Of a DNA stretch of 64,000 nucleotides, positions 1-64,000 are shown piece after piece. The notes under the pieces are model-generated. The model had not been told where the DNA came from. It made no database searches and worked only from the letters and a program-made list of their open reading frames with translations. This stretch comes from Ignavibacteriales bacterium. Its GTDB lineage: Bacteria > Bacteroidota > Ignavibacteria > UBA10030 > UBA6906. The DNA lies in contig JBBIRR010000001.1 in assembly GCA_037441705.1 (NCBI GenBank), positions 141,919 through 205,918 on the forward strand, in the 5' to 3' direction. A program made the position numbers and the translations under genes. How positions within the stretch are numbered: the stretch's first letter is position 1; each line of letters starts with the position of its first letter.

Positions 1-270
1 ACATTTCGCGGAGGCGTGATGCCTCAATACCTGTCTGTGCGCAGGAAGTGGGATAGGGTTCGTACGGAACCATCATCGTCCTTGTCCTTTCTCGTCAACA
101 CCACGGACAAATCGCTCAAGTTCCTCACAACAATGGGGCTGTCGCTTCGCGATGAGGAGATAGGAGAGATGCACTTATCGTATGGGGTGAGTGAATCGGG
201 CGTACGGGCGTGGTCTCTTTCGGCGCGCTACATTCCTTAATCGCAGCGTGCCATCAACCAATGACGCTGT

Positions 271-300
271 GAAGCAGCCCGCGCGGGCTGCTTCCCTTTT
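271..300. terminator. Bidirectional intrinsic terminator hairpin
   Basis: Perfect palindrome GAAGCAGCCCGC/GCGGGCTGCTTC (271-294) is followed by CCTTTT on the + strand. It sits between the 3' end of the + ORF 16..240 and the stop of the convergent PEBP gene (299-301). Confidence 0.45.
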
Positions 301-778
301 ACTTCCTTTCGTAATATCCCGTGACGCTCGCTTCGGCAACGACCTTCCCTTCGAGATGATTGAGAAACACGCGCAGCGATGTGCTGATGCCAAGCTTCAG
401 CGTCTCCACATTCAGCGCATAAAGCGTTGCCACATACGGATGCTGCCCTGACCCGCGCGGCGGCGCAGGCCCGCCGTAGCCCATCTCGTTGAAACTGTTG
501 ATCAGTTCTTTCGCACCCGGCGGCAGGGACTTGCTTCTGGAAGCACCTTCGACCAGCTTCCGCGTACTGAACGGAATGTTGATGAGCAACCAGTGAATCC
601 AGTTGTTCGCCACGGGATGAGGATCAATGATGCTGAGCGCGAAGGATTTCGTTGTCGGAGGCGGATCACTCCACTCAAAGCCCGGCGAGATGTTGCGCCC
701 TCCTACGACCGTCGTGTGACAATGCTTGGTGGGAATCATTTCCTTGTCTTTGTACGAAAGACACTCGAGTTTGAACAT
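299..778 (-). CDS. PEBP/YbhB-YbcL family (phosphatidylethanolamine-binding / Raf-kinase-inhibitor-like) protein
   Basis: Motifs IIDPHPVANNWIHWLLINIP and GYGGPAPPRGSGQHPYVATLYALN are typical of bacterial PEBP. Start chosen at ATG 778 (MFKLECL), which has AGGAG 7 nt upstream; the longer ORF up to 862 is rejected. Confidence 0.75.
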   Translation of the reverse strand: MFKLECLSYKDKEMIPTKHCHTTVVGGRNISPGFEWSDPPPTTKSFALSIIDPHPVANNWIHWLLINIPFSTRKLVEGASRSKSLPPGAKELINSFNEMGYGGPAPPRGSGQHPYVATLYALNVETLKLGISTSLRVFLNHLEGKVVAEASVTGYYERK

Positions 779-962
779 ATCGACTCCTGATCTGAATGCG
801 AGGATTGGCTTTGAGAAAAATGTACGGCGTCCTTCTGGTGATGTCAACACACAGAGCCACAAAATCGTGCCACGAACGCGACGGCATCAAGGATACGAGA
901 AAAAATGCGAACCCGACGGCAGCACCGGCGCCGTTTTCAGGCATCAAACGCACGCATCCACC

Positions 963-1736
963 TCAGATCACTCCAATCCCTAACAGCGCAGCCATCAGAA
1001 AGAGAAGGGCCGCAACAAGCGTCTGCACTGTCTTCATGGTCACCTTCGCAACGAGGCGACTCCCTACGAAGGCACCGAGGAACGCACTCAGCGTTGCAAT
1101 CACGAGCAGCAAGGTGTTCTCACGCAACCCGCCGATGGTCAGGTGACGCACATACACGCCCAGCCGCGTCACATCAATCATGCAGGCGATGACCACACCG
1201 GTGGCAATGAAGCCCTCTTTGGAGAGTCCCGCGCGTACAAGGAATGCGCTGCGCAGTGCGCCCTGATGCCCGGAGAGTCCGCCGAAGAATCCGCTGAGCA
1301 CGCCGCCAAGCGGAAGGTATCTGGGACTGAACTGAAGAGATTGCAGCGAGGGCAGACTCTCTAAGAGAGCAAAGCCTGCAATGAGACCCGCCATGAGAAG
1401 TTTTATGGGTATGATGGAAAACGTCCTGCCGAATGCCGTATATGTGAGAAGCGGCTCGCTTTCGGAAATGATAAACAGCAGAGCTGCGCCTGCAAAGGCT
1501 GCAAGAATCGCCGGCAGGCCGAAGCGAAGCACCACGCCCATGTTTGCATGCCGACCGAGAAGGCCGAGCTTGAAGAGATTATTGAGGAAGTGCACAATCG
1601 CCGTCATCGCAACGGCAAGCTCGGCCGGAAAGAAGACAAGAAACGCCGGCAGCAGCAACGTGCCGAGTCCGAATCCGGAGAACAGCGTCAGGCCGGAAGT
1701 CAGCAGCGCTACAAGAGGAACGACCACATACTCCAT
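963..1736 (-). CDS. TauE/SafE (DUF81) family sulfite/anion exporter membrane protein
   Basis: 257 aa polytopic membrane protein with two internally repeated halves and a GFGLGTLLLP-type motif. Confidence 0.7.
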   Translation of the reverse strand: MEYVVVPLVALLTSGLTLFSGFGLGTLLLPAFLVFFPAELAVAMTAIVHFLNNLFKLGLLGRHANMGVVLRFGLPAILAAFAGAALLFIISESEPLLTYTAFGRTFSIIPIKLLMAGLIAGFALLESLPSLQSLQFSPRYLPLGGVLSGFFGGLSGHQGALRSAFLVRAGLSKEGFIATGVVIACMIDVTRLGVYVRHLTIGGLRENTLLLVIATLSAFLGAFVGSRLVAKVTMKTVQTLVAALLFLMAALLGIGVI

Positions 1737-1766
1737 TCTTATCCTTTTCTTCGCGTCTTCATGTGA

Positions 1767-2483
1767 CTATCCGGTTGCTTTCAACAGCCAGCGGACGAAG
1801 GGCATGGTGTCGAGAAAAATGCCGGCGACGGTGTCGGCAAATTTTCTCGAGTAGCACGGCGACTCGTCCTCCCACTCCACACCAACATAGAATTGTTTGT
1901 GTTTGAGATGCTCAATCATCGGATGATCTTTCGGAAAGCCGAGCGGTGCCTTCTGCAGCTTCTCGCCCTGAATGGCGCCGAACCGCCGTATGAAGCGCCT
2001 GTCCTCCACAACGACAAGAAACTCCTCGGGCCGCTCGACGATGGCTGCGCGGATAGCCTTCAACTGGTCGCCCGACGGCATGTACAATCCGCCGCCTACG
2101 AAAATCTCTCCCGGCTCAACACCAACATACAGTCCCGGATACTCGATTCCCTTGCCCACCCCGCGCGGCTGGAAGGACGCGGCAATGTTCGTCTTATAGG
2201 GCGCTTTGTTCTTGCTGAAGCGAACATCGCGATGAATGCGAAAGATCGAGCGGCGCGGATTGAACTCCATCTCCGGAATCTCATCGCGCAGCATCCGCGC
2301 CAGCGTCGCAATCAGGCACTGCATCGGAAAGCGCACGTTCTGCTCATACTCCGATTTGTGCCGTTGAAACCACGGACGGTTGTTGTTCCTCTTCAGCTTG
2401 CGCAGAAACTCGATGCCGCTTTTGGGAAATCCCTCGAACGGTGGGAAGACGTCCTCATCGATCGGATGTGGGTATGCCATCAT
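1767..2483 (-). CDS. DUF2461 (TIGR02453) family protein
   Basis: Motifs NNNRPWFQRHKSEYEQNV and RIHRDVRFSKNKAPYKTN match my recollection of the DUF2461 family. Confidence 0.6.
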   Translation of the reverse strand: MMAYPHPIDEDVFPPFEGFPKSGIEFLRKLKRNNNRPWFQRHKSEYEQNVRFPMQCLIATLARMLRDEIPEMEFNPRRSIFRIHRDVRFSKNKAPYKTNIAASFQPRGVGKGIEYPGLYVGVEPGEIFVGGGLYMPSGDQLKAIRAAIVERPEEFLVVVEDRRFIRRFGAIQGEKLQKAPLGFPKDHPMIEHLKHKQFYVGVEWEDESPCYSRKFADTVAGIFLDTMPFVRWLLKATG

Positions 2484-2528
2484 GCATTCTCTTTTTGCAG
2501 GAACGTCACAGGCGGATGTACGAATTCA

Positions 2529-4592
2529 TCATTTCCGGAACACAAGATTCCGCACCAACTTCGTCATGTCATAGGGTGCCGGCTCGCCGCCGAGGTAGCG
2601 GTGGAACCAGTCGAGATGCGCGTTGTAGTACAGAGGCATGGACTTCACATGACTGGGCCAGTGGCCGTCATTCTTGAACACGATCAAACGCGAAGGGACG
2701 CCCATCTTTTGCAGGCCGGTGAAGAACTCGAGACTCTGCGTGTAGGGCACGCGATAATCTTGTTCACCCGTAATGACAAGGCACGGCGTCTTGAAGTTCT
2801 TGACGTAATTGTTCGGAGAAAGTTTCTGGTAGAGGTCGGACGTCCAGGGCGTTCCGCCGAGATCCCATTCCGGAAACCACAACTCTTCCGTCGCGCCATA
2901 CATCGCCGTGAGATTGTACACGCCCATCATGCACGCGATTGCCTTGAAGCGATCGGTATTGCCTTCCAGCCACATCATCATGTAGCCGCCGTAGGACCAG
3001 CCCATCGCGCCCATGCGTCCGGCATCAACATACGGGAGTTTCGCCAGCGAGTCGGTCACGGCCATGACGTCCTGATACACTTTTCCGTTCCAGTCCTTGG
3101 AGATCGCCTCGGTAAAGGCCTGGCCGTACCCGGTGGAACCGTGGGGATTGGGAAATGCAACGATGTAGCCGGCACCGGGATACACCTGCCAATCGCCGCG
3201 GAAGCCGTCGGTCCACTGCGACTGCGGGCCTCCGTGGACGTTGAGAATGAGCGGATATTTCTTCGTCGGATCAAAATTGTGCGGGGTAACGATGAACGTA
3301 TGAATCAGTTTCCCGGTCGGCGACGGAATCCAGAGTTCTTGCGCGGGGCGAATATCAACCGCATCTGCTATCTCTTTATTGAAGAAGGTGAGCCGCTTCA
3401 GGTTCTTCCCGTCCGTATCAACACGCCACAGTTCTCGCGGTTCGCCCACGGAGCGTCGCACGAGGGCGATGGATTTCCCATCGGGCGAGATGGCGAACGC
3501 GTCGATGGTTCTCGCATTGATCACCTCTGTAATGCGCCCCGATGCGATGTCGACGCGGAAGAGCGGCACCGTTCCCTTCACGTCGGCAGTAAAGAAAATA
3601 CTCTTTGAATCCGGCGCCCAGCGAAACCCGTTCACCCAGTAATCAAACGCGTCGGTCAGAACGCGAATGTTCTCCGTCTTCCGATCGTACAACGCGAGAC
3701 GAAAGCGATCGGACTCGAAGCCGGGCACGGTTTGCATCCTGAAAGCGATGTACCTGCCGTCGGGCGAGTAGAGCGGATCGCCGTCGAACGCCCTGTTCGT
3801 CGCAGTGATGTTGCGCGGCGTGCCGCCCGCAACAGGCACAAGCCACAAATCCTTGTTCGTCGAGGAGGCTTCATCCGCATCGTGATTGGACGTGACACAC
3901 AACTCGGATCCATCAGGCGAGAAGGCAAAGCCTTCACCACCAACCGACCAGGCGGGCCAGTCAAAGTCGCCCGGCGTGAGATCGCGATAGCTCTTCGTAT
4001 CGCGATCGAACAGGAAGGTGTGGGCTCGTTTTCCATCCTTCCAGAAATTCCAATGGCGGTACAACAATCTGTCGGCCATATGCGCTTGCACCGGACCGTC
4101 ATCCAATCCCGATTGATTCTTCTTGTTGCAGGCGTCGTCGGCGCCGCATTCGGGAAAGACAAGCGACGAAAAGCCGATATGCCTTCCTGCCCATCGCACG
4201 TTGTCCGCCCCCATCGAAAAGCCGGTAAGCTGGACCGGCTCTCCGCCTTCGAGGGACATCAACCACGCCTGCGAGCCGTCCTTTCGATTCGATGTGAAGA
4301 GAATGGACATGCCATCCGGCGAGAACAAAGGCTTCGTGTCTGCCGCCGGATCGCTTGTCAGTCGCCGCACCTGACTTCCATCCGCGTTGATGAGATAGAT
4401 GTCGGTATTGCTTTTGCCTTCCTCCAAAAAATCTTCCTTCACCGTGAAGACAATGCGTTTGCCGTCCGGAGAAAACTGTGGATTCTCCACGGTCTTGATT
4501 TTGTAGAGATCGGCAATCGTGAAGGCGCGCTTTTGTGCCACGCCGCTCGCGGAAAGAACGAGCGTCAGGAGAATGATGCTATAGGATTTCAT
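2529..4592 (-). CDS. Secreted S9-family serine peptidase with N-terminal TolB-like beta-propeller
   Basis: Signal peptide MKSYSIILLTLVLSASGVAQ. Repeated xSPDG propeller motifs (FSPDGKRIVF, FSPDGMSILF, YSPDGRYIAF, ISPDGKSIAL). C-terminal alpha/beta-hydrolase with nucleophile elbow GWSYGGYM and a GHW histidine. Confidence 0.85.
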   Translation of the reverse strand: MKSYSIILLTLVLSASGVAQKRAFTIADLYKIKTVENPQFSPDGKRIVFTVKEDFLEEGKSNTDIYLINADGSQVRRLTSDPAADTKPLFSPDGMSILFTSNRKDGSQAWLMSLEGGEPVQLTGFSMGADNVRWAGRHIGFSSLVFPECGADDACNKKNQSGLDDGPVQAHMADRLLYRHWNFWKDGKRAHTFLFDRDTKSYRDLTPGDFDWPAWSVGGEGFAFSPDGSELCVTSNHDADEASSTNKDLWLVPVAGGTPRNITATNRAFDGDPLYSPDGRYIAFRMQTVPGFESDRFRLALYDRKTENIRVLTDAFDYWVNGFRWAPDSKSIFFTADVKGTVPLFRVDIASGRITEVINARTIDAFAISPDGKSIALVRRSVGEPRELWRVDTDGKNLKRLTFFNKEIADAVDIRPAQELWIPSPTGKLIHTFIVTPHNFDPTKKYPLILNVHGGPQSQWTDGFRGDWQVYPGAGYIVAFPNPHGSTGYGQAFTEAISKDWNGKVYQDVMAVTDSLAKLPYVDAGRMGAMGWSYGGYMMMWLEGNTDRFKAIACMMGVYNLTAMYGATEELWFPEWDLGGTPWTSDLYQKLSPNNYVKNFKTPCLVITGEQDYRVPYTQSLEFFTGLQKMGVPSRLIVFKNDGHWPSHVKSMPLYYNAHLDWFHRYLGGEPAPYDMTKLVRNLVFRK

Positions 4593-4693
4593 CGTGTTTC
4601 CTCAGTGAGTTGGTAGAAGGTGGATGGAATTAGACCTGGACTCGCGGAGATGGCTCGACGTTCTCGGAGAAGGCATGAAACCGGCGCTGAGGA

Positions 4694-5080
4694 TTACGGG
4701 CCGCGCTCCAATCGTGCCTGCAGCCGCGTGGTGATAACGTGGCACTCATCCTTCGAGACGACAACGTTCGCCTGTGTCCACTCTCGGTATCCGGGCTTGC
4801 GCACGACAACCGTGTAGATGCCGGGCCGCTCAAACGCCCCGACCATCGTCAACGCACCCTGCGGCGGAAGGGTGGGAAACACGCGCAGGGTGTCCACAAA
4901 CAAACCCTCTTGCGCCAATCCGATGGCGCCTTCCGCGGCCGGTTCACCGGTGAGAGCATCTCGCACGTCTACCTCGATGCCGGCACGCGCTTCCGTCGTA
5001 CAAATCCTTCCGGGAAGCCCGTCATCTTTGCAACTCGAAAACAGCACGACCGCCGCGAACAAAGCAGCACCCTTGCTCAT
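4694..5080 (-). CDS. Lipoprotein with carboxypeptidase-regulatory-like (CarbopepD_reg) domain
   Basis: Lipobox-like LFSSCKDD after a signal peptide. PGIYTVVVRKPGYREW is a typical CarbopepD_reg beta-sandwich segment. GGAGG lies immediately upstream of the start. Confidence 0.55.
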   Translation of the reverse strand: MSKGAALFAAVVLFSSCKDDGLPGRICTTEARAGIEVDVRDALTGEPAAEGAIGLAQEGLFVDTLRVFPTLPPQGALTMVGAFERPGIYTVVVRKPGYREWTQANVVVSKDECHVITTRLQARLERGP

Positions 5081-5088
5081 TGCCCCTC

Positions 5089-7413
5089 CTACCTTGCATT
5101 GAACTTCGCTTTGAGATCCTCGAGCGTAAAATGTTTTTCCGGCGGCTTCTCGTGCTTCGCTTCCGGTACGCTTTCCGGCTTTTGCTCCTGCTTCTTTTTC
5201 GCGGGCTTCGCACCCTTTTCTTTTTTGGTCGGCTTCTCCTTGCGCGGCCGTGGGGGCGCATTCGGCGACTTCATCGTCAGGCTAATGCGCTTCAATGTCG
5301 CGTTCACCTCGAGCACCCGCACCTTGACGATCTGCCCGACCTTCACCACTTTCTTCGGATCGGCAACGTACTTGTCTGCAAGCTGTGAGACGTGCACGAG
5401 TCCGTCCTGATGCACGCCGATATCAACGAAGGCTCCGAAGTTGGCAACGTTCGTCACGACGCCCTCAAGCTCCATTCCCGGTTTCAGGTCGGCAATGTCT
5501 TTTACATCTTCCTTGAATTTTGGGGAGACAAACTCCGCGCGCGGGTCCCGTCCGGGCTTCAGCAACTCGTTGATGATGTCGCGAACCGTAGGCTCGCCGG
5601 CCGTTTCCGTGACGTAGCGTTTGATGTCGAGCGCCTGCAGCTTGTCGGCAACCTCGGGCACCCTGTCCAGCGTCACACCAAGGTCCTGCAGGATTCGTTC
5701 GGCGATGTGGTAACTTTCGGGGTGAACTGCCGAATTATCGAGAGGATTATCGCCGTTGCGGATGCGGAGAAATCCCGCGGCCTGTTCGAATGCCTTCGGC
5801 CCGAACTGCGGCACGTTCATCAACTCCTGCCGGTTGCGGAAGGGACCGTGATCTTCACGATACTTCACGATGTTGCGTGCGCTGCCCTTGTTCAATCCCG
5901 ACACGTACTTCAGCAACTCGACCGAAGCCAGATTCAGGTCAACGCCGACGTAGTTCACGCAGCTTTCGACCGTCTCTCCCAACTTCTTCTTGAGCAGCTT
6001 CTGATCCACATCGTGCTGGTATTGCCCGACGCCGATGGATTTGGGATCAATCTTGACAAGCTCGGCAAGGGGATCCTGCAGGCGTCGCGCGATGCTGATG
6101 GCGCCGCGAATGGTGAGATCGAGTTTGGGAAACTCTTGAATCGCGACGTGGCTTGCCGAGTACACCGACGCGCCCGCCTCACTCACCAACACTTTGATCG
6201 GCGGCTTCTCCAACTCCTTGATCACCTCGCCGATGAACTCGTCGGTTTCGCGCCCGGCCGTACCGTTGCCGATGGCGATGAGTTCCACATTGTGCTTCAC
6301 AATCAAATCGCGTATCACCTGCCCTGCCTGCAGGCGCTGCGCCTCGGAATGATGCGGGTAGATGGTCGCATCCTCGAGGAATTTGCCCGTTTCGCTCACG
6401 ACGGCGACCTTGCAGCCGGTGCGCAAGCCGGGATCAATCCCCATCGTGGGCTTCATGCCGGCAGGGCTGGAGAGCAACAGCGCACGCAAATTCTCCTCGA
6501 ATGTTTTGATGGATTCCCGATCGGCATATTCCTTTTTCTCCACCCGCACATCGTTCTCTAACGAGGGCCTCATGAGACGTTCGAAGGCGTCCTTGAGCAT
6601 CGCTTGATAGAACGCGGCCACCGCCGGTGCCTGCGTGTGAAGCTCCTGTTGCTCGAGGTAGCGCAGCGCCGCGGCTTCATCGAACTGCAAGCTCACGGTC
6701 AGCACGCCTTCGTGTTCGCCGCGCAGCAGTGCCAGCATGTTGTGGGCGTGGATATCCCGCACGCGCACTTTGTACTCGCGGTACATCTCGAACTTCGTCG
6801 TTCCCGGAGGAAAGTCATCCTTCACCTTTGAAACAAAGAAGCCCTCTTTCATCAGGTACTGCCGCAGATGCGCGCGGAGATGCGCTTTCTCCGAGACTTC
6901 CTCTGCGAGGATGTCGGATGCGCCTGCAAGTGCCTCCGCCGCTGTAGGAACACCTTTTTCTGGGTTGATGTATTTTGCGGCTTCTTCCTCCAGCGACGCC
7001 GCGGGAGATTCAGGAACGTTCAGGGATTGGATGAATGCCGCGAGAGGTTCGAGGCCTTTTTCTCGCGCCTCGGTTGCGCGCGTCCGTTTCTTCGGCTTGA
7101 AGGGAAGGTACAGATCTTCGAGTGTCGTCTTGTCCAACGTCGCCTCGATCGCTGCGCGAAGCGCGTCGGTCAGCTTCCCCTGTGCTTCGATCGCGCTGAG
7201 AACAGTCTGCTTGCGCTGTTCGAGTTCGGTGAGATAGGCAAATCGGTCGAAGAGCTTGCGCAATCGCGTTTCGTCCATCCCGCCCGTTCGCTCTTTGCGA
7301 TACCGGGCGATGAACGGCACCGTGGCACCGTCGGCGTGGAGGGCAAGCGCATTCTGAACATAGTGAAGTTTGAGGGACAGCTCGCGGGCGAGGCGTTCGG
7401 GGATGTTAAGCAT
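5089..7413 (-). CDS. tex: Transcription accessory protein Tex (S1 RNA-binding domain protein)
   Basis: Conserved N-terminus after MLNIPERLARELSLK...VPFIARYRKE. YqgF/RuvC-like and HhH regions are present. A C-terminal S1 domain (GMELEGVVTNVANFGAFVDIG) is followed by a Lys-rich tail. Start set at ATG 7413; the ORF-track extension to 7680 is not Tex-like. Confidence 0.85.
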   Translation of the reverse strand: MLNIPERLARELSLKLHYVQNALALHADGATVPFIARYRKERTGGMDETRLRKLFDRFAYLTELEQRKQTVLSAIEAQGKLTDALRAAIEATLDKTTLEDLYLPFKPKKRTRATEAREKGLEPLAAFIQSLNVPESPAASLEEEAAKYINPEKGVPTAAEALAGASDILAEEVSEKAHLRAHLRQYLMKEGFFVSKVKDDFPPGTTKFEMYREYKVRVRDIHAHNMLALLRGEHEGVLTVSLQFDEAAALRYLEQQELHTQAPAVAAFYQAMLKDAFERLMRPSLENDVRVEKKEYADRESIKTFEENLRALLLSSPAGMKPTMGIDPGLRTGCKVAVVSETGKFLEDATIYPHHSEAQRLQAGQVIRDLIVKHNVELIAIGNGTAGRETDEFIGEVIKELEKPPIKVLVSEAGASVYSASHVAIQEFPKLDLTIRGAISIARRLQDPLAELVKIDPKSIGVGQYQHDVDQKLLKKKLGETVESCVNYVGVDLNLASVELLKYVSGLNKGSARNIVKYREDHGPFRNRQELMNVPQFGPKAFEQAAGFLRIRNGDNPLDNSAVHPESYHIAERILQDLGVTLDRVPEVADKLQALDIKRYVTETAGEPTVRDIINELLKPGRDPRAEFVSPKFKEDVKDIADLKPGMELEGVVTNVANFGAFVDIGVHQDGLVHVSQLADKYVADPKKVVKVGQIVKVRVLEVNATLKRISLTMKSPNAPPRPRKEKPTKKEKGAKPAKKKQEQKPESVPEAKHEKPPEKHFTLEDLKAKFNAR

Positions 7414-7612
7414 GGTAACTTCTAAGGTCTCGTTGGAACCTACGTCAACCGCACCCAATGTACATAAATTTTCCCGTTCGATACAAGCATTTGTTCGGCC
7501 GTCCCTTTTTCCATATTTTCTTCTCCGCAGAAGAACGAGGGGCAGGAGTGCACCACATAAACTGTTTTTCCTTCCGGCCTTCACGTCACGTCTGCAGTCA
7601 CACGTTCCAACG

Positions 7613-9220
7613 ATGGGTATCAACGAAGAACTTTTGAAGCGGCGCACGTTCGCCATCATCTCGCATCCGGATGCGGGCAAGACGACACTGACGGAGAAGT
7701 TTCTCCTCTACGGCGGCGCCGTGCAGCTCGCCGGCTCCGTGACCGCACGGAAACATCAGCGTCAAACCACCAGCGACTGGATGGAGCTTGAGCGCAAGCG
7801 CGGCATTTCCATCACCTCCACCGTTCTGCAGTTCGACTACAACGGATACAGAATCAATCTGTTGGATACGCCCGGCCATCAGGACTTCTCTGAAGATACC
7901 TATCGCGTTCTCACCGCGGTTGACGGCGTGATTATGGTGATTGATGCGGGCAAGGGCATCGAGTCGCAAACGAAGAAGCTCTTCGAGGTATGCCGCCGTC
8001 GGCATATCCCCATCTTTACCTTCATGAATAAATGCGACCGCCCGACGCTCGATCCGCTTGCCCTGATTGACGAATTAGAAGAGGTTCTGGGCATCGGCGC
8101 ATTCCCGATGAATTGGCCGCTTGGCACGGGAGAGGAATTCCGCGGCGTGTACGAACGGCAAACGAAGCTTGCGCATTTCTTCGAGCGAACGGCCGGCGGA
8201 GCCTACCGCGCTCCCGTCACCGTCGCCTCGCTGCATGACGACGCGATCAAGGACCTGCTCAGCAGCGAAACCCACGAACGGCTCGTCGAAGAAATCGAGA
8301 TGCTGGACATTGCAGGCGCATCATACACCTCCGACGCCGTTCTGCAAGGAAAAATCACGCCGGTGTTTTTCGGGAGTGCGAAGAACAACTTTGGCGTACA
8401 GTTGTTGTTGGATGGATATCTCGAGCACGCGGTACCGCCGGCACCGCGCCGTTCGGGCGAGCGGTTGGTGATGCCCGACGAGGAGGCCTTTTCGGGATTC
8501 ATCTTCAAGATTCAGGCAAATATGGATCCGCGGCACCGCGATCGCATTGCCTTTCTCCGCATCTGCTCGGGGAAATTCACGCGCGATATGTTCGCCATCC
8601 ACGCCCGAACCGGAAAGCGCGTCCGCCTTGCCAATTCCCAGAAAACGCTCGGGCAATCCCGCGAGACCATTGACGAAGCGTACGCGGGTGACATCATCGG
8701 CTTCATCGGCCACGCCGACTTCCACATCGGCGACACGCTGACGGAGGACCCTTCCATCGTCTACGACGAGATTCCGCGCTTCCCGCCTGAGCATTTCGTT
8801 CTCCTCCACAATCCCAGCCCGGCGAATTACAAGAAGTTCCGAGATGGACTCGATCAACTGACGCAGGAAGGAGTTGTACAAGTCTTCTATCGCGCACAGG
8901 CAGGCCCACGCGTCCCGATCCTCGCTGCCGTCGGGCCGCTGCAGTTCGAAGTCGTGCAGTACCGCCTCGAGCATGAATACGGCGCGCCGTCGCGCCTCGA
9001 GCAGACGGAATGGAAATTCCTGCGCTGGCTTCCGCCCGATCTCGGCGCCGAGCGCATCACATCGCTCATCATCCCGACGGGCGCGGCACTCGCAGAAGAT
9101 CCTCACGAACAGCTCGCACTCCTCTTTCCGGGCGAGTGGGCGCTCAACTATTTTCTCGACAAGAATGAGAACGTGTCGGTGAGCGATTTGCCCTTTCGCA
9201 ATCTCCTTACTCCTCCATAA
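7613..9220 (+). CDS. prfC: Peptide chain release factor 3
   Basis: N-terminus MGINEELLKRRTFAIISHPDAGKTTLTEK carries the G1 motif; DTPGHQDF and NKCDRP GTPase motifs follow. Start at ATG 7613; the upstream in-frame extension has no homology. Confidence 0.9.
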   Translation: MGINEELLKRRTFAIISHPDAGKTTLTEKFLLYGGAVQLAGSVTARKHQRQTTSDWMELERKRGISITSTVLQFDYNGYRINLLDTPGHQDFSEDTYRVLTAVDGVIMVIDAGKGIESQTKKLFEVCRRRHIPIFTFMNKCDRPTLDPLALIDELEEVLGIGAFPMNWPLGTGEEFRGVYERQTKLAHFFERTAGGAYRAPVTVASLHDDAIKDLLSSETHERLVEEIEMLDIAGASYTSDAVLQGKITPVFFGSAKNNFGVQLLLDGYLEHAVPPAPRRSGERLVMPDEEAFSGFIFKIQANMDPRHRDRIAFLRICSGKFTRDMFAIHARTGKRVRLANSQKTLGQSRETIDEAYAGDIIGFIGHADFHIGDTLTEDPSIVYDEIPRFPPEHFVLLHNPSPANYKKFRDGLDQLTQEGVVQVFYRAQAGPRVPILAAVGPLQFEVVQYRLEHEYGAPSRLEQTEWKFLRWLPPDLGAERITSLIIPTGAALAEDPHEQLALLFPGEWALNYFLDKNENVSVSDLPFRNLLTPP

Positions 9221-9257
9221 GCCGAGCTTGCCCATCTTGCCTTTGTCATCGGCTTTT
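9219..9257 (+). terminator. Weak intrinsic terminator candidate after prfC
   Basis: Stem AAGCCGA/TCGGCTT separated by a 23-nt loop, followed by TTTT. Confidence 0.3.
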
Positions 9258-9310
9258 AGTAGAATCGTATTGTCAATTCATCACTTACAGGGACGTCGCG
9301 TTCCACGAAG

Positions 9311-10225
9311 ATGTCGAAATCCACGAAATGGTTTCTGACCATCCTGTTCATCCTTCTGGTCGTCGGCGCGGGGTTTGTGCTGTTGTTGTTCTCGGCTATC
9401 AGATCGCTTGAACGCGACGAGCGCGAAACAGTCGTGATCGGGCGCGGCGAGAAACTTGCCGTCATCGAGTTGAAAGGCGATATTGAATCGGCCGACGATG
9501 TTGTTCGCCAGCTCAAGAAGTACCGCGACGACAAAGCCATCAAAGGAATTATTCTGCGCATCGACTCTCCGGGTGGCGGTGTCGTGGCCAGCCAGGAGAT
9601 GTACGAGGAGATGCGAAAGACACGCGACGCGGGCAAGCCCATCGTTGTTTCGATGGGCGCGCTTGCGGCAAGCGGCGGATACTATGTTGCATGCGGCGCG
9701 TCGAAACTGGTGGCCAACCGCGGCACACTCACCGGCAGCATCGGCGTCATCGGAGAGTTCGTTCAACTACATGAAGCCCTCAACAAGCTCGGCATTGACG
9801 TCAAGACAATCAAGAGCGGCAGGCTGAAGGATGCAGGATCGCCCACGCAACCAATGAGCAAAGACGCCGAGAAGTATTTTCAGAGTTTGATGGACGATGT
9901 TCACGATCAGTTCATCGGCGTGGTTGCTGCGGAGCGGAAATTGGATCACCGTAAGGTGGTCGAGATTGCCGACGGGCGAGTATTCACCGGCGAGCAGGCA
10001 CTGGAGCTGGGACTCGTGGACACGCTCGGAACGTTCGAAGATGCCGTCCGCATTGCAGCCGACCTGGCAGGAATCGAAGGCGAGCCGTCGCTCGTGCGCG
10101 AGCAGGCGCGCAAACGCTGGTGGGTCGAGAGGATCTTCGGCGACGTTCGTGCAAGCGTTGAGGAACTGAAACGGGGACTCCTGCAAACACCGGTGCTCTC
10201 CTATCGGTACAACGGCCCGTTTTGA
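9311..10225 (+). CDS. sppA: Signal peptide peptidase SppA (S49 family, 36K type)
   Basis: N-terminal TM helix. Motifs ILRIDSPGGGVVAS and GALAASGGYYVACGASKLVANRGTLTGSIGVIGE are typical of the S49 catalytic region. Confidence 0.85.
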   Translation: MSKSTKWFLTILFILLVVGAGFVLLLFSAIRSLERDERETVVIGRGEKLAVIELKGDIESADDVVRQLKKYRDDKAIKGIILRIDSPGGGVVASQEMYEEMRKTRDAGKPIVVSMGALAASGGYYVACGASKLVANRGTLTGSIGVIGEFVQLHEALNKLGIDVKTIKSGRLKDAGSPTQPMSKDAEKYFQSLMDDVHDQFIGVVAAERKLDHRKVVEIADGRVFTGEQALELGLVDTLGTFEDAVRIAADLAGIEGEPSLVREQARKRWWVERIFGDVRASVEELKRGLLQTPVLSYRYNGPF

Positions 10226-10371
10226 TCGAGAAGAGTTTCCTCGCAGAATGCCGGGGTTCCTGGTACGTACGGCGGCGGCAACCCGTGTTGCGCTCGGGCA
10301 TGCGCAGGTTCCTTTCTTTACTTGGTTCACAAGCAGCGTCATATCGTACAAATACCACAGGAGGATTTGCG

Positions 10372-10683
10372 TTGACCAAAGCCGATATTGTTGATCGCAT
10401 CGCTACGGGAACGGGCCTGACGAAAGTCGACACCGAGGCCGTCGTGGACGGGTTCATCCTCACCGTCATTGAAGCAATGAAGGAAGGAAAGAATATCGAG
10501 ATACGCGGGTTTGGAAGCTTCAAGGTGAAGAAACGCAAAGGACGCATCGCCCGCAACCCGCGCACGGGCGAACAGGTGATGGTGGATGAACATTGGGTCC
10601 CAATCTTCAAAGTCTCTAAAGAAGTGAAACAGGCGGTGAACGAGAACCTGCAGAAAACCGCCCAACAGCAACCGGAGTCGTAA
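10372..10683 (+). CDS. hup: HU/IHF-family DNA-binding protein
   Basis: LTKADIVDRIA...GFGSFKVKKRKGRIARNPRTGEQV is the canonical HU arm. TTG start at 10372 with AGGAGGA 6 nt upstream; the long in-frame upstream ORF (10222-) is rejected. Confidence 0.8.
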   Translation: MTKADIVDRIATGTGLTKVDTEAVVDGFILTVIEAMKEGKNIEIRGFGSFKVKKRKGRIARNPRTGEQVMVDEHWVPIFKVSKEVKQAVNENLQKTAQQQPES

Positions 10684-10699
10684 GAGGAGAACGGGCGAG

Positions 10700-11608
10700 A
10701 TGGCGACGGCGAAGCTTGTGTGCAGCGAGTGCGGAAACGAACTTTCCCGCGGCGATAGATTTTGCCCTAAGTGCGGCGCGCGCATTGACGACGGCACGCC
10801 GCAGCCGAAGAGCACCGCTGCATCTCTCACGTGCGAAATTTGCGGCCACATCAATACGCACACCGGAGCCTACTGCGAAGCCTGCGGCGCCAAACTTCCG
10901 GGCAGAACGTTTGGCGAACCGGCACCTGTAGAAAAATCGCCCGCCTCGACGTCACAGAAAAAGAAGGCAATATCACGAAACGCCCAACCGTTCCGATTTC
11001 AACCCTGGCATTACGCGGCGGGAGTGTTCGTGATCGCGCTGCTCGGCTATTTCATCTATCTCGAGCTTCAGCGCGACACAGGAGAACACATCCATACCGG
11101 CATGCAAGTCCCAGCCACACAGGGTTCCTCGTCACAGCCGCCAAAAGAAATCCTTGACGCGATCGAACGCCTCGAGACCCAGGTCAGAGACAACCCGACG
11201 AGCGACGGAGCGAAATTGCTGCTTGCCAACGCATTGCACGACGCCGGCATGCACGACCCCCGGATGTTACCGCGCGCCATCGACGCGTACAAGGAGTACC
11301 TGAAGAAAAAACCCGACGATCCCAACGCCCGCGTAGACCTCGGCATCTGCTACTTTGAGCTTGGCAAACTCGACACCACGCGCAAGGGCTCACTCTTCTC
11401 CATGGCTATCAGAGAAATGGAGAGCGCGATGAAGATGTCGCCGACGCATCAACCCGGGGCGTTCAATTTGGGCATTGTCTACCTCTATGCGGGCAACGTG
11501 AAGGAATCCAACAGGTGGTTCAAGAAGGCGATTGACTTGAATCCCGAATCGGATTTGGGGAAGAGGGCGAAAGATATTCTCGACCAACATGCACAAGCAG
11601 GTCTCTAA
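10700..11608 (+). CDS. Double zinc-ribbon, single-TM, TPR-repeat protein
   Basis: Two CxxC...CxxCG ribbons (CSECGN..CPKCG; CEICGH..CEACG), one hydrophobic helix, then TPR-like repeats (AIDAYKEYLKKKPDDPNARVDLGICYFELGK...). GAGGAG RBS upstream. Confidence 0.7.
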   Translation: MATAKLVCSECGNELSRGDRFCPKCGARIDDGTPQPKSTAASLTCEICGHINTHTGAYCEACGAKLPGRTFGEPAPVEKSPASTSQKKKAISRNAQPFRFQPWHYAAGVFVIALLGYFIYLELQRDTGEHIHTGMQVPATQGSSSQPPKEILDAIERLETQVRDNPTSDGAKLLLANALHDAGMHDPRMLPRAIDAYKEYLKKKPDDPNARVDLGICYFELGKLDTTRKGSLFSMAIREMESAMKMSPTHQPGAFNLGIVYLYAGNVKESNRWFKKAIDLNPESDLGKRAKDILDQHAQAGL

Positions 11609-11646
11609 CCTCATCCAACCACCCATCTCGAAGGAAAGGAGGTAGC

Positions 11647-11742
11647 ATGCCCAGCGGCAAGAAGCGCAAGCGCCACAAAATGGCAACGCACAAGCGCAAG
11701 AAGCGCCTGCGCAAGATGCGCCACAAGAAGAAGAACCGATAA
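11647..11742 (+). CDS. 31-aa highly basic peptide, putative ribosomal protein bS22 (DUF1713-like)
   Basis: Not in the ORF track because it is under 60 aa. ATG with AGGAGG 6 nt upstream. Product MPSGKKRKRHKMATHKRKKRLRKMRHKKKNR resembles mycobacterial bS22 as I remember it (…[20 protein letters not shown]…). Followed by a strong terminator hairpin. Confidence 0.5.
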   Translation: MPSGKKRKRHKMATHKRKKRLRKMRHKKKNR

Positions 11743-11751
11743 GCCATACAC

Positions 11752-11776
11752 GAATCCCGCCTCGCAGGCGGGATTC
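11752..11776. terminator. Bidirectional terminator hairpin between the bS22-like gene and lon
   Basis: 10-bp perfect stem GAATCCCGCC/GGCGGGATTC with 5-nt loop, located between convergent stops at 11742 and 11783. Confidence 0.55.
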
Positions 11777-11782
11777 GCATGT

Positions 11783-14173
11783 TCAGTTCACGGCTACCGG
11801 ATCGAGCTGCAACTCGGCAATCTTCAACTTCTCCGACTCCTCGGCGGAGCGGAGCGCGAGCTTTAGCACATCGCCCATCTCCTTCACGAAGTGGAATGTC
11901 ATCCCTTCGATGGCAGGCTTCGGCACTTCGTCCAGGTCGAGCTTGTTGCGCTCGGGAAGGATGACGGTCTTGATGCCTGCGCGGTGAGCGGCGATCACCT
12001 TCTCCTTCACGCCGCCGATGGGCAGCACGGCACCGCGCAGCGTGATTTCGCCCGTCATCGCAAGGTCGTTGCGCACGAGGCGGCCGGTGAGCAGCGAGGT
12101 GAGCGCCGTGAGCATGGCAACGCCCGCCGAAGGCCCATCCTTAGGAATTGCGCCCGCCGGCACGTGCACGTGAATGTCTAACTCCGAGCGGAAGTTCTCG
12201 TCAAGGCCAAGCTCCTTTGCATGCGAGGCAATGAAGCTCAGCGCCGCCTGCGCGGATTCTTTCATCACATCCCCAAGTTGACCCGTAAGCGTGAGGTTTC
12301 CCTTCCCCTTCATCTTCGTCGCTTCGATGAAGAGAATATCGCCGCCTATGGGCGTCCACGCAAGACCAACGGCGATGCCGGGACGATTGATGCGCTCGGC
12401 AACATCCGGGAAAAACTTCTGTTGACCCAAGTACTTCGTAAGATTGTCTTTCTTGATCGTTGCTTTCTGGATCTCTCCTTCTGCCACATCTCTGGCAACG
12501 CCGCGGCAAATGCTCGCAATCTGCCGCTCGAGGTTGCGTACGCCCGCCTCTCGTGTGTAACCGGAAATGATGTGCCGGATCGCCTCGTCGTCAATCTCCA
12601 CCTGCTCGGATTGCAAACCGTGTTCGCGCAACTGCTTCGGCAGCAGGAAGCGGCGCGCAATGTGCAGCTTCTCATCCTCGACGTAGCTCGGAATTTCGAT
12701 AATCTCCATTCGGTCGCGCAGCGCGGGTGGTACCGGTTCGATCATATTCGCCGTGGCGATGAACATCACCTTCGAGAGATCGAAAGGAATCTCGAGGTAG
12801 TGATCGCTGAAGGTGGAGTTTTGCTCAGGGTCGAGAACCTCCAGCAGCGCCGCAGCCGGGTCGCCGCGAAAATCGGCGCCGACTTTGTCAATCTCGTCGA
12901 GCATGAAGACGGGATTGTTGGAGCCGGCTTTGCGCATGCCCTGGATGATGCGCCCGGGCAGCGCGCCGATGTACGTGCGCCGGTGCCCGCGGATCTCCGC
13001 TTCGTCATGCACGCCGCCGAGCGAGATGCGGACGAACTTCCTGCCGAGCGCGTTGGCGATGGAACGCCCCAGCGACGTCTTGCCGACGCCGGGAGGCCCG
13101 ACAAACACCATGATGGGACCGCGCATGTCGTTCTTCAGCTTGCGAACGGCAAGATATTCCAGGATTCGCTTCTTCACTTTATCGAGGCCGTAATGATCTT
13201 GCTCGAGAACCTCTCGCGCCTTTTTGATATCGAGATTGTCCTCGGTGCTGACGCTCCACGGTAAGTCGAGGATCCAGTCGAGATACGTTCGGCTGACGGT
13301 GTATTCGGCCGACGCCTGGTTCATCTGCGAGAGACGCTTCAGTTCCTTCTCGGCAACCTTGAGCGCTTCTTCGGGAAGTTTGGCCGCTTCGATACGCTTG
13401 CGCAGTTCGTTCAACTCAAGGTTCTCGTCGTCTTCGCCCAACTCCCTCTTGATGGCTTTCATCTGCTCGCGCAGGTAGTACTCACGCTGCGTCTTGTTGA
13501 TGCCATCCTGGACCTCCGATTGAATCTTACTGCCCAGCTCCAACTTCTGAACGAGTTTGGTCAGCACAACGGTCACCTGTTCCAGCTTCTTCCTGAGGTC
13601 GAATGATTCCAGAACCTGCTGTTTCTCCTCGACCGAAACCGGAACGAGAGACGTCGCAAGGTCGGCCACCGCCGACGGTTCGTCGGTATTCAGGATGATG
13701 GTCAGGTGTTCTTCCGTAAGGTTCGGAGACAGCTCCACCGCTCTCTTGAAGAGATTCTTGATGGTCGTGGTCATCGCCTCGATCTCGATGCCGGTCTCCG
13801 TCGTTTCATCCACCGTGCGAACGACCGCTTTGATGTACGGATCACTGTGAAGGATGGAAAGGAGCTGCACCCGTTCCAGACCCTGTGTCAGAACGCTCCG
13901 GGTTCCATCCGGCAGCGTGAATTGTTTCAACACTTTTGCCAGCGTGCCCACCCAATAGATGTCCTTTTCCGTCGGATGTTCGATGCTGCCGTCGGTTTGT
14001 GCCACAACAACAATAAGGCCCTCTTCCTTGAGCGATTCATCGATCACCCGTATGCTGCTCTCTCGTCCGATGGAGAGGGGCATCATCTGACGTGGGAAAA
14101 ACACGGAGTTGCGCAATGGCAGCACCGGTAATGCCTGGGGAACTTTCGCTTTCTTCATCTTTCGACCTTTCAT
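11783..14173 (-). CDS. lon: ATP-dependent protease La (Lon)
   Basis: Lon N-domain ([13 protein letters not shown]). AAA+ Walker [10 protein letters not shown]. Catalytic serine in [18 protein letters not shown]. The alternative start at 14158 (MKKAK) cannot be excluded. Confidence 0.9.
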
Positions 14174-14251
14174 ACGCTGTGTGTGCCCAACATGGTAAAC
14201 GTCCGCCGCGTGTGATTCGTTCGCGCAGCGAGCGCCTGCGAGAATTCCGCT

Positions 14252-14297
14252 AAAAGAAAAATGGGAGCCGAACAGGTCCCACCACCTGCCAGCTCCC
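14252..14297 (-). terminator. Intrinsic terminator of the hsp20 operon
   Basis: On the minus-strand transcript, GGGAGC-23 nt-GCTCCC is followed by AUUUUUCUUUU directly downstream of the last hsp20 stop. A second hairpin CGTGAA..TTCACG precedes it. Confidence 0.5.
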
Positions 14298-14333
14298 GTT
14301 TCGGCGTGAACCCGGATGCAGCAGGATTCACGT

Positions 14334-14804
14334 TTACTTCACTTTCACTTCGATCTGCTTCCGCTTTGCCTCTTCAGCCTTGGGCATGGTAATGGTCAGG
14401 ACGCCGTCGCGAAACTCGGCCTCGACCTTGTCCTGCCGTACTGAAGTCGGCAGCGTGAAGGATCGCTGGAACGACCCGTAGCTGCGCTCGAGGCGGTGGT
14501 AGTTCGAGTCTTTCGACTCTCTCTCCTCCTTCTTCTCGCCGCGGATGGTGAGAATGTTGTCGTGGAGGGTGACCTTCACGTCGTCTTTGTGGACGCCGGG
14601 AAGTTCGACCTTTGCAACGAACTCATCATCCTTCTCGAGAAGATCGACAGCGGGCATCCAGGTCGAGGGGAACAGGTCGCCCTCATCCAGAACGCCGCCG
14701 CGGAAGAAGCGATCGAACATGCGATTGATCTCCTGCTGCATGCTCAAGATGCTCGAAGGGATCGTCGCAAGTTCACGCACGGGATTCCAACGTACTAACG
14801 ACAT
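14334..14804 (-). CDS. Hsp20/alpha-crystallin small heat-shock protein (paralog 1)
   Basis: Alpha-crystallin domain (AVDLLEKDDEFVAKVELPGV...GVLTITMPK). ATG 14804 is 8 nt after AGGAGG; the GTG at 14813 overlaps the SD and is rejected. Confidence 0.85.
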   Translation of the reverse strand: MSLVRWNPVRELATIPSSILSMQQEINRMFDRFFRGGVLDEGDLFPSTWMPAVDLLEKDDEFVAKVELPGVHKDDVKVTLHDNILTIRGEKKEERESKDSNYHRLERSYGSFQRSFTLPTSVRQDKVEAEFRDGVLTITMPKAEEAKRKQIEVKVK

Positions 14805-14834
14805 TGTCAACACCTCCTTTGGTGAACGAATGAG

Positions 14835-15233
14835 TTAGCGAATCTGGATTGTTCTGGGTTTTACTTCTTCTTTCTTCAAGAGTTTGATCGTCAACACTCC
14901 GTCGCTGTAGTGTGCCTCGACGCTGTCGCGGTCGATACCATCGGTCAGGTTGAAGACCCGCTCGTAGGTCCCTCCGCGAATCTCGTGGTGCAGCACTTTG
15001 GCGTGTTCATCGCGCGTGCTGTCCACCGTTCCACGAATCGTGAGCGTTGACCTGTCCATGCTGAGCGAGATGGATTCCTTGGTTGCCCCGGGAATATCCA
15101 GCATCAGCACGTACGCGTCATCCGTTTCGTAGATATCGGCCGGCGGAGTGACCGTTGCAGCCGCGCGAGGCTTGCTGATCAGCGACTGCTCTCGTTCGCG
15201 CTTCATGAGTGCGGCATTGTCTCTGCTTGCCAT
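14835..15233 (-). CDS. Hsp20/alpha-crystallin small heat-shock protein (paralog 2)
   Basis: ADIYETDDAYVLMLDIPG...GVLTIKLLK alpha-crystallin domain. AAAGGAG RBS upstream. Confidence 0.85.
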   Translation of the reverse strand: MASRDNAALMKREREQSLISKPRAAATVTPPADIYETDDAYVLMLDIPGATKESISLSMDRSTLTIRGTVDSTRDEHAKVLHHEIRGGTYERVFNLTDGIDRDSVEAHYSDGVLTIKLLKKEEVKPRTIQIR

Positions 15234-15263
15234 AGTGCTTCACTCCTTTCTCGTCGGCATGCT

Positions 15264-15710
15264 TCAGTTAATCTTGATTTCGCGAGGCTTCACTTCGTCT
15301 GCCTTGGGAAGCAGGATGTGAAGAAGCCCGTTCTGCAGCTCGGCCGTGATGCCGTCGACCTTCACGCCGGCGGGCAGCGCAATCGAACGAGTGAAATCGC
15401 CGCGTTGAATCTCGTTGCGCAACCACCGCGCGTTCTCCGGCACACCGTTCTGCTTGCGCGTGCCGCTGATGGTCAGCACATCATTTTCCAGCGACAGCTT
15501 CACATCCTCTTTCCGTACACCGGGCATCTCCGCAACCACCACGAACTCATTGTCCTTCTCAACAACATTGATCGCCGGTGCATACCCTTCGTCCGTTACC
15601 GCCTCACGGGAAAAGAAATTGCTGAAGATGCGGTCCACTTCCCGCTCGAAGTCCGCAATCTCTTTCCACAACGTGTTCATAGCCGGGGAATGACGAACCT
15701 GGACGAACAT
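15264..15710 (-). CDS. Hsp20/alpha-crystallin small heat-shock protein (paralog 3)
   Basis: INVVEKDNEFVVVAEMPGV...GLLHILLPK. ATG 15710 is 6 nt after AGGAGGT; the first ATG (15728) overlaps the SD. Confidence 0.85.
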   Translation of the reverse strand: MFVQVRHSPAMNTLWKEIADFEREVDRIFSNFFSREAVTDEGYAPAINVVEKDNEFVVVAEMPGVRKEDVKLSLENDVLTISGTRKQNGVPENARWLRNEIQRGDFTRSIALPAGVKVDGITAELQNGLLHILLPKADEVKPREIKIN

Positions 15711-16005
15711 ACCTGAACCTCCTTTCATGTATCTGTATGAACTTGTTCTTGAATTTCCATCCGCTCAGGTGTGCTTCAACCGACATGCCACTTGCGAGCC
15801 GTGTTGAATTTCAAGGGAATTTGTGCGGCAAGAGATGAGTACAGCTACGAACGAGTCAGAACGTCAGAAGGTTGGTGCAATGATTTCAGTAGCGAAGTGC
15901 AAGCGTGGCGGATACTGGTGTCAAATCGGCAAAGGGGGTAAAAACACGAACGGGCACCGCAGCCTGCGCCGAATGCCCGTTCGATTGTTGTGCAGTTCCG
16001 TTCAA

Positions 16006-16827
16006 CTACTTCTCGGCATGCACCCCCGGGCGAAGCGAGAGAGTGAATGCAACAGTGGCCACACTGCCTGCCGTGACAACAACTTCCTGACGCTCTTCGT
16101 ACGGGGCTTCATAGTAATAGGTCGTCACCTTCCCTTTCTGAGTCTCTGTCTTTGTCACCGCCACTCCCTCATGCCACATCTTGACTGTGTACTTGCCGGG
16201 GGGAACATCCGTCAGTTCAAAGCGGCCGTGTGCGTCGGTGACTGCATAGTACGGATGCTCAGCAACCACGACGTATGCGCTCATCCATGGATGCCCTGCA
16301 TCGCAGGTCGCGTGGTACGCTCCCGATTCGGAGAAGCTTCCAGCCTTCACCGAAAAACGAACGCCTTTGATGGGCTGGGCGATGTTAAAGATTGTGCGCG
16401 GGTCGCTGCCCGGTGCATACGAATGAACGTTGTGCAGCACGGCGTCGCTGTTCACGATGTCAAGCTCCGCGCCCAGGGGCAGAAGCAGAATGTGCGGTAC
16501 GTACTCACACGATCGCTGATCGAGAACGTACTTCCGATTCTGCGCGAATGGTTTTCCGCGCGTTATTCCTTCCAGCGATACGACCGTGTTCGCAACGCCG
16601 CCGCGGGCACCCAGGGCGAGCCTCGGCGACACCTTGCTTGTTCCGCACCAGTCGGGGTCCTTCCCTGTAGCAAACAGAACCGGCTTCGGCGCGGGACCCG
16701 AAATCCGTACCACACCCGTGATCGTCCCGCCGTATTTCACGTCAACAGCCCGGTAGGGCGTTGTCGCAAACACATGCGAGCCCACAGCGGCGACGATTGC
16801 GCCCAACATGACCCAGCTTCGCGTCAT
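16006..16827 (-). CDS. Secreted protein with putative type-1-copper (cupredoxin-like) ligand set and C-terminal CarbopepD_reg-like domain
   Basis: Signal peptide MTRSWVMLGAIVAAVGSHVFA. An upstream His (HNVHSY) is followed by C-x3-H-x2-M (CDAGHPWM), which resembles a blue-copper site. C-terminus GRFELTDVPPGKYTVKMWHEG. Immediately follows a c-type cytochrome gene. Confidence 0.45.
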   Translation of the reverse strand: MTRSWVMLGAIVAAVGSHVFATTPYRAVDVKYGGTITGVVRISGPAPKPVLFATGKDPDWCGTSKVSPRLALGARGGVANTVVSLEGITRGKPFAQNRKYVLDQRSCEYVPHILLLPLGAELDIVNSDAVLHNVHSYAPGSDPRTIFNIAQPIKGVRFSVKAGSFSESGAYHATCDAGHPWMSAYVVVAEHPYYAVTDAHGRFELTDVPPGKYTVKMWHEGVAVTKTETQKGKVTTYYYEAPYEERQEVVVTAGSVATVAFTLSLRPGVHAEK

Positions 16828-16867
16828 AACGTCCCTTCTCTTTCGCGTTCTTGTGATGATGGAATAA

Positions 16868-17437
16868 CTACTGACCTTTCGGCGGAATCGGTTCCGGTAC
16901 CGCATTCTTCACCGGCGGCAGCGACTTGAGATACGCGAAGATCGCCTTCAAGTCGGCATCGTCGAGCTTGGCAAAATTCTCCCAGGGCATCGGGGGAAGA
17001 ATCGGTCGCCCCTCGCCCATGTGCTTGCCCGTTCGAAGCGCCTTGACGAACATTGCTTCCGTCCAACTGCCGAGGCCGGTCTCAACATCAGGCGTGAGGT
17101 TCGCGGCAAAGCTGATGCCCCACGGTCCGCCCCACGTGCTCAGATGCGCGTTCGTAACTGCACCCCACTTGTCGGGACCCATGCCGACTGCATCCGGGAT
17201 CGGAAGAACCTGATCGTGCGCGGGCGCGCCGGAAAGAATCCGCGTCTCATCCAATTCCATTCCTTTCGGTCCAAACTTCTTCGGAGTGTGGCAGTCGTTA
17301 CAGCCGCCGAGATTTACCAGATACTTGCCGCGCTCGATGAGCTTGCCGGCCGCAGCGGATTTCTTCTGGGCATCGGCCTGCCCCAGCATTAGCCCTCCAA
17401 ACATCACTCCTACGGCAAGGACTCGCAGAGTTTGCAT
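16868..17437 (-). CDS. c-type cytochrome (single CxxCH haem site)
   Basis: Signal peptide, CNDCH haem-binding motif, and a Met-rich distal region (GKHMGEGRPILPPMPW). Confidence 0.7.
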   Translation of the reverse strand: MQTLRVLAVGVMFGGLMLGQADAQKKSAAAGKLIERGKYLVNLGGCNDCHTPKKFGPKGMELDETRILSGAPAHDQVLPIPDAVGMGPDKWGAVTNAHLSTWGGPWGISFAANLTPDVETGLGSWTEAMFVKALRTGKHMGEGRPILPPMPWENFAKLDDADLKAIFAYLKSLPPVKNAVPEPIPPKGQ

Positions 17438-17955
17438 TCATGTCTCCTTGATATGTGTGTATGATGAGTTGATTGGGTAGTTAGGTTTGGTCGAACTTCA
17501 TACGAAGTATCATTCAAAACGGATGTCTTTCGGCACGAAAGCTCCAGCAGCGAGCGCGCCATGGCTTCGAGCACGACGCCATAGCCCATGAGCAGAAGGC
17601 CAAACACCGTGATTGCCAGCGGGATATATTCGCCCAATGCTGCTGCCTCTTCCCGAATGGCCGAAGGCAGCATCGGAATCAACACGACAAACACCATCAA
17701 ACCGAACGATCCGCCTGTTGCGTTCAGCGACCGGGGCAGATAACGCTGGAGCAGCGGAAACACCACGCCGCCGGCCACACCAATGGACGTCGAGAAAACG
17801 AGCGCGGCAAGTGTTCCCTCGATGCTGAACGTCAGCTCGTGGCCGCTCATCAATGCGATGAATTTCATTGCGGCGCGTCCTCCGACACCGATGAAGAGAA
17901 ATGCCGAGAGAATGCCTGCTACAACCGATGCTGTCACGACGCGAATCGTTCTCAT
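17410..17955 (-). CDS. Hypothetical polytopic membrane protein
   Basis: About 4 predicted TM helices. The C-terminal 40 aa are non-hydrophobic and overlap the cytochrome c start by 28 nt, so the true stop is uncertain. Confidence 0.35.
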   Translation of the reverse strand: MRTIRVVTASVVAGILSAFLFIGVGGRAAMKFIALMSGHELTFSIEGTLAALVFSTSIGVAGGVVFPLLQRYLPRSLNATGGSFGLMVFVVLIPMLPSAIREEAAALGEYIPLAITVFGLLLMGYGVVLEAMARSLLELSCRKTSVLNDTSYEVRPNLTTQSTHHTHISRRHECKLCESLP

Positions 17956-18227
17956 CGCATAAACCCATCACATGGTGAACATACGGCGGGGCTTGCACAT
18001 CATCAGCCCCGAGGATTTGAACGGGCATAATCTACTTCAAATCCGTTCGCCGCAACACCGCATGTGGATGTAGGAAGAGTAGGTCGTCCTGCGGCTCGCC
18101 TCCTCCTACGAAGAAGGAAAAGTGATTTCCCCCGCATAAGGATGTGGGTCGAGTGAATTGCGCGACGGGAAGATCATGCAACAGGCGTGGTACCACCACC
18201 AGCTGCGTGACCGCAGTCCGACACCCA

Positions 18228-18866
18228 CTAAATCTCTCCGCGAAGCGACTTGCTGATCACTTCCGCTTTGGAGTTGACGTGGAGCTTCTTGTAGATGTTC
18301 TTGATGTGAAAGCGGATGGTGTCAATCGAAATGTTCATTCTGTCGGCGAGCATCTTGTAGCTCAGTCCGTCCACGAGACCGATGACGATTTCTTTTTCTT
18401 TGGGTGTGAGGACGGATTCAGGAGTTCTTTGCTCGACGGTGGATGGGGTGCTGAAATGTTCCATCACCTTGCGCGCGATTTCGGGTGACATCACCGAGCC
18501 GCCGGCACGTACTGTTTCAATCGCCTTCTTGATTTCGCCCAGGGGGGTGTTTTTCAGGAGATACCCGGATGCGCCGGCACGCAGTGAATCGAAGATCTTC
18601 TGCCAATCATTGTACACCGTCAGCATGATGATGTCGACATCGGGATGCTGTTCTTTGATGAGCCGCATGCCGTCGATTCCCGACATGCCCGGCAAGCCGA
18701 TGTCGCTGAGAATCACATCAGGAAACTCGGTCTGTCTCGCTTTCGCAAGAAACTCCTCGACCGATTCCGCCGCGATCTCACACAAAACATCCTTCTGGTG
18801 ACTCAGATACTTCTGAATCCCCAGCCGAATGTCCTTATCATCTTCAACGATGCCGACGGTAATCAT
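18228..18866 (-). CDS. NarL/FixJ (LuxR-family HTH) response regulator, orphan
   Basis: REC domain (IVEDDKDIRLG...DVILSDIGLPGMSG...LTVY) with phospho-acceptor Asp, and a C-terminal LuxR HTH (LTPKEKEIVIGLVDGLSYKMLADRMNISIDTIRFHIKNIYKKL). ATG 18866 preferred over the TTG at 18881. Confidence 0.8.
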   Translation of the reverse strand: MITVGIVEDDKDIRLGIQKYLSHQKDVLCEIAAESVEEFLAKARQTEFPDVILSDIGLPGMSGIDGMRLIKEQHPDVDIIMLTVYNDWQKIFDSLRAGASGYLLKNTPLGEIKKAIETVRAGGSVMSPEIARKVMEHFSTPSTVEQRTPESVLTPKEKEIVIGLVDGLSYKMLADRMNISIDTIRFHIKNIYKKLHVNSKAEVISKSLRGEI

Positions 18867-18981
18867 GGGGCAATAAGCCAAGAAGCCTGCACAAGGTGAA
18901 CCACATATTCATGTGGGGACACTGAGGCACTGCATTCTCAACCGAGGGGACTGCTTGATCGCCTCTCGACCCAAAAACAGA

Positions 18982-19127
18982 ACGGAGGCTGACCAAAAAG
19001 TAGTATTACGTCATTCTGAGCCTCGTTTCTCAGAGGCGAAGAATCCAGAACCGAGCCATTTACTGGATTCTTCACTCCGCTTCGCTACGTTCAGAATGAC
19101 AATGGTTACTTTTTGTACAGCCTCCGT
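18982..19127. repeat. Nested inverted-repeat element abutting tRNA-Pro
   Basis: Outer imperfect 37-bp inverted arms (18982-19018 vs 19091-19127, about 31/38 match). Inner perfect 11-bp inverted repeat GAAGAATCCAG/CTGGATTCTTC (19038-19048, 19063-19073). Additional small hairpin TCTGAG..CTCAGA. Confidence 0.6.
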
Positions 19128-19133
19128 CGCCTG

Positions 19134-19207
19134 TCGGAGCGGCGGGATTTGAACCCACGACCCCTTGCACCCCAAGCAAGTGCGCTACCGGGCTGCGCCA
19201 CGCTCCG
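19134..19207 (-). tRNA. tRNA-Pro (anticodon GGG)
   Basis: Hand-folded cloverleaf: acceptor CGGAGCG/CGCTCCG, D-stem GCGC/GCGC, anticodon stem CTTGC/GCAAG with loop TTGGGGT, T-arm GTGGG-TTCAAAT-CCCGC, discriminator A. CCA is not encoded. Confidence 0.8.
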
Positions 19208-19283
19208 AAGTTTCAAACTGCATCCCCAAGATACGAAACGCTGCCAACGAGTGCAAGCACACGGCTGATTTCGTTCGTTATGG

Positions 19284-21341
19284 CTAACGGCTCGGCTCTA
19301 CCGCCTTGCGCCCTCCTTCAAGCGGTCCGAAGAAGTTTCCCGTCTGAAGAAACAGCGTGAGCGTTCGAATACTCCAGTTGTAGTAGTTGTTCTCCAGAGG
19401 AAGAGTCGTTGCGACGTTGATGCGATAGGCGGCATCGGCAAATGCCTGGTACGCGGGCCCCGCCGCCATCGCCGCGGCACCGAACGGGCCGATGAAGATG
19501 CTCGTCGGCTCGCTGCGCACCGGCTTGCCGTCGAGGTAATACCCGTTGGCAATATTCGCCGCCCCGATGGACGATGCGAAGCGAACGATTTTCTCGCAGA
19601 ACTGCCGCGCGTCTTCGTTGCCGTACCACAGATAGTCCAGCGCGATGCGCCACGGCGTGCGCGCTGCATCCCAATAGTAGTAATAGCTCTGCGCGCGTTC
19701 GGGCGCAGGCGAGCCGTCCGCGCGACACCAGTCGGGCACCAGACCCGTTTCGGGGTGTGCGCATTTCTTGAGAATCTCATAGCATCGAGCAATCACTTTG
19801 CGCCACCCGGCGTTTCCCGTCGCCGCCTCGAAGGCGCGGTAGTACGCGGGAGCGAAGTAGGACGGATTGAGCATGTGCGAGCCGCCCCAATCGCCGTCGC
19901 CGGGCTTGAGAACGAACGTGTTCTTTTCGACTTCATGTTCCCAGATGCGATTGATGAGAAGCACTGCTTCGTGTTTGTAGTTGATGGCGCCGTCACTGCA
20001 CCACTGCCGGTCGGCGAGCAGCAGTGCGAATGCGGCATCCTCATCGGCATCCGTTGCGGCGCCTCCTTCGAGCACCTCGCAGGTGCTGCCGATGTGCCAT
20101 TCCATCAGCCCGCGCTCATTCATGAACTTCTTGTAATACAACCAGAGATCATCGAAGAGCGGACGGTCGTTGAAGTTCACGGCAAGCAGCATCCCATAGC
20201 CGATGCCCTCGGACGTCGTCGAGCTCATGTCATCGAACAGAACGCGACGAAGTCCGCACGCGCTATCGCCTGTCACATACGCACTCTTCCAACTTTCGTA
20301 CGACCGCTGCGCGTCAACATGGTTCCGGTATTTGCTCATGATGCCGAACGGGTATGCTGCATTCTGCGGAAAGGGAAACGTCACGCAGCCGCCGGCGTTC
20401 TTCGTTGACAGGATGGTGCCACTCGTGCCCACGATCAGGCCAACGACAGAATCGGCCATCGCAACGCCGCGCAAATCCTGTTCGGTCCCACTCGGTCGGC
20501 TCACCCACGTGAAACCACCGTCGGTCGAGCGGAGGATGGTTCCGCGTGACCCCACAACCGTCGCGTCGTGCAACGAAGAGGTCGCCACGTCCCAAAGATC
20601 GTGCGTCGTTCCCGATCGTACAGCAGTCCAGCTCACGCCTCCGTTTTCGGTCCGCAAGATGGTTCCTTTATCTCCGACGGCAAATCCATGTCTGTTTGTG
20701 GCAAAACGCATGCGGTAGAGCATCCCCTCCGATCCCTCGGCCACACGCGTCCACGATTCACCTGCATTCGTGGTCCGCAGGATGATGCCGTTCGAACCGC
20801 AAGCCAGAAAGGTCATCGCTTCAAGGCACTGGACGCCGCGCAAGTCGTTGTTAAACCCGCTCGTACTTTCGGTCCATGTCGTTCCTCCATCCGTCGTTCG
20901 AAGAACAACCCCGCCGTATCCTACGGCAAGGCCCGTCGTTGCCGTGCAGAATGAGACGTCGTACAACGACTTCGCCGTTACACGCTGAACCGAGGTCCAG
21001 GTTTTTCCTCCATCCGTCGTTCGAAGAATGACGCCGTTCCATCCAACAACATAACCAACAAAAGGAGACACGAAGGCAACACCGCTGAGCCAGGTGCCCG
21101 TTCCGCTTTGCTGCGCGCTCCACGTTGTTCCGCCATCCGCGCTGAAGAGAATCGTACCGCGTGCGCCGACGGCGACAGCGGTTCTTCTGTCGACAAAAGT
21201 AACGTCAGAGAGCGGAACGGTGACGCCGCTGGTTTGCTGCACCCACTGGGCGTGCAGGCGAGGACTGGCCGGCAGAAGAGTGAGAAGCCAGCAGGCGATT
21301 AAACGGAGAACAGGTTTCAGGCAAGATGTTGTGCGTAGCAT
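19284..21341 (-). CDS. BNR/Asp-box beta-propeller fused to a glycoside hydrolase family 8 (GH8) catalytic domain
   Basis: Signal peptide. Six SxDGGxTW Asp-box repeats (SADGGTTW, TTDGGKTW, TTDGGTTW, TENGGVSW, STDGGFTW...). The GH8 signature ATDADEDAAFALLLADRQW and catalytic-Glu motif TSEGIGYGML are present. Start overlaps the upstream GT4 stop (TGATG). Confidence 0.8.
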   Translation of the reverse strand: MLRTTSCLKPVLRLIACWLLTLLPASPRLHAQWVQQTSGVTVPLSDVTFVDRRTAVAVGARGTILFSADGGTTWSAQQSGTGTWLSGVAFVSPFVGYVVGWNGVILRTTDGGKTWTSVQRVTAKSLYDVSFCTATTGLAVGYGGVVLRTTDGGTTWTESTSGFNNDLRGVQCLEAMTFLACGSNGIILRTTNAGESWTRVAEGSEGMLYRMRFATNRHGFAVGDKGTILRTENGGVSWTAVRSGTTHDLWDVATSSLHDATVVGSRGTILRSTDGGFTWVSRPSGTEQDLRGVAMADSVVGLIVGTSGTILSTKNAGGCVTFPFPQNAAYPFGIMSKYRNHVDAQRSYESWKSAYVTGDSACGLRRVLFDDMSSTTSEGIGYGMLLAVNFNDRPLFDDLWLYYKKFMNERGLMEWHIGSTCEVLEGGAATDADEDAAFALLLADRQWCSDGAINYKHEAVLLINRIWEHEVEKNTFVLKPGDGDWGGSHMLNPSYFAPAYYRAFEAATGNAGWRKVIARCYEILKKCAHPETGLVPDWCRADGSPAPERAQSYYYYWDAARTPWRIALDYLWYGNEDARQFCEKIVRFASSIGAANIANGYYLDGKPVRSEPTSIFIGPFGAAAMAAGPAYQAFADAAYRINVATTLPLENNYYNWSIRTLTLFLQTGNFFGPLEGGRKAVEPSR

Positions 21342-22468
21342 CAGTGCTCCGTGGGAATTGATGATTCGGCAGCTTTGCGCAGTGTTTCGAGAATGACTTC
21401 TGCGTTGCGCTTCAGGTTGAATTCCCGCTCCGCTTTACGCCGTGCATTGGCGCCAAACTCACGACGAAGAGCGGGGTTGTTCATCAGCAGCAACAACCTC
21501 TCCGCCAGTGCCGCCTCATCCTCTCCACGAATCAGGAAGCCGGTGGTACCGTCCGTCACCATTTCGTCAATGCTGCCAAGCTCGGTAGCCACTACCGGAA
21601 GGTTCATGGCCATTGCTTCCATGATGGCAAGCGGAAAGAAGTCCGCGCGTGTCGGCAGCACGAACACGTCGGCCTGCTTGTAGAGGTGCAGGAGTTCGGG
21701 ACTGTTGGGAGAGATGTTCGAATGAATGACGACATTCCGCGGCCTTTCGCCGGCCGCGCTGTTTGTCACAAGATGAAACTCGCAATTCCTGAACGGCTCA
21801 TGGCGGGCGATGTTACACAGCAAATCTCCACCCTTCCGCATAAAATGATTGCCCACAAACAGGATGCGCACCTTCGACCCCGGCATTCGTTCAGAACTTT
21901 TCCAGAGATCGAGATCCACGCCCGGCGCAAGGACGCGAATTCTCCTCTCATCCACCCCATAATGTTCGATCAGCGATCGTTTCACCCAGTTCGACCAGGG
22001 CAGAAGAAAGGTCGTGTTCCGATACGTCCGACACGTTTGGAGAAACTTGATGCGTTCGATCAAATGCTTTTGCGATGAAGTAGGAACGCCGTACCACGCG
22101 CGATGCTCTTCCATCAGCAACGGTGTCACATCCATCGCCATCACGCTGGGGACGCGCTTGCGGAAGGTGTTCAAGAACGTCGCAGGAATGTGGTCGTTGA
22201 AATAGACTGCGTCGAATTTCTTTCCCGCTTTCAGCTCCCTGCGGATGCGCGACCGAGCAATCCATCCCCCCTTCAGAGTCCAGTTCAGCGAAATCGGAGG
22301 AATGCGCGCAAGAAGCTCCGGCGGACTGTACTCGATGGGAAGCCACGTGCACTCGACATCGTCACGCGCAGAGACGACGCCCCGCAGGTTCTGCAGCACC
22401 GTCGCCGTACCGCCAAACCACATGCCGGTGAACAAGAAACTCGGTTTGCCCTTATCCGACGAATTCAT
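21341..22468 (-). CDS. GT4-family glycosyltransferase
   Basis: C-terminal GT-B motif (VFVLPTRADFFPLAIMEAMAMNLPVVATELGSIDEMV). Start at ATG 22468 (MNSSDKGKPSFLF) is uncertain; ATG 22540 is possible. Confidence 0.7.
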   Translation of the reverse strand: MNSSDKGKPSFLFTGMWFGGTATVLQNLRGVVSARDDVECTWLPIEYSPPELLARIPPISLNWTLKGGWIARSRIRRELKAGKKFDAVYFNDHIPATFLNTFRKRVPSVMAMDVTPLLMEEHRAWYGVPTSSQKHLIERIKFLQTCRTYRNTTFLLPWSNWVKRSLIEHYGVDERRIRVLAPGVDLDLWKSSERMPGSKVRILFVGNHFMRKGGDLLCNIARHEPFRNCEFHLVTNSAAGERPRNVVIHSNISPNSPELLHLYKQADVFVLPTRADFFPLAIMEAMAMNLPVVATELGSIDEMVTDGTTGFLIRGEDEAALAERLLLLMNNPALRREFGANARRKAEREFNLKRNAEVILETLRKAAESSIPTEH

Positions 22469-22520
22469 GATGCCGTGTTTCCATTTGAATTTTTTGTTCG
22501 GGTAATGATATTCAATTCGC

Positions 22521-23888
22521 CTACCGCACCAATCGCCCATCCGTGAGGTACGCAGTAAGCAGCCTCGCAACAAAAGCATGCCCTCGTTCATTCCAATGAG
22601 GGTCATCATCAAGCACGAGCGGAAACTCCTCACAGGCACGAAATGCAGGCAGCAGGTTGAACACTACGTAAGGCAACTGCGGCGCCGCTTCATCAAAGAA
22701 TCTGAAGTACTCATCCTGATATGGCTCCGAGAGTGCGTACTCGTTTTTCTCCCAGTTGTTGGGACATTCATTCGGATTCCAATGCTGAAATCGAGGAGTG
22801 ACGACCAGAATGAACATCGCGCCAATGTCGTTGGCCTTTGAGGCAATACGATTGATGTGCGCCAGAGTGTTCAAGAAGTACCCTCGTGTGCTTGCCAGAG
22901 GATGTCGGTAAATGAAGAATCGGTTGTGCTCAACGACGCCATCAATCTTCACTGCAAAGTCATAATAGTCATATCCCGCCTGACGGGTCACGCTTGCTCT
23001 TGCATCGCCCCTGTTCGACAGAGCGTAGCGCACGACACTGAACGGGTAGCTGAGATATCGGCGTATCTTTTCAAGTTGGAAGGATGACACGTTCCCAAGC
23101 GCAGTGTGAAAGCCCATCTCCTCGGTAGACGATTCAGCCAAGTTGAATTGGCTCTGGTCACCATCGCCCTGTATCTCTGCTGCATATTTCATGTCATCAC
23201 CGATATCCGTTGCATCCAGAAAAAGGATAACGTGAGTGGGCGCGTAATGGATCACGATGCCGGAGAACAGTCGCTCTTCCAGAAGTGGCGAGTAGCTGTT
23301 GATCCCGGCATTGAGCACCGCAACGTCATTGCGGCCCAGTTGTTCTCGGAGCAGACGCTCGGCGACAGCCGGAAAAGCAAACTCCTGTCTCACACACTTT
23401 CCGAAGGTGAAGGAATCGCCAAGAAGAGCAATTCGGGTCTTGAAGGCGCGGAATGCTTCACGCGAGTACAAGCTCCTGAGGCCGTCCTCATTCGTTCGGA
23501 CAATAACCCGCTTCCCATCGAAGATGCCTGCATTCATTTCCGCGTTCTTCGGAAGCAGATGGTGGTATGTTCTGGAACTGATGCCATGGAACTCCGGCAT
23601 GGCAGCAGGCGGATTGAACATGCGCAGACCCAATTCCACCCCCACCAGGGTTACCAGTACCGTACCCACCAGAAGGAGAATTTCTCTCCATCGCTGGCGT
23701 CCTCTGAACGCGAGGAAGATTCCGATGATGCTGAGGAGCCAATAGGCAACCAGCGAGCCAATGAGTGCCTCGTCAACTTTCCCGTCCGCCGCAATGAAAT
23801 CAAGAAGATGCCAGTACACAGCCAGAGCGGCCATCAGGAAGAAGGCCGTAATCGCAACCATGAGGGTGCTATCGGTATTCCACTTCAT
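22521..23888 (-). CDS. Membrane-anchored SGNH/GDSL-family hydrolase (polysaccharide esterase or acyltransferase candidate)
   Basis: Two N-terminal TM helices. GDSL block IALLGDSFTFG with catalytic Ser. C-terminal DDDPHWNERGH block. Overlaps the upstream GT4 by ATGA. Confidence 0.6.
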   Translation of the reverse strand: MKWNTDSTLMVAITAFFLMAALAVYWHLLDFIAADGKVDEALIGSLVAYWLLSIIGIFLAFRGRQRWREILLLVGTVLVTLVGVELGLRMFNPPAAMPEFHGISSRTYHHLLPKNAEMNAGIFDGKRVIVRTNEDGLRSLYSREAFRAFKTRIALLGDSFTFGKCVRQEFAFPAVAERLLREQLGRNDVAVLNAGINSYSPLLEERLFSGIVIHYAPTHVILFLDATDIGDDMKYAAEIQGDGDQSQFNLAESSTEEMGFHTALGNVSSFQLEKIRRYLSYPFSVVRYALSNRGDARASVTRQAGYDYYDFAVKIDGVVEHNRFFIYRHPLASTRGYFLNTLAHINRIASKANDIGAMFILVVTPRFQHWNPNECPNNWEKNEYALSEPYQDEYFRFFDEAAPQLPYVVFNLLPAFRACEEFPLVLDDDPHWNERGHAFVARLLTAYLTDGRLVR

Positions 23889-25078
23889 GCAGCAAAGTCG
23901 TTGCAGCTGTTGGATGATTTCCGTTCTACAACATTCCTCAACTCGTGGAGGCTTTCCGCGTTCCAGCGCTCGACAAAGCGATACGCAGCGCGAGCCAGTG
24001 AACGGGCACGAGCGGCATCGCGGGCGACATGCAACACGGCTTGCGCAAAATCGTCGGGCGAGTCTGCAACGAGAAACGCCTGCCCGGCTCCATCCTCAAG
24101 ACCACGCGACCCGGCAGACGTTGTGACGACCGGCCTCCCGTAGCCAAGCGCCTCGATGGTCTTGATGCACAGTCCGGTGCTGAACTCAATGGGATTTACG
24201 ACAATATCAGCCACTTCGTACAGAGAATCAAGATCATCCACCACGCCGTGCTTGATGCAGCCCTCGGCATCCGGCACGTTGTCACAAATCTGCCCGGCAA
24301 GGTGTAACATGGCGTGCGGTACTACGCGTCGAATGCGCGGAAACGTTTGTGCGAGAAAGGAACGAAGACCGTGAATGTTCGTCCCCGCATCCGAACCGAT
24401 AAACAGGAGGTTCGCCTCATTTCTCTCTCGCGGAGGCAGGGCGCGAAGCGGAGCAATATGCCGGACGGTAATGACCGGCCTGGATGTGAGCCGCGAGAAA
24501 TATTCCCTTTCCTGATCCTGAATTGCTACAACGACATCGGCGCGGTTCAAGGCTTTCGCTTCTTCCTTCGCGGTAGTACAGTACCATCCGTAGTCTTGCC
24601 CCGCTTTGCGATACAGCATGTGTCGCCTGGTGAATACGTCGTGCGTGTCGATGATCTTCAGAACGCTATCGTCGAAACAGTCCAACGCTTTCGACCAAAA
24701 GATATATTCGACAATCACCACATCGAAGCGTGTGGACTTCGCCAACTCTCGCAGGACGAGATCGAGCGCGTTGTCGTACCGATAGTCCACCGGCTGGATT
24801 TCCAAGAATCCCGGCTCGAAGAGAAAACGCAAGCGGGAGATGTAGCGCCGGAGACTCCGCGGCGGATGACGATACGCGACACGATAGAAATGCTTGCCCC
24901 ACCACCGTGCCATCGCCTCCTCGTCCGCCTTCCATGGTTCGGTGTTCACGCAGAGAAAGTGCACTTCATGTCCCATGTCACGCAGACTTTGCAGCAGCCG
25001 CTGAATGCGCGTGCGGTTACCCGCGATCTGGGGGTGGGTGGGGATGGGTGAGATGAGGAGAATGCGGCGCCTCATCAT
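23885..25078 (-). CDS. GT4-family glycosyltransferase
   Basis: GT-B fold with EX7E-like region (ADIVVNPIEFSTGLCIKTIEALGYGRPVVTT). Confidence 0.7.
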   Translation of the reverse strand: MMRRRILLISPIPTHPQIAGNRTRIQRLLQSLRDMGHEVHFLCVNTEPWKADEEAMARWWGKHFYRVAYRHPPRSLRRYISRLRFLFEPGFLEIQPVDYRYDNALDLVLRELAKSTRFDVVIVEYIFWSKALDCFDDSVLKIIDTHDVFTRRHMLYRKAGQDYGWYCTTAKEEAKALNRADVVVAIQDQEREYFSRLTSRPVITVRHIAPLRALPPRERNEANLLFIGSDAGTNIHGLRSFLAQTFPRIRRVVPHAMLHLAGQICDNVPDAEGCIKHGVVDDLDSLYEVADIVVNPIEFSTGLCIKTIEALGYGRPVVTTSAGSRGLEDGAGQAFLVADSPDDFAQAVLHVARDAARARSLARAAYRFVERWNAESLHELRNVVERKSSNSCNDFAA

Positions 25079-26340
25079 CGCTTCCCGCTCAGGTGATTCT
25101 GTATCAAGGACTTCAGTACGTCAAGTGTCTCGCGAATCATCCGGTCTTCCGAAAACTGCTGCACCCTTGCCTCCGCAGCGATGGCCATCGCCCTCATCTG
25201 GTCAGGATGGGTTAACGCCCATTGGAGCGCTTCTGCCCAACCGTGCACGTCGCTTGCGGACACGATCAGACCGTCTACGCGATGACGAATGACTTCGGGG
25301 ATTCCTCCTACATCCGAGGCAACAACAGGAACTCGCTGTGCCATGGCTTCGAGTATGGTAAACGGCAGCCCTTCGAATTCTGTGGGCAATACAAAAAGAT
25401 CTGCCGCGCGCATCAGGCGCGGCACATCCGACCGATATCCGAGAAAGAGAACGTTGCTGGCGATGCGATGCTCGGCCGCTTCTCTTGCAATGCACTCTTT
25501 ATCTTTTCCCTCCCCCACCCATACACAACACACGTGGGAAAAATCTCGGATGATATCGGGTAGCACACGAACGAGAAGCCCAAAGCCTTTCGTCAACTCC
25601 AATCGGGCAACCGTGAGAAGCATGATCGAACGATCCGACAGGCCAAGTTCCGCTCGGACCTCCTCACGAACGGTGGCCGCATCATCACGAGGGCTTGGCG
25701 ATGTCAGACGAATCCCATTATAGATTCTGACAACTTCGTCTTTATCCAGGCCGAAGGTCTGACTGATAAGCGACCGGTTGAAATCGGACACTGTGACCCA
25801 GCGCTGACGACGTTGTCGCGCCCAGTGGTAAACTCTTCGCTTCGCTGCGCGAAAGGCGAAAGGAAAAGGATACCCATGAAAAACGACAGCCGTGGGGACG
25901 TTCACAACGGCACATCCGGCAATTATGCCAAGCCCGAAGGTTCCCCAGCATATGTTCAGAAGGACAACATCAGGTTGTACACTTCGCAGGAGTTTCACCG
26001 TCCGCATCAACTGCGAGACCGTGCGCTGAACTTCGGCAAGCCGATGAAAGGTTCGCTCAACGCCTCTGAGCATTCGTCGAACCACACTGCGCTCCCGCGG
26101 TCGTTCGTGTTTCCACGTGTGCTCGGTTTGCAGCACTGCAAAATGTTGTAGCGGGAGACGAAACGTATGGCACGCGATCCCATCGTGCGTCAGTTCCTCG
26201 ACCAACGGTAGCGTCTGCGGGGTCTCGGTCACAGCAGCATGAACATCCCATCCCTGAATGCAGGCGCGTGCAATGGTCTGCGCGTACTTTTCGGCACCTC
26301 CGCGTTCCACCGCAGGTATGATGACCAGAAGCTTCTTCAT
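25075..26340 (-). CDS. GT4-family glycosyltransferase
   Basis: ADLFVLPTEFEGLPFTILEAMAQRVPVVASDVGGIPEVI. Start ATG 26340 overlaps the upstream stop as ATGA; the longer ORF-track extension is rejected. Confidence 0.75.
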   Translation of the reverse strand: MKKLLVIIPAVERGGAEKYAQTIARACIQGWDVHAAVTETPQTLPLVEELTHDGIACHTFRLPLQHFAVLQTEHTWKHERPRERSVVRRMLRGVERTFHRLAEVQRTVSQLMRTVKLLRSVQPDVVLLNICWGTFGLGIIAGCAVVNVPTAVVFHGYPFPFAFRAAKRRVYHWARQRRQRWVTVSDFNRSLISQTFGLDKDEVVRIYNGIRLTSPSPRDDAATVREEVRAELGLSDRSIMLLTVARLELTKGFGLLVRVLPDIIRDFSHVCCVWVGEGKDKECIAREAAEHRIASNVLFLGYRSDVPRLMRAADLFVLPTEFEGLPFTILEAMAQRVPVVASDVGGIPEVIRHRVDGLIVSASDVHGWAEALQWALTHPDQMRAMAIAAEARVQQFSEDRMIRETLDVLKSLIQNHLSGKR

Positions 26341-27365
26341 TGCTTCGAACCTGCAAGCCATTGCAGCATCTGGCGTTCGAACTGTTCTCCGTTCCAATCC
26401 AAAACAGAGAATCGAGGGAGTTGGAAGCAATCCATCCCTATCGTGACAGGGCTGTGCGTGACAGAACACGCAGCCACGTAGCCTTCGTTCCGTACGATTG
26501 CAGCTGTTTCATCCGTGTAGCGGCCAAAGGGATAGGAGAATGTGGTTATCTCCTGCTTCAGAAGCTCGCGAAGATACGACCTGCTTTCTCGGATCTCGTG
26601 CCGCTGCTGTTCCAGGGGTAGTTCCGTGAGCAGGGCGTGGGTGACCGTATGCGCGCCAATGCTGACAAGCCCTCCATCGGCCAACGTACATACTTCCTGG
26701 GGAGTGAGCGAACGGTGGCTTTCGCGCAGGCTGGGTTCGGTTGCTGCCCACGATTGGATCTCTGTCAGCAACTGCGTTCGGTGCTGATGCGGTACAGAGC
26801 GGAGTTTTTCCCACACGGCGTAGTAGAACTGCGTGCGCCGACTGGGCTCGCGCGTGTGCCTGCAATCGTGATGGTACTCCTCTTCACTGTAGACTTCGGC
26901 TCCTCCGAGGTCCCAGGTCCACTCCCCATCGCGAAGCGTGAGCCTCGATGGCAATCTACCGGGACGCAGCAGTGCTTGCTCTAATTCATCCCACCAGTAC
27001 TCTTTGCGGGCGCCGAGATACCCTGTCGTCACAAAGACCGTCGCCGGGATTTCGTATCGTTCGAGGATGGGTTTGGCCTGATACAGGTTGTTTGCGTATC
27101 CATCATCGAAGGACACGACAACCGAGCGGTCCGCTAAACGTCCCTGATCCAAAGCGACCGGGAGTTCATGAAGATGAATGGGCCGCGCCCGCGTGCGGAG
27201 GATTCTCATCTGCATATCAAAATGTTCCGGGCTCACTCGGAGATACCACGGGTCGGCGTCAAGGTCACCCACCCGATGATACATGAGAATGATCGCGCGC
27301 GGCTGCTGCAATCCTCTGAAGTTCTGCTTCACCCACTGCAGGCGTGTAAGGCCGGGTACTCTCAT
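26337..27365 (-). CDS. Polysaccharide deacetylase (CE4 / NodB-homology domain)
   Basis: NodB motifs (VVSFDDGYANNLYQAKPILERYEIPATVFVTTG; AHTVTHALL). Start ATG 27365 (MRVPGLTRLQW) overlaps the upstream stop as ATGA. Confidence 0.75.
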   Translation of the reverse strand: MRVPGLTRLQWVKQNFRGLQQPRAIILMYHRVGDLDADPWYLRVSPEHFDMQMRILRTRARPIHLHELPVALDQGRLADRSVVVSFDDGYANNLYQAKPILERYEIPATVFVTTGYLGARKEYWWDELEQALLRPGRLPSRLTLRDGEWTWDLGGAEVYSEEEYHHDCRHTREPSRRTQFYYAVWEKLRSVPHQHRTQLLTEIQSWAATEPSLRESHRSLTPQEVCTLADGGLVSIGAHTVTHALLTELPLEQQRHEIRESRSYLRELLKQEITTFSYPFGRYTDETAAIVRNEGYVAACSVTHSPVTIGMDCFQLPRFSVLDWNGEQFERQMLQWLAGSKQ

Positions 27366-28267
27366 CGCGACAAACTCCTTTGAATCCGATCCTTCAGGCG
27401 CCGGACTTGTGCCGAGAGCCGCACGAGACGCGGATGCCGATACGGGAATAGCATACCTCGCACGATCTCCCACGTTGAAGTATGCTTCAGCCCGTTTGCT
27501 GCGAGATAGCTTTCCAGCCAGAGCAAGAACATCTTGCGTGTTGATGCCCACAGTCCGGCCTGATGCGATTGCGTTGTACACGCTTTCTCGTGCTGGCGGT
27601 ATCGGTACCAGCATTCGCTCGAAACAAACACAGGAAACCGCGCGCAGAGCTTGGCGTGAAACGCTTGATCTTCATACATGCCGCGAAACATATCGTCGTA
27701 TCCCCCTACCGTCTCGATGGCGCTGCGTCGAACCATGATATCACACAGGCTCGCCCATTCATCCTGCAAGAACATATCCAGCACAGCCGGTGGTTGGATT
27801 ACGGTATCGAGGGGGACACTGTACTTCTGTAGAAAGTCTCGACTCTGATCTTCGGGCTTTCGCGTCCAGCTATACCACCACTCCGTGCGGCCACAAACAA
27901 GCGCGGCCTCGGGCTGAGAGGTGAGAATCTCCACCTGTCGCTCGAGTTTGTGCGGAAGCCACACATCGTCGGCATCAATGAACGAGATGAACGTCCCACG
28001 AGAGCGGGCGATACCCAGGTTTCGCGACGCACTCATCCCGCGATTCAGGTGTCCATCATGTTCGAGATAGATAAAGCGTGATGGATCGGATGCCACATAG
28101 CTTCGAGCGATCGCGCTGCTGCTATCGGTCGATCCATCATCCACCAACAGCAGCTCCCAATCTTGAAACGATTGCTTCACGACACTCTCGATTGCTTCGC
28201 GAAGAAACTCCTCTCCGTTAAGAAAGATCAACACAACTGAGACGTGAGGTGTCCGGGCTGCGTTCAT
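27362..28267 (-). CDS. GT2-family glycosyltransferase
   Basis: VSVVLIFLNGEEFLREAIESVVKQSF...LLLVDDGSTDSS...FIDADDVW (DxD) GT-A motifs. Confidence 0.8.
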   Translation of the reverse strand: MNAARTPHVSVVLIFLNGEEFLREAIESVVKQSFQDWELLLVDDGSTDSSSAIARSYVASDPSRFIYLEHDGHLNRGMSASRNLGIARSRGTFISFIDADDVWLPHKLERQVEILTSQPEAALVCGRTEWWYSWTRKPEDQSRDFLQKYSVPLDTVIQPPAVLDMFLQDEWASLCDIMVRRSAIETVGGYDDMFRGMYEDQAFHAKLCARFPVFVSSECWYRYRQHEKACTTQSHQAGLWASTRKMFLLWLESYLAANGLKHTSTWEIVRGMLFPYRHPRLVRLSAQVRRLKDRIQRSLSR

Positions 28268-30201
28268 ATTGCCTTCCAATCGCTGGGGGTTGTACCAAGC
28301 GCACGCAACAGCGCAGATTCGAAGTAGGCGAAGGAGTGGACTTCCGCAATGTAGCGCTGGGCTTGTCTTCCGACGCCTTCTTTGTCGAACCTGCCCGTCA
28401 CAACCTGTTCGATTGCTCCGGAGAAGAGGTCAAGCGTTTCGGCATCGCTGCCATCGCCGGACCTCTCGCCTACGAAAATCCCGAATCTCTTTGTCAGGTC
28501 ATCTGGATTGAGCGCGGCGATGCAGGGTTTCGCAAACGCAAATCCCTCCAGCATCGCCACGGGCACCCCTTCGTGGATGCTGGTGTTGATGGTTGCCCAC
28601 GCCGTCTTCAACAGCTTTTCCTTTTCTGCACCATCCACTCTTCCCAGAACTTTCAGATTAGGAATATCCCGATAGCGGGCGAGAATGGGGTTCATGATAT
28701 GAGGATGGTGTGTTGTACCAGCGAGAAAGAAATCGCAGTGCGGGAACCGCCGTGCCAGTTCACAAAACACCCACGGACGCTTGATCGGGTCGAGGCGAGC
28801 AAGAAAAAGGAAACTGGGACGTTCGGAAGACGACGGCGCCCCGGGGGCAACAGGAATCGGCTTGGGCCAATGAAACGCCTCTATGTGATCGAGGCCATAG
28901 AGCCGCCGCGCGATTTCGGCGAGATGGTTCGCCTCTGCGGCAAACAGCACCTTGCGACCGTAGGCGCGGCTGAGGTCCAGCATCCGTCGCAAGGATTCGC
29001 CTCGGCGCTCTCCCTGTTCAATCAACTCGTCTACGGTGGTCGCACCCCATACCTCGATTTCCAGCGCAATCGTCCCAAGCTTGGCCCATACCTCCCGGTC
29101 TTTTGGGTCTTTGATCCAAATAATCCATGGGATGTAAGGAAAATGTTGCAGGTAGAATTCGTAGGATGGATAGTGATCAACACCGACCCAGAGGTTCGTT
29201 CCGCGCCGAACAACGAGCTGTGTACATTGGAGGTGCGCTTTCACGCCCGGCCACCGCGGGAGAAATACAAGCTCGGCATTGTGATATTTCTTCATCGTAA
29301 CCCGGGCAACATCTTTGCGTTCGCAAATGAAAACATCGCCCCGCAGCGGTCCAACATGCGTGTTCATGTGGTCTGTCACGTACTTCAAGGTCATGCCGTA
29401 TCCCCCGAAGGGCATCAAGTCCGGATGACTGAACTCGTCGCTCAAGAACCCGATATGCCACGATCGCCGCTGTCGCCCGATCTGTCGCGCCCTAAAGAGG
29501 AAGCGGCCGGCTTGAACAATCAACAACCCGATCAGTTTCTTCACGTTTTCCTTCATTCCCTCCGATGGTGTTCTCTGAGGAGGGACAACGCCGCGGTGGA
29601 GAAGTTCCTGCCAGGTCACTTTCGCGTTGCCGAGAACCTTCGCCCTCACCGACCGCCTTCCGAGGACGTAGTGCACGGCGAATCGGTGATGTCCATGTTT
29701 GATGACATAGTAGTCGCTGCCGGCAATCTTCGCCACACTCAAGAATTCCTCCGGCACGGACGGATCATTCGAGGCATGTCGGGCAGGCGTTCCGTTCTTT
29801 ATCGCGCGGTAAAGATCGAGAAAGACTTGCGCGCGCTCGATTACGCGTTCCGGCTGTGTAATGCCGAAGAACGAGCCGAAGACCGCAATATCCTCGCAGC
29901 CGTGCTTGTAGTAGTCCGTTTTGGTGAAGCGTTCGAGATCGATCGTTGCTGCGCTCCTGAATTCCCGGAGGAACTTCACATGGGGAGAGTGATCGAGCAG
30001 GCAGTGCTTGCGTTCAGTGAATCCGCCCGTCAACAGTTTGTCAAGAGGGATGCGGCGCGCTGTCAGCCGAAAAACGAATCGGTGCCACATACGTATCCAC
30101 CGCTGAAACGTTTTTGCGTGACCGAGGCGATAGGCAGTTCGCTGCAGCGCCCATATCGGATCAGCCGCTGCTCGCTGCACATATGTGGCAAGTGGTTTCA
30201 T
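28264..30201 (-). CDS. Two-domain protein: uncharacterised ~330-aa N-terminal domain + GT4-like glycosyltransferase C-terminal domain
   Basis: C-terminal segment ...LKTAWATINTSIHEGVPVAMLEGFAFAKPCIAALNPDD resembles the GT-B EX7E region. I cannot assign the N-terminal half. Confidence 0.55.
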   Translation of the reverse strand: MKPLATYVQRAAADPIWALQRTAYRLGHAKTFQRWIRMWHRFVFRLTARRIPLDKLLTGGFTERKHCLLDHSPHVKFLREFRSAATIDLERFTKTDYYKHGCEDIAVFGSFFGITQPERVIERAQVFLDLYRAIKNGTPARHASNDPSVPEEFLSVAKIAGSDYYVIKHGHHRFAVHYVLGRRSVRAKVLGNAKVTWQELLHRGVVPPQRTPSEGMKENVKKLIGLLIVQAGRFLFRARQIGRQRRSWHIGFLSDEFSHPDLMPFGGYGMTLKYVTDHMNTHVGPLRGDVFICERKDVARVTMKKYHNAELVFLPRWPGVKAHLQCTQLVVRRGTNLWVGVDHYPSYEFYLQHFPYIPWIIWIKDPKDREVWAKLGTIALEIEVWGATTVDELIEQGERRGESLRRMLDLSRAYGRKVLFAAEANHLAEIARRLYGLDHIEAFHWPKPIPVAPGAPSSSERPSFLFLARLDPIKRPWVFCELARRFPHCDFFLAGTTHHPHIMNPILARYRDIPNLKVLGRVDGAEKEKLLKTAWATINTSIHEGVPVAMLEGFAFAKPCIAALNPDDLTKRFGIFVGERSGDGSDAETLDLFSGAIEQVVTGRFDKEGVGRQAQRYIAEVHSFAYFESALLRALGTTPSDWKAI

Positions 30202-30227
30202 GGACGTGTACTTGAAAGCAAGATGGG

Positions 30228-31385
30228 TTAGTTACGTAACACCGAACTGTAGTGTGCTTCCAGCACGTTCAGCTCCTTGTCAATGTCATGGTATGTTTCG
30301 ATAAACGCACGCCCAACTCGTCCCATCTGTGCCCACATCTCCTGGTGGTCGATCAACTGCACGACGTTGGCGGCCATTGCTTCACAATCCCGTTCCGGCG
30401 AGAGGAGAGCACTCTGGCCAGGCACGACAACGTTCGGAATGTCTGCGTGAAGAGTACTGACAACGGGGATTTCCATTGCCTGGGCTTCGAGGATTGTTGT
30501 GGGCGCGCCGCCTTCACTGTTTCCGTCATCAGCGGTAATACTGTGGTGCAGATAGATGTCGGCCTTGCTCATCTCTTCAAGATAGGCATGGTGATTCAAC
30601 GGCCCGAGAAGTCGAACGCAGTCGTGCATGCGATGATCACGGATGAAATTTTCGATTGCCGGTTTCATTACGCCATCACCGACAATGCGGAACTCAAACG
30701 TTTTTCCCTGCTGCCGCACGAGGTCGAGCGCCTTCAGCGCGTATAGGACGCCCTTCTTCTCCACCAGCCGACCGCAAAAGAAAAAAACGGGCGGTTCATT
30801 GTGCTTTTTCGGCATGCGTGCACGAAAGGGGGTTTTGGAAAGCGGTATGCCAATTCTCTGAATACCGACCTTCTCCGCTGAGGCTCCCATGGCAACGAGA
30901 CGTGACTTCATAAACTCTCCCTCTACAAGAAAGCGCGCCCCTTCCTGAAAGAGCCGCTTGTACTTCTCGCGCCATTCTTCTTGCTCAGCATAGCGTGAGA
31001 CGTCGTACCCGTAGAAGCTGGTGATAATCGGGATCCTCTGTTTGCCCCTCAGCTCCAACGCTTGCCAGCCCCGTGGTCCAAAATGAGCATGAATGAGCCG
31101 TACCTCGCGGCGTTTGAGGATTTCTTCACTCAAGGACAATGACCGACCGCTGAGACGGCGACCGATACCGCGCCGAAACCAACGCCAGGAGTATTTTTGA
31201 GGGGCGCGCAAGGGGAGTGTATAGGCGTCACGTTCCGGAATCCGATAGTGCGTCAAAGGACGGAACTCTTCCGCAAAGTACACGTTCCGGAATCGCCTCA
31301 ATCGCAAAAGGAATTCATAGATGAAAGGCTGAATCTCTAGAAAAAAGCAATCGTTCATCTGAGCAACGACGGGCCTGGTGTTCAT
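30228..31385 (-). CDS. GT4-family glycosyltransferase
   Basis: ADIYLHHSITADDGNSEGGAPTTILEAQAMEIPVVSTLHADIPNVV. Confidence 0.7.
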   Translation of the reverse strand: MNTRPVVAQMNDCFFLEIQPFIYEFLLRLRRFRNVYFAEEFRPLTHYRIPERDAYTLPLRAPQKYSWRWFRRGIGRRLSGRSLSLSEEILKRREVRLIHAHFGPRGWQALELRGKQRIPIITSFYGYDVSRYAEQEEWREKYKRLFQEGARFLVEGEFMKSRLVAMGASAEKVGIQRIGIPLSKTPFRARMPKKHNEPPVFFFCGRLVEKKGVLYALKALDLVRQQGKTFEFRIVGDGVMKPAIENFIRDHRMHDCVRLLGPLNHHAYLEEMSKADIYLHHSITADDGNSEGGAPTTILEAQAMEIPVVSTLHADIPNVVVPGQSALLSPERDCEAMAANVVQLIDHQEMWAQMGRVGRAFIETYHDIDKELNVLEAHYSSVLRN

Positions 31386-31391
31386 TCTGCA

Positions 31392-32582
31392 TCACCCATC
31401 TCGTTGAAGGATTGACCGCACCGCACGGATAACATCATCTACGTCTTGATCCGAGAGCTTTGGGGAGAGCGGCAAGGAGACGGTCCGATCCGAAATCCAC
31501 TCCGCATTCGGAAAATCGCCTCGCCGGTAGCCGAAGGTTTTCCGATAAAAGGGATGCAGGTGGAGAGCAATGTAATGCACGCCGACGCCGATCCGTGCCT
31601 CCGTCATCTTCTGAAGAAAGACGCCACGTCGCATTTTGCATCGTTGGATATCCAACAACAGGGTGTAGAGATGGAACGCATGACGTGTGTTCGGCTCAGG
31701 ATCCCGCGGAAGAATCACAGGTAAGTCGGCAAACGCTTCGTTGTAGCGCAGCCAGATCTGTTGCCGCCTCTGCCAGTACCGATTGACACGCGGCAACTGA
31801 TGGATGCCGATGGCCGCCTGGATATCCATCATGTTGTATTTGAATCCGGCATGAACCACCTTGTAGTGCTTGTAGCCTGCATCGCTGAAACGACGCCAGG
31901 CATCTTTGCTCATGCCGTGCAGCGCCAGCACCTTGATGCGCTCCGCATAAGCCTTTCGGCGGGTAATGACCATCCCTCCTTCGCCAGTTACGATGTTCTT
32001 CGTGACGTAAAAACTGAAGCAGCCTAAGTCGCCAAATGTCCCGGCGTGCTTGCCGTGATATTCTGTCTCGATTGCATGTGCGCAATCCTCAATCACTTTC
32101 AATCGGTGTTTGCGCGCCAGAGCCATAATGTCATCCATGTCGCAGGGCCGTCCTGCGAAGTGCACGGGGATGACGGCCCGTGACCGTGAAGTTATCTTGC
32201 GCGCAAGATCATCAGGCGAGATGTTCTGCGTGTCCCGTTCACAGTCCACGAAGACGGGTCGGCCGCCTGCATGGATCACCGCATTGGCGGTTGCGGCAAA
32301 CGTCATTGCCGGCACAAGCACCTCATCGCCTGGCCGCACTCCGATGGCAAGAAGCGAGAGATGCAGGGCAGCCGTGCACGAGTTGAGCGCAAGGCCGTAT
32401 GGACTTCCCTTGTATTGCGCAAACATTTCCTCAAACTGCTTGACCTTGGGTCCGGTTCCGAGCCATCCCGACTGCAATGAGCGCGTAACTTCTGCAATTT
32501 CCTCAGCCTCTATGAGCGGATTCCCAAATATCAGGAACGTGCTTCTTTTTGTTGGCGGCGTTGGTTGTGCTCGACCTGACAT
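31392..32582 (-). CDS. DegT/DnrJ/EryC1/StrS-family PLP-dependent sugar aminotransferase
   Basis: FLIFGNPLIEAEEIAEVTRSLQSGWLGTGPKV...DCAHAIETEYHGKHAGTFGDLGCFSFYVTKNIVTGEGG (Schiff-base Lys region). ATG 32582 has AGGAG 5 nt upstream. Confidence 0.8.
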   Translation of the reverse strand: MSGRAQPTPPTKRSTFLIFGNPLIEAEEIAEVTRSLQSGWLGTGPKVKQFEEMFAQYKGSPYGLALNSCTAALHLSLLAIGVRPGDEVLVPAMTFAATANAVIHAGGRPVFVDCERDTQNISPDDLARKITSRSRAVIPVHFAGRPCDMDDIMALARKHRLKVIEDCAHAIETEYHGKHAGTFGDLGCFSFYVTKNIVTGEGGMVITRRKAYAERIKVLALHGMSKDAWRRFSDAGYKHYKVVHAGFKYNMMDIQAAIGIHQLPRVNRYWQRRQQIWLRYNEAFADLPVILPRDPEPNTRHAFHLYTLLLDIQRCKMRRGVFLQKMTEARIGVGVHYIALHLHPFYRKTFGYRRGDFPNAEWISDRTVSLPLSPKLSDQDVDDVIRAVRSILQRDG

Positions 32583-32595
32583 GGAAACTCCTGAA

Positions 32596-33897
32596 TCAAT
32601 GAACCTCAACGGTTTCGGGCACACTCCACTGATAGTCAAAATGGAGATACCCTTTAGCCCACGTATAATGGCCTGCACTTCTTTGGTTGCCGGAGGTAGG
32701 ACGAATGCTGAAGAAGGCAGCCTCCGGGAGATGGTCCTGCCGCGCTCCATCTCCGAAGAGACGCAGCATGAGGACATACTCGCCTGAACGCAAGTAGTTC
32801 GGATCGAATCGAAGCTGAATGCTGTAGCGACCGGGATCGAACCGATGAGAAAACTCCGGCGAGGCGACGGTAAAGAGTTTGATCTCCTCTTTCAGTGTCT
32901 TGATCGTGCAGCCCAGCTGCAGATGCTCCAGCGGTTCGTCCACACGAAAGCCGAGTTCGACAACGAACGGCTCCTGTTCATAGACTGAAGGCGTTTCTTC
33001 TCCCTTACTATTGACAAGGCGAACCCATTCGTACCGTGCCTTGGTGCCGACAATACTCTCATCGCGTTCAAGGTCAATCAGAGAGGCTCTGCTCTTTCGC
33101 TCGACCTGTGCCTCTATGTGCTGGACATACTGCCGCACCACCTCATTCGTAGGACCAGAGGCAACAATCTGCCCCGCTTCGAGCATGAAGCTACGCTGGG
33201 TTAGGTTGAGAATGGAGGACATGTTATGACTGACGAACAACAGTGTGCGTCCTTCACTGGCAACGCTCTCCATTTTTCCGAGGCATTTCCGTTGAAAAGC
33301 AAGATCGCCAACGGCCAGCACTTCATCCACAATGAGAATCTCCGGCTCGAGGTGTGCTGCCACGGCGAACGCCAGCCGCACATACATGCCGGACGAGTAC
33401 CGCTTCACGGGCGTGTCGAGGAATTTCTCTACCTCCGCGAACGCAACAATCTCATCGAACTTCTTCTTGATCTCGGCCTTGCTCATTCCTAATACAGCAC
33501 CATTCATGAAGATGTTCTCGCGTCCGGTCAATTCAGGATGAAAGCCCGTTCCAACTTCCAGCAGACTGGCGACGCGTCCTTTGATGCGGATGCGTCCCGT
33601 GGTCGGCTCGGTGACGCGGCTGAAAATTTTCAGCAGCGTGGATTTGCCGGCACCGTTCCTGCCGATGACGCCGATCCGCTCGCCCTGCCGGATTTCCAGC
33701 GATATGTTCTTCAAAGCCCAGAATTCTTCCCGCGTGGAATACATCCCGCCTGCGTGCTGCGGCGAACGAACTTTGCGCAACAGCGTCTGCGCTGCAGCCG
33801 AGAGGGCATCCTTGAGTGTCGGATTCCGGTTCTGCTGACGGTGGACAAGGATATATTTTTTTCCCACGTTCTCGACGCAGATAACGGGTTCAGCCAT
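32596..33897 (-). CDS. wzt: ABC transporter ATP-binding protein, Wzt/TagH-type polysaccharide exporter with extra C-terminal domain
   Basis: Walker A GRNGAGKST, signature YSSGMYVRLAFA and Walker B ILIVDE. About 190 extra C-terminal residues, as in Wzt carbohydrate-binding domains. Confidence 0.8.
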   Translation of the reverse strand: MAEPVICVENVGKKYILVHRQQNRNPTLKDALSAAAQTLLRKVRSPQHAGGMYSTREEFWALKNISLEIRQGERIGVIGRNGAGKSTLLKIFSRVTEPTTGRIRIKGRVASLLEVGTGFHPELTGRENIFMNGAVLGMSKAEIKKKFDEIVAFAEVEKFLDTPVKRYSSGMYVRLAFAVAAHLEPEILIVDEVLAVGDLAFQRKCLGKMESVASEGRTLLFVSHNMSSILNLTQRSFMLEAGQIVASGPTNEVVRQYVQHIEAQVERKSRASLIDLERDESIVGTKARYEWVRLVNSKGEETPSVYEQEPFVVELGFRVDEPLEHLQLGCTIKTLKEEIKLFTVASPEFSHRFDPGRYSIQLRFDPNYLRSGEYVLMLRLFGDGARQDHLPEAAFFSIRPTSGNQRSAGHYTWAKGYLHFDYQWSVPETVEVH

Positions 33898-33953
33898 GGC
33901 GCAAGCACAGCAAACAACGACAGGGTCTGGAAAGAGTTCGAATCATGATTCGC

Positions 33954-35435
33954 TCAAGGACTTGGCAGCGGGAGACGTCCGGAAACTGCCACAAGAGCAT
34001 ACAAAAAGCAGATGATAATGCCTGTTGGCAACATCACCCAGGCCCAATGGTGCCGGTGTTTGAAGCCCACGATTCCCTTCATGCTCAGAGGCAAAAGCAA
34101 TGGAATCACATCAATAGCATAGAGCATTCGTGCGGCAACCGCCATGTGGATGAGCGTAAAAGTCCCAACAGCCACAACAATCGGCCACGCGCGCGTCGGT
34201 AGGGCACGCGCACCACCGAGAAGGGCAAAGGCAAGAAACAGCCCGTGCTCCAGCATTAGAAAATAGTCGGAGAAGCTGGCTGCTTGACCGTAGGCCTCAG
34301 GAACTTTCCAGTTGAACCACAGCGGCAGGGCACGGTAGAAGGAAAGGAGAACGTACTCTCCGGGATGCGAGAGGATAATGCGCGCAGATTCCTTCTGCAA
34401 CAGGCGGTCGAATTCTGCTTCGTTTTCGCGCCCCGTGAGTTCTGGATGTTTTGACACAAAGGCCAACAGCGCACGCTCGGTCCCCGGGCCCGCCACAAAC
34501 GGTACGAACTTGCCCTCTTCCAAGAAATGGTTCTGACGATAGAGATTATACCCAAACAACGTTGTCCCAATAACCGGACGGCCGAACGCGAGATAGTTCC
34601 TCGCAATCCAAGGCAGTTGGACGGCAGAGAAGACAAGCAGGAATAAACCAACGGCACGGGCGTTCATCGCTGCACGTTGGTTGTTCAACGCCGGTTTCTT
34701 CCATGCAATCACAGCCAACCCCGTCAGCCCCAGAGCCACAGCCATGAATGCAGAGCGAGACAACACCGCCAGGCCCAGCATCAGGCCCGAGGCTGCCCAC
34801 CAGCCGGTGCCGCCATCAGACCAAGCACGCGCGAAGAAGGCAAGCGACCATACGGCACACGCAGCAGCGATAAGGTCAACCTCCTTGGCGGAGACTTCTC
34901 GAATTGCCGGAAGGTACACAACCCAGAACAACGCGGAGATCATCGCAAGCCGGTTGTCCTCAAGCCTCCGTGCAAGAGCGACGATGCCAAAGAGGGTTAT
35001 GATCCGGATAGCGATGTGGAACGCGCCGAGCGCAAAGTACGAACCGCCTGCAAGCAGACCGATCCCGGCAAAGAGCAAGACGGGCACAGGCTCTCGTGCC
35101 GCGCTCACCTTATTGCTCGGACTGCTGAACGGGAAATACGATGGCGCAATGAAACTGTATCCTTCGCCCTTCCGCAGTGACTCGGCAATATCCCACGACA
35201 TTCCGGTAAACGATATTGCTGAATGCCGTGAATGCCAAACATGATAACCATCGATCGCCACAATCATCAACGCCAGGGCGAGGAGGATGGTTATGGAAGA
35301 GCGATCGCCCCGAAGCAGGAATTGCTCCTTCACCATCCTCACAACACCTTCTATCCGTTTTCCAAGGTTCTGACTCATAAGAGAAAGAAGTTGAGCTTTT
35401 TGTGTGTCAGACGTGTGACGCCCACGAGTTGCCAT
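33954..35435 (-). CDS. GT-C-fold polytopic membrane glycosyltransferase (ArnT/PMT-like)
   Basis: More than 10 predicted TM helices with a periplasmic-loop-rich architecture. Sits between wzt and wzm. Family call comes from topology and resemblance only; the start could be 35336. Confidence 0.45.
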   Translation of the reverse strand: MATRGRHTSDTQKAQLLSLMSQNLGKRIEGVVRMVKEQFLLRGDRSSITILLALALMIVAIDGYHVWHSRHSAISFTGMSWDIAESLRKGEGYSFIAPSYFPFSSPSNKVSAAREPVPVLLFAGIGLLAGGSYFALGAFHIAIRIITLFGIVALARRLEDNRLAMISALFWVVYLPAIREVSAKEVDLIAAACAVWSLAFFARAWSDGGTGWWAASGLMLGLAVLSRSAFMAVALGLTGLAVIAWKKPALNNQRAAMNARAVGLFLLVFSAVQLPWIARNYLAFGRPVIGTTLFGYNLYRQNHFLEEGKFVPFVAGPGTERALLAFVSKHPELTGRENEAEFDRLLQKESARIILSHPGEYVLLSFYRALPLWFNWKVPEAYGQAASFSDYFLMLEHGLFLAFALLGGARALPTRAWPIVVAVGTFTLIHMAVAARMLYAIDVIPLLLPLSMKGIVGFKHRHHWAWVMLPTGIIICFLYALVAVSGRLPLPSP

Positions 35436-35447
35436 CGCCGTCGTCGT

Positions 35448-36272
35448 TCAGATGACATCGGCAAATGTTCGCTCCGTTCGGCGGAAGTACCACATGCCCG
35501 AAAGCATCAACAGAGCGACAATCGAAATCGAAAGCACGAGCCCCGGCAGAAACAACTGCTGCGCTCCACCCAGGAGCGACCAGCGGATGCCGTCAATCCC
35601 CGCTGCCATTGGATTGACGTAGTACAGCAATCGCCATTGTTCCGGGATGACGCTGCTGGTGAACCCCACAGGCGAGACGTACACGCCAAGCTGAATGACA
35701 AATGGAATGATGTGCTGAAAATCCCGATACTTCACATTCAGCGCAGCGAACCACAGGCCCAGGCCGAGCGACGCGCCGAGTGTGAAAAGCAGAAACAGCG
35801 GAAACAGCACCACGCGGCCATCGGGAACGACGCCGTACCATCCCATCAGTCCCGCCAGCATCAGTGCGGAAATGCCGAAGTCAACCAGACTTGTGATGAT
35901 GGCACTGAGCGGTATGATGAGACGCGGGAAATACACTTTCGAGATCATTCCTGCGTTCTTGGTCATGCTGTAGCTGCATTCGGACAGCCCGTTGGCAAAA
36001 AGTTGCCATGGAAGAATGCCGGCGAAAACCAGGAGAGGATACGGGACTCCTTCGGAAGGAAGCCCGGCGATTCTGCCGAAGATGATCGTAAAGATGACCA
36101 TTGTGAGCGCCGGACGCACAAACGCCCATGCAACGCCGATCACCGTCTGCTTGTAGCGGACGAGAATGTCGCGCCAGGCGAGAAAGAGGAACAGTTCGCG
36201 GTAGCGCCAGATATCGCGCCAGTACTGTGCTTCCGTCCTTCCTGCTTCGATGATGACTTCGGGTGTCTCCAC
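35448..36272 (-). CDS. wzm: ABC-2-type polysaccharide exporter permease (Wzm/KpsM/TagG)
   Basis: Six TM helices. N-terminal WRYRELFLFLAWRDILVRYKQTVIGVAWAF is the characteristic ABC-2 signature region. Confidence 0.8.
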   Translation of the reverse strand: METPEVIIEAGRTEAQYWRDIWRYRELFLFLAWRDILVRYKQTVIGVAWAFVRPALTMVIFTIIFGRIAGLPSEGVPYPLLVFAGILPWQLFANGLSECSYSMTKNAGMISKVYFPRLIIPLSAIITSLVDFGISALMLAGLMGWYGVVPDGRVVLFPLFLLFTLGASLGLGLWFAALNVKYRDFQHIIPFVIQLGVYVSPVGFTSSVIPEQWRLLYYVNPMAAGIDGIRWSLLGGAQQLFLPGLVLSISIVALLMLSGMWYFRRTERTFADVI

Positions 36273-36309
36273 GGCGCCTGAAAAGTTTTGATAAGGTTCT
36301 GATTCTGAT

Positions 36310-37416
36310 TCACAGGGATCCGCTTCGAAGACGCGCCATCCGACCGTGATGAATTCTGTCGTACAACCGGCGCGGGCGTGCGTTTTCTCCTGTCGGAGGT
36401 TCCTGCTGAGCTGTGTGCGGCTGCGCGGCAGGTTCGGAATTCCCTTCTTTCTTTGTCAGAGCACCACGCAACGAACGCCACCCGCGGTCGTCCTGCAACA
36501 ATCGTGATGTCACCGGATGGGTAATGAACCGAATCAGTGCCTTCAGCAGCGTGAGATGGAACTCGGAGGACACAATCCGCAACAGGTCGGCGGCAAAGCT
36601 CCTCCACAGATACACAAGCGTCACTCCGTACTGACTCTGCCGGTTACTCTTGCCCGTAAGATATAAATAGAAGTAACTCTTGGAATATCGTGTGATAGAT
36701 GCCGGCACCCGGGGATTGCGATGACGAAGTTCCGTCGTAAAAGCCGCAAAGGCCCGCTCCATCCGCCGGTGGTTTGCCGAGAGGCTGGTCAACACTTCGC
36801 GGTAGCCGACGAGAATCTTCGGCACAAGCCGATACTGAAAGCGTTCGGCAATCCGAAGGTACATATCCCACTCCTCGCACGGTGTCGTGGCGCCGTTGTA
36901 CAGGCCCACAGCATCGAAGCAAGACCGACGGATCAACGCGCAGCTTCCGTTGCCGAGAAAGTTGGAGAACATGAGGTCGGCGACCACATTACCCTCATAT
37001 CTGTGCGTGATGGGAACAATGGGCCGATCATCTTCATCAATAATCATGGACCAGCAATAGATGAGGCCCACGCTGTCCTCGCAGTCCTGCATTACCCTCA
37101 CCTGCTCGCTCAGTTTTTCCGGATACCACACGTCGTCCGAATCGAGCGGGGCAATAAGGTCGCCCTTCGATTGCTGAATGCCGAGGTTGCGTGCCGTGGC
37201 GACGCCGCCGTTGTCTTTCCGCAGCAGAACGACGCGCCCATCCTGCTGGCAGAATGACTCAACGATCTGCGGCGTCTCATCGGTCGAGCCGTCATCCACC
37301 ACGATGATTTCCATGTTGGGATACGTCTGCCCCACCGCCGAACGCAGCGTGCGCTCGATGAAGCGTGCCGCGTTGTACGAAGGAATGACAACAGAAACCA
37401 AGGGATGTGTGGGCAC
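36310..37416 (-). CDS. GT2-family glycosyltransferase
   Basis: VSVVIPSYNAARFIERTLRSAVGQTY...IIVVDDGSTDETP...LDSDDVW. Confidence 0.8.
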   Translation of the reverse strand: MPTHPLVSVVIPSYNAARFIERTLRSAVGQTYPNMEIIVVDDGSTDETPQIVESFCQQDGRVVLLRKDNGGVATARNLGIQQSKGDLIAPLDSDDVWYPEKLSEQVRVMQDCEDSVGLIYCWSMIIDEDDRPIVPITHRYEGNVVADLMFSNFLGNGSCALIRRSCFDAVGLYNGATTPCEEWDMYLRIAERFQYRLVPKILVGYREVLTSLSANHRRMERAFAAFTTELRHRNPRVPASITRYSKSYFYLYLTGKSNRQSQYGVTLVYLWRSFAADLLRIVSSEFHLTLLKALIRFITHPVTSRLLQDDRGWRSLRGALTKKEGNSEPAAQPHTAQQEPPTGENARPRRLYDRIHHGRMARLRSGSL

Positions 37417-37515
37417 GGGTCTTCAGGGATCAAAGAGTTTGGTTCTACCGAAGCAACGTGAGAGAATTCCGGCTGCCATCGCATGTTGCCGTCACAGGCG
37501 AGGGCACCGCCATCC

Positions 37516-40191
37516 TCATCGAACGAGAACAAGCTTACGTGTGGCAACGAAACTGCCTGCTCGGAGACGATAGTAGTATACACCGCTGGCAAGCCCGTCA
37601 CCATGAAAAACCACTTGATGATACCCGGCTTCCTGATGCTGCGCCACGAGGCGTGCCACCTCACGGCCGAGGCCATCATAGACAACCAGCGAAACGACGC
37701 TTGCGCGCGGCAGACCGAACCGAATGAGCGTTGTCGGGTTTGCCGGATTGGGATAGTTTTGCAGCAGTTCGAATGCCTTCGGTGTTTCTGCAGCCTCGGC
37801 CACGTCAGTCAGATGAACACGAAAGTTCCGCACCTCACCGAACTGGCCCCATCCTGCTTCGTTCCTCGCTCGCACCCTCCACCAATAACTTCTCGAGTTG
37901 GCAAGTTGCCGCGCAGTCGTTGTCGTATCAACCAGCAAGGAGTCGACAAGCGGCGAAGAGAAGAGCGAGTCTGTGGCCAGTTCAAGCCAGTAGCGCACAA
38001 CGTCCGGCCGACTTTGACGCCAGATGAGACGGACCGTGTCCGTACCGATCAGCGCATTGGGCGCAGGCGAAACCAGCGCCACCGGCTCGGGCAGCTGAAC
38101 GAGCGTCCGGAAACTCCAGCGATCCGACCACGGACTTGTCCCACCGGCGTTCGTTGCATTAACCCTCCAGTAGTACCACTGGCCGCGCTGCAATCCTGCA
38201 ACCGTGCGAGCTGTGTCGCTCAACGTGGAGTCATCGACCTCGAGCGCCGTGAACAGCGAATCGGCCGCCACCTGAAGGCGATACCGATCAGCCTCCGCGC
38301 TTCGATGCCAGACGACAGGAAGCGTCGTCGGGTGACCGACAGAGAGATTGGCCGGTGAAAGCAATTGCGGCGCAAGGGGCGCTGCAAGGACGGTCATGAA
38401 ATTCCACCACGGACTGAATTCTCCCCACCCCATATCGTTCCTCGCACGTGCGCGCCAGTAGTAGCGCGTGTTGTTCGCCAGTTGGCTCACAGTCGTGGTC
38501 GTGTCGGTGAGAGATGTATCTCGCACGGCAGGCTGCGCGCTCGTGTCGGTTGAAAGCTCAAACCAGTATCCGCTTACGTTCATTGGTCCATCACTCTCCC
38601 ACCATAGTTTTTTTGTTGGTGAAATGACGGACGTTTGGTCCGCGCCGCGATGCCACATGAACGTCACGCTCGTCGGCTGGTTCAGAGCATTGTTGGGAGG
38701 GCTGAGCAAAGCAACCTGCATCGGAACGCCAAGCGTCTTGAAGCTCCGCCATGGAGAAAACGCGCTGGTGCCCGCGCCGTTCCTCGCATTCACCTTCCAA
38801 TAGTACCACGTCAACGGCTGAAGATTCTCCAGTTGATAGGTCGTGTCGGTGATCAGCGAATCATTGACAACGAGTTGGATGAACGACGTGTCGAGTGCAA
38901 CCAGCACGCCATAGCTCGAGGCGGTGGACGACGTGCGCCAGAGAAGTGCTGTTGACGGTGGGTGACCGACGGACCCATTCAGCGGCGACACAAGCTCCGG
39001 GGCACTCGGCGGCAGAATCGGAACGCTGTCCAGCGGATTGAAGAAGTTCCCCGTCTGCAGGAACAGGGTGAGCGTTCTGAGGCTCCAGTTGTAGTAGTTG
39101 CCGTTCACAAAGGGCGGGACGGTTGCGACGTTATCGTCGTAGGCCGAATCGCAAAATGCCTGATACGCCGGAGTGGTCCCCATCGAGCCGGCGGCAAACG
39201 GCCCGACGAACACGTTGATGTGCTGCTGCCCGATGGGAGTGCCGTCAAGGTAGTATCCCTCGCGGATATTGACTGAACCAATCCCGCGTGCGAAGTCGGA
39301 TATTTTTTGCAGGAACACTCTCGCCCGGTTGTCGCCAAACCACACGTAGTCAACGGCAATGCGCCAGGGCGTGCGGGTCGCGTCGTAGTAATAATAGTAG
39401 GCGAACCCGGGTGCCGGCTGCCCGCTCGCCTGACACCAGTCGGGCACGAGACCGGTGTTGACATGCGCGGCGCGCTGGAGAATCTCATAACACTTCGTCA
39501 CAACGCTATCCCATCCCGGATTGCCCGTGACGGCACGAAAGGCTCGATAGTACGCAGGAGCAAAGTAGGATGGATTGAGAACGTGCGACCCGCCCCAGTA
39601 ATCGCCGGGCTTCAGCACGTACGTGTTGGGTTCAACTTCGTACTGGTAGATGCGATTGATTTGGGTGATTGCATGCTGAAGATAATTGATCGCGCCGGTA
39701 CTGCCCCACTGCTTATGTGCCAGCAGCAAAGCAAAGGCAGCATCTTCATCGGCGTCGGTTGCTCCGCCATCACCCAGAATCTGACCGCAATTACTGCCGA
39801 TCCACCAGTGCATCATGCCGCGCGGGTCCATGTGCGCCATGTAGTAACGCCACAGATCATCGAACAACGCGCGATCGTTGTAGTTCACCGACAGCAGCAT
39901 GCCGTAGGCAATCCCCTCCGAGTACGTCGAACTCATATCATTGAAGAGCACGCGGCGGTACCCGCATGCCCCGCTGGTGGTCACATAGTTGTTTTTCCAG
40001 GCAAGGTACGACGATTCGGCAGGAACATGGCTTCGCGCGGTGGGCATGATGCCGTACGGGTACGTGGTGTTCTGGGGAAAGGGGTATCGCGCCTGCGCGT
40101 GTGCCGGCTCTACAGCGATGAAGCAGAGAAGCACAGCCTTGCATGCCGCAAGCAGTATTACGTCCGACGCGCGCGTAGGTTCACCTCTCAT
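37516..40191 (-). CDS. Secreted GH8 glycoside hydrolase with about five FN3-like repeats and T9SS (Por) C-terminal sorting domain
   Basis: Signal peptide. GH8 signature ATDADEDAAFALLLAHKQW and TYSEGIAYGML. Repeated P.L.SP.N...YYW.V.A.N..G.S.FS modules. C-terminus LLQNYPNPANPTTLIRFGLP...VYDGLGREV...SGVYYYRLRAGSFVATRKLVLVR matches the Por_Secre_tail consensus. Confidence 0.85.
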   Translation of the reverse strand: MRGEPTRASDVILLAACKAVLLCFIAVEPAHAQARYPFPQNTTYPYGIMPTARSHVPAESSYLAWKNNYVTTSGACGYRRVLFNDMSSTYSEGIAYGMLLSVNYNDRALFDDLWRYYMAHMDPRGMMHWWIGSNCGQILGDGGATDADEDAAFALLLAHKQWGSTGAINYLQHAITQINRIYQYEVEPNTYVLKPGDYWGGSHVLNPSYFAPAYYRAFRAVTGNPGWDSVVTKCYEILQRAAHVNTGLVPDWCQASGQPAPGFAYYYYYDATRTPWRIAVDYVWFGDNRARVFLQKISDFARGIGSVNIREGYYLDGTPIGQQHINVFVGPFAAGSMGTTPAYQAFCDSAYDDNVATVPPFVNGNYYNWSLRTLTLFLQTGNFFNPLDSVPILPPSAPELVSPLNGSVGHPPSTALLWRTSSTASSYGVLVALDTSFIQLVVNDSLITDTTYQLENLQPLTWYYWKVNARNGAGTSAFSPWRSFKTLGVPMQVALLSPPNNALNQPTSVTFMWHRGADQTSVISPTKKLWWESDGPMNVSGYWFELSTDTSAQPAVRDTSLTDTTTTVSQLANNTRYYWRARARNDMGWGEFSPWWNFMTVLAAPLAPQLLSPANLSVGHPTTLPVVWHRSAEADRYRLQVAADSLFTALEVDDSTLSDTARTVAGLQRGQWYYWRVNATNAGGTSPWSDRWSFRTLVQLPEPVALVSPAPNALIGTDTVRLIWRQSRPDVVRYWLELATDSLFSSPLVDSLLVDTTTTARQLANSRSYWWRVRARNEAGWGQFGEVRNFRVHLTDVAEAAETPKAFELLQNYPNPANPTTLIRFGLPRASVVSLVVYDGLGREVARLVAQHQEAGYHQVVFHGDGLASGVYYYRLRAGSFVATRKLVLVR

Positions 40192-40335
40192 TCGTGATTG
40201 TGTACAATGCCGGCGAGTGTGGGAAAATCATCGGCTGCAACCGGCACAGGACCCCTCAATGCAGTGACCGTCTCGGAGGGAATATACGTGAGTCCATCAC
40301 CGTAGTCAAGTTTCTGCGCTGCGAACGCTCGGCCC

Positions 40336-41514
40336 TTACGGGCGTGGATTTCGTGGCCTAAATTCAGCGACGCGCTTGCGAGAAAAGCCGAAGGAATTCT
40401 TGATGATGGCCACGATTCGCTGTGCCGCTTTCCCATCGCCGTAGGGGTTGACAGCGTTTGCCATCCTGCGGTACTCACGCTGATCGTTCAGCAGTACAGT
40501 TGCTGCGCGGAAAATTCGCTCTTCGTTCAGCCCTACCAGACGTGCCGTACCGAATTGAATGGCCTCAGGACGCTCTGTCACCTCTCTCAGCACCAGCACC
40601 GGCTTTCCCAGCGCCGGCGCCTCTTCCTGTATCCCGCCTGAATCGGTGATGATCAGATGAGCCTTCGCCATGAGATGGATGAATTCCAGATAGCCCAACG
40701 GCTCCAGAAGGCAGACGTTGGAGAGGCCGCCGAGAATCGGAACAACAACCTCGCGCACGACCGGATTGAGATGAACCGGAAAGACGAAGAGGTCCTCCGG
40801 ATGACGCGACGCGAGCTTTTTCACTGCACGGCATGCGCCGCGCATCGGTTCCCCCCAATTCTCACGCCGGTGCATGGTCAAGAGAACAATCCGACGCGGC
40901 AATTGCATGATACGTGCAACGGTCCGTGCATGCGGCTTGAAGGGCCGTTGAAGCGCAATCCGTAGCGCGTCGATGACAGTATTGCCGGTGACAAAAATCC
41001 GCTCGGGTGGATAATGCTCGGCGAGCAGTGCGTCCTTTGCCGCTTGCGTCGGGGCGAAGTGCAGGTCGGTCACCGAACTTGTAAGCCTGCGGTTGATTTC
41101 TTCCGGAAACGGATGCGCCTTGTCGTTCGTTCGTAAGCCGGCCTCAACATGTCCAACGGGAATGCGGCGATAGAAGGCCGCCAGGCTTCCCACGAACGTC
41201 GTGGTCGTATCCCCCTGGACGAGAACCATGTCCGGCTGTTCCTTTTCCAGAACGGCATCCAGGGCCGACATCGTTCTGCTGGTGAGCGTCGCAAGAGATT
41301 GCCGCGGCTGCATCAGGTTCAAATCGTGTTCGGGCCTGATGGCAAATACGTCCAACACCTGATCAAGCATGTGGCGGTGCTGCGCGGTCGCAATCGTTAC
41401 CACACGAAACAACCGCGCTTGGTTCCTGAGGGCGAGAATGACGGGAGCTAATTTGATGGTATCCGGGCGCGTGCCGAAAATGACTGCAATGCGTTTGCGC
41501 TGTTTCCGTTTCAT
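40336..41514 (-). CDS. wecB: UDP-N-acetylglucosamine 2-epimerase (non-hydrolysing)
   Basis: IAVIFGTRPDTIKLAPV...HVEAGLRTNDKAHPFPEEINRRL...GNTVIDAL. Start at ATG 41514; the upstream extension translates a tandem DNA repeat (HHFNHHFN) and is rejected. Confidence 0.85.
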   Translation of the reverse strand: MKRKQRKRIAVIFGTRPDTIKLAPVILALRNQARLFRVVTIATAQHRHMLDQVLDVFAIRPEHDLNLMQPRQSLATLTSRTMSALDAVLEKEQPDMVLVQGDTTTTFVGSLAAFYRRIPVGHVEAGLRTNDKAHPFPEEINRRLTSSVTDLHFAPTQAAKDALLAEHYPPERIFVTGNTVIDALRIALQRPFKPHARTVARIMQLPRRIVLLTMHRRENWGEPMRGACRAVKKLASRHPEDLFVFPVHLNPVVREVVVPILGGLSNVCLLEPLGYLEFIHLMAKAHLIITDSGGIQEEAPALGKPVLVLREVTERPEAIQFGTARLVGLNEERIFRAATVLLNDQREYRRMANAVNPYGDGKAAQRIVAIIKNSFGFSRKRVAEFRPRNPRP

Positions 41515-41593
41515 GAGGTTCCGAGAGTATCCAGGCGCGGACACCAAGAAAGTACGTAATTCGGCAACGTCTTCCAACGCTCTGTGTGCTCTC

Positions 41594-41629
41594 TGGTTGA
41601 AATGATGGTTGAAATGATGGGTCAATTTC
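41594..41629. promoter_or_regulatory. Tandem 12-nt direct repeats in divergent intergenic region (candidate regulator binding sites)
   Basis: TGGTTGAAATGA occurs twice perfectly (41594-41605, 41606-41617) plus a degenerate third copy TGGGTCAATTTC. Located between the divergently transcribed wecB polysaccharide operon and the PAS histidine kinase. Confidence 0.4.
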
Positions 41630-41689
41630 TCTACATTGGCTCGGCGCTCTCCCCTGCCTCGTATTTAATTCGTCGTCCAGGTACCGACC

Positions 41690-43777
41690 ATGCGTCACAG
41701 GACAACCAAGCCTCCCCTCAAAATTGCACTGACATACGCAATCGTGGCCAGCCTCTACATCATGATCTCCGACAAGCTCGCCGGCACACTCGCCTCCACG
41801 ACCGAAGCGCTCACCGGGATCTCCCAAATCAAAGGACTGATGTTTGTCGCCCTCACCAGCCTGATGCTCTACCTGATGGTCCGGCGACTTACCAACGCCC
41901 AGCACCGCGTTCAAGAGGAATTGGTGAAGAGCAACGAACGCCTCGCGCTTATCACCTCAACGACGCCGGTCTTTCTTTTTGAGATTGATCGAACAGGAAC
42001 CATCCTTCACGCAACGAAGCCGTTCCAAGGAATACCGACGACGGATATCCTCAGCACGAACTTTTTCTCGTTCCTCCCCGAGCATCGGCGCGGAGCGCTC
42101 GCCGCGGTTATCGAAGCGACGTGCGCCACAGCGACAGCGCAGTCGTTCGAGTACACGACACGGACAGACGGACAGGAGCCGAGAACCTTTTCTCTGACGA
42201 TTGCCCCACTTCATCACAGCAACAACTCGCCTCACCTGCTGGTGACCGTCCACGACATCACCGACCAGAAACAGAAAGAGGATGCACTCCGACAATCGCA
42301 TCAACGCTTCGAGTTAGTTTCCCGCGCCTCCAACGACACCATCTGGGATTGGGATATCGTCTCGGGCAAGCTCTGGGTCAGCGACGCGTTCTTTCAAAAA
42401 TACGGCTATCCCCGAACCGCATCGCTGACGCTCAGTGATTGGGATTCACACATCCATCCGGAGGATCGCGAGCGCGTGGTGAAAAGCCGGCTCACCGCGG
42501 TGCAGCAGAGAGCAACTTCGTGGGAGGAAGAATTCCGCTTCGTGCATGCGAACGGATCAACCAGTTACGTTGTGGATCGCGGGTTTCTCGTGTTCGACGA
42601 TCAGGGCACGCCGGTGCGGATGATCTGCTCCATGGTGGATGTGACAACGTTGAAGCTCGCAGAGCTGGACCAGCGGTACTTAGCGGAAGAGCGGCAAAAG
42701 CTGCTGCATCAATTGCGCCTGCAGTTCGAGCGCATGCCGATCGGGTACGTCCTGGCCGACAGAAACTTCCGCATCGTCGAGTGGAATCCTTCCTGTGAGA
42801 AAATCTTCGGCTACACACGCGCGGAGGTGATCGGGCGGTCACCGTTCGATGTTGTGATCCCCTCCGTGCTCAAGCCCTTCATTCATGAGTTCATCGAACG
42901 GCTCAAGACGGGAAAAGAGACGCTGACCGCCATCAACGAAAATCTCACGAAAGACGGACGTACGATCCTGTGCGAATGGTTCGACACGCCGCTGTTTGAC
43001 GAGTACGGTAACTACACCGGCATGATCGCGATGGTGCAGGATATTACCGAGCGTCGGCATGCAGAGGAGGAGCTGAAGAAATCGAACATTCAGTTACGCA
43101 ACCTTTCGGCCTACTTGCAGACGGTTCGCGAGCAGGAACGTAAACACATCGCGCGCGAGATACACGATGAACTGGGCCAGGAACTGACGGCGCTGAAGAT
43201 GCAGGCAGCACTGATGCAGAAAGCGATCGCCAAGCTGGATGCAGCCGCGCCGAAGTCCGAACTTCTGGACCTCACGCACTCGCTCACCGTCATGGCCGAC
43301 ACGGCGATCAAGACCGTTCGCCGCATCGCGACAGAGCTGCGCCCCGATGTGCTGGACAAAGTGGGGCTGATCGACGCGCTGAAATGGCAGGCGCAGGAGT
43401 TCGAGAAGCGAACCGGCGTCCAGTGCATCTTTCGCTCGCGCGTGGACGAGTGGGACTTCCCCGACGACGTGGCAACGGCGCTCTTTCGGATTTTTCAGGA
43501 GGCACTCACCAACGTCTCGCGCCACGCTCGCGCAACGCGCGTTGCCGCCGAGCTTTCGCTGCGCGAGGATTGGGTGGACTTCCGCGTGGAAGATAACGGC
43601 CGAGGCATCAGCAAAGAACAGATCGAGAACACGTCGTCGCTCGGACTGATCGGCCTCGTCGAGCGCGCAAAACTCCTGGGCGGAACCGCCACGATTGTCG
43701 GCGTGCCTGGCGCGGGCACCACCATCAACGTGCATATTCCTCTCCCATCATCGAACGCGGAGAACGGACAGTCATGA
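41690..43777 (+). CDS. Membrane PAS-domain sensor histidine kinase (HisKA_3 / NarX-type)
   Basis: N-terminal TM region and three PAS-like modules. H-box HIAREIHDELGQELTALKMQ (HisKA_3 type). HATPase_c G-boxes (DNGRGI; GLIGLVERAKLLGG). Confidence 0.8.
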   Translation: MRHRTTKPPLKIALTYAIVASLYIMISDKLAGTLASTTEALTGISQIKGLMFVALTSLMLYLMVRRLTNAQHRVQEELVKSNERLALITSTTPVFLFEIDRTGTILHATKPFQGIPTTDILSTNFFSFLPEHRRGALAAVIEATCATATAQSFEYTTRTDGQEPRTFSLTIAPLHHSNNSPHLLVTVHDITDQKQKEDALRQSHQRFELVSRASNDTIWDWDIVSGKLWVSDAFFQKYGYPRTASLTLSDWDSHIHPEDRERVVKSRLTAVQQRATSWEEEFRFVHANGSTSYVVDRGFLVFDDQGTPVRMICSMVDVTTLKLAELDQRYLAEERQKLLHQLRLQFERMPIGYVLADRNFRIVEWNPSCEKIFGYTRAEVIGRSPFDVVIPSVLKPFIHEFIERLKTGKETLTAINENLTKDGRTILCEWFDTPLFDEYGNYTGMIAMVQDITERRHAEEELKKSNIQLRNLSAYLQTVREQERKHIAREIHDELGQELTALKMQAALMQKAIAKLDAAAPKSELLDLTHSLTVMADTAIKTVRRIATELRPDVLDKVGLIDALKWQAQEFEKRTGVQCIFRSRVDEWDFPDDVATALFRIFQEALTNVSRHARATRVAAELSLREDWVDFRVEDNGRGISKEQIENTSSLGLIGLVERAKLLGGTATIVGVPGAGTTINVHIPLPSSNAENGQS

Positions 43778-44406
43778 TCAAAATCCTCATCGCCGACGAC
43801 CATCCGATGGTTCGGGAGGGGCTGAAGAAGACGCTGAGCGAGGAACCGGATATCCACCTGCTGGGCGAGGCACGCAACGCACAGGAAACGCGCGCGCTGG
43901 TTGCCGAACATGACGCCGATGTGCTGGTGCTGGATATCTCGATGCCCGGCACAAGCGGCCTTTCGCTCCTGCAGGACGTCCTGCGCATGAAGAACGACCT
44001 GCGTGTGCTGATCCTGAGCATGCACCCCGAGGAACGCTTTGCCATCCGCGCACTCAAGGAAGGCGCCTCCGGTTATCTCACGAAAGAATCCGCGCCGGAG
44101 GAACTTGCGCGGGCAATCCGCAAAATTGCCGCCGGCCGACGCTACATCAGTCCCACACTTGCCGAGAAGCTCGTCGAAGAGCTTCAGTCGGATAGCACCG
44201 CTCTTCCTCATGAACTCCTCTCCGAGCGCGAGTACGAAATCTTCCTCATGATTGCCGGCGGCAAAACCGTAAGCGCTATCGCGGAGGAACTCTCGTTGAG
44301 CGTTGCGACCGTGAGCACACATCGCCGACGCATCCTCGAGAAAATGAACCTTTCGAACAACGCAGAAATCGTGCAATACGCTTACGCCAACAAGCTGATG
44401 CAGTAA
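43774..44406 (+). CDS. NarL/LuxR-family response regulator
   Basis: REC (ILIADDHPMVREG...VLVLDISMPG) plus LuxR HTH (LSEREYEIFLMIAGGKTVSAIAEELSLSVATVSTHRRRILEKM). ATGA overlap with the kinase. Confidence 0.85.
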   Translation: MIKILIADDHPMVREGLKKTLSEEPDIHLLGEARNAQETRALVAEHDADVLVLDISMPGTSGLSLLQDVLRMKNDLRVLILSMHPEERFAIRALKEGASGYLTKESAPEELARAIRKIAAGRRYISPTLAEKLVEELQSDSTALPHELLSEREYEIFLMIAGGKTVSAIAEELSLSVATVSTHRRRILEKMNLSNNAEIVQYAYANKLMQ

Positions 44407-44862
44407 GACCCGCCGCAACACGTCACCCCTGTTGGTTCCTTCTGCTGCAACGAGTTATCAGCGAAAGTATGACAGTACTTTCATACCCCCGCGAATTTTG
44501 CTTCCGTGTGTTCCATCGTATCTTTCTGTTGCCATCATCCGCGTCCGGGAGACCGCCGCGGCCCCCCGATGATGCGCAACAAAACAGTCAGGGAGAGAAA
44601 AATCTTTGCAACACAACAAGCAGCACAACACACAGGGACGAGACGGGGCCGCGCGCGCGGTTCGTATGAAGAGAATAGGTAAACTCTGTCCTCCGTTCGA
44701 TGCCTCGTACACAATCCTGAGCCGCACGGAAGCATTGTGCAGGAACGGAGCGGCCCTCTGGTTCCTCGCGCAGAGAGCAAGCAGCTCTACACAACGTCCT
44801 TCACGCAGCTTGCTCATTCCGCCCTTCCCGCCAGAAACACCATGCACGCGTAAGGAGGGGCA

Positions 44863-46065
44863 GTGAAAGACGCACGCATTCTGATTGTGGAAAACGAAGC
44901 ACCTCATGCCATGGACCTGAAGTACCGCGTCGAAACGCTCGGTTACCATGTGCTGGGGATTGTGGACACCGGAGAGAAAGCCGTTGATTTTGTCAAACGC
45001 TATCGCCCCGATTTGATTCTCATGGATGTCGGGCTGAATAGCGCAATGGATGGGGTTGCGACCGCGGCGGAAATCTGGAAGAAGACCAGGACGCCGTTCG
45101 TGTACATCACCGCGTATTCGGAAGAATCCATCGCGACCCGAACGGATGCCGTCGAGCCTTACGGTCTTGTCGGCAAGCCGTTTCATGATCGGGAGCTGCA
45201 GACGGCCATCGAAGTGGCGCTCTACAAGGCCGCGGTCGAAGCGTCGGTGCGCCGACGCGAACGGGAGCTTGAGACGATTCTCAACAGCATGCGCGACGGC
45301 GCGATCATCGTTGATCGGCACTCGCGTATTCGCTACATGAATCCCATTGCAGAACTCCTGACGGGTTGGAAAGCGAGCGAAGCAAACGGGCGCGAGCTTA
45401 GCAGCGTGCTGCGTCCGGCAGGGACGGACACGAAACAGGAGTTGTCCATCTGTCTCGGCATCGTCCTTCGTGAAGGCGGCGGCTTGACCGTCTCCAACAT
45501 CGAGTTGCTGACAAAGGATGATGCGCCCATCGTTGTGGATGCGGCGATCGCCGTGGTGCAGAATGCAACGGGCGAACTCGAAGGAGCGGCAGTGCTCCTC
45601 CAGGACGCTTCACCGCGCCTGCGTGCCGAGCGGGAGTTGGAGATGCAGCGCGCGTTCTTCCGCCAATTGTTCGAGAAGTCACCCCTGGCCATTGCCATTC
45701 TCGATCGCAACGATCGCTTCGTCGACATCAACCCGGCGTTCACCGAACTGTTTCAGTACACGCCGTCGGATGTCCGGGGGAAATGTATTGCTGATCTGCT
45801 TGTCCCGCCGGAATCCGCGAGCGAGTGGATGAACTACTCCCGTATGGTTCATGACAAAGAACGAGTGACCGCCACAGGATTACGTCGGCGGAAAGACGGA
45901 GGCATCGTTCCAGTTTCCATACATGCGATCCCCATTATGCTTTCGGACGACTCGATCGGCGTGTATGCAATTTACGGGAATGCCTCAGGGCAGGACCTCG
46001 ACGCGGCCTCGCCCTCTCGCGTTCTTACGCAGACATCACCAGAAACCATGAACGAAAGCGTATGA
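44863..46065 (+). CDS. Response-regulator receiver + two PAS domains (no recognised output domain)
   Basis: GTG start 5 nt after AAGGAGG. REC (ILIVENEAPHAMDL...LILMDVGL). PAS segments include QRAFFRQLFEKSPLAIAILDRNDRFVDINPAFTELFQY. ATGA overlap with the following kinase. Confidence 0.75.
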   Translation: MKDARILIVENEAPHAMDLKYRVETLGYHVLGIVDTGEKAVDFVKRYRPDLILMDVGLNSAMDGVATAAEIWKKTRTPFVYITAYSEESIATRTDAVEPYGLVGKPFHDRELQTAIEVALYKAAVEASVRRRERELETILNSMRDGAIIVDRHSRIRYMNPIAELLTGWKASEANGRELSSVLRPAGTDTKQELSICLGIVLREGGGLTVSNIELLTKDDAPIVVDAAIAVVQNATGELEGAAVLLQDASPRLRAERELEMQRAFFRQLFEKSPLAIAILDRNDRFVDINPAFTELFQYTPSDVRGKCIADLLVPPESASEWMNYSRMVHDKERVTATGLRRRKDGGIVPVSIHAIPIMLSDDSIGVYAIYGNASGQDLDAASPSRVLTQTSPETMNESV

Positions 46066-48950
46066 CGACATCCGCGAGTATTGATCTTCAGGGCAACATC
46101 AGCTTCGATTCTTCGCACCGGTCTGTGTATGCACCGGACATCGGTGTGGAAGAACGCTATCGCATCATCACGGAATTACTGACCGACATCATCTGCGAGA
46201 CCGACCCGAACGGTATCGCGACGTACGTGAGTCCATCGTGTCAAAAGGTTCTCGGCTACTCGCCCGATCAGTTGGTAGGCCGCTCGATCTTCGACCTGAT
46301 TCATCCCGATGATGTTGCCGAAGCACTCATCGTGTTCCACACGGCGATCAGCGATCGAAGCGAGGGCCGGGCCGAGGTTCGGTATCGCACCGCCGATGGT
46401 CGGTACATCTGGATGGAAGCAGTCGGACGAGCCATCTGTGAGTGGGACGGCACTGTCCGCGGCGCGATCATTATATGCCGGGACATCACCAGACGAGTTG
46501 AACAGCAGCGTGAACTGCGCGTCCAGAACGCGCTCCGTCAGGCTGCGCTTAACAGCACCGAGAACGGATTGTTTGCAATCGATGGCGAGTATCGGTACAC
46601 CCTGTTCAATCGCCATCACGCGGAACGCATGAAGCGCTTGTTCGGCATCGAGATCCAGCCCGGCAAGAGCATTGTCGAAGCCTTCAACACTCATCCGCAG
46701 CGGGATGAGATCAAGGCGTTCCTCGACCGCCTGCTGCAGGGTGAGCAAGCAGAGCCGCATCTGTGGTCCTTCGACACGGCTGAAGGGGGAGAGTACTACT
46801 GTGAAGCCTCCGGCAATCCCATCCGCAACGGACGCGGGGGCGTTGTGGGCGCTGTTGTCGTAACCAGAGACGTTACCCATCAGCATAAAGCGGAGGTACG
46901 CCGCCAGGAGCAACTGCTCTTTCTGAACACGCTGCTTGACGGCATTCCCGCTCCTGTTTTCTACAAGGACTGTCAGGGAAGGTTCCTGGGAATGAACAGA
47001 AGCTTCGAGCAGTTCTTTGCCATCGCGAAAGAGAGTCTCATCGGCAAGACGGTGTACGATCTTCTGCACGACGAACTCGCCCACGTAATCAGCCAGCATA
47101 ACCGGCAGGTTCTCTCGACCGAACAACCGCTTGTCTATCCGACAACGGTTTACAACGCAGCCGGCCAACTGCGTCAAGTGCTTGTTCATCTGGCTCCCTT
47201 CAAGGATCGGTCAGGGGCGATTGCCGGTGTGGTGGGGGTGGTTCTGGACGTAACGGAGTTGCGGGAGACGCAACAGCAGCTCCGCGGATCACTGGAAGAG
47301 AAAGAGGTGTTGGTGCGTGAGCTGAAGCTGCAGCAGGCATTCTTCAAACAACTGTTCCAGGCATCCCCCGAGGCGGTTGCCATCCTTGATGCTGACGGCG
47401 TGATCATAGATGTCAACGCGGCGTTCGAGCAGCTGTTCCAGTTCACAGCCGATGAAGCTCGGGGGAAAGTCTTCCGGGAGCTTATCGTGCCCGACGAACA
47501 ACGGGCCGACGCAGCAGCACAGTGGAATCCCCAAGAAGCTACCGATCTTCTCCGAACGGAAACCATCCGCATGCGTAAGGACGGTAGTCGCTTCCCGGTC
47601 GCCATCAGTGCGTCATCAATCATGCTGGACCAAAGTCGGTTGGGGGTGTGTGCTGTGTATCAGGACCTCACCCAAAGGAAGGAAGCAGAGGCACAACTTC
47701 GGCAGCTTTCGCGTGCCGTCGAGCAAAGCCCGGCTTCGATCATCATCACCGACACGACCGGAGCCATTGAATACGTCAACCCAAGATTCTGTGCACAAAC
47801 CGGCTACGCACTCGAGGAGGTACTCGGCAAGAATCCGCGCATCCTCAAATCCGGGCTGACGCCGCCGGAGGTGTATCGAGACCTGTGGCAAACGATCACG
47901 TCGGGCAGAGAGTGGATTGGAGAGCTTCACAACAAGACAAAAACCGGGGAGCTCTTCTGGGAACTCGCACATATCTCACCCATCATGGATGAGAACGGTA
48001 CCATCACCCACTACCTTGCCGTGAAGGAAGACATCACCGAGCGGAAGGGCATCGACTCGCTGCGTTCTCATCTGGAGGAACAGTTGCGCGCACGGAACGC
48101 CGAGCTGGAGCAGTCGATCGCGCAGATAAAAAAAATGCAGTCGGGCCTCATCCAGTCGGAAAAGATGGCGTCGCTGGGCTTGCTGACCGCCGGCATCGCG
48201 CACGAAATCAACAACCCGCTGGCCTACATTTCCAGCAACCTGAATCGGTTTGCCGAGTACTTCAATGACTCCGTTGCGCTGCTCGAGCGATGGAAGAAGT
48301 TCGCCGACGATGCTCGCCTCCAGGAAACACACGGTGCGGCGATCGCCGAACTGCAAGCTGAAGAAGAGCAGGTTGATCTTCCCTTCATCACAACCGATTT
48401 CACAAACCTGATGCAGCATGCCCGCGAGGGAATCGATCGCATCCGCTCCATCGTGGATCAACTACGCGGCTTCTCGCACGTGAGCAGCGAGGTGACGGAT
48501 GACGTCTCGGTGGAGCGCGCCCTGGACGACACGGTGATCCTTGCCTGGAACGAGATCAAGTACAAGGCCACGATGGTTCGGGAATACGGCAACATCCCGC
48601 CGGTACGCTGCAGCGCGGGCGAGCTGAAACAGGTGTTCGTCAACCTGCTGGTGAATGCGGCCCACGCGATTGAGAAGAACGGGACCATCACGCTGCGAAC
48701 GGCCACACGCGACGGACAGGCCGTGATCGAAATCGAAGACACCGGATGCGGCATTCCGCCGGAACATCTCAAGAAAATTTTCGATCCCTTCTTCACCACA
48801 AAAGCCGTCGGGAAAGGGACGGGCCTTGGCCTGTGGATTTCCGCAACCATCATCAACAAATATGGCGGAACGATCAACGTCGAGAGTCGCGTCGGTGTCG
48901 GATCGAAGTTCATCATCACCCTCCCCCTCGCTGCGGAGGCAAAAGGCTGA
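46062..48950 (+). CDS. Cytoplasmic multi-PAS sensor histidine kinase (HisKA + HATPase_c)
   Basis: At least five PAS/PAC modules. H-box SEKMASLGLLTAGIAHEINNPLAYISSNL. N, G1 and G2 boxes (VNAAHAI; DTGCGIP; GKGTGLGL). No REC domain. Confidence 0.8.
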   Translation: MTTSASIDLQGNISFDSSHRSVYAPDIGVEERYRIITELLTDIICETDPNGIATYVSPSCQKVLGYSPDQLVGRSIFDLIHPDDVAEALIVFHTAISDRSEGRAEVRYRTADGRYIWMEAVGRAICEWDGTVRGAIIICRDITRRVEQQRELRVQNALRQAALNSTENGLFAIDGEYRYTLFNRHHAERMKRLFGIEIQPGKSIVEAFNTHPQRDEIKAFLDRLLQGEQAEPHLWSFDTAEGGEYYCEASGNPIRNGRGGVVGAVVVTRDVTHQHKAEVRRQEQLLFLNTLLDGIPAPVFYKDCQGRFLGMNRSFEQFFAIAKESLIGKTVYDLLHDELAHVISQHNRQVLSTEQPLVYPTTVYNAAGQLRQVLVHLAPFKDRSGAIAGVVGVVLDVTELRETQQQLRGSLEEKEVLVRELKLQQAFFKQLFQASPEAVAILDADGVIIDVNAAFEQLFQFTADEARGKVFRELIVPDEQRADAAAQWNPQEATDLLRTETIRMRKDGSRFPVAISASSIMLDQSRLGVCAVYQDLTQRKEAEAQLRQLSRAVEQSPASIIITDTTGAIEYVNPRFCAQTGYALEEVLGKNPRILKSGLTPPEVYRDLWQTITSGREWIGELHNKTKTGELFWELAHISPIMDENGTITHYLAVKEDITERKGIDSLRSHLEEQLRARNAELEQSIAQIKKMQSGLIQSEKMASLGLLTAGIAHEINNPLAYISSNLNRFAEYFNDSVALLERWKKFADDARLQETHGAAIAELQAEEEQVDLPFITTDFTNLMQHAREGIDRIRSIVDQLRGFSHVSSEVTDDVSVERALDDTVILAWNEIKYKATMVREYGNIPPVRCSAGELKQVFVNLLVNAAHAIEKNGTITLRTATRDGQAVIEIEDTGCGIPPEHLKKIFDPFFTTKAVGKGTGLGLWISATIINKYGGTINVESRVGVGSKFIITLPLAAEAKG

Positions 48951-48959
48951 GCAGGTGAC

Positions 48960-50144
48960 ATGATTGCGGTCGATGAACATAAGAGGGCACAGGAGTCGGT
49001 TGCGTCGTCGTCCATCGTCGTGGTGGATGACGAGCCGGCGATTCTTGCGTCGCTCACAAGTTTGCTGCGCCGTCAACGCTTTGCCGTCCACGGATTTGAG
49101 GCAGGAACGGAAGCCCTCGAGTTTCTTCGCAACAATCCGGTGAGTCTGATCCTCAGCGACATGAAGATGCCGGAGATGAACGGGTGCGAGGTACTTCAGA
49201 AAGCTGTGCAGCTCAATCCGGACTCTGTACGCATCCTGATGAGCGGGCATGAGAGTAAAGAGGAGATTCTGGCTGCGATCAGCGACGGCATCGCCCAATT
49301 TTACATCATCAAACCGTGGGACGACGAGGCGCTGCGCGAGACCATGGGTGAAGCCATCCGCCTGCAGCAGGAGCTGAAGGCCCTGCGTCTCAAGGAAGTG
49401 CTGAAGTCGCTGAACGCGCTTCCGTCACCCTCGCGATTTCAGACGGGGCTCTGGCAGCTTCTGGCCAAGCCCGAGAAACCCATCCATGAACTCGCCGAAG
49501 AGATCGAGCGCAGTCCTGCGCTTGTAGCGAAGCTCCTGCGCGTCGCGAACTCGGTTTTCTTCGGGGCACGGCAGAAAGTCACAACCGTCCTCGATGCCCT
49601 TCGCCTCGTCGGGACGCAGTACGTCGTCTCCATGGCCATTTCGATCGAATCGCTGAACGCCGCGACGGGGGGGATGTCTGCCGACACTGCCGCTCGTGTC
49701 GAGAAGATTTGGGAGCGCAGCCTGCGGAAGACACATCTGGCAAAGCAGATTGCCTCGCGCTGGCAGAACTTCCAGCAGATGCATGCCCTGACGATCGCGT
49801 CGTTGCTGCAGGACATTGGCATAATCATCCTGATGTGTTATCGTCCCGAGGAGTATCGTCGGTATCAATCTCTGCTGGACACCAAGGGGGCGACGCCGTA
49901 CGCACTGCAGCGCGAGGTCTTCGGCATTACGCACGAGAAGTTGGGCGAAGCAGTGCTTGAGTACTGGAACTTTCCCAAAGAAATCAGCGCCGCTGTGGGA
50001 CGACACCATGGTCCGACGGAGAACGATACGATCGCTGTAATCCTTCAACTCACCAACATCCTCGACGACGAAAATGATGCGCGTCCCTACGACGAATCCA
50101 TCCTGCCGTTGGTCGGGGAGTGGAGCAATATCACCGGAACATAA
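48960..50144 (+). CDS. Response-regulator receiver + HDOD domain protein
   Basis: REC (VVVDDEPAILASL...LILSDMKMPEMNG). The C-terminal half matches my recollection of HDOD (PIHELAEEIERSPALVAKLLRVANSVFFGARQKVTTVLDALRLVGTQYV). Confidence 0.65.
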   Translation: MIAVDEHKRAQESVASSSIVVVDDEPAILASLTSLLRRQRFAVHGFEAGTEALEFLRNNPVSLILSDMKMPEMNGCEVLQKAVQLNPDSVRILMSGHESKEEILAAISDGIAQFYIIKPWDDEALRETMGEAIRLQQELKALRLKEVLKSLNALPSPSRFQTGLWQLLAKPEKPIHELAEEIERSPALVAKLLRVANSVFFGARQKVTTVLDALRLVGTQYVVSMAISIESLNAATGGMSADTAARVEKIWERSLRKTHLAKQIASRWQNFQQMHALTIASLLQDIGIIILMCYRPEEYRRYQSLLDTKGATPYALQREVFGITHEKLGEAVLEYWNFPKEISAAVGRHHGPTENDTIAVILQLTNILDDENDARPYDESILPLVGEWSNITGT

Positions 50145-50169
50145 TTCGTGAACTAATGATGATTGCCCT

Positions 50170-51387
50170 ATGAGTACACCATTTACGCCCAACCGAAAAG
50201 TCCTCTACGTTGACGACGAAGCGAATCTACTGACGTCGTTCATGTCGCTGATGCGGAAGGAACGTGTTCAGGTGAGCGTCCTCCAGCAATCGGAGCGGAT
50301 CGAGAGCGTCCTGCAGGAGCAGGGGCCTTTCGCCGTCGTCTTTTCCGATCAACGTATGCCGGCGATGGATGGTGTGGCGGTGCTCGAAACGGTGATGCGT
50401 CTGCATCCGGCAACCATCCGCGTGCTGATTACGGGTCATGCAGATTACGCAGACACGGTACGCGCCATCAACCTCGGCGGCATCAGTCACTTTATTTCCA
50501 AGCCGTGGAAAGACGATGCTTTGCGCAAGCTCGTCGGGGATTGCATTCAGCGATACAACATGGCCGAAGAGAACAAGTACCTCTTCGGTGAGCTGCAGCA
50601 AGCCAACGCCCATCTGAAGGAGTTGTTGGAGGGAACGGTGGTGGGTGCGGTGCACATCCTGAGCGATATTCTCACCTATCTCAATCCCGCTGCTGCCGCG
50701 CAGGTTGATCGCGTGCGCAAGTTAGGCCTGGCGTATTTGAACATGACGCCCGAGATTCACGGACAGGAACGATGGGAAATCGAGCGGGCGTTGGACCTGT
50801 TTAACCTCGGCATGGCATTGCTTCCGTCATGGCTGCAAGCGTCGCTCAACAAGGGGAATGCTGCGCTCCACGCCGATTCTCCTGTTCTGCAGAAGCAGCA
50901 TCTTGTCGCGGCCGGATTATTGAAAGACATCCCACGTCTGGAAGGCGTTGCGCGCATCATCGCCCTGCAGACAAAGAACTTCGACGGCTCCGGCGAACCC
51001 GCCAACGAAAACATCAGCGGCAAGGACATCCCGCTGGGCGCGCGGCTGCTGCACATCCTCATCGACCTCGACAAAGCACAGATCGAAAAAGGCCACGGCC
51101 GGCTTGCCCTCGAGCGCATGGCAACACAGCCTGCAAAGTACGACGTGGACATCATCGCTCGAATGGTGGGAGCTCAATCCCGACCAGCAGACCAAAGCGA
51201 ACGGCTGTTGCCGCTGCACGAGCTACGCCCCGGGATGATTCTGCTGGACGACATCATCACCGAAACGGGTCAACTGCTGCTGAAAGCCGACTTCGTGCTG
51301 ACCGACGTCGCCCTGAAGATTCTGCGTCAGTGGCACATGAACGATCCTATCGTTCACAAATTCCGCGTGAAGGCGGCTGCGTATTAG
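50170..51387 (+). CDS. Response-regulator receiver + degenerate HD-GYP-like domain
   Basis: REC (VLYVDDEANLLTS...VFSDQRMPAMDG). C-terminal NFDGSGEP...IPLGARLLHILIDLD aligns to the HHERxDGxGYP...IPxxARIxxVADxxD core of HD-GYP, but the HHE and GYP residues are replaced. Confidence 0.6.
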   Translation: MSTPFTPNRKVLYVDDEANLLTSFMSLMRKERVQVSVLQQSERIESVLQEQGPFAVVFSDQRMPAMDGVAVLETVMRLHPATIRVLITGHADYADTVRAINLGGISHFISKPWKDDALRKLVGDCIQRYNMAEENKYLFGELQQANAHLKELLEGTVVGAVHILSDILTYLNPAAAAQVDRVRKLGLAYLNMTPEIHGQERWEIERALDLFNLGMALLPSWLQASLNKGNAALHADSPVLQKQHLVAAGLLKDIPRLEGVARIIALQTKNFDGSGEPANENISGKDIPLGARLLHILIDLDKAQIEKGHGRLALERMATQPAKYDVDIIARMVGAQSRPADQSERLLPLHELRPGMILLDDIITETGQLLLKADFVLTDVALKILRQWHMNDPIVHKFRVKAAAY

Positions 51388-51491
51388 TATCGAGAAATCG
51401 CGGCAGCGTTTGCACTTCCCGAAAATTCTTCGTACTAATTGGCCAGACATCCATCCAGCAATTGTGTGTTTGAGTGAAGGAGGACTTGCCA

Positions 51492-51734
51492 ATGCGGATT
51501 GCGTGTCCGAAGTGCGCGTGGGAGCCGAGCGCAGGAGACCAGTGGCGATGTGCACCCGGCTGCGATTATGTCTGGAATACATTCGAGACGATGGGACGAT
51601 GCCCGCAGTGCGGCAAACAGTGGCGCGAAACCTGTTGCCTCGAGTGTAAGCGGTGGAGCCCACACCTCGACTGGTATCACGATCTGCCCGATGTGCTCGA
51701 TGAGGTGGAAGACGCCGTCAACGCTCCCGCCTGA
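51492..51734 (+). CDS. Small double zinc-ribbon protein
   Basis: Cys pairs CPKC/CAPGC and CPQC/CLEC. ATG is 8 nt after AAGGAGG; the GTG at 51474 lies inside the SD and is rejected. Confidence 0.5.
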   Translation: MRIACPKCAWEPSAGDQWRCAPGCDYVWNTFETMGRCPQCGKQWRETCCLECKRWSPHLDWYHDLPDVLDEVEDAVNAPA

Positions 51735-51736
51735 CG

Positions 51737-52309
51737 TTACTCCAGCTTCAGCTTTTTCAGCTTCGGTTTGATCACGAACTGGCAGTACGGCTGGAAGGCG
51801 TTGTTGTTGTAATAGTTGTGGTGATAATCTTCGGCAACGTAGAACTTTGTCAGCGGCGCAATCTCGGTGACGATCGGCCGGTCGAAATGTTTCTGCGCTT
51901 CCTTCAACGACTTCTGCGCCGCCGCTTTCTGTTGCTCGTTGTGGTAGAAGATCACCGAGCGGTACTGTGTTCCGACGTCATTTCCCTGCCGGTTACGCGT
52001 GGTGGGATCGTGTGCCTCCCAGAAAATCTCGAGCAGCCGCTCGTAGCTGACCTTCGATGGGTCGAACGTAATCTGCGCAACTTCGGCATGCCCGGTGGTG
52101 CCGGTGCAGACTTCCTGATAGGTCGGATTATCCTTTGTGCCTCCGGCATAGCCGGGCACAACGGATGTGACGCCCGTGATGCGCTGGAACACAGCCTCGA
52201 CACACCAGAAACATCCCGCGCCGAATGTTGCTTTTTCCTCGTGAACCATCTTGTCCCCTTTCTGTCCTACGCCCGGCATAAGCATGAGCAACGTCATGAA
52301 TGTCATCAT
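51737..52309 (-). CDS. msrA: Peptide methionine sulfoxide reductase A (probably exported)
   Basis: Active-site GCFWCVEAVF. Hydrophobic N-terminal leader. GAAGGAGGG RBS upstream. Confidence 0.85.
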   Translation of the reverse strand: MMTFMTLLMLMPGVGQKGDKMVHEEKATFGAGCFWCVEAVFQRITGVTSVVPGYAGGTKDNPTYQEVCTGTTGHAEVAQITFDPSKVSYERLLEIFWEAHDPTTRNRQGNDVGTQYRSVIFYHNEQQKAAAQKSLKEAQKHFDRPIVTEIAPLTKFYVAEDYHHNYYNNNAFQPYCQFVIKPKLKKLKLE

Positions 52310-52381
52310 CGCGGACCCTCCTTCCCTTAAACAAACACATTTGCCATCACAGAATGTTCACGCGCCGATCACGGAAGGAGT

Positions 52382-53143
52382 TCATCGCACTCTCCCGATG
52401 AACACATCCGGTTCCCTCCGTCCCGCCTCGAACAGCTTCACCAGCACAAGACCGACTAGGAAGCCGCCGATGTGCGCAGCATACGCAACCCCGCCGCCTT
52501 GCGAACCGAGCGAGCCAACGCCGCTCGCCAGCTGAAACACAAACCACAGCCCGATTGCCATGAGGGAAGGAACTTCTGTGAGCATGTTGAACATGATGAC
52601 GCGAACGCGTTTGCCGGGAAAGAGAATAAGATAGGCGCCGAGCACGCCCGAGATTGCTCCGGAGGCACCGAGGCTCGGAATGTACGGGTTACCTCCGAAG
52701 ATGAAGGTCGAAGACACGTGGGCGAGAGAAGCAAGTACCCCGGCGACAAGATAGAAGATAAGATATCGCAGATGGCCGAGCCGATCTTCGATGTTATCGC
52801 CAAAGATCCAGAGGTAGAGCATGTTACCGCCGAGATGCGCAAAGCCTCCGTGCATGAACATGGACGTCAGCAGCGTGAGATAAACGGAAATGGGGGTCGG
52901 CTGGAGGCCCGGAATGTCGAAGATGCGTCCCGTGCGCGGATCCCGTGCCATACGATCTTCCGTAACCACGTCCGCGCCCGTGGCAATCTCTTCGGGCACG
53001 GTGGAGAACGCCATCGTGAACCTGTCGTTGGAGCCTAACCCTTGCAGGAAGACGAACACGATAACATTCAATGCGATGAGCGCATAGTTGACCAGCGGTG
53101 TCGTTGTCCGATCCGTGTTGTCATCACCGAGGGGAAGTATCAT
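52382..53143 (-). CDS. Rhomboid-family intramembrane serine protease
   Basis: GASGAISGVLGAYL (catalytic Ser) and AHIGGFLVGL (catalytic His) within 6 TM helices. Confidence 0.8.
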   Translation of the reverse strand: MILPLGDDNTDRTTTPLVNYALIALNVIVFVFLQGLGSNDRFTMAFSTVPEEIATGADVVTEDRMARDPRTGRIFDIPGLQPTPISVYLTLLTSMFMHGGFAHLGGNMLYLWIFGDNIEDRLGHLRYLIFYLVAGVLASLAHVSSTFIFGGNPYIPSLGASGAISGVLGAYLILFPGKRVRVIMFNMLTEVPSLMAIGLWFVFQLASGVGSLGSQGGGVAYAAHIGGFLVGLVLVKLFEAGRREPDVFIGRVR

Positions 53144-53246
53144 CGAATTGGCCTTTCAGGTTTCTCATGCACGACGAGGATTCCACCGACAACTTACTCA
53201 ACCCACACATGACAAGCAAGACGAGACAAATGAAGAGCCGGCAGGG

Positions 53247-53498
53247 TTAGATGACGACCGTTGTTGCCGGGTGCTTATTGAGCGCGTGATAGATACCCAC
53301 CCGATCATCGTCATTGTGGACGACGACGAGTACCTTGAGCGAGATGTATCTGCCGTGCGCGCTTGTGTTGGAGAGCGTGACGGTGTGACTTCTCTCCTGA
53401 ACGATTTCGCGTACGGCGGCTCGCAGTTCCAGTTCGCTCCGCCCGATGACCACGTAGGGCCATTCACAGGGGTATGAAAGCTTCAATCGTGGTTGCAT
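53247..53498 (-). CDS. DUF493/YbeD-like small protein
   Basis: LSYPCEWPYVVIGRSELELRAAVREIV...SAHGRYISLKV...RVGIYHALNKHP follows the pattern I recall for YbeD (FPC..K.IG ... G.Y.S ... IY..L). Confidence 0.5.
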   Translation of the reverse strand: MQPRLKLSYPCEWPYVVIGRSELELRAAVREIVQERSHTVTLSNTSAHGRYISLKVLVVVHNDDDRVGIYHALNKHPATTVVI

Positions 53499-53512
53499 TC
53501 CGGAATCTCTCA

Positions 53513-54994
53513 TCAATCCATCCTCTCATAGTTATCGGCTGCGCCGTAGAGTTGATTGAGCGGCACCTGCCGAATGGTGCGGAGGTTCTGCGGATTGGAA
53601 ATGTAGCGGAGAATGATTTTGTAGCTGTCGTAGTCGAATCGCGGCGTCCGCCTGAACAATTCGGTCTGGCCGAACTCGTTGAACGTAAAGCTCGACAGCA
53701 GACACCAGTTGTCGATCACAAATGCCTGTCCTTCATTGGTTACCGGATTACGCTCCTCGATAATGATCCCCCCATTGAAGGGCCACGCTTTGATGCGGCG
53801 CGACGCAAACGCCTCCTCGACCCGCCGATTGTACGTGGCGGCTTCCTCCTCTCCCACACAGGCGCCGCTGCACTGATGAAGATGATAGGCAAAACAGTAG
53901 GAGTGTGTCCGTTCCAAACCCAACAGCTTGTGGCAGAGGCGGTATTCCTTTGCAGAGGCGGCAAGGTATTCTTTTGCTTGCTTGATGCTCTTGAAGATTC
54001 CCATGATGGGCGCTTCGAGGTCAATGGCAATTTCGTGCACCTTTTCTAACTCGATGCGGGCGTACCCGTTGGGAGAGAGGACGCGGCGCGCAAGCACAAT
54101 GTCGCGATGGCTGCGCGAGGCAACGTTGTACACGGGACGCAGTTCCTTGATCAATTGCGACTCCAGCAGCAGCGCGCCTAACTCGCCGCTCGTCTTTCGT
54201 GCCTCGATGCGTGCCACCTGCTGCGCCATCTCCATCTCGCGAGAGGAGCGATGATCGCCGGAGAAATGCGACATGACGCGGTCGCGAATGCAGACACTCT
54301 TGCCCACGTAGAGCAGTTCGTTCGCCTTGCCGTAAAAGAGATAAACACCCGGTGTCTCCGGCAACTCCTCGATCACTTCCTTATCCAGATGCGCCGGCAG
54401 GCTGGACGTTTTGAGGATGGCATTCACGGCGTTCGTGAACAGCTCTCGCGACGTCTCACGTTCGAGCGCGCACAACACCTCCAGCAGCGCGCGTGCATCC
54501 CCCAATGCACGATGACGATCCCGGCAGACAATCTGATGCCGCTGCAGCATGCTGTCGAGATCGTGATGCCGATAGGCGGGAAAGAGTTTCTTCGAGAGCT
54601 TGACCGTACAGAGGCAGCGCGCGGAAAACTCTCGCCCCAACCGCCTGAACTCATTCTTGATAAACCCATAATCAAACCGGGCGTTGTGTGCGACGAAAAG
54701 TGCGCCAGCCAGCATCGTGAACAGCTCGCGGGCAATGGAGTGAAACATCGGCGCGTGGTACACATCCTCGTTGGTGATGCCGGTGAGCTGCTCGATTTCA
54801 TGCGGGATGAACCGGTCGGGATTTACCAACGAGTGAAATTCCTTCACCACTCGTCCTCGCTCAAGACGAATCACGGCGACGTCAATGATGCGGCCGTACA
54901 TCGCATTGCCGCCGGTCGTCTCGATATCCACAACAGCGAGCGGCCGATCATCGAGAAAGCGGAGGCGGGGTTCGAGGGTTGAGGTCAGCGTCAT
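53513..54994 (-). CDS. DnaQ-like 3'-5' exonuclease (DEDDh) fused to GIY-YIG nuclease domain (Cho/UvrC-N-like)
   Basis: Exo motifs VVDIETTG (Exo I), FVAHNARFDYGF (Exo II) and HRALGDARAL (Exo III). Then GVYLFYGKANELLYVGKS...R (GIY-YIG). Start ATG 54994 overlaps the PfkB stop as ATGA. Confidence 0.75.
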   Translation of the reverse strand: MTLTSTLEPRLRFLDDRPLAVVDIETTGGNAMYGRIIDVAVIRLERGRVVKEFHSLVNPDRFIPHEIEQLTGITNEDVYHAPMFHSIARELFTMLAGALFVAHNARFDYGFIKNEFRRLGREFSARCLCTVKLSKKLFPAYRHHDLDSMLQRHQIVCRDRHRALGDARALLEVLCALERETSRELFTNAVNAILKTSSLPAHLDKEVIEELPETPGVYLFYGKANELLYVGKSVCIRDRVMSHFSGDHRSSREMEMAQQVARIEARKTSGELGALLLESQLIKELRPVYNVASRSHRDIVLARRVLSPNGYARIELEKVHEIAIDLEAPIMGIFKSIKQAKEYLAASAKEYRLCHKLLGLERTHSYCFAYHLHQCSGACVGEEEAATYNRRVEEAFASRRIKAWPFNGGIIIEERNPVTNEGQAFVIDNWCLLSSFTFNEFGQTELFRRTPRFDYDSYKIILRYISNPQNLRTIRQVPLNQLYGAADNYERMD

Positions 54995-55974
54995 GACTTC
55001 TTCATGAACCGGACGACATGCTTCGGATACGGAATCGCCGCGGCGCCCCCGCGCTTGCGTGCAGTGAGCGCGCCGACGGCGTTTGCAAAACGACAAATGG
55101 ACGTAAGCTCTTCCTCCGTCAGGTTACCGGCCGCGCGCCCCGTCGCTGCAATGCCGTGCAGCAGGGCGGCAAAGAAGGCATCGCCGCAGCCCGTCGTGTC
55201 CACGGCTTTGACCTTGAAGCCGCGCACGAAGGCCCGCACCGAAGCGGTTTGAACATAGCTTCCCTTCGCACCGAGCGTGATCGCAACGAGGTGAGGACCC
55301 GATGCACGCAGCTTTCTCGCCGCGCGGTCAAGGTCTGCTTCTCCCGTCAGGAAATTGGCTTCGTCGGCATTGAGTCGCAAGATGGATGCACGGCGTGCCA
55401 TGAGAGACAACACGCGCCGGGCTTCGGCAGCGGATTTCCAGAGCGAGAGTCGAACGTTTGCATCGAACGCAACAACCCCGCCGATGTCTCTCACCCTCTC
55501 TGCAATCTCGAAGGCCGTGGAGCGTGCCGGTTCCTTCATGAACAAAAGCGGCGCGATGTTGACGATGCACGAAGCTGCAACTGCATTGAAGTCGATGTCG
55601 GCGGTTAGAAGCTGCTCTCCGGCCGGCTCCTTCTCCCAGAATTCGAAATCTCTCTCCCCATCGCTTGAGAGTGATACAAACGCGAGGCGCGTCTTGTGCC
55701 TCTTGTCGAACACGATGCCGCGGGTGTCGACGCCGTTCTTCGACAACTCTTCCACCAAAAACGTTCCGAACGCATCCGCGCCCACCCTTCCCACAAAGCG
55801 AACGGGCGAGCCGAGCCGGGCAAGTCCGACGGCAACATTGGCACCTTCACCGCCGAGGGCTTTCACGAATCCTCGGACGTGAGACAGCGGACCCGGCGAA
55901 GTGGCAACCAAATCCACCAACGCTTCGCCGATGCAGGTAATGGTAGGAGAGTTGGCTTTCACGGTTACCAACAT
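54991..55974 (-). CDS. PfkB-family carbohydrate kinase (fructokinase/ribokinase-like)
   Basis: ITCIGEALVDL N-terminal motif. GGEGANVAVGLARLG. C-terminal DTTGCGDAFFAALL anion hole. Start ATG 55974 preferred over the TTG at 56064. Confidence 0.75.
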   Translation of the reverse strand: MLVTVKANSPTITCIGEALVDLVATSPGPLSHVRGFVKALGGEGANVAVGLARLGSPVRFVGRVGADAFGTFLVEELSKNGVDTRGIVFDKRHKTRLAFVSLSSDGERDFEFWEKEPAGEQLLTADIDFNAVAASCIVNIAPLLFMKEPARSTAFEIAERVRDIGGVVAFDANVRLSLWKSAAEARRVLSLMARRASILRLNADEANFLTGEADLDRAARKLRASGPHLVAITLGAKGSYVQTASVRAFVRGFKVKAVDTTGCGDAFFAALLHGIAATGRAAGNLTEEELTSICRFANAVGALTARKRGGAAAIPYPKHVVRFMKKS

Positions 55975-56063
55975 ACAACAGCGCAATCGTTTAATCAAGA
56001 GTTCTCTTGACTTTCTTACCCGATTCAGTAAGATTAGAGTCGGCATCATGACCAGAGGTCGCA

Positions 56064-56618
56064 ATGCAGACTCCGACCATCATCTTCACATACGATGACT
56101 ACCTGACTCTTCCCAACGACGGGAAGAGATATGAGATTATTGACGGAGATTTGCACATCACCCCCGCACCCATCCCCGAGCACCAGCTTGTCCTTGTTTA
56201 TTTGACAGAAATCTTGCTGGCCTACCTTCGCAGCCATAAATGGGGAAAGTTGTTCGTTGCACCTACCGATGTGGTGTTCTCCATGACGGAAGTGGCACAA
56301 CCTGACATCGCAGTCGTTGCAAGAGAGCGTGACCACATCATCACAAAAAGGAATATCATTGCAGCTCCCGATCTCATCGTCGAGATTCTTTCGGAGGCAA
56401 CGGAGAAAACCGACCGGACAACAAAGAAGGCGATGTACGAACGGCATGGCGTGAAAGAATACTGGATCGTTGATCCGTCCGATCGCTCCGTGGAGATCTT
56501 CGAACTCGTGGGCGGAGCGTACGCGCCGGGCACACGCTTTGCATCAACGGAAGAAGTACACTCCCCGCTTCTGTCCGGGCTTTCGTTCCGTGTGCAGACC
56601 ATTTTCGACTTCGAGTAG
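56064..56618 (+). CDS. Uma2-family (DUF820) putative restriction-endonuclease-like protein
   Basis: YEIIDGDLHITPAPIPEHQLVL...PDIAVV...APDLIVEILS...KKAMYERHGVKEYWIVDP fits the PD-(D/E)xK-like Uma2 pattern as I recall it. Confidence 0.6.
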   Translation: MQTPTIIFTYDDYLTLPNDGKRYEIIDGDLHITPAPIPEHQLVLVYLTEILLAYLRSHKWGKLFVAPTDVVFSMTEVAQPDIAVVARERDHIITKRNIIAAPDLIVEILSEATEKTDRTTKKAMYERHGVKEYWIVDPSDRSVEIFELVGGAYAPGTRFASTEEVHSPLLSGLSFRVQTIFDFE

Positions 56619-56645
56619 TTTCCCATACCGAAAGGAGCCAACACC

Positions 56646-58154
56646 ATGTCACTCGCGGCAGAAGTACCCTCCATCGCCTCTGCAACAAAATCCTCCAACG
56701 GCGTTCGTGTGTTGATGAACTATGTGAACGGCTCGTGGGTGGACGCAAGAACCGGAGAGTTCCAACCTGTCATGAATCCTTCAATCGGGCAGCAGATTGC
56801 CCGGGTGCCGCTCTCGCTGCCGGAGGATGTTGATGCGGCAGTGCGCGCCGCGCGGGCGGCCTTCCCCGCATGGTCGGCAACGCCCATCAAGGAACGTGTG
56901 CAGGTTTTCTTCCGCTACAAGCGCTTGATGGAAGACCATCTGCAGGAGCTTGCCGCACTGGTGCATGAAGAAAACGGCAAGACGATGAGCGAGGCAATCG
57001 CCGAAATCGAAAAGGCGATCGAAGTAACGGAGTTCGCATGCTCGATGCCGCAGCTTGTGACGGGAGAGATTCTCGAGGTGAGCAAAGGGGTCGAGTGCAG
57101 AATTGATCGCTATCCTGTCGGGGTCGTCGCCTCGATCACGCCGTTCAACTTTCCCCACATGGTCCCGAACTGGACGATCCCGAATGCACTGGTGCTGGGC
57201 AATACGATGATCCTCAAGCCATCCGAGCTTGTGCCGCTCAGTTCCATCCGCATCGCGGAACTGCTGAAGGAAGCCGGCCTTCCCGACGGCGTGTTCAACA
57301 TCGTGCACGGCGGACAAACAGCAGTCGAAACAATTTGCGACCATCCGGGCATTGACGCACTCACGTTCGTTGGCTCGACGCGCGTCGCAAAGCTTGTGTA
57401 CGCACGCGCGACGTCGCACTTCAAGCGAGCGCTCTGTTTGGGCGGGGCGAAGAATCACCTCATCGTCCTTCCCGACGCGCATGAGGAAATGGCAGCGTCC
57501 AATATCGCCGCCTCGATGAGTGGCTGCGCCGGTCAACGCTGCATGGCCGCTTCGGCCATGGTCGCCGTCGGCAACGTGGACCACATCATCAAGCGATTGT
57601 GTGAAGAAGCAAAGAAGATCATCCCCGGGAAAAATCTCGGCGCCGTCATCTCGAAGAAAGCGAAGGAACGCATCGAGGGCTATATCACCGAAGCCGAACA
57701 GCAAGGGGCAAAAGTTCTCGTTGACGGACGGAACTATGTGGTCCAAGGAAAGGAGGAAGGCTTCTACGTGGGGCCAACAGTGATTGACCACGTTCGTCCG
57801 GAAATGCGTATTGCGAACGAGGAGGTGTTCGGACCGGTTCTTGCCATCATGCGCGTCAACACGGTTGATGAGGCGCTAAAGATTGAGAACAACAATCCGT
57901 ACGGCAATGCGGCATCGGTGTTCACGCAAAGCGGGGGCGCTGCCCGCTACGTGATCGAGCGTGCAAGTGCGGGTATGATCGGCGTGAACATCGGCGTGCC
58001 CGTCCCACGAGAACCGTTCTCGTTCGGCGGATGGAATGAGTCGAAGTTCGGTGCGTGCGACATCACCGGCAAAAGCTCCATCGAGTTTCTCACCAAGCCG
58101 AAGAAGACCACCATCAAGTGGAATCCGGAATCGCGTGTGAATTGGATGAGTTAG
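56646..58154 (+). CDS. mmsA: CoA-acylating methylmalonate/malonate-semialdehyde dehydrogenase
   Basis: ALDH fold with the MmsA-type ITPFNFPHMVPNW segment and catalytic Cys in LCLGGAKN. AAAGGAG RBS 8 nt upstream. Confidence 0.8.
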   Translation: MSLAAEVPSIASATKSSNGVRVLMNYVNGSWVDARTGEFQPVMNPSIGQQIARVPLSLPEDVDAAVRAARAAFPAWSATPIKERVQVFFRYKRLMEDHLQELAALVHEENGKTMSEAIAEIEKAIEVTEFACSMPQLVTGEILEVSKGVECRIDRYPVGVVASITPFNFPHMVPNWTIPNALVLGNTMILKPSELVPLSSIRIAELLKEAGLPDGVFNIVHGGQTAVETICDHPGIDALTFVGSTRVAKLVYARATSHFKRALCLGGAKNHLIVLPDAHEEMAASNIAASMSGCAGQRCMAASAMVAVGNVDHIIKRLCEEAKKIIPGKNLGAVISKKAKERIEGYITEAEQQGAKVLVDGRNYVVQGKEEGFYVGPTVIDHVRPEMRIANEEVFGPVLAIMRVNTVDEALKIENNNPYGNAASVFTQSGGAARYVIERASAGMIGVNIGVPVPREPFSFGGWNESKFGACDITGKSSIEFLTKPKKTTIKWNPESRVNWMS

Positions 58155-58173
58155 CAAGGTAAACGTCTCGGAA

Positions 58174-58205
58174 ATGGAGTGTTGGAGTTCTGGAGTTGTG
58201 GGGGT
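58174..58205. repeat. GGAGTNNN octamer array (left inverted arm of the element carrying the four-helix-bundle gene)
   Basis: GGAGTgtt GGAGTtct GGAGTtgt GGGGGttc. Inverted relative to the array at 58721-58820. Confidence 0.5.
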
Positions 58206-58277
58206 TCCATTACATCCCTGTGGTGGACGGAGGCTTCAAGTGAGAATCTATTGCGGACCGGAAATCCGGAGTTGCAA

Positions 58278-58718
58278 ATGACCGAATATACGAAACGAAA
58301 GAACGTCAACCGCGGCTACATGAAGCTTGATGTCTGGCAGAATAGCATCGAGCTTTACAAGATCGTTCACAACATTGTTTACAAGGAATCCCAATTGGAT
58401 TTCAAAATCCGGTCACAGATCGACGACGCCGCTCATTCCGTCTCGAGCAACATCGCCGAAGGTTATGCAAGAAGATCAATCCACGAGTACATCCAGCACC
58501 TTTATGTTGCTGCCGGGTCACTTGCAGAAACACTCACCCGAACAATTGGACTGATGGTAACAGGTCAGATATCTGGAAAACAGTTCGAGCACATTGATGA
58601 GATGCATTATGAAGTGGAGAACAAACTGATCCGACTCATAGAAAGCTTGGAGCATAAACGTGACACCGGCTCCTGGGTCAACAAGATATCAGAACCCATA
58701 GACGTATACAACCCGTAG
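58278..58718 (+). CDS. Four-helix-bundle protein (TIGR02436 / 23S rRNA intervening-sequence protein family)
   Basis: LDVWQNSIELYKIVHNI...AAHSVSSNIAEGYARRS..EYIQHLYVAAGSLAETLT matches the family pattern (LxVWQ...AxSIxxNIAEG...GSxxE) as I remember it. Confidence 0.65.
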   Translation: MTEYTKRKNVNRGYMKLDVWQNSIELYKIVHNIVYKESQLDFKIRSQIDDAAHSVSSNIAEGYARRSIHEYIQHLYVAAGSLAETLTRTIGLMVTGQISGKQFEHIDEMHYEVENKLIRLIESLEHKRDTGSWVNKISEPIDVYNP

Positions 58719-58720
58719 CT

Positions 58721-58820
58721 CCCACCACTCCAATACCCCAATACTCCAATACTCCATTACTCCATTACTCCACTACTCCATCACTGCGTCACTCCGTCAC
58801 CCCATCACTCTACCCTCCTC
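58721..58820. repeat. Tandem octanucleotide repeat array (about 11 units of ACTCCAnT / CCAnTACT)
   Basis: CCACCACT CCAATACC CCAATACT CCAATACT CCATTACT CCATTACT CCACTACT CCATCACT ... lies in the convergent intergenic region. It is the reverse complement of the GGAGTNNN units upstream of the four-helix-bundle gene. Confidence 0.7.
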
Positions 58821-60229
58821 CTCATCATCGCCGCATACACCGCGAACGCGACCGCAAAGCCGACGAACCAGGCGTAGTCATAGAGAAAGCGCAACGGCTC
58901 CACCAACAAGCCGATGAGCGCGACCACGACGCCTGCGGCAAGGGCAAGGAGCGCCCGAAGATTGAACCCCCCTGCAAACTCATACTCTCCCCCGCGTAGA
59001 TACAGATCACGCACGCTGAGGGTTCTCTTCCGCACGAGATAGTAATCCGCGATCAACACACCGGCGATGGGACCGAGAAAACTCGAGTACCCAACAAGCC
59101 AGCCGAAGATGTACGTACCGTAATCGGACAGCAGCTTCCACGGCATCATCACGATGCCCAGCACGGCCGTGATGAGGCCGCCGGTTTTGAAGCTGATTTT
59201 TCGCGGCAGCAGATTGGCAAAGTCGTTTGCCGGCGAGACAACATTTGCAGCAATATTCGTCGTGAGCGTTGCAACGACAAGAGCAATGAGCGAGAGAAGG
59301 ATGACGATGGGACTTTCGAACTTCGACAGCAAGACGACCGGATCCCAAATCGCTTCGCCAAAAAGCACCACGGTGGCGGAGGTGACCGCCACACCGATGA
59401 ACGAGTACAGAGCCATCGTCGGCGGCAGGCCGATGGCCTGACCAATGATCTGCGCACGCTGGCTTCGGGCGTAGCGCGTAAAGTCGGGAATGTTGAGCGA
59501 GAGCGTTGCCCAGAAGCCGACCATGCCGGTGAGCGACGGCATGAAGAACGCCCAGAACTCGCCGGCCGTCTGGAACTTGCTCGGCTGGGCAAACATGGGA
59601 CCGAAGCTGCCGATGCGCGTATAAGCCCACGCCAACAGCGCCAGCCCAACAATGATCAGAAACGGCGCGGCAAGCGCTTCCAGCCATTTGATTGATTCCG
59701 TTCCTTTGATGATGAAGTAGACGTTCATTCCCCAGAAAATGAGAAACCCGATCGCCGGTCCCCATTCGAAAATAGCCCACTGCGGAAGCAGTAGGACGAT
59801 CAGCGAGTTGAATGCCTGTCCCCCAATCCATGTTTGAATGCCGAACCACCCGCAGGCAACAACAGCGCGCAGCAATGCGGGCACATTCGAGCCGAGCGTC
59901 CCGAATGAGGCACGCGCAAGAACCGGAAACGGAATGCCGTACTTCGTTCCTGCGTGCGCGTTCAACACCATTGGAATGAGCACAATGATGTTACCGAGCG
60001 TGATGGTGAGCAGCGCCTGCCACCAATTCATGCCGCCGGCAATCAATCCGCTGGCAAGCATGTAGGTGGGGATGCAGACGCTCATGCCGATCCAGAGTGC
60101 GGCGATGTGGTACGTGCCCCACGTGCGCTGAGCGATTTTGGTCGGGGCGATGTCGGGATTGATGAGAGGACTGTGGTTGACGGAGGAGAGATCAGCCTCA
60201 ACGAGTTCGGAGGTTACCTGCGTTTGCAT
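58805..60229 (-). CDS. NCS1-family nucleobase/hydantoin:cation symporter
   Basis: 12-TM protein. The N-terminal region ...RTWGTYHIAALWIGMSVCIPTYMLASGLIAGGMNWWQAL resembles Mhp1/PucI/CodB-type NCS1 transporters. Confidence 0.75.
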   Translation of the reverse strand: MQTQVTSELVEADLSSVNHSPLINPDIAPTKIAQRTWGTYHIAALWIGMSVCIPTYMLASGLIAGGMNWWQALLTITLGNIIVLIPMVLNAHAGTKYGIPFPVLARASFGTLGSNVPALLRAVVACGWFGIQTWIGGQAFNSLIVLLLPQWAIFEWGPAIGFLIFWGMNVYFIIKGTESIKWLEALAAPFLIIVGLALLAWAYTRIGSFGPMFAQPSKFQTAGEFWAFFMPSLTGMVGFWATLSLNIPDFTRYARSQRAQIIGQAIGLPPTMALYSFIGVAVTSATVVLFGEAIWDPVVLLSKFESPIVILLSLIALVVATLTTNIAANVVSPANDFANLLPRKISFKTGGLITAVLGIVMMPWKLLSDYGTYIFGWLVGYSSFLGPIAGVLIADYYLVRKRTLSVRDLYLRGGEYEFAGGFNLRALLALAAGVVVALIGLLVEPLRFLYDYAWFVGFAVAFAVYAAMMRRRVE

Positions 60230-60312
60230 AGAAGAACACCGTTGTCAATGGACAGAAAGCGTGATGCGATGGCCTCATGATAGGAAATGGAAAGCCGAAG
60301 GTCAAGCACCTC

Positions 60313-60492
60313 TTATCCCGGCAGCGAAGAGAAGTGGGGATGCTTCACGCTGACATCCCCACTTCGCGAGCTCACACCGACGAGGGGATTGCCGGCATGA
60401 TCGGTCACCTTTCCGCTCACTTCTACCTCCTGCGAAAGCGCCGGGCCACCTGCCCAGACAAGAACCAGCAGCAACAGTAGAAGATGTTTCAT
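60313..60492 (-). CDS. 59-aa secreted peptide resembling a SusC/TonB-dependent-receptor N-terminus (possible gene remnant)
   Basis: ATG is 7 nt after AAAGGAG. Signal peptide MKHLLLLLLVLVWAGGPALSQ followed by EVEVSGKVTDHAGNPLVGVS, the typical first strand of a CarbopepD_reg plug-associated domain. It then terminates. Confidence 0.3.
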   Translation of the reverse strand: MKHLLLLLLVLVWAGGPALSQEVEVSGKVTDHAGNPLVGVSSRSGDVSVKHPHFSSLPG

Positions 60493-60567
60493 AGGGGGTC
60501 TCCTTTGAATGTGAAAAGTTGAGTGAATTGAGAAACAACGCGCGTTCTCACCCCCCCGCATGCGCTT

Positions 60568-61956
60568 TCACCCACTTGCTAACGGTTCGCGTTTGATGAA
60601 TTTGCCGCGGCCCACCGTCCCGACAAACTTTCCGTCACGCGCCGCAACTTCGCCGCGGACGGTAACCACGTGCGGCCTGCCTTTGATCTGCCATCCCTCG
60701 AACGCGCTGTAGTCAACGTTGAGCTGATGCGTGCGCGCCGAAATCGTTCCGCGATACTGCGGATCGTACACCACCACATCGGCATCACTGCCGACGGCGA
60801 TGGTGCCCTTGCGCGGGTACAAGCCGAACAACCGGGCCGCCTGCGTGCTGGCACAATTCACAAGTGTGTTCAGGTCAAGACGACCTTCGCAGACCCCGTA
60901 GGTGTAGAGCAAGTTGATGCGATCTTCGAGCGAGGGGATGCCGTTCGGTATTTTGGTGAAGTCGTTGCGTCCCATCTCTTTTTGTCCGACAAAATCGAAC
61001 GGCGCATGATCGGTGGCAACCGTTGAGACAAGTCCCTGACGTATCGCGTTCCAGAACACAGCCTGATTCCGCTTGTCGCGCAGCGGCGGGGACATGACGT
61101 ACTTTGCCCCTTCGAAGTTCGGCAGCTCGGCGTAACTTTTGTCCAGCAGTAAATACTGAATCAATGTCTCGACCCGCACATGCAGGCCGCGCTGCATGGC
61201 AAGCAGCGCTTCTTGCAGCGCTTCTTCACAGCTAGTATGGACAATGTAGCAGTGCGTGCCGTGCAGCTCGGCAAAGGTCAGCAGATGATGCACGCCTTCC
61301 GCCTCGATGCGCGGGGGGCGGCTCCAATAGTGCCATTCGGGTCCCGTCTTTCCTTCGCCGAGCAGCTTCTGCTGCAGTTCGAACACGGCGTCCGCATTCT
61401 CGCAGTGTGCCGTAACAGTAACGCCGAGTTCTTTCGCGAGCCGCATGGTGTGGTACAGCTCCTCGTCCGTAATGCCGAACGCGCCTTTGTATGCGAGGAA
61501 CACTTTGAAACTCGTTATCCCGCTGCGGACGATTTCCCTCAACTCCCCTTCAGTCTTCTTGTCGAACCGCGTCACGGCTTGATGAAATGTGAAATCGCAT
61601 GCACTCTTGCCCTCGGCTTTTCCTCGCCACAACTCGAATCCATCGCGCAGCGGGTTCTCGGCTCTCGACTGACAGATCATTTCGATGAACGTCGTCGTCC
61701 CTCCAACGAGTGCCGCCTTGCTTGCCGTTTCATGCGTGTCTTTCGCGAACGTTCCCATGAACGGCAGATAGATGTGCACGTGCGGATCAATGAAGCCGGG
61801 AAAGACATACTTTCCCGTCGCATCAATTATCGTTGCGTTCGGCGGCGCGTCCAGGTGCTTGCCGATGCGAGTGATTTGTTCATTCTCGCAATAGATATCT
61901 GCCACGTAGTCCTGATCGGCAGTGATGATCCGACCGTTTTTGATGAGGATGGACAT
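60568..61956 (-). CDS. Dihydropyrimidinase / D-hydantoinase (cyclic amidohydrolase)
   Basis: GFIDPHVHIY (metal-binding His pair), FKVFLAYKG (carboxylated Lys) and VATDHAPF. 462 aa. Confidence 0.85.
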   Translation of the reverse strand: MSILIKNGRIITADQDYVADIYCENEQITRIGKHLDAPPNATIIDATGKYVFPGFIDPHVHIYLPFMGTFAKDTHETASKAALVGGTTTFIEMICQSRAENPLRDGFELWRGKAEGKSACDFTFHQAVTRFDKKTEGELREIVRSGITSFKVFLAYKGAFGITDEELYHTMRLAKELGVTVTAHCENADAVFELQQKLLGEGKTGPEWHYWSRPPRIEAEGVHHLLTFAELHGTHCYIVHTSCEEALQEALLAMQRGLHVRVETLIQYLLLDKSYAELPNFEGAKYVMSPPLRDKRNQAVFWNAIRQGLVSTVATDHAPFDFVGQKEMGRNDFTKIPNGIPSLEDRINLLYTYGVCEGRLDLNTLVNCASTQAARLFGLYPRKGTIAVGSDADVVVYDPQYRGTISARTHQLNVDYSAFEGWQIKGRPHVVTVRGEVAARDGKFVGTVGRGKFIKREPLASG

Positions 61957-62029
61957 TGATGGCTCCTTGATTCATGAGGTTCAAGATTAGGGTTTAGACC
62001 TTCTCGTCCAGCGGGCGGCTAATGCCGTC

Positions 62030-62257
62030 TCACGCGTTTGAGACGCCGGAGGCAGTTTGCCATTCAAGAACAAGCAAAGCCTGAATCTGAACAGGAACAG
62101 TGGCAAGAGTTTCGCCGTCTGAGTTGCTGAACTCCACAAGAACATTTTCATCATCAAGCGGCTCAACGACCGTCCCAACCATCCCACGGATGAGTTTTTC
62201 GTCTGGGATGTCCTGAAGCAGTGCGACGACATCATAGGGCTTTGGTTTCGCCGTCAT
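62030..62257 (-). CDS. DUF4926-like small protein
   Basis: DVVALLQDIPDEKLIRGMVGTVVEPLDDENVLVEFSNSDGETLATVPV matches my memory of DUF4926. Overlaps the upstream partner by ATGA. Confidence 0.5.
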   Translation of the reverse strand: MTAKPKPYDVVALLQDIPDEKLIRGMVGTVVEPLDDENVLVEFSNSDGETLATVPVQIQALLVLEWQTASGVSNA

Positions 62258-62508
62258 TTCATTCTCCTCCTAACAAAACAAGAAATCAGTCGTGCTTTCG
62301 CGGAACGTCTTGGAACCATCCATATACTCCGAAGAATTTCCTTGCCCTTCACGCCGTCAATCTCATAATCAATTCGGAAGTACTCACCGTACTTGTCACT
62401 TCGAACCAGTTGAGCTTCAGCTTCTTCCGTGGGAAGACTTCTTCTACTTTTCTGAGCCGCGAAAGACGGATGCCGGACAATTCCGTATTGCCGTTGCCCG
62501 GCATCCAA
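62254..62508 (-). CDS. 84-aa hypothetical protein paired with the DUF4926-like gene
   Basis: I recognise no confident family. The 4-nt overlap with the downstream gene suggests a two-gene module. Confidence 0.35.
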   Translation of the reverse strand: MDAGQRQYGIVRHPSFAAQKSRRSLPTEEAEAQLVRSDKYGEYFRIDYEIDGVKGKEILRSIWMVPRRSAKARLISCFVRRRMK

Positions 62509-62523
62509 TGAGTTACGGTATTG

Positions 62524-62943
62524 TTATGCTGTCGCTGCGCCCTTCTTCATCACAGCCGCGACAACGGCACCGAGAATCACATACCAGATGATGCCGTAGA
62601 TCGTCATGATCCACGATAGCCCGTACGGAAACCCGTTGAACATCAGGTTCATGAAGATGTATGTCGGGAAGCTCATGAGGATCCCGAGGTAGAGACCCGC
62701 GGTTGCACCGTCCTTCACCGTTGTGCCGAACGAAGCGGCAACCTTGTCATACACCCATGCGAAAACGAACACTGCAACGAAGTCGCCGATAACGAACCAT
62801 GCCACGTTCCCTTCCTGACGAAACAGTGCCGTGTTCTGCATGATGTACGCCGGTTGAAGCCACAAACTCCACACAAGCCAATCCAGCACATTTACCACCA
62901 CACCACCCACCAACACCGCGAGCCAGAACTTGCCGCTTTTCAT
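62524..62943 (-). CDS. Small hypothetical membrane protein (4 TM)
   Basis: ATG 62943 (MKSGKFWLAVLVGG) follows AGGAGG. Hydrophobic throughout. Confidence 0.5.
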   Translation of the reverse strand: MKSGKFWLAVLVGGVVVNVLDWLVWSLWLQPAYIMQNTALFRQEGNVAWFVIGDFVAVFVFAWVYDKVAASFGTTVKDGATAGLYLGILMSFPTYIFMNLMFNGFPYGLSWIMTIYGIIWYVILGAVVAAVMKKGAATA

Positions 62944-63063
62944 AGTGCCTCCTATTGATGTTTGTTTGTTGTTTGGGTGATGATTCGGTTGGCATAAAGG
63001 GACAATGTCATCCGAACCGTACATGTTCGTGTTCAAGAAGCAGGGCGTTGCCCCAGCGTCATG

Positions 63064-64000
63064 TCAGTGAATTTCAATCCCATGTTTCTTCTGGAAAGCT
63101 CGCAGCGCATCCCACGTGAGCGGCTGCGGAAGCTCTTTGACCAACTGGTTCCAGGTCTTGGATTCCTTCCCATCATCGAGCCGCACCATCGAGATGCAGT
63201 TTTCCACGGGGCAAACGATGTAACAGAGCCGGCAGCCAACGCAATCTTCTTCGCGAACTTTCGGTTGGAGGATTGTCTCGGACGCGCCGTTCTTTCCGAC
63301 TTGCTTCGGAATCCTGTCGATGCACTGATGCGCGCTGTCTTCACAGGCAATGTAGCAGAGATTGCATTGAATGCACTTCGCCTCGTCAATGCGCGCAACG
63401 GATTTGTACAGAAGGTTGAGATTCCCGAAATCGTCTATCCCGCGCAGCGCTTTGCCGCGAACCTGCTCGAGCGAGGTGTAGCCCTTCTCCTCCATCCAGT
63501 GTTCCAAACCTTCGATCATATCCTCCACGATCCTGAAGCCGTAGTGCATGACTGCGGTGCAGACTTGCACGCTGGTTGCGCCAAGAAGAACAAACTCCAG
63601 CGCGTCGCGCCAGGTTGAAATGCCGCCGATGCCGGAAATAGGAAGTTGAATTTCGGGATCAAGGGCGATTTGCGAGACCATATTGAGGGCAATCGGTTTG
63701 ACGGCCGGACCGGCATACCCGCCATGACCGCCTTTGCCGTCAACCGCCGGTTTCAGCTCGAACGTGTCAAGATCAACGCCCATGATCGTGTTGATGGTAT
63801 TGATGAGCGAGATGCCGTTCGCGCCTGCTCGCTTCGCCGCGCGGCCCGGATAGCGGACGTCTGTTACGTTCGGCGTGAGTTTGACGAGCACGGGAACCGT
63901 CGAGGCTTCCATCACCCATTCGGTGATCATCTGACAATACTCGGGAACTTGTCCCACCGCCGAGCCCATGCCGCGCTCACTCATGCCGTGCGGACAGCCG
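63064..64000 (-). CDS. preA: NAD-dependent dihydropyrimidine dehydrogenase subunit PreA-like (partial; 5' end beyond window)
   Basis: DHOD-like TIM-barrel region (GGHGGYAGPAVKPIAL...ISGIGGIST) plus two C-terminal 4Fe-4S motifs (CIQCNLCYIACE; CVGCRLCYIVCP). Confidence 0.7.
   Translation of the reverse strand, partial: GCPHGMSERGMGSAVGQVPEYCQMITEWVMEASTVPVLVKLTPNVTDVRYPGRAAKRAGANGISLINTINTIMGVDLDTFELKPAVDGKGGHGGYAGPAVKPIALNMVSQIALDPEIQLPISGIGGISTWRDALEFVLLGATSVQVCTAVMHYGFRIVEDMIEGLEHWMEEKGYTSLEQVRGKALRGIDDFGNLNLLYKSVARIDEAKCIQCNLCYIACEDSAHQCIDRIPKQVGKNGASETILQPKVREEDCVGCRLCYIVCPVENCISMVRLDDGKESKTWNQLVKELPQPLTWDALRAFQKKHGIEIH

Follow-up and report, generated by a model that had tools for sequence, protein, structure and literature searches.

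The 141 nt at positions 18985-19125 of the analysed stretch of DNA (64,000 nt in length, here called the window) are best explained, with a probability of about 0.7, as a non-autonomous, multi-copy palindromic element of the REP-doublet kind (REPIN/MITE-like) that probably now also serves as the terminator of tRNA-Pro(GGG). Two inverted (C/T)GTC-tagged units (GTC-ATTCT-GA-GC-(loop)-GC-GA-AGAAT-CCA) face each other across a 14-nt spacer, with 17-nt terminal arms AGGCTGnnCAAAAAGTA outside them. As comparison with three relatives shows, the element entered the intrinsic terminator hairpin of the tRNA and replaced its interior (GGCATCAC-ACCT-GTGATGC), with the 4-bp stem base and the U-tract left in place. 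On the minus strand, on which all neighbouring genes lie, the order is BNR + GH8 gene, tRNA-Pro, element and response regulator (Table 1). The regulator had been called an orphan LuxR-type protein in a preliminary description of this locus; it does lie downstream of the element, but as a response regulator with receiver and GerE domains it is no LuxR solo in the strict sense. CCA is not encoded in the tRNA gene. As in the relatives discussed below, an endonuclease must cut upstream of the hairpin to release the 3' end of the tRNA.

Table 1. Features of the element and its surroundings, in window coordinates.
Feature	Position	Strand	Remarks
Response regulator (receiver + GerE)	18228-18866	-	downstream gene, 116 nt beyond the element
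Terminator U-tract TTCTGTTTTTGG (minus strand)	18970-18981	-	directly after the stem; counterpart in the conspecific L135 is TTCTGTTTTG
ACGG, ancestral terminator stem base	18982-18985		target-derived except the shared G at 18985; pairs with CCGT
Outer arms	18982-19002 / 19107-19127		21 nt, 90% complementary
Putative mobile palindromic element	18985-19125	none	141 nt; non-coding
Element, 138-nt version	18986-19123		junction microhomology of 1-2 nt given to the target
Left outer arm (terminal inverted repeat) AGGCTGACCAAAAAGTA	18986-19002	+	sequence feature; same arm in JGI contigs
Left REP-like unit	19009-19047	+	CGTC tag, ATTCT-GA-GC, inserted hairpin CTC-GTTTCTCA-GAG, GC-GA-AGAAT, CCA tail
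Perfect 10-bp stem GTCATTCTGA / TCAGAATGAC	19010-19019 / 19091-19100		
Small hairpin GCCTC-N8-GAGGC	19020-19037		
Perfect 11-bp inner stem GAAGAATCCAG / CTGGATTCTTC	19038-19048 / 19063-19073		
Central 14-nt loop/spacer between the two units	19049-19062		
Right REP-like unit, inverted	19064-19101	-	TGTC tag, ATTCTGA, insert AC-GTAGCGAAGCGGAGT with GCGAAGC, GAAGAAT, CCA tail
Right outer arm AGGCTGTACAAAAAGTA (minus-strand reading)	19107-19123	-	sequence feature
CCGT, other half of the ancestral stem base	19124-19127		present in relatives
tRNA-Pro(GGG)	19133-19207	-	ARAGORN; Rfam tRNA, 62.5 bits
BNR + GH8 protein	19284-21341	-	last gene of the glycosyltransferase operon

A strong nested inverted repeat is present at 18982-19127, 5-6 nt 3' of the tRNA, where a gap of 6 nt had been reported. 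The minimum free energy of the minus-strand RNA was -77.3 kcal/mol, against -41 for shuffled sequences, and that of the plus strand was -70.8 kcal/mol, against -36 (z about -9.5 for both). None of 200 shuffles folded as well with RNA parameters, and with DNA parameters z was -8.3. The structure of the element is far beyond chance. Such equal folding of the two strands is expected of a DNA palindrome. All features of the preliminary description were recovered, including the perfect 11-bp inner repeat and the small third hairpin (GCCTC..GAGGC), and two of them were refined. The 37-bp imperfect outer repeat consists of a 21-nt arm and a 10-bp stem separated by 6-7 non-complementary nt. The element does lie at 18982-19127, but the ACGG/CCGT ends of this interval belong to the pre-existing terminator and the inserted and repeated unit is 18985-19125, whose ends read GAGGCTG.../...CAGCCTCC. 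The terminal inverted repeats AGGCTGnnCAAAAAGTA at its two ends match at 15 of 17 positions. At the core, two hairpin units with (C/T)GTC tags lie in inverted orientation, GTCATTCTGAGC...GCGAAGAATCCA, with the tags reading CGTC at 19009-19012 (left unit) and TGTC at 19101-19098 on the minus strand (right unit). Each half has the form GTC-ATTCT-GA-GC-(insert)-GC-GA-AGAAT-CCA; both units end ...AGAAT-CCA(G), and both have their loops replaced by inserts of 14-15 nt that form extra hairpins. The +2 frame is open across the element.

The same locus was reached in relatives through homologues of the GH8 protein. L135 (NCBI GCA_037444205.1) belongs to the same species by the usual measures and has the same gene order. 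By blastn it matches the window in two collinear blocks (96.7% and 97.5% nucleotide identity) that meet exactly at the element, and in the alignment of the site 138 nt of the window (18986-19123) stand against 16 nt in L135. The element is the only sizeable indel in 15.8 kb of this alignment. The sequence 3' of the tRNA in L135 reads CAGGCA-ACGGCATCAC-ACCT-GTGATGCCGT-TCTGTTTTG, a hairpin followed by a U-tract, which constitutes a plain 10-bp terminator hairpin of -22.6 kcal/mol. An identical tRNA followed by a ACGGCATCG...CGATGCCGT hairpin was found in L145 and L138, whose GH8 orthologues are 77% and 66% identical, respectively, and the stem base is seen as ACGGCATC...GATGCCGT in all three relatives. 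The comparison of the tRNA-Pro neighbourhood that had been proposed as a check thus returned the short hairpin, without the element, in L135, L145 and L138. Since the short hairpin is present in all of them, it is taken as ancestral, and as judged from these three relatives the long form is a recent, derived insertion in the predicted tRNA-Pro terminator of this lineage.

In the window, 138-141 nt of new sequence take the place of 16-19 nt of hairpin interior; ACGG/CCGT, the base of the stem, persists, and so does the U-tract. Microhomology at the junctions amounts to 1-2 nt, a G on one side and CC on the other. A direct target-site duplication is absent from the comparison of filled and empty site; the flanks ACGG/CCGT are inverted, and the interior of the target is deleted. 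Loss of the target interior together with the absence of a target-site duplication matches no standard transposition scheme.

The relative also bears on the proposal that the element is an att-site scar, left when the glycan locus integrated as a genomic island at tRNA-Pro. A tRNA gene and a variable polysaccharide locus indeed adjoin the element. However, the order GH8 - tRNA-Pro - regulator is conserved in L135, with GH8 98% conserved and syntenic, and the two genomes do not diverge in the glycan locus until about 25.07 kb, approximately 6 kb from tRNA-Pro, so that the variable segment does not start at the tRNA. The direct-repeat partner of the tRNA 3' end that such an event would have left was sought in the window with the terminal 16-30 nt of tRNA-Pro, at most one mismatch being allowed per 6 nt, and no second match was found. 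An integrase or transposase domain was found in none of the sizeable ORFs of the window, in agreement with the earlier remark that an integrase is lacking there. Furthermore, G+C is flat over the glycan locus and the element shows no similarity to the tRNA. We regard the att-site origin as extremely improbable. On this reading the element is by itself ordinary selfish DNA and marks no border of an island; it should therefore not be taken for an att site when the glycan locus is annotated.

Copies of the element elsewhere were sought in a collection of 5.8 billion proteins, which was queried with the peptide of its +2 frame in order to catch spurious ORFs on other copies. An NCBI protein from a 4,762-bp contig (P0121) was identical at 46 of 46 residues over EADQKVV...MVTFCTAS, corresponding to 18985-19122; the identity runs from codon GAG (18985) to codon TCC (19125, the next serine), and the N- and C-terminal flanks are unrelated to the flanks in the window. 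In an exhaustive HMMER pass over 1.84 billion representatives, P0121 was the sole full-length match; another match of that pass, P0123, was rejected as a copy and is an unrelated repetitive ORF. Queries with other frames of the element retrieved P0122 (NCBI, 38,341-bp contig), which ends ...EGAVQKETIVILNPSASLRVNSAKRSEESGKWLGSGFFASEKRGSE and represents the minus-strand frame of the element, from which it departs by a few substitutions and by nine additional codons in one side hairpin. Its upstream sequence differs from the window and provides a third context. Both copies, P0121 and P0122, are known through their peptides.

The behaviour of the element in assemblies is in line with these matches. 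Two Logan contigs (L002 and L001, source run SRR11582170) carry the flanking genes and stop at ...GGAGGCTGTACAAAAAGTAACCATTGTCAT and ATGACGTAATACTACTTTTTGGTCAGCCTC..., each extending exactly 30 nt into the element, past 19125 and 18985, respectively. The de Bruijn graph behind Logan contigs uses k=31 and contains each 31-mer only once (PMC12424806). Breaks at k-1 = 30 nt inside the element therefore imply that its sequence is present elsewhere in the sample. Two other causes of the breaks, a flip-flop inversion and the palindrome itself, were considered and rejected: the arms share no 31-mer, and each break is located 30 nt inside an outer boundary and not at the inner repeat. The boundaries obtained in these different ways agree, as the Logan positions (18985 and 19125) equal the ends of the P0121 match and lie within 1-2 nt of the edges of the L135 indel. 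As indirect evidence, the contig breaks point to at least two copies of the element in the source sample.

Within the 64-kb window, further arms, units or inner stems did not occur beyond chance, leaving one element only, and no further copy is present in 22 kb of L135. By these counts the genome is not REP-rich. A scan of genome contigs with ACGGAGGCTGNNCAAAAAGTA gave six solitary matches in unrelated taxa, with about four expected by chance and no partner arm or unit; as this pattern included 2-3 bases of the target site, it could match only this insertion site and is uninformative on copy number. Scans of viral sequences with arm patterns gave chance-level matches only.

The copies weigh against the view that the repeat is merely the terminator of tRNA-Pro, an immobile hairpin that grew in place by local duplication or inversion. 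Growth in place would account for the exact terminator position and for the stem base and U-tract held in common with the terminators of the relatives, and the outer arms form a terminator-like hairpin by themselves if the sequence between them is deleted in silico. However, 138 nt appear at once between 97%-identical genomes, with no intermediates, and the identical sequence occurs with other flanks in P0121 and a diverged one elsewhere in P0122. Neither the Logan breaks at k-1 inside the element nor the same architecture in unrelated contigs without a nearby tRNA (see below) would be expected of a hairpin grown in place, which we consider very unlikely. At the level of sequence comparison, what is shown is an insertion polymorphism of a repeated sequence in a predicted terminator.

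Elements of the same architecture were found in JGI metagenomes, where a scan with the pattern GCTGNNCAAAAAGTA-N5-8-GTCATTCTGA matched four contigs. Two of these (L141 and L144) carry complete elements, in which a tagged unit and an inverted unit are separated by a spacer and each is followed outward, after 6-8 nt, by an arm, and the other two (L142 and L143) a half element; in all four, the arm AGGCTGnnCAAAAAGTA lies 6-8 nt from GTCATTCTGA. The elements of L141 and L144 are intergenic and located just after a gene, and no tRNA was predicted on either contig stretch. Aligned in both orientations, the three full elements of the window, L141 and L144 yield one consensus structure. The tail of their inner stem varies in a compensatory manner (CAG/CTG, TT/AA, TCTC/GAGA), and so do the outermost, target-derived pairs. 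The flanks outside the arms are self-complementary in three of three elements and differ from copy to copy (ACGG/CCGT, TCTCCTTCCGC/GCGGAAGGAGA and TTAACA/TGTTAA), which suggests that the element prefers hairpins that already exist. Of the unit doublets in the fetched loci, 50 in number, approximately 10 lie within some outer palindrome.

The candidate of the preliminary description that comes closest is the MITE-like element: it is absent from the same site in the conspecific and two further relatives, and P0121 and P0122, the Logan breaks and the JGI elements speak for it. This holds with a qualification, since neither a target-site duplication nor a parent IS was found and the element is nearer to REP doublets than to a classical MITE with terminal inverted repeats and target-site duplication. 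A classical MITE would be an internally deleted IS derivative, in which a DDE transposase binds the 17-nt AGGCTGnnCAAAAAGTA repeats and the REP-like units are passengers. The terminal arms are conserved across unrelated contigs (window, L141, L144 and L142/L143), and the size of 141 nt as well as the multi-copy evidence from P0121 and P0122 would fit this model. It fits poorly, however, with the lost target interior and the inverted ACGG/CCGT flanks in place of a direct duplication, and the inner units are as conserved as the arms are. In addition, no IS or transposase lies in the window or beside the arm-bearing loci examined (L134 and L143), and solitary arm-like matches in genomes and viral contigs remain at chance level. 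A classical MITE therefore appears unlikely. For the REP doublet that we favour, the palindrome folding as single-stranded DNA, the conserved unpaired tag, the absence of a target duplication and the hairpin targets together favour template switching or an enzyme specific for hairpins or ssDNA over a DDE transposase. Potentially, such an enzyme is encoded elsewhere in the genome. Alternatively, the element might have moved by template switching between hairpins at the 1-2 nt microhomologies (G and CC).

The unit at the core of the element is found far beyond this locus. The canonical 25-mer, GTCATTCTGAGC-GNA-GCGAAGAATC, occurs as exact GTCATTCTGAGC-N-GCGAAGAATC in at least 120 IMG/VR contigs, and among the IMG/VR matches listed 85 of 147 units have a 3-nt gap reading GCA, GAA, GGA or GTA (GNA). 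The 5' flank of 96 canonical or variant units in viral contigs was TGTC in 86, CGTC in 6, AGTC in 3 and GGTC in 1. In the same loci, compensatory stem variants (ATCCT/AGGAT, ACCCT/AGGGT, ATACT/AGTAT and others) always retain the unpaired GTC. Other copies of the unit mostly have CTC or CCC as their tail, versus CCA in the units of the window. The GCGNAGC centre of the unit, which corresponds to the highly stable mini-hairpin of DNA reported by Hirao and colleagues, is bordered by tandem G.A pairs and a 5-bp stem. Units lie mostly outside ORFs and show no orientation bias relative to the flanking genes, and 22 were in convergent against 5 in divergent intergenic regions; both statements come from a rough count based on ORFs and not on called genes. 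In BLAST searches of plasmids and phages the REP unit alone gave matches, on Planktothrix and Calothrix plasmids and on one gut phage contig, all unannotated. It is the right REP-like unit that matches these cyanobacterial plasmid repeats; tandem doublets occur on Planktothrix plasmids, and three tandem unit doublets were seen once among the Planktothrix/Calothrix plasmid matches.

The canonical 25-nt unit is very common in environmental and cyanobacterial DNA. In practical terms, it generates many spurious 'hypothetical proteins', with peptides like VILSEAKN..., ...DSSLRSE or ...LRMT, and it breaks short-read assemblies. It is tempting to speculate that the 25-nt (C/T)GTC module, GTC-ATTCT-GA-GCGNAGC-GA-AGAAT-C, represents an undescribed, horizontally spreading, cross-phylum REP family whose hairpin-specific enzyme swaps hairpins and targets terminators. 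We hold this as a tentative and rather doubtful possibility, and the same applies to the idea that the module is common, almost letter for letter, to Cyanobacteria, Bacteroidota-like lineages and many virus-flagged contigs. If it were true, the window and L135 would be the first defined transposition product for this class. Finding the mobilising enzyme of the unit would address a question left by the literature on CGTC-tagged REPs.

At its present position, the element would be transcribed with the tRNA. The minus-strand RNA of the whole element is predicted to form a very stable stem that is followed at once by UUCUGUUUUUGG. The outer arms would lengthen the old stem base into an outer stem in two parts, of 10 and 9 pairs, with mismatches at two of its 21 positions; a three-way structure would cap this stem, and UCUGUUUUUGG comes directly after it. 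On the tRNA strand the stem base reads ACGGAGGCUG.../...CAGCCUCCGU and is followed by UCUGUUUUUGG, which has the geometry of a terminator, a G+C-rich stem plus a U-tract. Given the bipartite stem and the U-tract, predicted termination would be at least equal to that of the 10-bp ancestral hairpin. A simple terminator scan made no call on the element, owing to the loop limit of the scan. Most probably, the element still terminates the transcript of tRNA-Pro and the glycan operon and insulates the response-regulator gene. The two genomes form a clean pair of filled and empty site within one species, in which a REP doublet replaces a terminator hairpin and preserves its geometry, and they offer a concrete example of how REP elements may be tolerated, and even co-opted, at the 3' ends of genes.

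A role beyond termination, as a functional structured RNA (a small RNA or 3' trailer transcribed together with tRNA-Pro), was also considered. The suggestion of a structured trailer or terminator holds for the position of the ancestral terminator, its stem base and its U-tract, all of which are kept; it does not hold for a conserved RNA. The fold in the tRNA sense is very stable (-77 kcal/mol), the transcribed position lies 5-6 nt after the tRNA, and REPs in general have been proposed to act on mRNA stability (PMC3733652). Against this, both strands fold equally well, copies of the family occur in unrelated contexts, and the same locus lacks the element in the conspecific and in other relatives. 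The Infernal/Rfam scan that had been proposed matched only the tRNA in 18700-19400, everything else at E≤10 being noise, and at the gathering score 12 unit-bearing loci gave only tRNAs. A hammerhead-like reading of GUC...CUGA...GAA was rejected, as the sequence lacks the CUGANGA core. With the element missing in conspecifics, and in view of the other points listed, we regard a dedicated RNA function as very unlikely.

The REP-doublet reading can be compared with several known repeat families. Searches of the literature by sequence strings and by characteristic peptides returned nothing relevant, and the consensus of integron attC sites and of dif sites does not fit the element. The nearest description is that of the CGTC-tagged REP superfamily (Di Nocera et al., 2013, BMC Genomics 14:522; PMC3733652), which includes Neisseria dRS3 and Rickettsia RPE-4/-6. 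In that account, the units have an unpaired CGTC tag (variants TGTC and CCTC), stems of 8-9 bp that open with an A-T and a T-A pair, loops of 4-5 nt and a short 3' tail, mostly CCA. They are mostly inverted dimers able to form one large stem-loop, occur after genes in tens to thousands of copies per genome, have Bacteroidetes/Chlorobi among their hosts, and have no known dedicated transposase (PMC3733652). REP dimers nested in longer palindromes are mentioned there for H. neapolitanus and A. variabilis, and the dimer peptides VIAGLDPAIH...DARVKPAHD of Additional file 3 correspond to the same tag-outward arrangement as in the element (PMC3733652).

The element resembles these REPs in the unpaired CGTC (left) and TGTC (right) tags, in unit stems that begin with A-T and T-A (ATTC...GAAT) and in the 3-nt CCA tail on both units. 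It also shares the inverted arrangement, with tags outward across the 14-nt spacer, the location after the 3' end of a gene, and the absence of a linked transposase. In contrast, the unit stem spans nine positions (ATTCTGAGC / GCGAAGAAT), of which positions 6-7 are G.A/A.G and not Watson-Crick, and the canonical unit consists of a 5-bp stem, tandem G.A/A.G and a GC-GNA-GC mini-hairpin with a 3-nt loop, shorter than the 4-5 nt of the superfamily. CGTC REPs have continuous stems of 8-9 bp, for example CGTC-1 with GTCATTCCCGCGAAAGCGGGAATCCA, as deduced from the peptides in Additional file 3. The element further differs in that extra hairpins enlarge the loops of both units, conserved outer arms of 17 nt flank the doublet, and density is low, with one per 64 kb. 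The element thus has some but not all features of CGTC REPs, the families CGTC-1 to -4 being compared by description only.

In general, REPINs (Bertels & Rainey, 2011, PLoS Genet 7:e1002132) are built alike, from two inverted REP units with a short spacer that form one long hairpin, and like them the element is non-autonomous and has near-identical copies at different loci without target-site duplication. REPINs are, however, GTAG-tagged and associated with a RAYT gene flanked by the same REPs, whereas the tag of the element is (C/T)GTC and no RAYT (Y1/HUH transposase) domain was found in the ORFs of the window or in any locus fetched. The Neisseria Correia, enterobacterial ERIC/IRU and RUP elements are similar in size (about 100-160 bp), in their terminal inverted repeats, in their intergenic location and in the long hairpin of the transcript, and MITEs of the Correia/ERIC/RUP type can affect termination or mRNA stability. 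These elements, however, duplicate their target (TA in Correia) and leave it in place, whereas the element replaces its target without duplication and is not related to them in sequence. The very small, mobile hairpin repeats dispersed in Nostoc, studied by Elhai et al. in 2008, are reportedly inserted in, or swapped inside, conserved palindromic contexts; they differ from the element in sequence and in host phylum. On these comparisons the element, which we do not assign to any one named family, is by its sequence features a new member of the REP-doublet/MITE kind.

Two Logan contigs of the source run SRR11582170, L001 at its start and L002 at its end, break off exactly 30 nt (k-1) inside the 141-bp element, and Logan contig ends lying k-1 inside a sequence are a handy general sign for detecting repeats. 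The sequence GGAGGCTGTCCAAAAAGTA has exact copies in several Bacteroidota-like genomes, among them L131 (a Prolixibacteraceae MAG), L134 and the JGI metagenome contigs L142/L143, which carry a half element. In L131 it belongs to an ordinary terminator hairpin with a T-tract (AGGCTGTCCAA...TTGGACAGCCT), of which it is the 5' half. The arms of the element may derive from terminator sequence of this kind, or GGAGGCTGTCCAAAAAGTA may have recurred by chance.

The conspecific genome L135 (GCA_037444205.1), which has an empty site, shares 97% nucleotide identity with the window on either side of the element, and the alignment between the two ends within the glycan locus. The distal genes of this locus differ, with methyltransferases and GT2 genes in L135 versus other GT4s and a GDSL-like protein in the window, which looks like a cassette swap with a border other than the tRNA. 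The glycosyltransferase/ABC-transporter locus is flanked by a pair of GH8 paralogues encoded on one strand. Their 3' portions form direct repeats (71-83% identical) that could offer a route to deletion or exchange of the locus. Directly beyond the glycan locus, a HisKA_3 kinase with PAS domains and a second receiver-GerE regulator are followed by a run of PAS, receiver, HDOD and HD-domain signalling genes; the regulator encoded at the other end of the region has no adjoining kinase. The window has only two nuclease-like genes: one encodes an RNase_T exonuclease joined to a GIY-YIG domain, the other a putative endonuclease of the Uma2 family. Neither product belongs to the known REP or IS enzymes.

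Coordinates of the features discussed
Feature	Sequence	Positions
Regulator, no adjoining kinase	window	18228-18866
L001 start	window	19014
L002 end	window	19096
GH8 paralogues	window	19284-21341; 37516-40191
GH8 direct repeat, first	window	19318-19389 vs 39029-39100
GH8 direct repeat, second	window	19897-20063 vs 39602-39768
End of alignment	window vs L135	~25066 onward vs 1-6277
Signalling genes beyond glycan locus	window	41690-44406; 44863-51387
RNase_T/GIY-YIG fusion	window	53513-55096
Uma2-family gene	window	56064-56618
Stretch with GGAGGCTGTCCAAAAAGTA	L131	5876-5925
Region of the related element	L141	~12440-12660
Tandem doublets	L147	1340-1640

A related element in the JGI metagenome contig L141 is bounded by TCTCCTTCCGC / GCGGAAGGAGA and lies between two small hairpins that resemble each other (GCGGAAGGA-N5-TCCTTCCGC and GCGGAAGGAG-N5-CCTCCCGCC), giving the impression that the insertion duplicated or split a terminator hairpin. 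The peptide of the NCBI protein P0122 contains an RGFEPPT stretch, resembling a tRNA T-arm in translation, and a diverged copy of the element about 30 codons later; judged from this peptide, that copy may also lie beside a tRNA gene. Furthermore, Planktothrix agardhii NIES-204 plasmid3 (L147, AP017994.1) carries, between hypothetical genes and without annotation, three tandem copies of a ~98-bp doublet of the TGTC-tagged unit also seen in the element (TGTCATTCTGAGTGAAACGAAGAATCTC ... GATCCTTCA...TTCAGGATGACA), and similar arrays are present on two further Planktothrix plasmids.

Follow-up and report, generated by a model that had tools for sequence, protein, structure and literature searches.

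The window analyzed here, a stretch of 64,000 nucleotides from an uncultured Ignavibacteriales bacterium, carries 16 consecutive co-directional minus-strand genes in an operon-like arrangement at positions 19284-41514 (Table 1), a run claimed in an earlier note on this DNA and reproduced by us. The 16 open reading frames extend over 19284-41625, with the real start of wecB at the ATG at 41514, picked among the options of its reading frame; the start codons of degT (32582-32624) and gt4d (22468-22573) are uncertain. Base-by-base inspection of the junctions resolved the six start/stop overlaps previously listed into five ATGA overlaps (starts at 28267, 27365, 26340, 25078 and 23888), among them that of the GT2b stop with the CE4 start, and one TGATG overlap at 21341, where the GT4d stop meets the BNR-GH8 start. 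The GH8 enzymes had been placed as the first and last genes of the run, which is correct for the last but not for the first, since WecB is encoded by gene 1 and the GH8 genes are the second and the 16th.

Profile searches agreed with every one of the GH8, CE4, GT4, GT2, ABC-2 and Wzt C-terminal domain assignments, bore out the eight glycosyltransferases (five GT4, two GT2 and one GT-C) and supported the description of the locus as an ABC-dependent glycan cluster that includes amino-sugar genes along with a CE4 deacetylase and an SGNH protein. A tRNA gene forms the 3' boundary, and the divergent two-component pair on the other side, which also adjoins the cluster in the related locus L008 (response regulator 93% and histidine kinase 70% identical), is a candidate regulator. 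Promoter and terminator scans of the locus gave results no better than chance; a promoter-like site lies between wecB and the GH8-Fn3 gene. According to domain and profile searches, the locus has neither an initiating transferase nor a ligase nor a component for export across the outer membrane, and domain searches of its surroundings detected no uptake genes of the SusC/D kind and no other genes for cellulose breakdown.

Table 1 Features of the cluster and its borders, in the order of the minus strand.
Feature	Position	Strand	Evidence
PAS/HisKA_3 histidine kinase and NarL/LuxR-type response regulator, divergent	41690..44406	+	Pfam
WecB, non-hydrolyzing UDP-GlcNAc 2-epimerase	40336..41514	-	TIGR00236 480 bits (cutoff 210)
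GH8-Fn3	37516..40191	-	PF01270 7.7e-68; fn3; TIGR04183 35.6 bits (cutoff 23)
GT2a, soluble inverting GT-A	36310..37416	-	PF00535 5.9e-39; no TM segment
Wzm, ABC-2 permease of glycan exporter	35448..36272	-	PF01061 7.4e-22; multiple TM segments
GT-C (PMT_2/ArnT-like), polytopic glycosyltransferase, gene between wzm and wzt	33954..35435	-	PF13231 43.4 bits (cutoff 26.1)
Wzt, ABC ATPase with C-terminal carbohydrate-binding domain	32596..33897	-	PF00005 1.7e-23; PF14524 Wzt_C 37.1 bits (cutoff 30.4)
DegT-family PLP aminotransferase	31392..32582	-	PF01041 7.8e-129
GT4a, retaining GT-B (WcaL-like)	30228..31385	-	PF13692, PF00534; WcaL 145 bits, below cutoff
X645, N-terminal domain (~240 aa) fused to GT4-type GT-B	28264..30201	-	PF00534, PF13692 on C-terminus only
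GT2b, soluble inverting GT-A	27362..28267	-	PF00535 4.1e-30; no TM segment
CE4 de-N-acetylase, PplD/IcaB/PgaB subtype	26337..27365	-	PF01522 1.1e-24, two stretches
GT4b, retaining GT-B	25075..26340	-	PF00534 6.5e-37
GT4c, retaining GT-B	23885..25078	-	PF13692 2.8e-18
SGNH/GDSL hydrolase or acyl-transferase-like, membrane-anchored	22521..23888	-	PF13472 30.0 bits (cutoff 32.9)
GT4d, retaining GT-B	21341..22540	-	PF13692, PF00534
BNR-GH8	19284..21341	-	PF14870 6.4e-33; PF01270 2e-68
tRNA-Pro(GGG)	19133..19207	-	Rfam RF00005 62.5 bits; ARAGORN

Sugar supply, export and glycan modification

WecB supplies UDP-ManNAc or a related sugar and is a variable member of the cluster, present in locus L008 and absent from L101. 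The DegT aminotransferase was closest to ArnB (PDB 1MDO at 314 bits, with the next family reaching 227), although its score with the ArnB model NF008658 (377 bits) lay under the cutoff of 631. ArnB converts a UDP-4-keto sugar into a 4-amino sugar. The C-terminal domain of Wzt points to a capped chain end being recognized. The GT-C protein, whose position is kept in L008 and L101, had no sequence match in the PDB; a hydropathy scan gave many overlapping TM-like segments, which we read as roughly a dozen helices, and the enzyme is a candidate for modifying the glycan after export, or for transferring it, in the periplasm. X645 (645 aa) adopts a GT-B fold in its AF2 model (pLDDT 80.8), with Foldseek matches to MshA, PimB' and SPS. 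Among the 24 homologs found, full-length coverage was restricted to the window's copy and four others (60-76% identical). Its N-terminal domain is clade-specific, carries a DGHHR motif, had no match in a Pfam search and only sub-threshold ParB/Srx matches to PDB profiles, and is possibly ParB/Srx-like.

The CE4 enzyme retains the FDDG87, HTVTH239 and YPFG278 motifs, carries an insertion of about 110 aa and matched PplD (6DQ3) best in the PDB, with scores for IcaB (66.9 bits) and PgaB (48.8 bits) both under cutoff. Because searches for a signal peptide and a TM segment found neither, the protein is probably cytoplasmic, would act on a cytoplasmic, lipid-linked glycan, and cannot function in the manner of PgaB, PelA and IcaB, which are extracytoplasmic; the comparison with PgaB and PelA drawn in the earlier note thus needs change. 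That note had also not recognized the combination of functions as described: the ABC export and amino-sugar genes are indeed there, but the streptococcal GacDE/GacL pathway with PplD already provides an example of a CE4 of this subtype that goes with a GT-C and a glycan exported by an ABC transporter (PMC8807736). The SGNH protein has the GDS and DxxH motifs, and its slightly sub-threshold Pfam score in the window is complemented by a confident one for the ortholog in L006. Three N-terminal TM helices (5-34, 40-63 and 68-91) confirm the membrane anchor proposed earlier, with the catalytic domain predicted to face the periplasm; the gene was lost in L007.

Four of the proteins could form a decoration module of the Arn, Lgm or Gac kind, in which DegT, a GT2, CE4 and GT-C would make a polyprenyl-phosphate-linked amino sugar, to be deacylated and moved by GT-C onto the exported chain or lipid A, the CE4 substrate being a lipid-linked monosaccharide rather than a polymer. 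The proximity of DegT to ArnB, the location of an ArnT-like GT-C between wzm and wzt, the overlap of the GT2b and CE4 genes and the predicted cytoplasmic location of CE4, shared with the cytoplasmic ArnD, all agree with such a module. A precedent exists in streptococcal GacI/J/K/L with PplD (PMC8807736). We nevertheless consider it improbable, as both GT2s lack the C-terminal TM helices that ArnC-/GtrB-type enzymes have and their ArnC scores are low (27-44 bits), CE4 matched PplD, IcaB and PgaB with ArnD not among the matches at the thresholds used, the window encodes no ArnA-type decarboxylase/formyltransferase or ArnE/F-type flippase, and the module accounts for only 4 of the 16 genes and is silent on the GH8 enzymes. 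It is compatible with either of the wider readings of the cluster discussed below.

The GH8 enzymes and GT2a

GH8-Fn3 has a signal peptide with a predicted cleavage site (AHA/Q), a GH8a domain and four Fn3-like repeats, plus a C-terminal sorting domain (CTD) of T9SS type A, and is predicted to be surface-attached or secreted. BNR-GH8 has a signal peptide (predicted cleavage site LHA/Q), a Ycf48-like BNR beta-propeller and a GH8a domain but no T9SS tail, and is therefore predicted to be periplasmic. Both are GH8a enzymes of the CelA type, 61% identical to each other in their GH8 domains and 46-49% identical to Clostridium thermocellum CelA (1CEM; 330 bits and 49.3% for GH8-Fn3, 300 bits and 46.5% for BNR-GH8). 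The catalytic residues (E95/D152/Y215/D278/R281, given with the CelA comparison of GH8-Fn3) are conserved and invariant across the GH8s, so that, judged from sequence, the catalytic machinery is intact and the enzymes look active. Only three clade-specific substitutions, none of them catalytic, separate the locus GH8s from stand-alone homologs, which together with the closeness to CelA gives no hint of a new GH8 specificity. A BcsZ-type assignment was rejected on scores of 61-80 bits with NF008305 (cutoff 299) and of about 40 bits with BcsZ structures.

The idea, along the lines of the earlier note, that the pair are chitosanases cutting a partly de-N-acetylated beta-1,4-hexosamine polymer is favored by the intact metal and catalytic motif set of CE4, the amino-sugar genes of the cluster and the occurrence of chitosanases within GH8, such as ChoK (1V5C). 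We regard it as very improbable: both enzymes have the Asp278-type base (YDATR) where ChoK and the 5XD0 glucanase have Asn, CelA outscored ChoK 2.4-2.6 times (300-330 against 124-129 bits), and the cluster has no processive NodC-/PgaC-type synthase, both GT2s being soluble.

In the PDB, GT2a matched K4 chondroitin polymerase best, at 103 bits, followed by heparosan synthase at 76 bits, with ArnC at 30 bits; its nearest structural relatives are capsule polymerases from ABC-dependent pathways. The gene is kept in every variant of the locus, is the most constant glycosyltransferase partner of the GH8 genes and is under purifying selection alongside them (dN/dS 0.084), and its product is a candidate polymerase for a backbone or beta-linkage.

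Conservation and derived forms of the cluster

In the lineage of L101 and L006, the 15 genes from GH8-Fn3 to BNR-GH8 are collinear with those of the window at 52-80% amino-acid identity, the flanks differ on both sides, WecB is absent and the GH8 genes are truly the first and last of the cluster. L008 has the same 5' half as the window plus a third GH8. In the window, L006 and L007 alike, the stop codon of GT4d overlaps or directly adjoins the start of BNR-GH8. In a neighbor-joining tree of 95 sequences, all 15 locus-linked GH8 domains fell into one clade that held none of the 80 stand-alone homologs, which indicates that the paralogs arose inside the locus; none of the 29 stand-alone GH8 loci longer than 12 kb had cluster genes nearby. 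The retention of the whole gene order in other lineages makes the clustering more than chance and supports the GH8 genes as integral, conserved members of the cluster rather than chance neighbors, in line with the earlier claim. The conservation of secreted CelA-type GH8s inside a glycan synthesis and export cluster is unusual.

Derived forms of the locus were also found. The L097 metagenome-assembled genome has a deletion scar joining Wzm residues 1-46 to GT4b residues 327-414, which marks the full cluster as the ancestral state, and frameshifts in GT2a, GT4c and all three GH8 genes, with intact flanking genes; here, the GH8s decay along with the pathway. The L004/L090 lineage is without the entire Wzm/GT-C/Wzt/DegT/GT4/CE4/SGNH block and retains an intact GH8+GH8+GT2a+GH8 set under purifying selection (dN/dS 0.08-0.14), so the role of the GH8s is not strictly dependent on the exporter. 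L096 is reduced to GT2a, GT4d and BNR-GH8.

These patterns bear on a second explanation, in which the GH8s are ordinary feeding cellulases or beta-glucanases, one surface-exposed through T9SS and one periplasmic, and the other genes make an LPS-type glycan that holds T9SS type-A cargo and is not cut by the GH8s, the linkage serving co-regulation only. The identity to CelA, the full catalytic set with almost no clade-specific changes, the type-A CTD of GH8-Fn3, the compact module selected in L004/L090 without Wzm/Wzt, and the abundance of stand-alone homologs unlinked to glycan genes are all as expected from it. In Cytophaga hutchinsonii, six of six GH8s carry T9SS CTDs, and when the O-antigen ligase is lost, 67% of CTD proteins, endocellulases among them, are mis-anchored (PMC11611037). 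However, BNR-GH8, the one most tightly coupled to glycosyltransferase genes, has no CTD, the co-maintenance of GT2a and GH8s after pathway loss is left unexplained, the L097 GH8s decay jointly with the pathway, the locus-linked GH8s are monophyletic with none seen outside the locus, and SusC/D-like or other cellulolytic genes are lacking nearby. We consider this explanation rather unlikely, though the strongest of the alternatives.

Proposed pathway and comparison with known systems

The reading that we favor, at a probability of roughly 45%, is that the cluster makes a surface glycan exported by Wzm/Wzt, and that GH8 glycanases dedicated to it, one periplasmic and one delivered by T9SS, cut its beta-linked backbone. 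The product would tentatively (again about 45%) be an O-antigen-like or capsule-like surface heteropolysaccharide of a T9SS-bearing Bacteroidota-type bacterium, made by an ABC-dependent pathway. From the gene content we infer the following order of steps. Two inverting GT2 and five retaining GT4 enzymes would assemble the chain on a lipid carrier in the cytoplasm from donors that include a ManNAc-type sugar (WecB) and a 4-amino sugar (ArnB-like DegT), and the cytoplasmic CE4 would partially de-N-acetylate it ahead of export. The Wzt C-terminal domain may then read a capped chain end, upon which Wzm/Wzt would export the chain, and GT-C and the membrane-anchored SGNH protein may modify or transfer it in the periplasm. 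The two CelA-type GH8a endo-glycanases would hydrolyze a linkage of the beta-(1,4) type within the cluster glycan, most likely the one made by GT2a, BNR-GH8 in the periplasm and GH8-Fn3 after delivery to the cell surface by T9SS, together trimming, sizing or releasing the polymer. Such a putative control of chain length or release, suggested in the earlier note, is plausible. Hydrolases encoded in polysaccharide loci act on their own polymer, as BcsZ, PslG, PelA, PgaB, AlgL and ExoK/ExsH do.

Some observations speak against this reading: L004/L090 and L096 keep GH8s without the Wzm/Wzt block, the GH8s closely resemble a true cellulase, a cleft suited to linear beta-1,4 chains would not obviously accept a heteropolymer assembled mostly by retaining GT4 enzymes, the initiating transferase, ligase and outer-membrane export component are absent from the locus, and the promoter-like site separates wecB from GH8-Fn3.

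ABC-dependent O-antigen pathways (E. coli O8/O9a, Klebsiella O12, Aquifex aeolicus WzmWzt) likewise have Wzm, a Wzt with the Wzt_C domain, cytoplasmic glycosyltransferases only, no Wzx/Wzy, and the initiating enzyme and ligase outside the locus. Unlike them, the window and its relatives embed two to three secreted GH8s, a cytoplasmic CE4, a membrane SGNH protein and a GT-C, and the window's host is a T9SS-type FCB-group bacterium. The window also has no recognizable WbdD-type kinase/methyltransferase terminator, the unassigned N-terminal domain of X645 being the sole candidate stand-in. The streptococcal rhamnopolysaccharide system (GacDE, GacI/J/K/L, PplD) also exports a lipid-linked glycan through an ABC transporter and likewise combines a GT-C with a PgaB/IcaB-like CE4, PplD being the best solved relative of the window's enzyme. 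However, PplD is extracellular, TM-anchored and acts on linkage GlcNAc, whereas the CE4 of the window lacks both TM segment and signal peptide and bears the insertion; the window is without a GtrB/GacI-type membrane GT2, and the Gac system is without a glycoside hydrolase.

Two endo-glycanases with different secretion routes are also linked to an exopolysaccharide in Sinorhizobium meliloti, where ExoK and ExsH shorten nascent succinoglycan; these are GH16 enzymes of a Wzx/Wzy-dependent pathway secreted by T1SS rather than T9SS, and the role of the window's GH8s is putative. Among Bacteroidota, C. hutchinsonii likewise has GH8 domains with T9SS CTDs and anchors CTD proteins in dependence on its LPS glycan (PMC11611037), whereas the window's BNR-GH8 has no CTD; the same review makes no mention of GH8 genes inside a glycan biosynthesis cluster of that organism. 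Synthase-dependent systems (BcsA/BcsZ, PgaB, PelA) share the principle of a glycanase or deacetylase encoded within the biosynthetic locus itself, and BcsZ is also a GH8, with a GT2 as the constant GH8 partner in the window's cluster too. In contrast to these systems, the cluster is without a membrane synthase, c-di-GMP receptor and outer-membrane porin, and has instead CelA-type GH8s, a cytoplasmic deacetylase, Wzm/Wzt export and partly T9SS-based delivery of its hydrolases.

Organization and domain content of the cluster

The sixteen consecutive minus-strand genes described in the earlier note were confirmed as open reading frames between 19284 and 41625, and its claim of at least six coupled junctions held on a base-by-base check, which gave five ATGA overlaps and one TGATG overlap; the non-overlapping junctions are gaps of 6-144 bp, and the gene starts of DegT and GT4d are ambiguous. 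The cluster is headed by WecB and not by a GH8 gene as had been stated, so the two GH8 genes are the second (GH8-Fn3, encoding a protein with Fn3-like repeats) and the sixteenth (BNR-GH8, encoding a propeller-fused protein). An intrinsic terminator scan found no intergenic terminators within the cluster beyond the shuffled expectation. A single operon is a prediction for which the shared direction of all sixteen genes and the six overlaps give indirect evidence. A sigma-70 promoter scan, which does not cover Bacteroidota promoters, returned a count equal to the shuffled expectation; the sole strong intergenic consensus match in the cluster separates wecB from GH8-Fn3, two genes that are 144 bp apart.

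Features of the cluster and its surroundings, with window positions, strand, and profile matches or other remarks
Feature	Position	Strand	Match or remark
Lon protease, then two Hsp20 small heat-shock genes	11783-15728	-	
LuxR-type response regulator	18228-18881		
tRNA-Pro(GGG)	19133-19207	-	closes cluster; 77 bp downstream of BNR-GH8 stop
BNR-GH8	19284-21341	-	
GT4d/BNR-GH8 overlap	21341	-	TGATG
GT4c/SGNH overlap	23888	-	ATGA
SGNH		-	30.0 bits vs 32.9 in window; orthologue confident; three N-terminal TM helices
GT4b/GT4c overlap	25078	-	ATGA
CE4/GT4b overlap	26340	-	ATGA
CE4	26337-27365	-	PF01522, 1.1e-24
GT2b/CE4 overlap	27365	-	ATGA
X645/GT2b overlap	28267	-	ATGA
X645	28264-30201	-	
Antisense ORF, 660 aa	28249-30231	+	opposite X645
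DegT		-	PF01041, 7.8e-129
Wzt		-	PF00005, 1.7e-23; plus Wzt_C, 37.1 bits vs 30.4
GT-C		-	PMT_2, 43.4 bits vs 26.1
Wzm		-	PF01061, 7.4e-22
Antisense ORF, 349 aa	35232-36281	+	opposite Wzm/GT-C
GT2a	36310-37416	-	
Two GT2 and five GT4		-	family matches
GH8-Fn3	37516-40191	-	
Two GH8		-	PF01270, 2e-68 and 7.7e-68
Sigma-70-like site	40309-40281	-	TTGACT, 17-nt spacer, TATATT; 10/12 matches
WecB	start at 41514	-	TIGR00236, 480 bits vs 210
PAS histidine kinase and LuxR-type regulator		divergent	upstream of cluster
Signalling gene series, including the preceding pair	41690-51387	+	upstream of cluster

The tRNA-Pro gene separates the cluster from a LuxR-type response regulator, and the same GH8/regulator adjacency occurs in the related locus L002 (87% and 93% identity). 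As an island attachment site this tRNA was rejected, the cluster being 5' and not 3' of it and having the GC content of its flanks. Upstream, the dense series of signalling genes begins with a PAS/HisKA_3 kinase, a LuxR-type regulator, a receiver-PAS protein and a 962-aa kinase with five PAS domains, all four of which also adjoin the cluster in the related locus L008, and continues with a receiver-HDOD and a receiver-HD protein. The Lon/Hsp20 group appears unrelated to the cluster, and in our reading the two long antisense frames do not code for protein but shadow the genes of the minus strand, the DNA being GC-rich.

Searches with Pfam and NCBIfam confirmed all the domain calls made earlier for the sixteen genes. 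The Wzm/Wzt permease-ATPase pair is encoded together in the cluster, the TagH and galactan-Wzt models scored 189-201 bits, under their equivalog cutoffs, and none of the sixteen proteins matched the Wzx/Wzy families. Seven of the eight glycosyltransferases lack TM segments. No chain-terminating methyltransferase, kinase or Kdo-transferase family was found in the cluster, and neither an initiating phosphoglycosyltransferase nor an acceptor ligase (WaaL/LCP) among the sixteen genes and the examined flanks. In known ABC-dependent systems the genes of these last two activities are often located elsewhere, and a locus without them can still belong to that class. At its core the system is an ordinary Wzm/Wzt pathway whose Wzt carries a carbohydrate-binding domain.

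The GH8 enzymes, the de-N-acetylase and the transferases

Both claimed hydrolases matched the GH8 family, with domains 61% identical to each other. Against Clostridium thermocellum CelA (1CEM) they gave identities of 46.5% and 49.3% and scores of 300 and 330 bits, versus 124-129 bits for the chitosanase ChoK and about 40 bits for BcsZ structures. Fifteen GH8 domains from clusters of this kind (locus-linked GH8s) all keep, in CelA numbering, the acid Glu95, Asp152, Tyr215, the base Asp278 and Arg281, and the D278 position, Asn in ChoK and in the 5XD0 glucanase, is Asp in the window enzymes. The CelA-like scores and the Asp base assign the pair to GH8a (CelA; cellulase/xylanase type) and to neither the chitosanase nor the BcsZ type. 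The proposal that they are chitosanases was dropped on the catalytic-base position and the scores, and the chitosan-like polymer suggested along with it becomes very improbable given this subtype. A BcsZ-type endoglucanase was also rejected (NF008305, 79.6 and 61.1 bits vs a cutoff of 299; neither BcsA nor BcsB present). Compared with 80 stand-alone GH8 homologues encoded elsewhere, the locus-linked enzymes differ consistently at three positions only, none of them catalytic, so nothing points to an altered specificity. Listeria PssZ was discarded as a GH8/ManNAc precedent, belonging to GH126 and not to GH8, and offers a loose analogy only.

The signal peptides of both GH8 proteins end in A↓Q, which fits the Bacteroidetes signal-peptidase 'Q-rule' (PMC5837995). 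In GH8-Fn3, four Fn3-like repeats are followed by a C-terminal sorting domain of T9SS type A (TIGR04183, 35.6 bits vs 23; PF18962, 5e-05 and 23.9 bits, under the 27-bit Pfam cutoff). BNR-GH8 has an N-terminal Ycf48-like beta-propeller, and Pfam and NCBIfam detected no T9SS tail in it. From these export signals, GH8-Fn3 is predicted to reside at the cell surface and BNR-GH8 to be retained in the periplasm. The repeats of GH8-Fn3 (residues 395-800) contain 10 D(S/T)(A/I/L/V/M/T) motifs against about 1.7 expected, and the whole protein 13 against 2.7, a count reached in 0 of 2000 shuffles; we take this motif to be the Bacteroidota O-glycosylation sequon. BNR-GH8 shows no such enrichment, and the excess could stem from repeat conservation rather than glycosylation.

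The CE4 call likewise withstood scrutiny: its profile match and a metal/catalytic motif test (FDDG87, H239xxxH243 and YPFG278 all present) identify a NodB-fold de-N-acetylase of the PgaB/IcaB/PplD subtype, best matched by IcaB and PgaB and, among solved structures, by PplD (6DQ3). Neither its 342-aa nor its 425-aa reading has a hydrophobic N-terminal segment, and the orthologues also begin at the overlapping ATG. Unlike PplD, PgaB and IcaB, the window enzyme lacks a signal peptide or TM segment whichever start is taken, so it would be expected to act in the cytoplasm.

DegT is clearly closest to ArnB (314 bits; next family, 227) and scored 377 against the ArnB equivalog, whose cutoff is 631. 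Both GT2s are soluble, having no TM segments. Among solved structures GT2a is best matched by K4 chondroitin polymerase and heparosan synthase, both of which polymerise capsules of the ABC-dependent kind; its ArnC score is only 30 bits. A GtrB/ArnC-type three-component donor synthase was rejected because both GT2s lack TM helices and match ArnC poorly. These genes raise the possibility of an Arn- or Gac-like module in which DegT, a GT2, CE4 and GT-C decorate a glycan with amino sugars in the periplasm, an arrangement compatible with either view of the GH8s considered below. The test for Arn membership nevertheless came out negative, and the full Arn (L-Ara4N) pathway was discarded, with the ArnB-like protein under its cutoff, a low ArnC score and GT2s free of TM segments; ArnD was not among the CE4 matches at the thresholds used, and ArnA and ArnE/F were absent. 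We consider such a decoration module unlikely.

X645, a 645-aa protein, is a GT4-type GT-B enzyme whose AF2 model matched MshA, PimB' and SPS in Foldseek, the matches covering the GT-B part only and the N-terminus being of low confidence in the full-length model. Its N-terminal domain (~240 aa, residues 1-245) is clade-specific, carries an invariant Y(F/Y)VIK(D/H)GHHRFA motif and had no match in Pfam. A model of the N-terminus alone reached a pLDDT of 50.9, too low for a fold search. A PDB profile search returned eleven sub-threshold matches (E 0.05-1), ten of them of ParB/Srx fold, including a P. furiosus SerK-like protein, free serine kinase and sulfiredoxin, and both displayed alignments, also sub-threshold, converge on the DGHHR motif. 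One possibility is that this domain, as a phosphotransferase, provides the chain cap for the carbohydrate-binding domain of Wzt.

Related loci and the association of GH8 with GT2a

Proteins of the window were found in MAGs and metagenome contigs labelled variously Bacteroidota, Ignavibacteria and Chitinophagales; a search of genome contigs with BNR-GH8 gave two loci only, one a 2.9-kb fragment. Synteny was borne out by contig SRR27730034_33265, which keeps 15 genes collinear at 52-80% amino-acid identity, in the order GH8-Fn3, GT2a, Wzm, GT-C, Wzt, DegT, GT4a, X645, GT2b, CE4, GT4b, GT4c, SGNH, GT4d and BNR-GH8. WecB is absent there, both flanks are unlike those of the window and the GH8 genes are truly first and last. 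L008 has the kinase/regulator flank in common with the window and runs WecB, an extra 596-aa GH8-T9SS, GH8-Fn3, GT2a, Wzm, GT-C, Wzt, DegT. In a neighbor-joining tree of 95 aligned GH8 domains (15 from the loci and 80 from a metagenome scan), all 15 locus-linked domains fell in one clade and none of the 80 stand-alone ones fell inside it, so the three GH8 paralogue types arose inside the locus. Cluster genes were absent from the vicinity of the GH8 in 29 stand-alone loci longer than 12 kb.

Reduced forms also occur. The SGNH gene is lost from L007, L096 consists of MFS / GT2a / GT4d / BNR-GH8, and L004 and L090-L095 hold a compact module of GH8-T9SS / GH8-Fn3 / GT2a / BNR-GH8. A deletion scar in L097 (GCA_040290295.1, an 'Ignavibacteria bacterium' MAG; 11139-11536) joins the first 46 wzm codons to the last 88 GT4b codons, fusing Wzm residues 1-46 to GT4b 327-414, and is also present in L098 (1630-2027); the full cluster is thus ancestral and the compact forms derived. 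In L097, GT2a, GT4c and each of the three GH8 genes are frameshifted, as seen in what may be a single underlying dataset, and its flanking genes for an 809-aa kinase and an 858-aa reprolysin are intact. This decay of the GH8 genes alongside the pathway suggests functional dependence.

Between L004 and L090 (77-85% nucleotide identity, both with the compact module), dN/dS was 0.083, 0.112, 0.084 and 0.143 across the three GH8 genes and GT2a, the 0.084 being that of GT2a. These ratios indicate that selection has maintained the module where Wzm/Wzt, the GT4 genes, CE4 and SGNH are missing; the constant partner of GH8 is therefore GT2a and not the exporter. In the same comparison dS was 0.64-0.86 for the four module genes and 1.5-2.4 for the flanking PhoU, PHO4 and ETF genes; the halved values could reflect exchange between the two lineages or differing codon constraints.

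The persistence of the compact module, like the closeness of the enzymes to CelA, would also suit a reading in which the GH8s are T9SS cellulases of the ordinary kind and type-A cargo is anchored by an LPS-type glycan, the product of the cluster. Cytophaga hutchinsonii provides a precedent, all six of its GH8s having CTDs and an O-antigen ligase mutant mis-anchoring 67% of CTD proteins (PMC11611037). BNR-GH8, however, has no CTD, and the retention of GT2a and the decay in L097 also speak against this reading, which we regard as possible.

A more distant cluster, L099, encodes homologues of GT2a (47% identity), Wzm (60%) and Wzt (63%) but no GH8. It contains (6584-8692, plus strand) a 702-aa protein with a GT-C-like membrane domain (weak PMT_2/DUF2142) and a C-terminal Ycf48-like propeller 47% identical to that of BNR-GH8, so the propeller recurs as an extracytoplasmic module in this cluster type. 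L099 also encodes one further PMT_2 protein, as well as two large proteins without a family match.

Proposed mechanism and known systems

The likeliest mechanism, to which we assign a probability of roughly 0.45, is an ABC-transporter-dependent surface glycan pathway whose own GH8s cut its product. The chain would be assembled in the cytoplasm, with GT2a as the best candidate for a beta-linked backbone, and partly de-N-acetylated there by CE4; the C-terminal domain of Wzt would then recognise the chain end and Wzm/Wzt would export it. Outside the cytoplasm GT-C and the SGNH enzyme would modify the glycan, and periplasmic BNR-GH8 and T9SS-delivered GH8-Fn3 would cut a beta-1,4-type linkage. What the analysis shows directly is the gene content, the predicted topology, the conservation and the subfamily of the GH8s; their substrate and the order of the steps are inferred. 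Action of the GH8s on the locus glycan is suggested by the conserved, translationally coupled placement of their genes, by their monophyly and in-locus duplications, by the co-maintenance of the sole constantly associated inverting glycosyltransferase and, by analogy, by the general tendency of locus-encoded hydrolases to act on their own product. BcsZ, PslG, PelA, PgaB, AlgL and ExoK/ExsH are polysaccharide-locus hydrolases that do so.

A more specific and doubtful version sees GT2a and the GH8s as maker and cutter, analogous to BcsA/BcsZ and set inside a lipid-linked, Wzm/Wzt-exported glycan pathway. GT2a would polymerise a beta-1,4 backbone in the cytoplasm and, after export, the periplasmic propeller-targeted GH8 and the T9SS-delivered surface GH8s would size or release the chains. 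If so, Bacteroidota would have a novel way of making a cellulose-like or beta-glycan polymer for the cell surface, and the locus would be the first ABC-dependent glycan pathway to include its own processing hydrolases with delivery by the T9SS.

If the GH8s act on the locus product, the rule that every EPS machine carries its own glycanase would extend to ABC-dependent glycans, and type IX secretion would become linked to glycan processing. Should they instead be cellulases anchored by the glycan, the cluster would illustrate, in compact genetic form, how a cargo and its anchor can be encoded together. In both cases it offers a well-delimited set of 15 genes for testing, along with naturally occurring deletion variants, of limited practical impact for now because its hosts are uncultured MAG lineages.

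Synthase-dependent and Wzy-dependent exopolysaccharides have known dedicated hydrolases; we know of none described for Wzm/Wzt pathways, and our literature search likewise found none, nor any paper pairing GH8 with Wzm/Wzt. Papers searched for a Bacteroidota O-oligosaccharyltransferase yielded nothing of use. As far as we found, no description exists of a Wzm/Wzt cluster in which two or three CelA-type GH8s, one of them a T9SS cargo and one propeller-fused, are embedded and conserved. Membership in the cellulose, PNAG or Pel systems was rejected, there being no synthase, receptor or porin and negative BcsZ and PgaB equivalog tests. The set of CE4, GT-C and an ABC exporter is already known from streptococcal Gac/PplD, in which GacDE, an ABC transporter, exports the rhamnopolysaccharides, GacL, a GT-C, serves in their decoration, and PplD de-N-acetylates the GlcNAc of their linkage unit (PMC8807736).

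Follow-up and report, generated by a model that had tools for sequence, protein, structure and literature searches.

The window, a 64 kb stretch of DNA from an uncultured Ignavibacteria/'Chlorobi'-like member of the FCB group, contains two genes for glycoside hydrolases of family GH8, here called GH8-A and GH8-B (Table 1). Both open reading frames were found on the minus strand at the positions that the first-pass annotation had given them, and Pfam placed a GH8 domain in each.

Table 1. Positions of GH8-A, GH8-B, their domains, and the neighboring genes in the window.
Feature	Position	Strand	Content and basis
PAS histidine kinase and LuxR-type response regulator	41690..44406	plus	Divergent from the operon head; candidate regulator
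UDP-GlcNAc 2-epimerase (WecB-like)	40336..41625	minus	Operon head; PF02350, E = 9e-122
GH8-B gene	37516..40191	minus	891 aa; signal peptide, GH8, four FN3-like modules, T9SS type A C-terminal domain (ORF, Pfam, NCBIfam)
GH8 catalytic core of B	39040..40086	minus	Residues 36-384; E92, D146, D270 (tblastn of the A core against the window, PF01270)
Four FN3-like modules of B	37804..39003	minus	Residues about 397-486, 495-600, 607-694, 703-796 (Pfam, MAFFT alignment)
T9SS type A C-terminal sorting domain of B	37519..37758	minus	Residues 812-891, NYPNP...KLVLVR (TIGR04183, PF18962)
GT2 glycosyltransferase	36310..37416	minus	Directly downstream of GH8-B, conserved partner; PF00535, E = 6e-39
Export module	32596..36272	minus	Wzm, PMT_2-like protein, Wzt
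Wzm ABC-2 permease	35448-36272	minus	PF01061
PMT_2-like GT-C membrane protein	33954-35435	minus	Within the export module
Wzt ATPase with Wzt_C domain	32596-33897	minus	PF00005 and PF14524
Glycan-building cassette	21341..32777	minus	DegT aminotransferase, GT4, 645-aa GT, GT2, CE4 deacetylase, GT4, GT4, SGNH/GDSL-like, GT4
GH8-A gene	19284..21341	minus	685 aa; signal peptide, Ycf48-like propeller, GH8, no T9SS tail (ORF, Pfam PF14870 and PF01270, AlphaFold)
Predicted Sec signal peptide of A	21246..21341	minus	Residues 1-32, ...PRLHA|QW (read from sequence)
Ycf48-like (PSII_BNR) beta-propeller of A, seven blades	20385..21245	minus	Residues 33-319 (PF14870, model, Foldseek)
GH8 catalytic domain of A	19329..20384	minus	Residues 320-671 (phmmer against PDB and Foldseek, both to 1CEM)

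The predicted signal peptide of GH8-A has a basic n-region, a hydrophobic helix at residues 9-21, and low pLDDT at residues 23-31 in an AlphaFold model of the protein (pLDDT 90.7); in our alignment, the ...A-Q-W junction is kept in most orthologues. The domain family that best matched the region behind it was PF14870 (E = 6.4e-33, 114.7 bits versus a cutoff of 27). This region had been described as a six-blade Asp-box propeller. The propeller fold is borne out by the model and by its match to the Ycf48 entries 5OJR and 2XBG (Foldseek target TM 0.75-0.79), but the predicted blades number seven, with six canonical Asp-boxes spaced 41 residues apart (at residues 67, 108, 149, 190, 231, and 272) and a degenerate seventh (TKNAGGC, 313-319). 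The propeller joins the GH8 domain without a linker, via the invariant motif NAGGC, and the interdomain geometry in the AlphaFold model is uncertain (pTM 0.67).

Pfam Glyco_hydro_8 (PF01270) matched residues 323-666 of GH8-A (E = 2e-68, 231.4 bits versus a cutoff of 24), and Foldseek aligned the model with the endoglucanase CelA (1CEM) at TM 0.92, RMSD 1.8 A, and 44% identity, in support of a predicted (alpha/alpha)6 barrel. By phmmer alignment to 1CEM (E = 4.6e-89), E378, D431, and D558 of GH8-A correspond to CelA E95, D152, and the base D278, the Glu and two Asp residues that we take to define the GH8a subgroup. This triad is invariant across all nine A-type sequences in the alignment. The chain of every A orthologue ends about 5-20 residues past the GH8 domain. 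As the first-pass annotation had stated, GH8-A carries no T9SS tail: no match was obtained with Pfam or NCBIfam, and no remnant was found downstream of the gene. Among the nine A-type sequences we likewise found no T9SS tail, convincingly placed lipobox, or other known export signal. Cysteines conserved in the A-type proteins fit a location in the periplasm or outside the cell alike.

In GH8-B, Glyco_hydro_8 matched residues 38-379 (E = 7.7e-68, 229.5 bits versus a cutoff of 24), and the catalytic residues E92, D146, and D270 were placed by phmmer alignment to 1CEM and the E95Q mutant 1KWF. The core is 65% identical to that of the modelled GH8-A, which suggests that it shares the (alpha/alpha)6 fold. 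Behind the core, Pfam fn3 matched three stretches (E = 7.5e-22), and related Ig/FN3 families matched as well; a self-BLAST of the C-terminal region of B returned no matches, and the module boundaries were drawn from a MAFFT alignment. FN3-like modules had been anticipated, at a count of about five; the alignment gives four, of two subtypes in alternating a-b-a-b order. The C-terminal tail, which had been called a textbook Por_Secre_tail, scored above the cutoff of the NCBIfam model TIGR04183 (35.6 bits versus 23, residues 813-889), as it did on B only, whereas its score with PF18962 (23.9 bits) is under the Pfam gathering cutoff of 27. The B orthologue P0014 is named 'T9SS type A sorting domain-containing protein' by NCBI, and tails like that of B are present on many proteins of relatives. 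Genes for T9SS machinery or attachment were not found within the 64 kb window. With a T9SS sorting domain only on B and only a Sec-type signal peptide on A, the earlier suggestion that the two enzymes have different destinations seems reasonable.

The GH8 cores of A and B (YPFPQN...GNFF) are identical at 227 of 347 aligned positions. This value, 65.4%, is at the low end of the 65-70% put forward in the first-pass annotation and above the 40% under which that proposal was to be dropped. BLASTP of A against B gave 61% identity over 391 aa (E = 3e-165), and the SEGI(G/A)YGML and ATDADEDAAFALLLA motifs, reported earlier as shared, were found in both proteins. The two types fall into separate clades, with bootstrap values of 99/100 for the A type and 73/100 for the B type. 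The two clades branch internally in the same way, and A and B types are found together in genomes with A cores only 67-69% identical to that of the window. Taken together, these observations indicate that the duplication is older than the radiation of the lineage, contrary to the recent duplication first proposed. Gene conversion between A and B was rejected because pairs from the same genome (62-65% identity) are no more alike than pairs from different genomes (58-67%). We conclude from sequence comparison that A and B are true paralogues with different accessory domains and that the pair is old and conserved; both are predicted to be inverting endo-beta-1,4-glycanases of the CelA-like (GH8a) type. 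No third GH8 copy was found in the 64 kb window. P0010, a GH8-only protein that is 71.6% identical to the A core, was considered as an A type without a propeller and rejected; it joins the A clade in only 11/100 bootstraps and has its own signal peptide.

A propeller in front of a GH8 domain had been noted as an unfamiliar architecture, and counts of protein clusters and species genomes agree. The fusion accounts for 8 clusters at 90% identity among 5.8 billion (5.8e9) proteins and, at 50% identity, for a single cluster among 1.84e9 representatives; it occurs in 3 of 185,579 species genomes. It is undescribed in the literature that we searched on Ycf48-like domains in glycoside hydrolases and on GH8 in Ignavibacteria. 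Three candidates for independent fusions were rejected: P0125 carries a pair of GH8 domains along with FG-GAP and BACON domains, and P0221 and P0207 consist of the propeller alone. The architecture is thus rare, and its parts and general logic are already known. The GH8-A propeller belongs to a large 'YCF48-related' group of secreted FCB-bacterial proteins, and Ycf48-like propellers in the phylum lie overwhelmingly (most matches) in secreted multidomain proteins with T9SS tails.

The 16 genes that run from WecB (41625) to GH8-A (19284) share the minus strand and adjoin each other with short gaps or overlaps; they make up a co-directional operon of roughly 22 kb in the order WecB, GH8-B, GT2, Wzm, PMT_2, Wzt, GT cassette, GH8-A. 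GH8-B is the second gene and GH8-A the last, a placement that the first-pass annotation missed and that we regard as the strongest functional clue. Eight GT genes (Pfam) lie between and around the export genes, and the stop codon of the last GT4 shares one base with the start codon of GH8-A (TGATG). An ABC-2 permease, an ATPase with a Wzt C-terminal domain, and glycosyltransferases are all present, as in an ABC-transporter-dependent (Wzm/Wzt) pathway. The combination of WecB, DegT, CE4, and many GT4s suggests that the product is a heteropolysaccharide rich in amino sugars. Such a polymer is no obvious substrate for a CelA-like beta-1,4-glucanase.

A Pfam scan of 52 window ORFs turned up neither a cellulose synthase nor a BcsB family. 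The window's GT2 proteins are short, and cellulose synthase catalytic-subunit models matched them weakly (31.9 and 22.2 bits versus cutoffs of 699 and 992). SusC/SusD, sugar transporters, beta-glucosidases, and other degradative CAZymes were looked for in the 64 kb window, and none was found. Scans for promoters and terminators gave no excess over shuffled controls; a sigma-70-like site upstream of B (40309-40281) is a consensus match only.

Much of this layout recurs in relatives. The order WecB > (GH8-C) > GH8-B > GT2 > Wzm > PMT_2 > Wzt > GTs > GH8-A is present in L005/L007, where the cassette order is kept except for DegT and SGNH; GH8-C is a third GH8, also a T9SS cargo gene, that several relatives carry. 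The layout of the operon head recurs in L088 and L089, and the A-type operon tail of the L089 genome was found on L003. WecB occupies the same position in L007, L088, and L089, in which the kinase/LuxR regulator arrangement at the operon head is also kept. The 1-nt overlap of the GT4 stop with the GH8-A start is found again in L002, L004, and L005, and the corresponding gap is 2 nt in L003 and 47 nt in L001. Synteny in L002-L005, L007, L088, and L089 supports a conserved co-directional position within the operon. A compact form, GH8-C > GH8-B > GT2 > GH8-A, occurs in L001 and L009, where the export cassette is not adjacent. The GT2 between GH8-B and GH8-A in L001 is the orthologue of the window GT2 (61% full-length identity). 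The presence of this GH8 trio beside a lone GT2 indicates that the GH8 genes can exist without an adjacent full pathway. P0083, a more distant Ignavibacteria GH8 of about 47% identity with a T9SS tail, has no glycan-synthesis genes adjacent to it, which speaks for the specificity of the operon link.

The placement of A and B at both ends of the operon is the new point here, and the substrate is probably the cell's own polysaccharide. Glycoside hydrolases encoded in exopolysaccharide operons are well documented, among them BcsZ, PslG, PelA, and PgaB (PMC4928890, PMC9075953, PMC9894940, PMC5933820). We think it somewhat probable that A and B are operon-encoded endo-glycanases that act on the surface polymer made by this operon, A in the periplasm and B at the cell surface. 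In this scheme, the GT2 and GT4 enzymes would build the polymer on a lipid carrier, and Wzm/Wzt would export it; the DegT aminotransferase, CE4 deacetylase, and SGNH-like protein probably modify it. With its Sec signal peptide and without a T9SS tail, GH8-A would stay in the periplasm and trim or clear polymer chains there, with the rigidly attached Ycf48-like propeller as a putative binding or docking module. GH8-B would be exported by the T9SS, held off the cell on its four FN3 spacers, and would cut the same polymer outside the cell, thereby controlling chain length, release, or remodelling. GH8-A is called periplasmic solely because of the absence of a T9SS tail, and the role given to the propeller is a guess because of the uncertain interdomain geometry.

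Both enzymes could instead serve nutrient acquisition, as ordinary endoglucanases whose substrates are cellulose, mixed-linkage glucan, or chitosan from outside the cell; the T9SS would secrete one, and the other would cut imported oligosaccharides in the periplasm. Their place at the ends of the operon would in that case be an accident of history. We consider this somewhat unlikely. In cellulolytic Bacteroidota, multimodular T9SS GH8s have been linked to growth on cellulose, and cellulolytic Cytophaga and Sporocytophaga have T9SS-tailed, extracellular, and periplasmic GH8 isoforms (PMC6247017). Related GH8s are also common in cellulolytic Acetivibrio, Ruminiclostridium, and Flavobacterium. 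The closest characterised relative of the catalytic domain is a true cellulase, CelA, an endoglucanase of the cellulosome (44% identity by structural alignment), and the domain is far below the BcsZ equivalog cutoff; together with the L001/L009 trio, which has no export cassette nearby, this speaks against the cell's own polymer as substrate. However, at least six independent contigs keep this co-directional position in the operon, the GT4 and GH8-A genes overlap by 1 nt in the window and three of the relatives (L002, L004, and L005), and the import and degradation genes expected of a nutrient locus were not found in the window. Pfam also recognised no cellulose-binding module on A or B.

A further question is whether GH8-A is periplasmic at all. 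If the propeller routed it to the outer membrane or beyond, both enzymes would be extracellular and would differ only in their tether. The predominance of T9SS-tailed secreted proteins among carriers of Ycf48-like propellers in the phylum indicates that the module normally works outside the cell. Nevertheless, the nine A-type sequences revealed no T9SS tail, convincing lipobox, or other known export signal, and we judge an extracellular GH8-A very unlikely.

Finally, the operon might make a glycan or lipopolysaccharide that anchors T9SS cargo, as A-LPS does in Porphyromonas, with the T9SS-tailed GH8s linked to the anchor or remodelling it and GH8-A editing it in the periplasm ahead of attachment. 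Genes for T9SS cargo (B, plus the C copy of relatives) do lie inside an O-antigen-like Wzm/Wzt operon with DegT and WecB, and A-LPS synthesis in P. gingivalis requires the DegT-family aminotransferase PorR. A review reportedly connects the T9SS with glycosylation in Cytophaga (PMC11611037). We find this explanation hardly credible, however: the operon in L005/L007 matches in other respects but lacks DegT, no genes for T9SS machinery or attachment were found in the 64 kb window, and the support is circumstantial throughout and does not tie the glycan to cargo anchoring.

If A and B do act on the polymer of their own operon, the practice of encoding a hydrolase in a synthesis operon extends to an uncultured FCB lineage and to a pathway that depends on an ABC transporter; the known cases (cellulose, Pel, PNAG, alginate, and Psl) are synthase-dependent or Wzy-dependent. 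Labor would then be divided, with one enzyme in the periplasm and the other exported by the T9SS. An extension of the same reading, which we think decidedly unlikely to hold in full, is that the propeller is a glycan-binding or machinery-docking domain that keeps the periplasmic GH8 at the Wzm/Wzt route, and that this is the first described ABC-transporter-dependent pathway with two or three tiers of hydrolases, periplasmic and T9SS-surface. Ycf48-like propellers abound in secreted proteins of Ignavibacteria and Bacteroidota, and we know of no function for them there. The fusion puts such a propeller beside a known catalytic domain in a defined pathway, making the GH8-A locus a workable start for finding ligands of Ycf48-like propellers; a docking or binding role, if true, would give the first functional handle on the non-photosynthetic ones. 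If A and B are merely cellulases, all that is left is a rare arrangement of domains in a MAG lineage.

Several known systems resemble parts of this locus. CelA (Cel8A) of Clostridium/Acetivibrio thermocellum (1CEM, 1KWF) is the nearest structural match (TM 0.92, RMSD 1.8 A, 44% identity), and its catalytic acid E95, D152, and base D278 are all kept in A and B, which would share its (alpha/alpha)6 fold. CelA differs in being a cellulosomal enzyme of a Gram-positive host that acts on plant cellulose and is encoded outside any glycan-synthesis operon. In place of its dockerin, A has the Ycf48-like propeller and B the FN3 modules and T9SS tail. Multimodular GH8s of Cytophaga hutchinsonii and Sporocytophaga myxococcoides (for example CHU_1075 and MYP_2156) likewise have Ig/FN3-like modules and TIGR04183-type tails, and extracellular and periplasmic GH8 paralogues are present there in a single organism (PMC6247017), as we propose for A and B. 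Those enzymes, however, are tied to growth on cellulose and have not been reported in glycan-biosynthesis operons, and no Ycf48-like propeller is described for them in that study.

The photosystem II assembly factor Ycf48/HCF136 (2XBG, 5OJR) belongs to the same Pfam family as the propeller of GH8-A, PF14870, and has seven blades (TM 0.75-0.79). The GH8-A propeller was rejected as Ycf48 proper: it scored 100.2 bits with NF010237 against a cutoff of 326 and is 20% identical to the Ycf48 structures. Here there is no photosynthetic context, and the propeller is the N-terminal module of a glycoside hydrolase.

In its setting, the closest parallel to GH8-A as we propose it is BcsZ/CMCax (3QXF, 1WZZ), a periplasmic GH8 encoded in a polymer-making operon and thought to process that operon's own polymer. 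The identity is only about 22% and the TM 0.77, and membership of A and B in BcsZ was rejected (NF008305, 79.6 bits for A and 61.1 bits for B versus a cutoff of 299, with no BcsA/BcsB in the window). PslG (GH39), PelA (GH166), PgaB (GH153), and the lyase AlgL are further degradative enzymes that are co-encoded with, and act on, a self-made polymer (PMC4928890, PMC9075953, PMC9894940, PMC5933820), and the CE4 deacetylase of the operon described here is a point of likeness to PelA and PgaB. These enzymes belong to other families and folds, with a single hydrolase per system in place of a periplasmic and surface pair, and none is exported by the T9SS. The BcsZ system is synthase-dependent and has one GH8, whereas the operon described here is ABC-transporter-dependent and is found with two or three GH8 copies.

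Both ORFs that the first-pass annotation had described as GH8 paralogs, GH8-A and GH8-B, were present on the minus strand and encode proteins of 685 and 891 aa, respectively. Pfam assigned residues 323-666 of GH8-A to Glyco_hydro_8 (E = 2e-68) and its N-terminal half to PSII_BNR/Ycf48 (E = 6e-33), where BNR and Sortilin-Vps10 also matched less strongly; in GH8-B, Glyco_hydro_8 covered residues 38-379 (E = 8e-68) and was followed by FN3-type repeats. The proteins are 61% identical over 391 aa by BLASTP (E = 3e-165) and 65.4% identical (227/347 positions) in the core from YPFPQN to GNFF, at the low end of the 65-70% first estimated. No third GH8 was found in the window. The accessory architectures diverge as had been described, with two counts corrected: in GH8-A, a degenerate seventh Asp-box adds to six canonical ones that repeat every 41 residues, and the model shows seven blades rather than six, while GH8-B has four FN3-like modules, two subtypes in alternation, rather than about five. 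The propeller of GH8-A joins the GH8 domain with no linker, at the invariant motif NAGGC-V-x-FPFPQN. The T9SS tail reported on GH8-B scored 23.9 bits as Por_Secre_tail, under the Pfam cutoff of 27, and 35.6 bits (residues 813-889) with its NCBIfam counterpart, TIGR04183, above the curated cutoff of 23. GH8-A has no such tail, and no remnant of one was found downstream of it in the window. Putative Sec signal peptides were read at both N-termini, with predicted cleavage before Gln (after LHA in GH8-A and AHA in GH8-B); in Bacteroidota, substrates of signal peptidase I typically have Gln at +1.

An AlphaFold model of GH8-A, built from a 57-sequence alignment, had a mean pLDDT of 90.7 and predicted that the Asp-box region folds as a propeller, as had been proposed; the pTM of 0.67 leaves the mutual orientation of propeller and GH8 domain uncertain. 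The best Foldseek PDB match of the GH8 domain was C. thermocellum CelA (1CEM; target TM 0.92, RMSD 1.8 Å, identity 44%), also the top PDB match by sequence (E = 4.6e-89), while BcsZ (3QXF) matched with target TM 0.77, RMSD 3.5 Å and identity 22%. The propeller matched Ycf48 (5OJR, 2XBG; target TM 0.75-0.79, RMSD 3.4-5.2 Å, identity 20%), and among solved structures Foldseek found no PDB chain spanning both parts. Alignment to CelA and its E95Q mutant (1KWF) located the catalytic acid (CelA E95) at E378 of GH8-A and E92 of GH8-B, the active-site Asp (D152) at D431 and D146, and the catalytic base (D278) at D558 and D270. The three GH8-A positions are invariant in nine A-type sequences, the orthologues of GH8-A. 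With the NCBIfam BcsZ equivalog, GH8-A and GH8-B scored 79.6 and 61.1 bits, far under the cutoff of 299, which rules them out as BcsZ orthologues; both are GH8 enzymes of the CelA-like kind. The propeller is a member of the Ycf48 domain family; Ycf48 itself was ruled out by an equivalog score of 100 bits, far under the cutoff of 326.

The fusion had been suspected to be uncommon, and the searches bear this out. In a database of 5.8 billion proteins, PF14870 occurred together with PF01270 in just eight clusters (P0001-P0008), whose identity to GH8-A is 59-98%; all other matches listed carried one or the other, never both. Exhaustive phmmer against 1.84 billion 50%-identity representatives gave one continuous match over both domains, P0008, among the best 150; the remaining candidates proved on inspection not to be propeller-GH8 fusions. 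Three loci among 185,579 species-representative genomes matched via both domains, labelled 'uncultured Chlorobi bacterium', 'Ignavibacteria bacterium' and 'Chitinophagales' (the last a short fragment), and the other loci listed matched by the GH8 part only. Together, the eight clusters, one representative and three loci indicate, among the best 150 matches, a fusion restricted to one uncultured FCB-group lineage. Taken singly, the components are not rare in this phylum: Ycf48-like propellers that come with a T9SS tail occur in great abundance, and GH8 carrying FN3 modules, a T9SS tail or both is also common. GH8 also occurs with FG-GAP propellers (P0033, P0125). In P0125, a protein of 3,282 aa from the representative library, two GH8 domains accompany FG-GAP repeats, BACON, Big_7 and FN3; GH8 is therefore joined elsewhere to propellers of another type. 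In the MAG 'Ignavibacteria bacterium ERB_28_1' (L011), the propeller-GH8 gene is broken over three overlapping ORFs, probably an assembly error and not a real pseudogene because contig coverage is ~5x.

When 34 GH8 cores were placed in a neighbour-joining tree (100 bootstraps), support was 99/100 for the A-type clade, 73/100 for the B-type clade (orthologues of GH8-B), 75/100 for B with P0010 and GH8-C, a third paralogue of GH8 domain plus T9SS tail found in relatives, and 100/100 for the whole A/B/C group. The A and B clades branch alike internally: P0007 (A) and P0014 (B), from one genome, are each basal in their own clade, and P0002 (A) and P0015 (B), from one contig, branch as sisters of GH8-A and GH8-B, respectively. 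Core identity was 66.8-98.9% within A-type, 73.1-100% within B-type and 58.1-66.6% between them. Same-genome A-B pairs (62.0-65.4%) were not elevated, which makes gene conversion unlikely. These separate clades, matching branching and identity ranges date the split to no later than the origin of the lineage, and the recent duplication first proposed does not hold.

GH8-B is the second gene, and GH8-A the last, of a co-directional block of 16 genes.

Positions of the operon genes and other features (window coordinates unless a locus is named)
Feature	Positions	Strand
WecB epimerase	40336-41625	-
GH8-B	37516-40191	-
GT2	36310-37416	-
Wzm ABC-2 permease	35448-36272	-
PMT_2-like membrane protein	33954-35435	-
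Wzt ATPase with Wzt_C domain	32596-33897	-
DegT aminotransferase	31392-32777	-
GT4	30228-31385	-
645-aa GT	28264-30201	-
GT2 (second)	27362-28279	-
CE4 deacetylase	26337-27614	-
GT4	25075-26469	-
GT4	23885-25078	-
SGNH/GDSL-like protein	22521-23888	-
GT4 (last)	21341-22639	-
GH8-A	19284-21341	-
GT cassette	21341-32777	
tRNA-Pro(GGG)	19133-19207	-
Three tandem HSP20 genes	14334-15728	-
Lon protease	11783-14173	-
Signalling-gene run	41690-51387	+
Uma2-family putative endonuclease	56064-56618	+
'23S rRNA-intervening sequence protein'	58179-58718	+
GH8-C, L088	6165-7955	
GH8-C, L089	8001-9791	
GH8-C, L001	4120-5907	
GH8-C, L009	4096-5883	
Broken propeller-GH8 gene, L011	9672-11826	

The last GT4 stop and the GH8-A start codon have one base in common (TGATG). 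This 1-nt overlap recurs in three loci of relatives (L002, L004, L005); the gap is 2 nt in L003 and 47 nt in L001. The GT cassette between the conserved GT2/export module and GH8-A varies among close relatives, with methyltransferases and extra GT2 genes in 98%-identical L002 (1-10001 compared), which recalls O-antigen and capsule loci. A tRNA-Pro(GGG) gene (ARAGORN; Rfam RF00005, 62.5 bits) follows the GH8-A stop after 77 nt, at the operon end; sited at the edge of a variable cassette, it might point to a hotspot of recombination or integration.

An 85%-identical relative (L005/L007) keeps the WecB-to-A order without DegT and the SGNH-like gene. The operon head in L088 and L089 reads WecB > GH8-C (596 aa, T9SS tail) > GH8-B > GT2 > Wzm > ... 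> Wzt, and one genome contains both L089 and the A-type tail on L003; in several relatives the operon thus includes three GH8 paralogues. GH8-C is absent from the window and L007, and no remnant was found in the window's 144-nt WecB-B spacer. Basal relatives (L001, L009) have a compact GH8-C > GH8-B > GT2 > GH8-A version, in which the GT2 and that of the window are orthologues (61% identity, full length). A PAS histidine kinase and a LuxR-type regulator, divergent from the operon head, are kept in the window, L007, L088 and L089. They belong to a dense signalling run adjoining the head, with a receiver-PAS protein, a 962-aa kinase (five PAS domains), and receiver-HDOD and receiver-HD proteins; its first four genes also accompany the operon in L007 and L089, and in part in L088. 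P0083, a more distant GH8 with T9SS tail from Ignavibacteria, has no glycan-synthesis context, so operon linkage is specific to the A/B/C clade. Elsewhere in the window, the HSP20 genes adjoin the Lon gene, as in L002, and an aldehyde dehydrogenase gene is flanked by the Uma2-family and '23S rRNA-intervening sequence protein' genes, which appear to have no relation to the GH8 finding.

The best-supported reading, which we favour by a modest degree, is that GH8-A and GH8-B are operon-encoded hydrolases acting on the operon's own polymer. WecB, DegT and CE4 suggest an amino-sugar-rich heteropolysaccharide, in which a CelA-type substrate is not obvious; chitosanases are also found within GH8. The main rival, which we rate lower but above all others, is that both are ordinary cellulases or beta-glucanases for nutrient acquisition. 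It is favoured by the 44% identity to CelA and by cellulolytic Cytophaga and Sporocytophaga, whose multimodular T9SS GH8s comprise extracellular as well as periplasmic forms (PMC6247017). However, the conserved operon position, the GT4/A overlap and the lack of utilisation genes nearby (no SusC/SusD, sugar-uptake genes or other degradative CAZymes elsewhere in the 64 kb window) speak against it. If the enzymes do act on the operon's polymer, GH8-A, with its Sec signal but lacking a T9SS tail, would remain in the periplasm, and GH8-B (with GH8-C in related genomes) would leave through the T9SS and be presented on FN3 spacers, dividing the work by location, much as the first-pass annotation had thought probable.

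Two things are new here: a domain fusion that is rare and restricted to one lineage, and an ABC-transporter-dependent glycan operon in which several GH8 genes have a conserved arrangement. The data show fold, catalytic residues, paralogy, architecture and synteny directly; from these we infer the cellular locations, the substrate and what the propeller does. For non-photosynthetic Ycf48-like propellers in general, the locus offers a clean way into their function. Precedents exist for each component and for the general logic of the locus: hydrolases encoded in biosynthesis operons are known in BcsZ, PslG, PelA, PgaB and AlgL (PMC4928890, PMC9075953, PMC9894940, PMC5933820), and the role proposed for GH8-A and GH8-B would follow the same logic.
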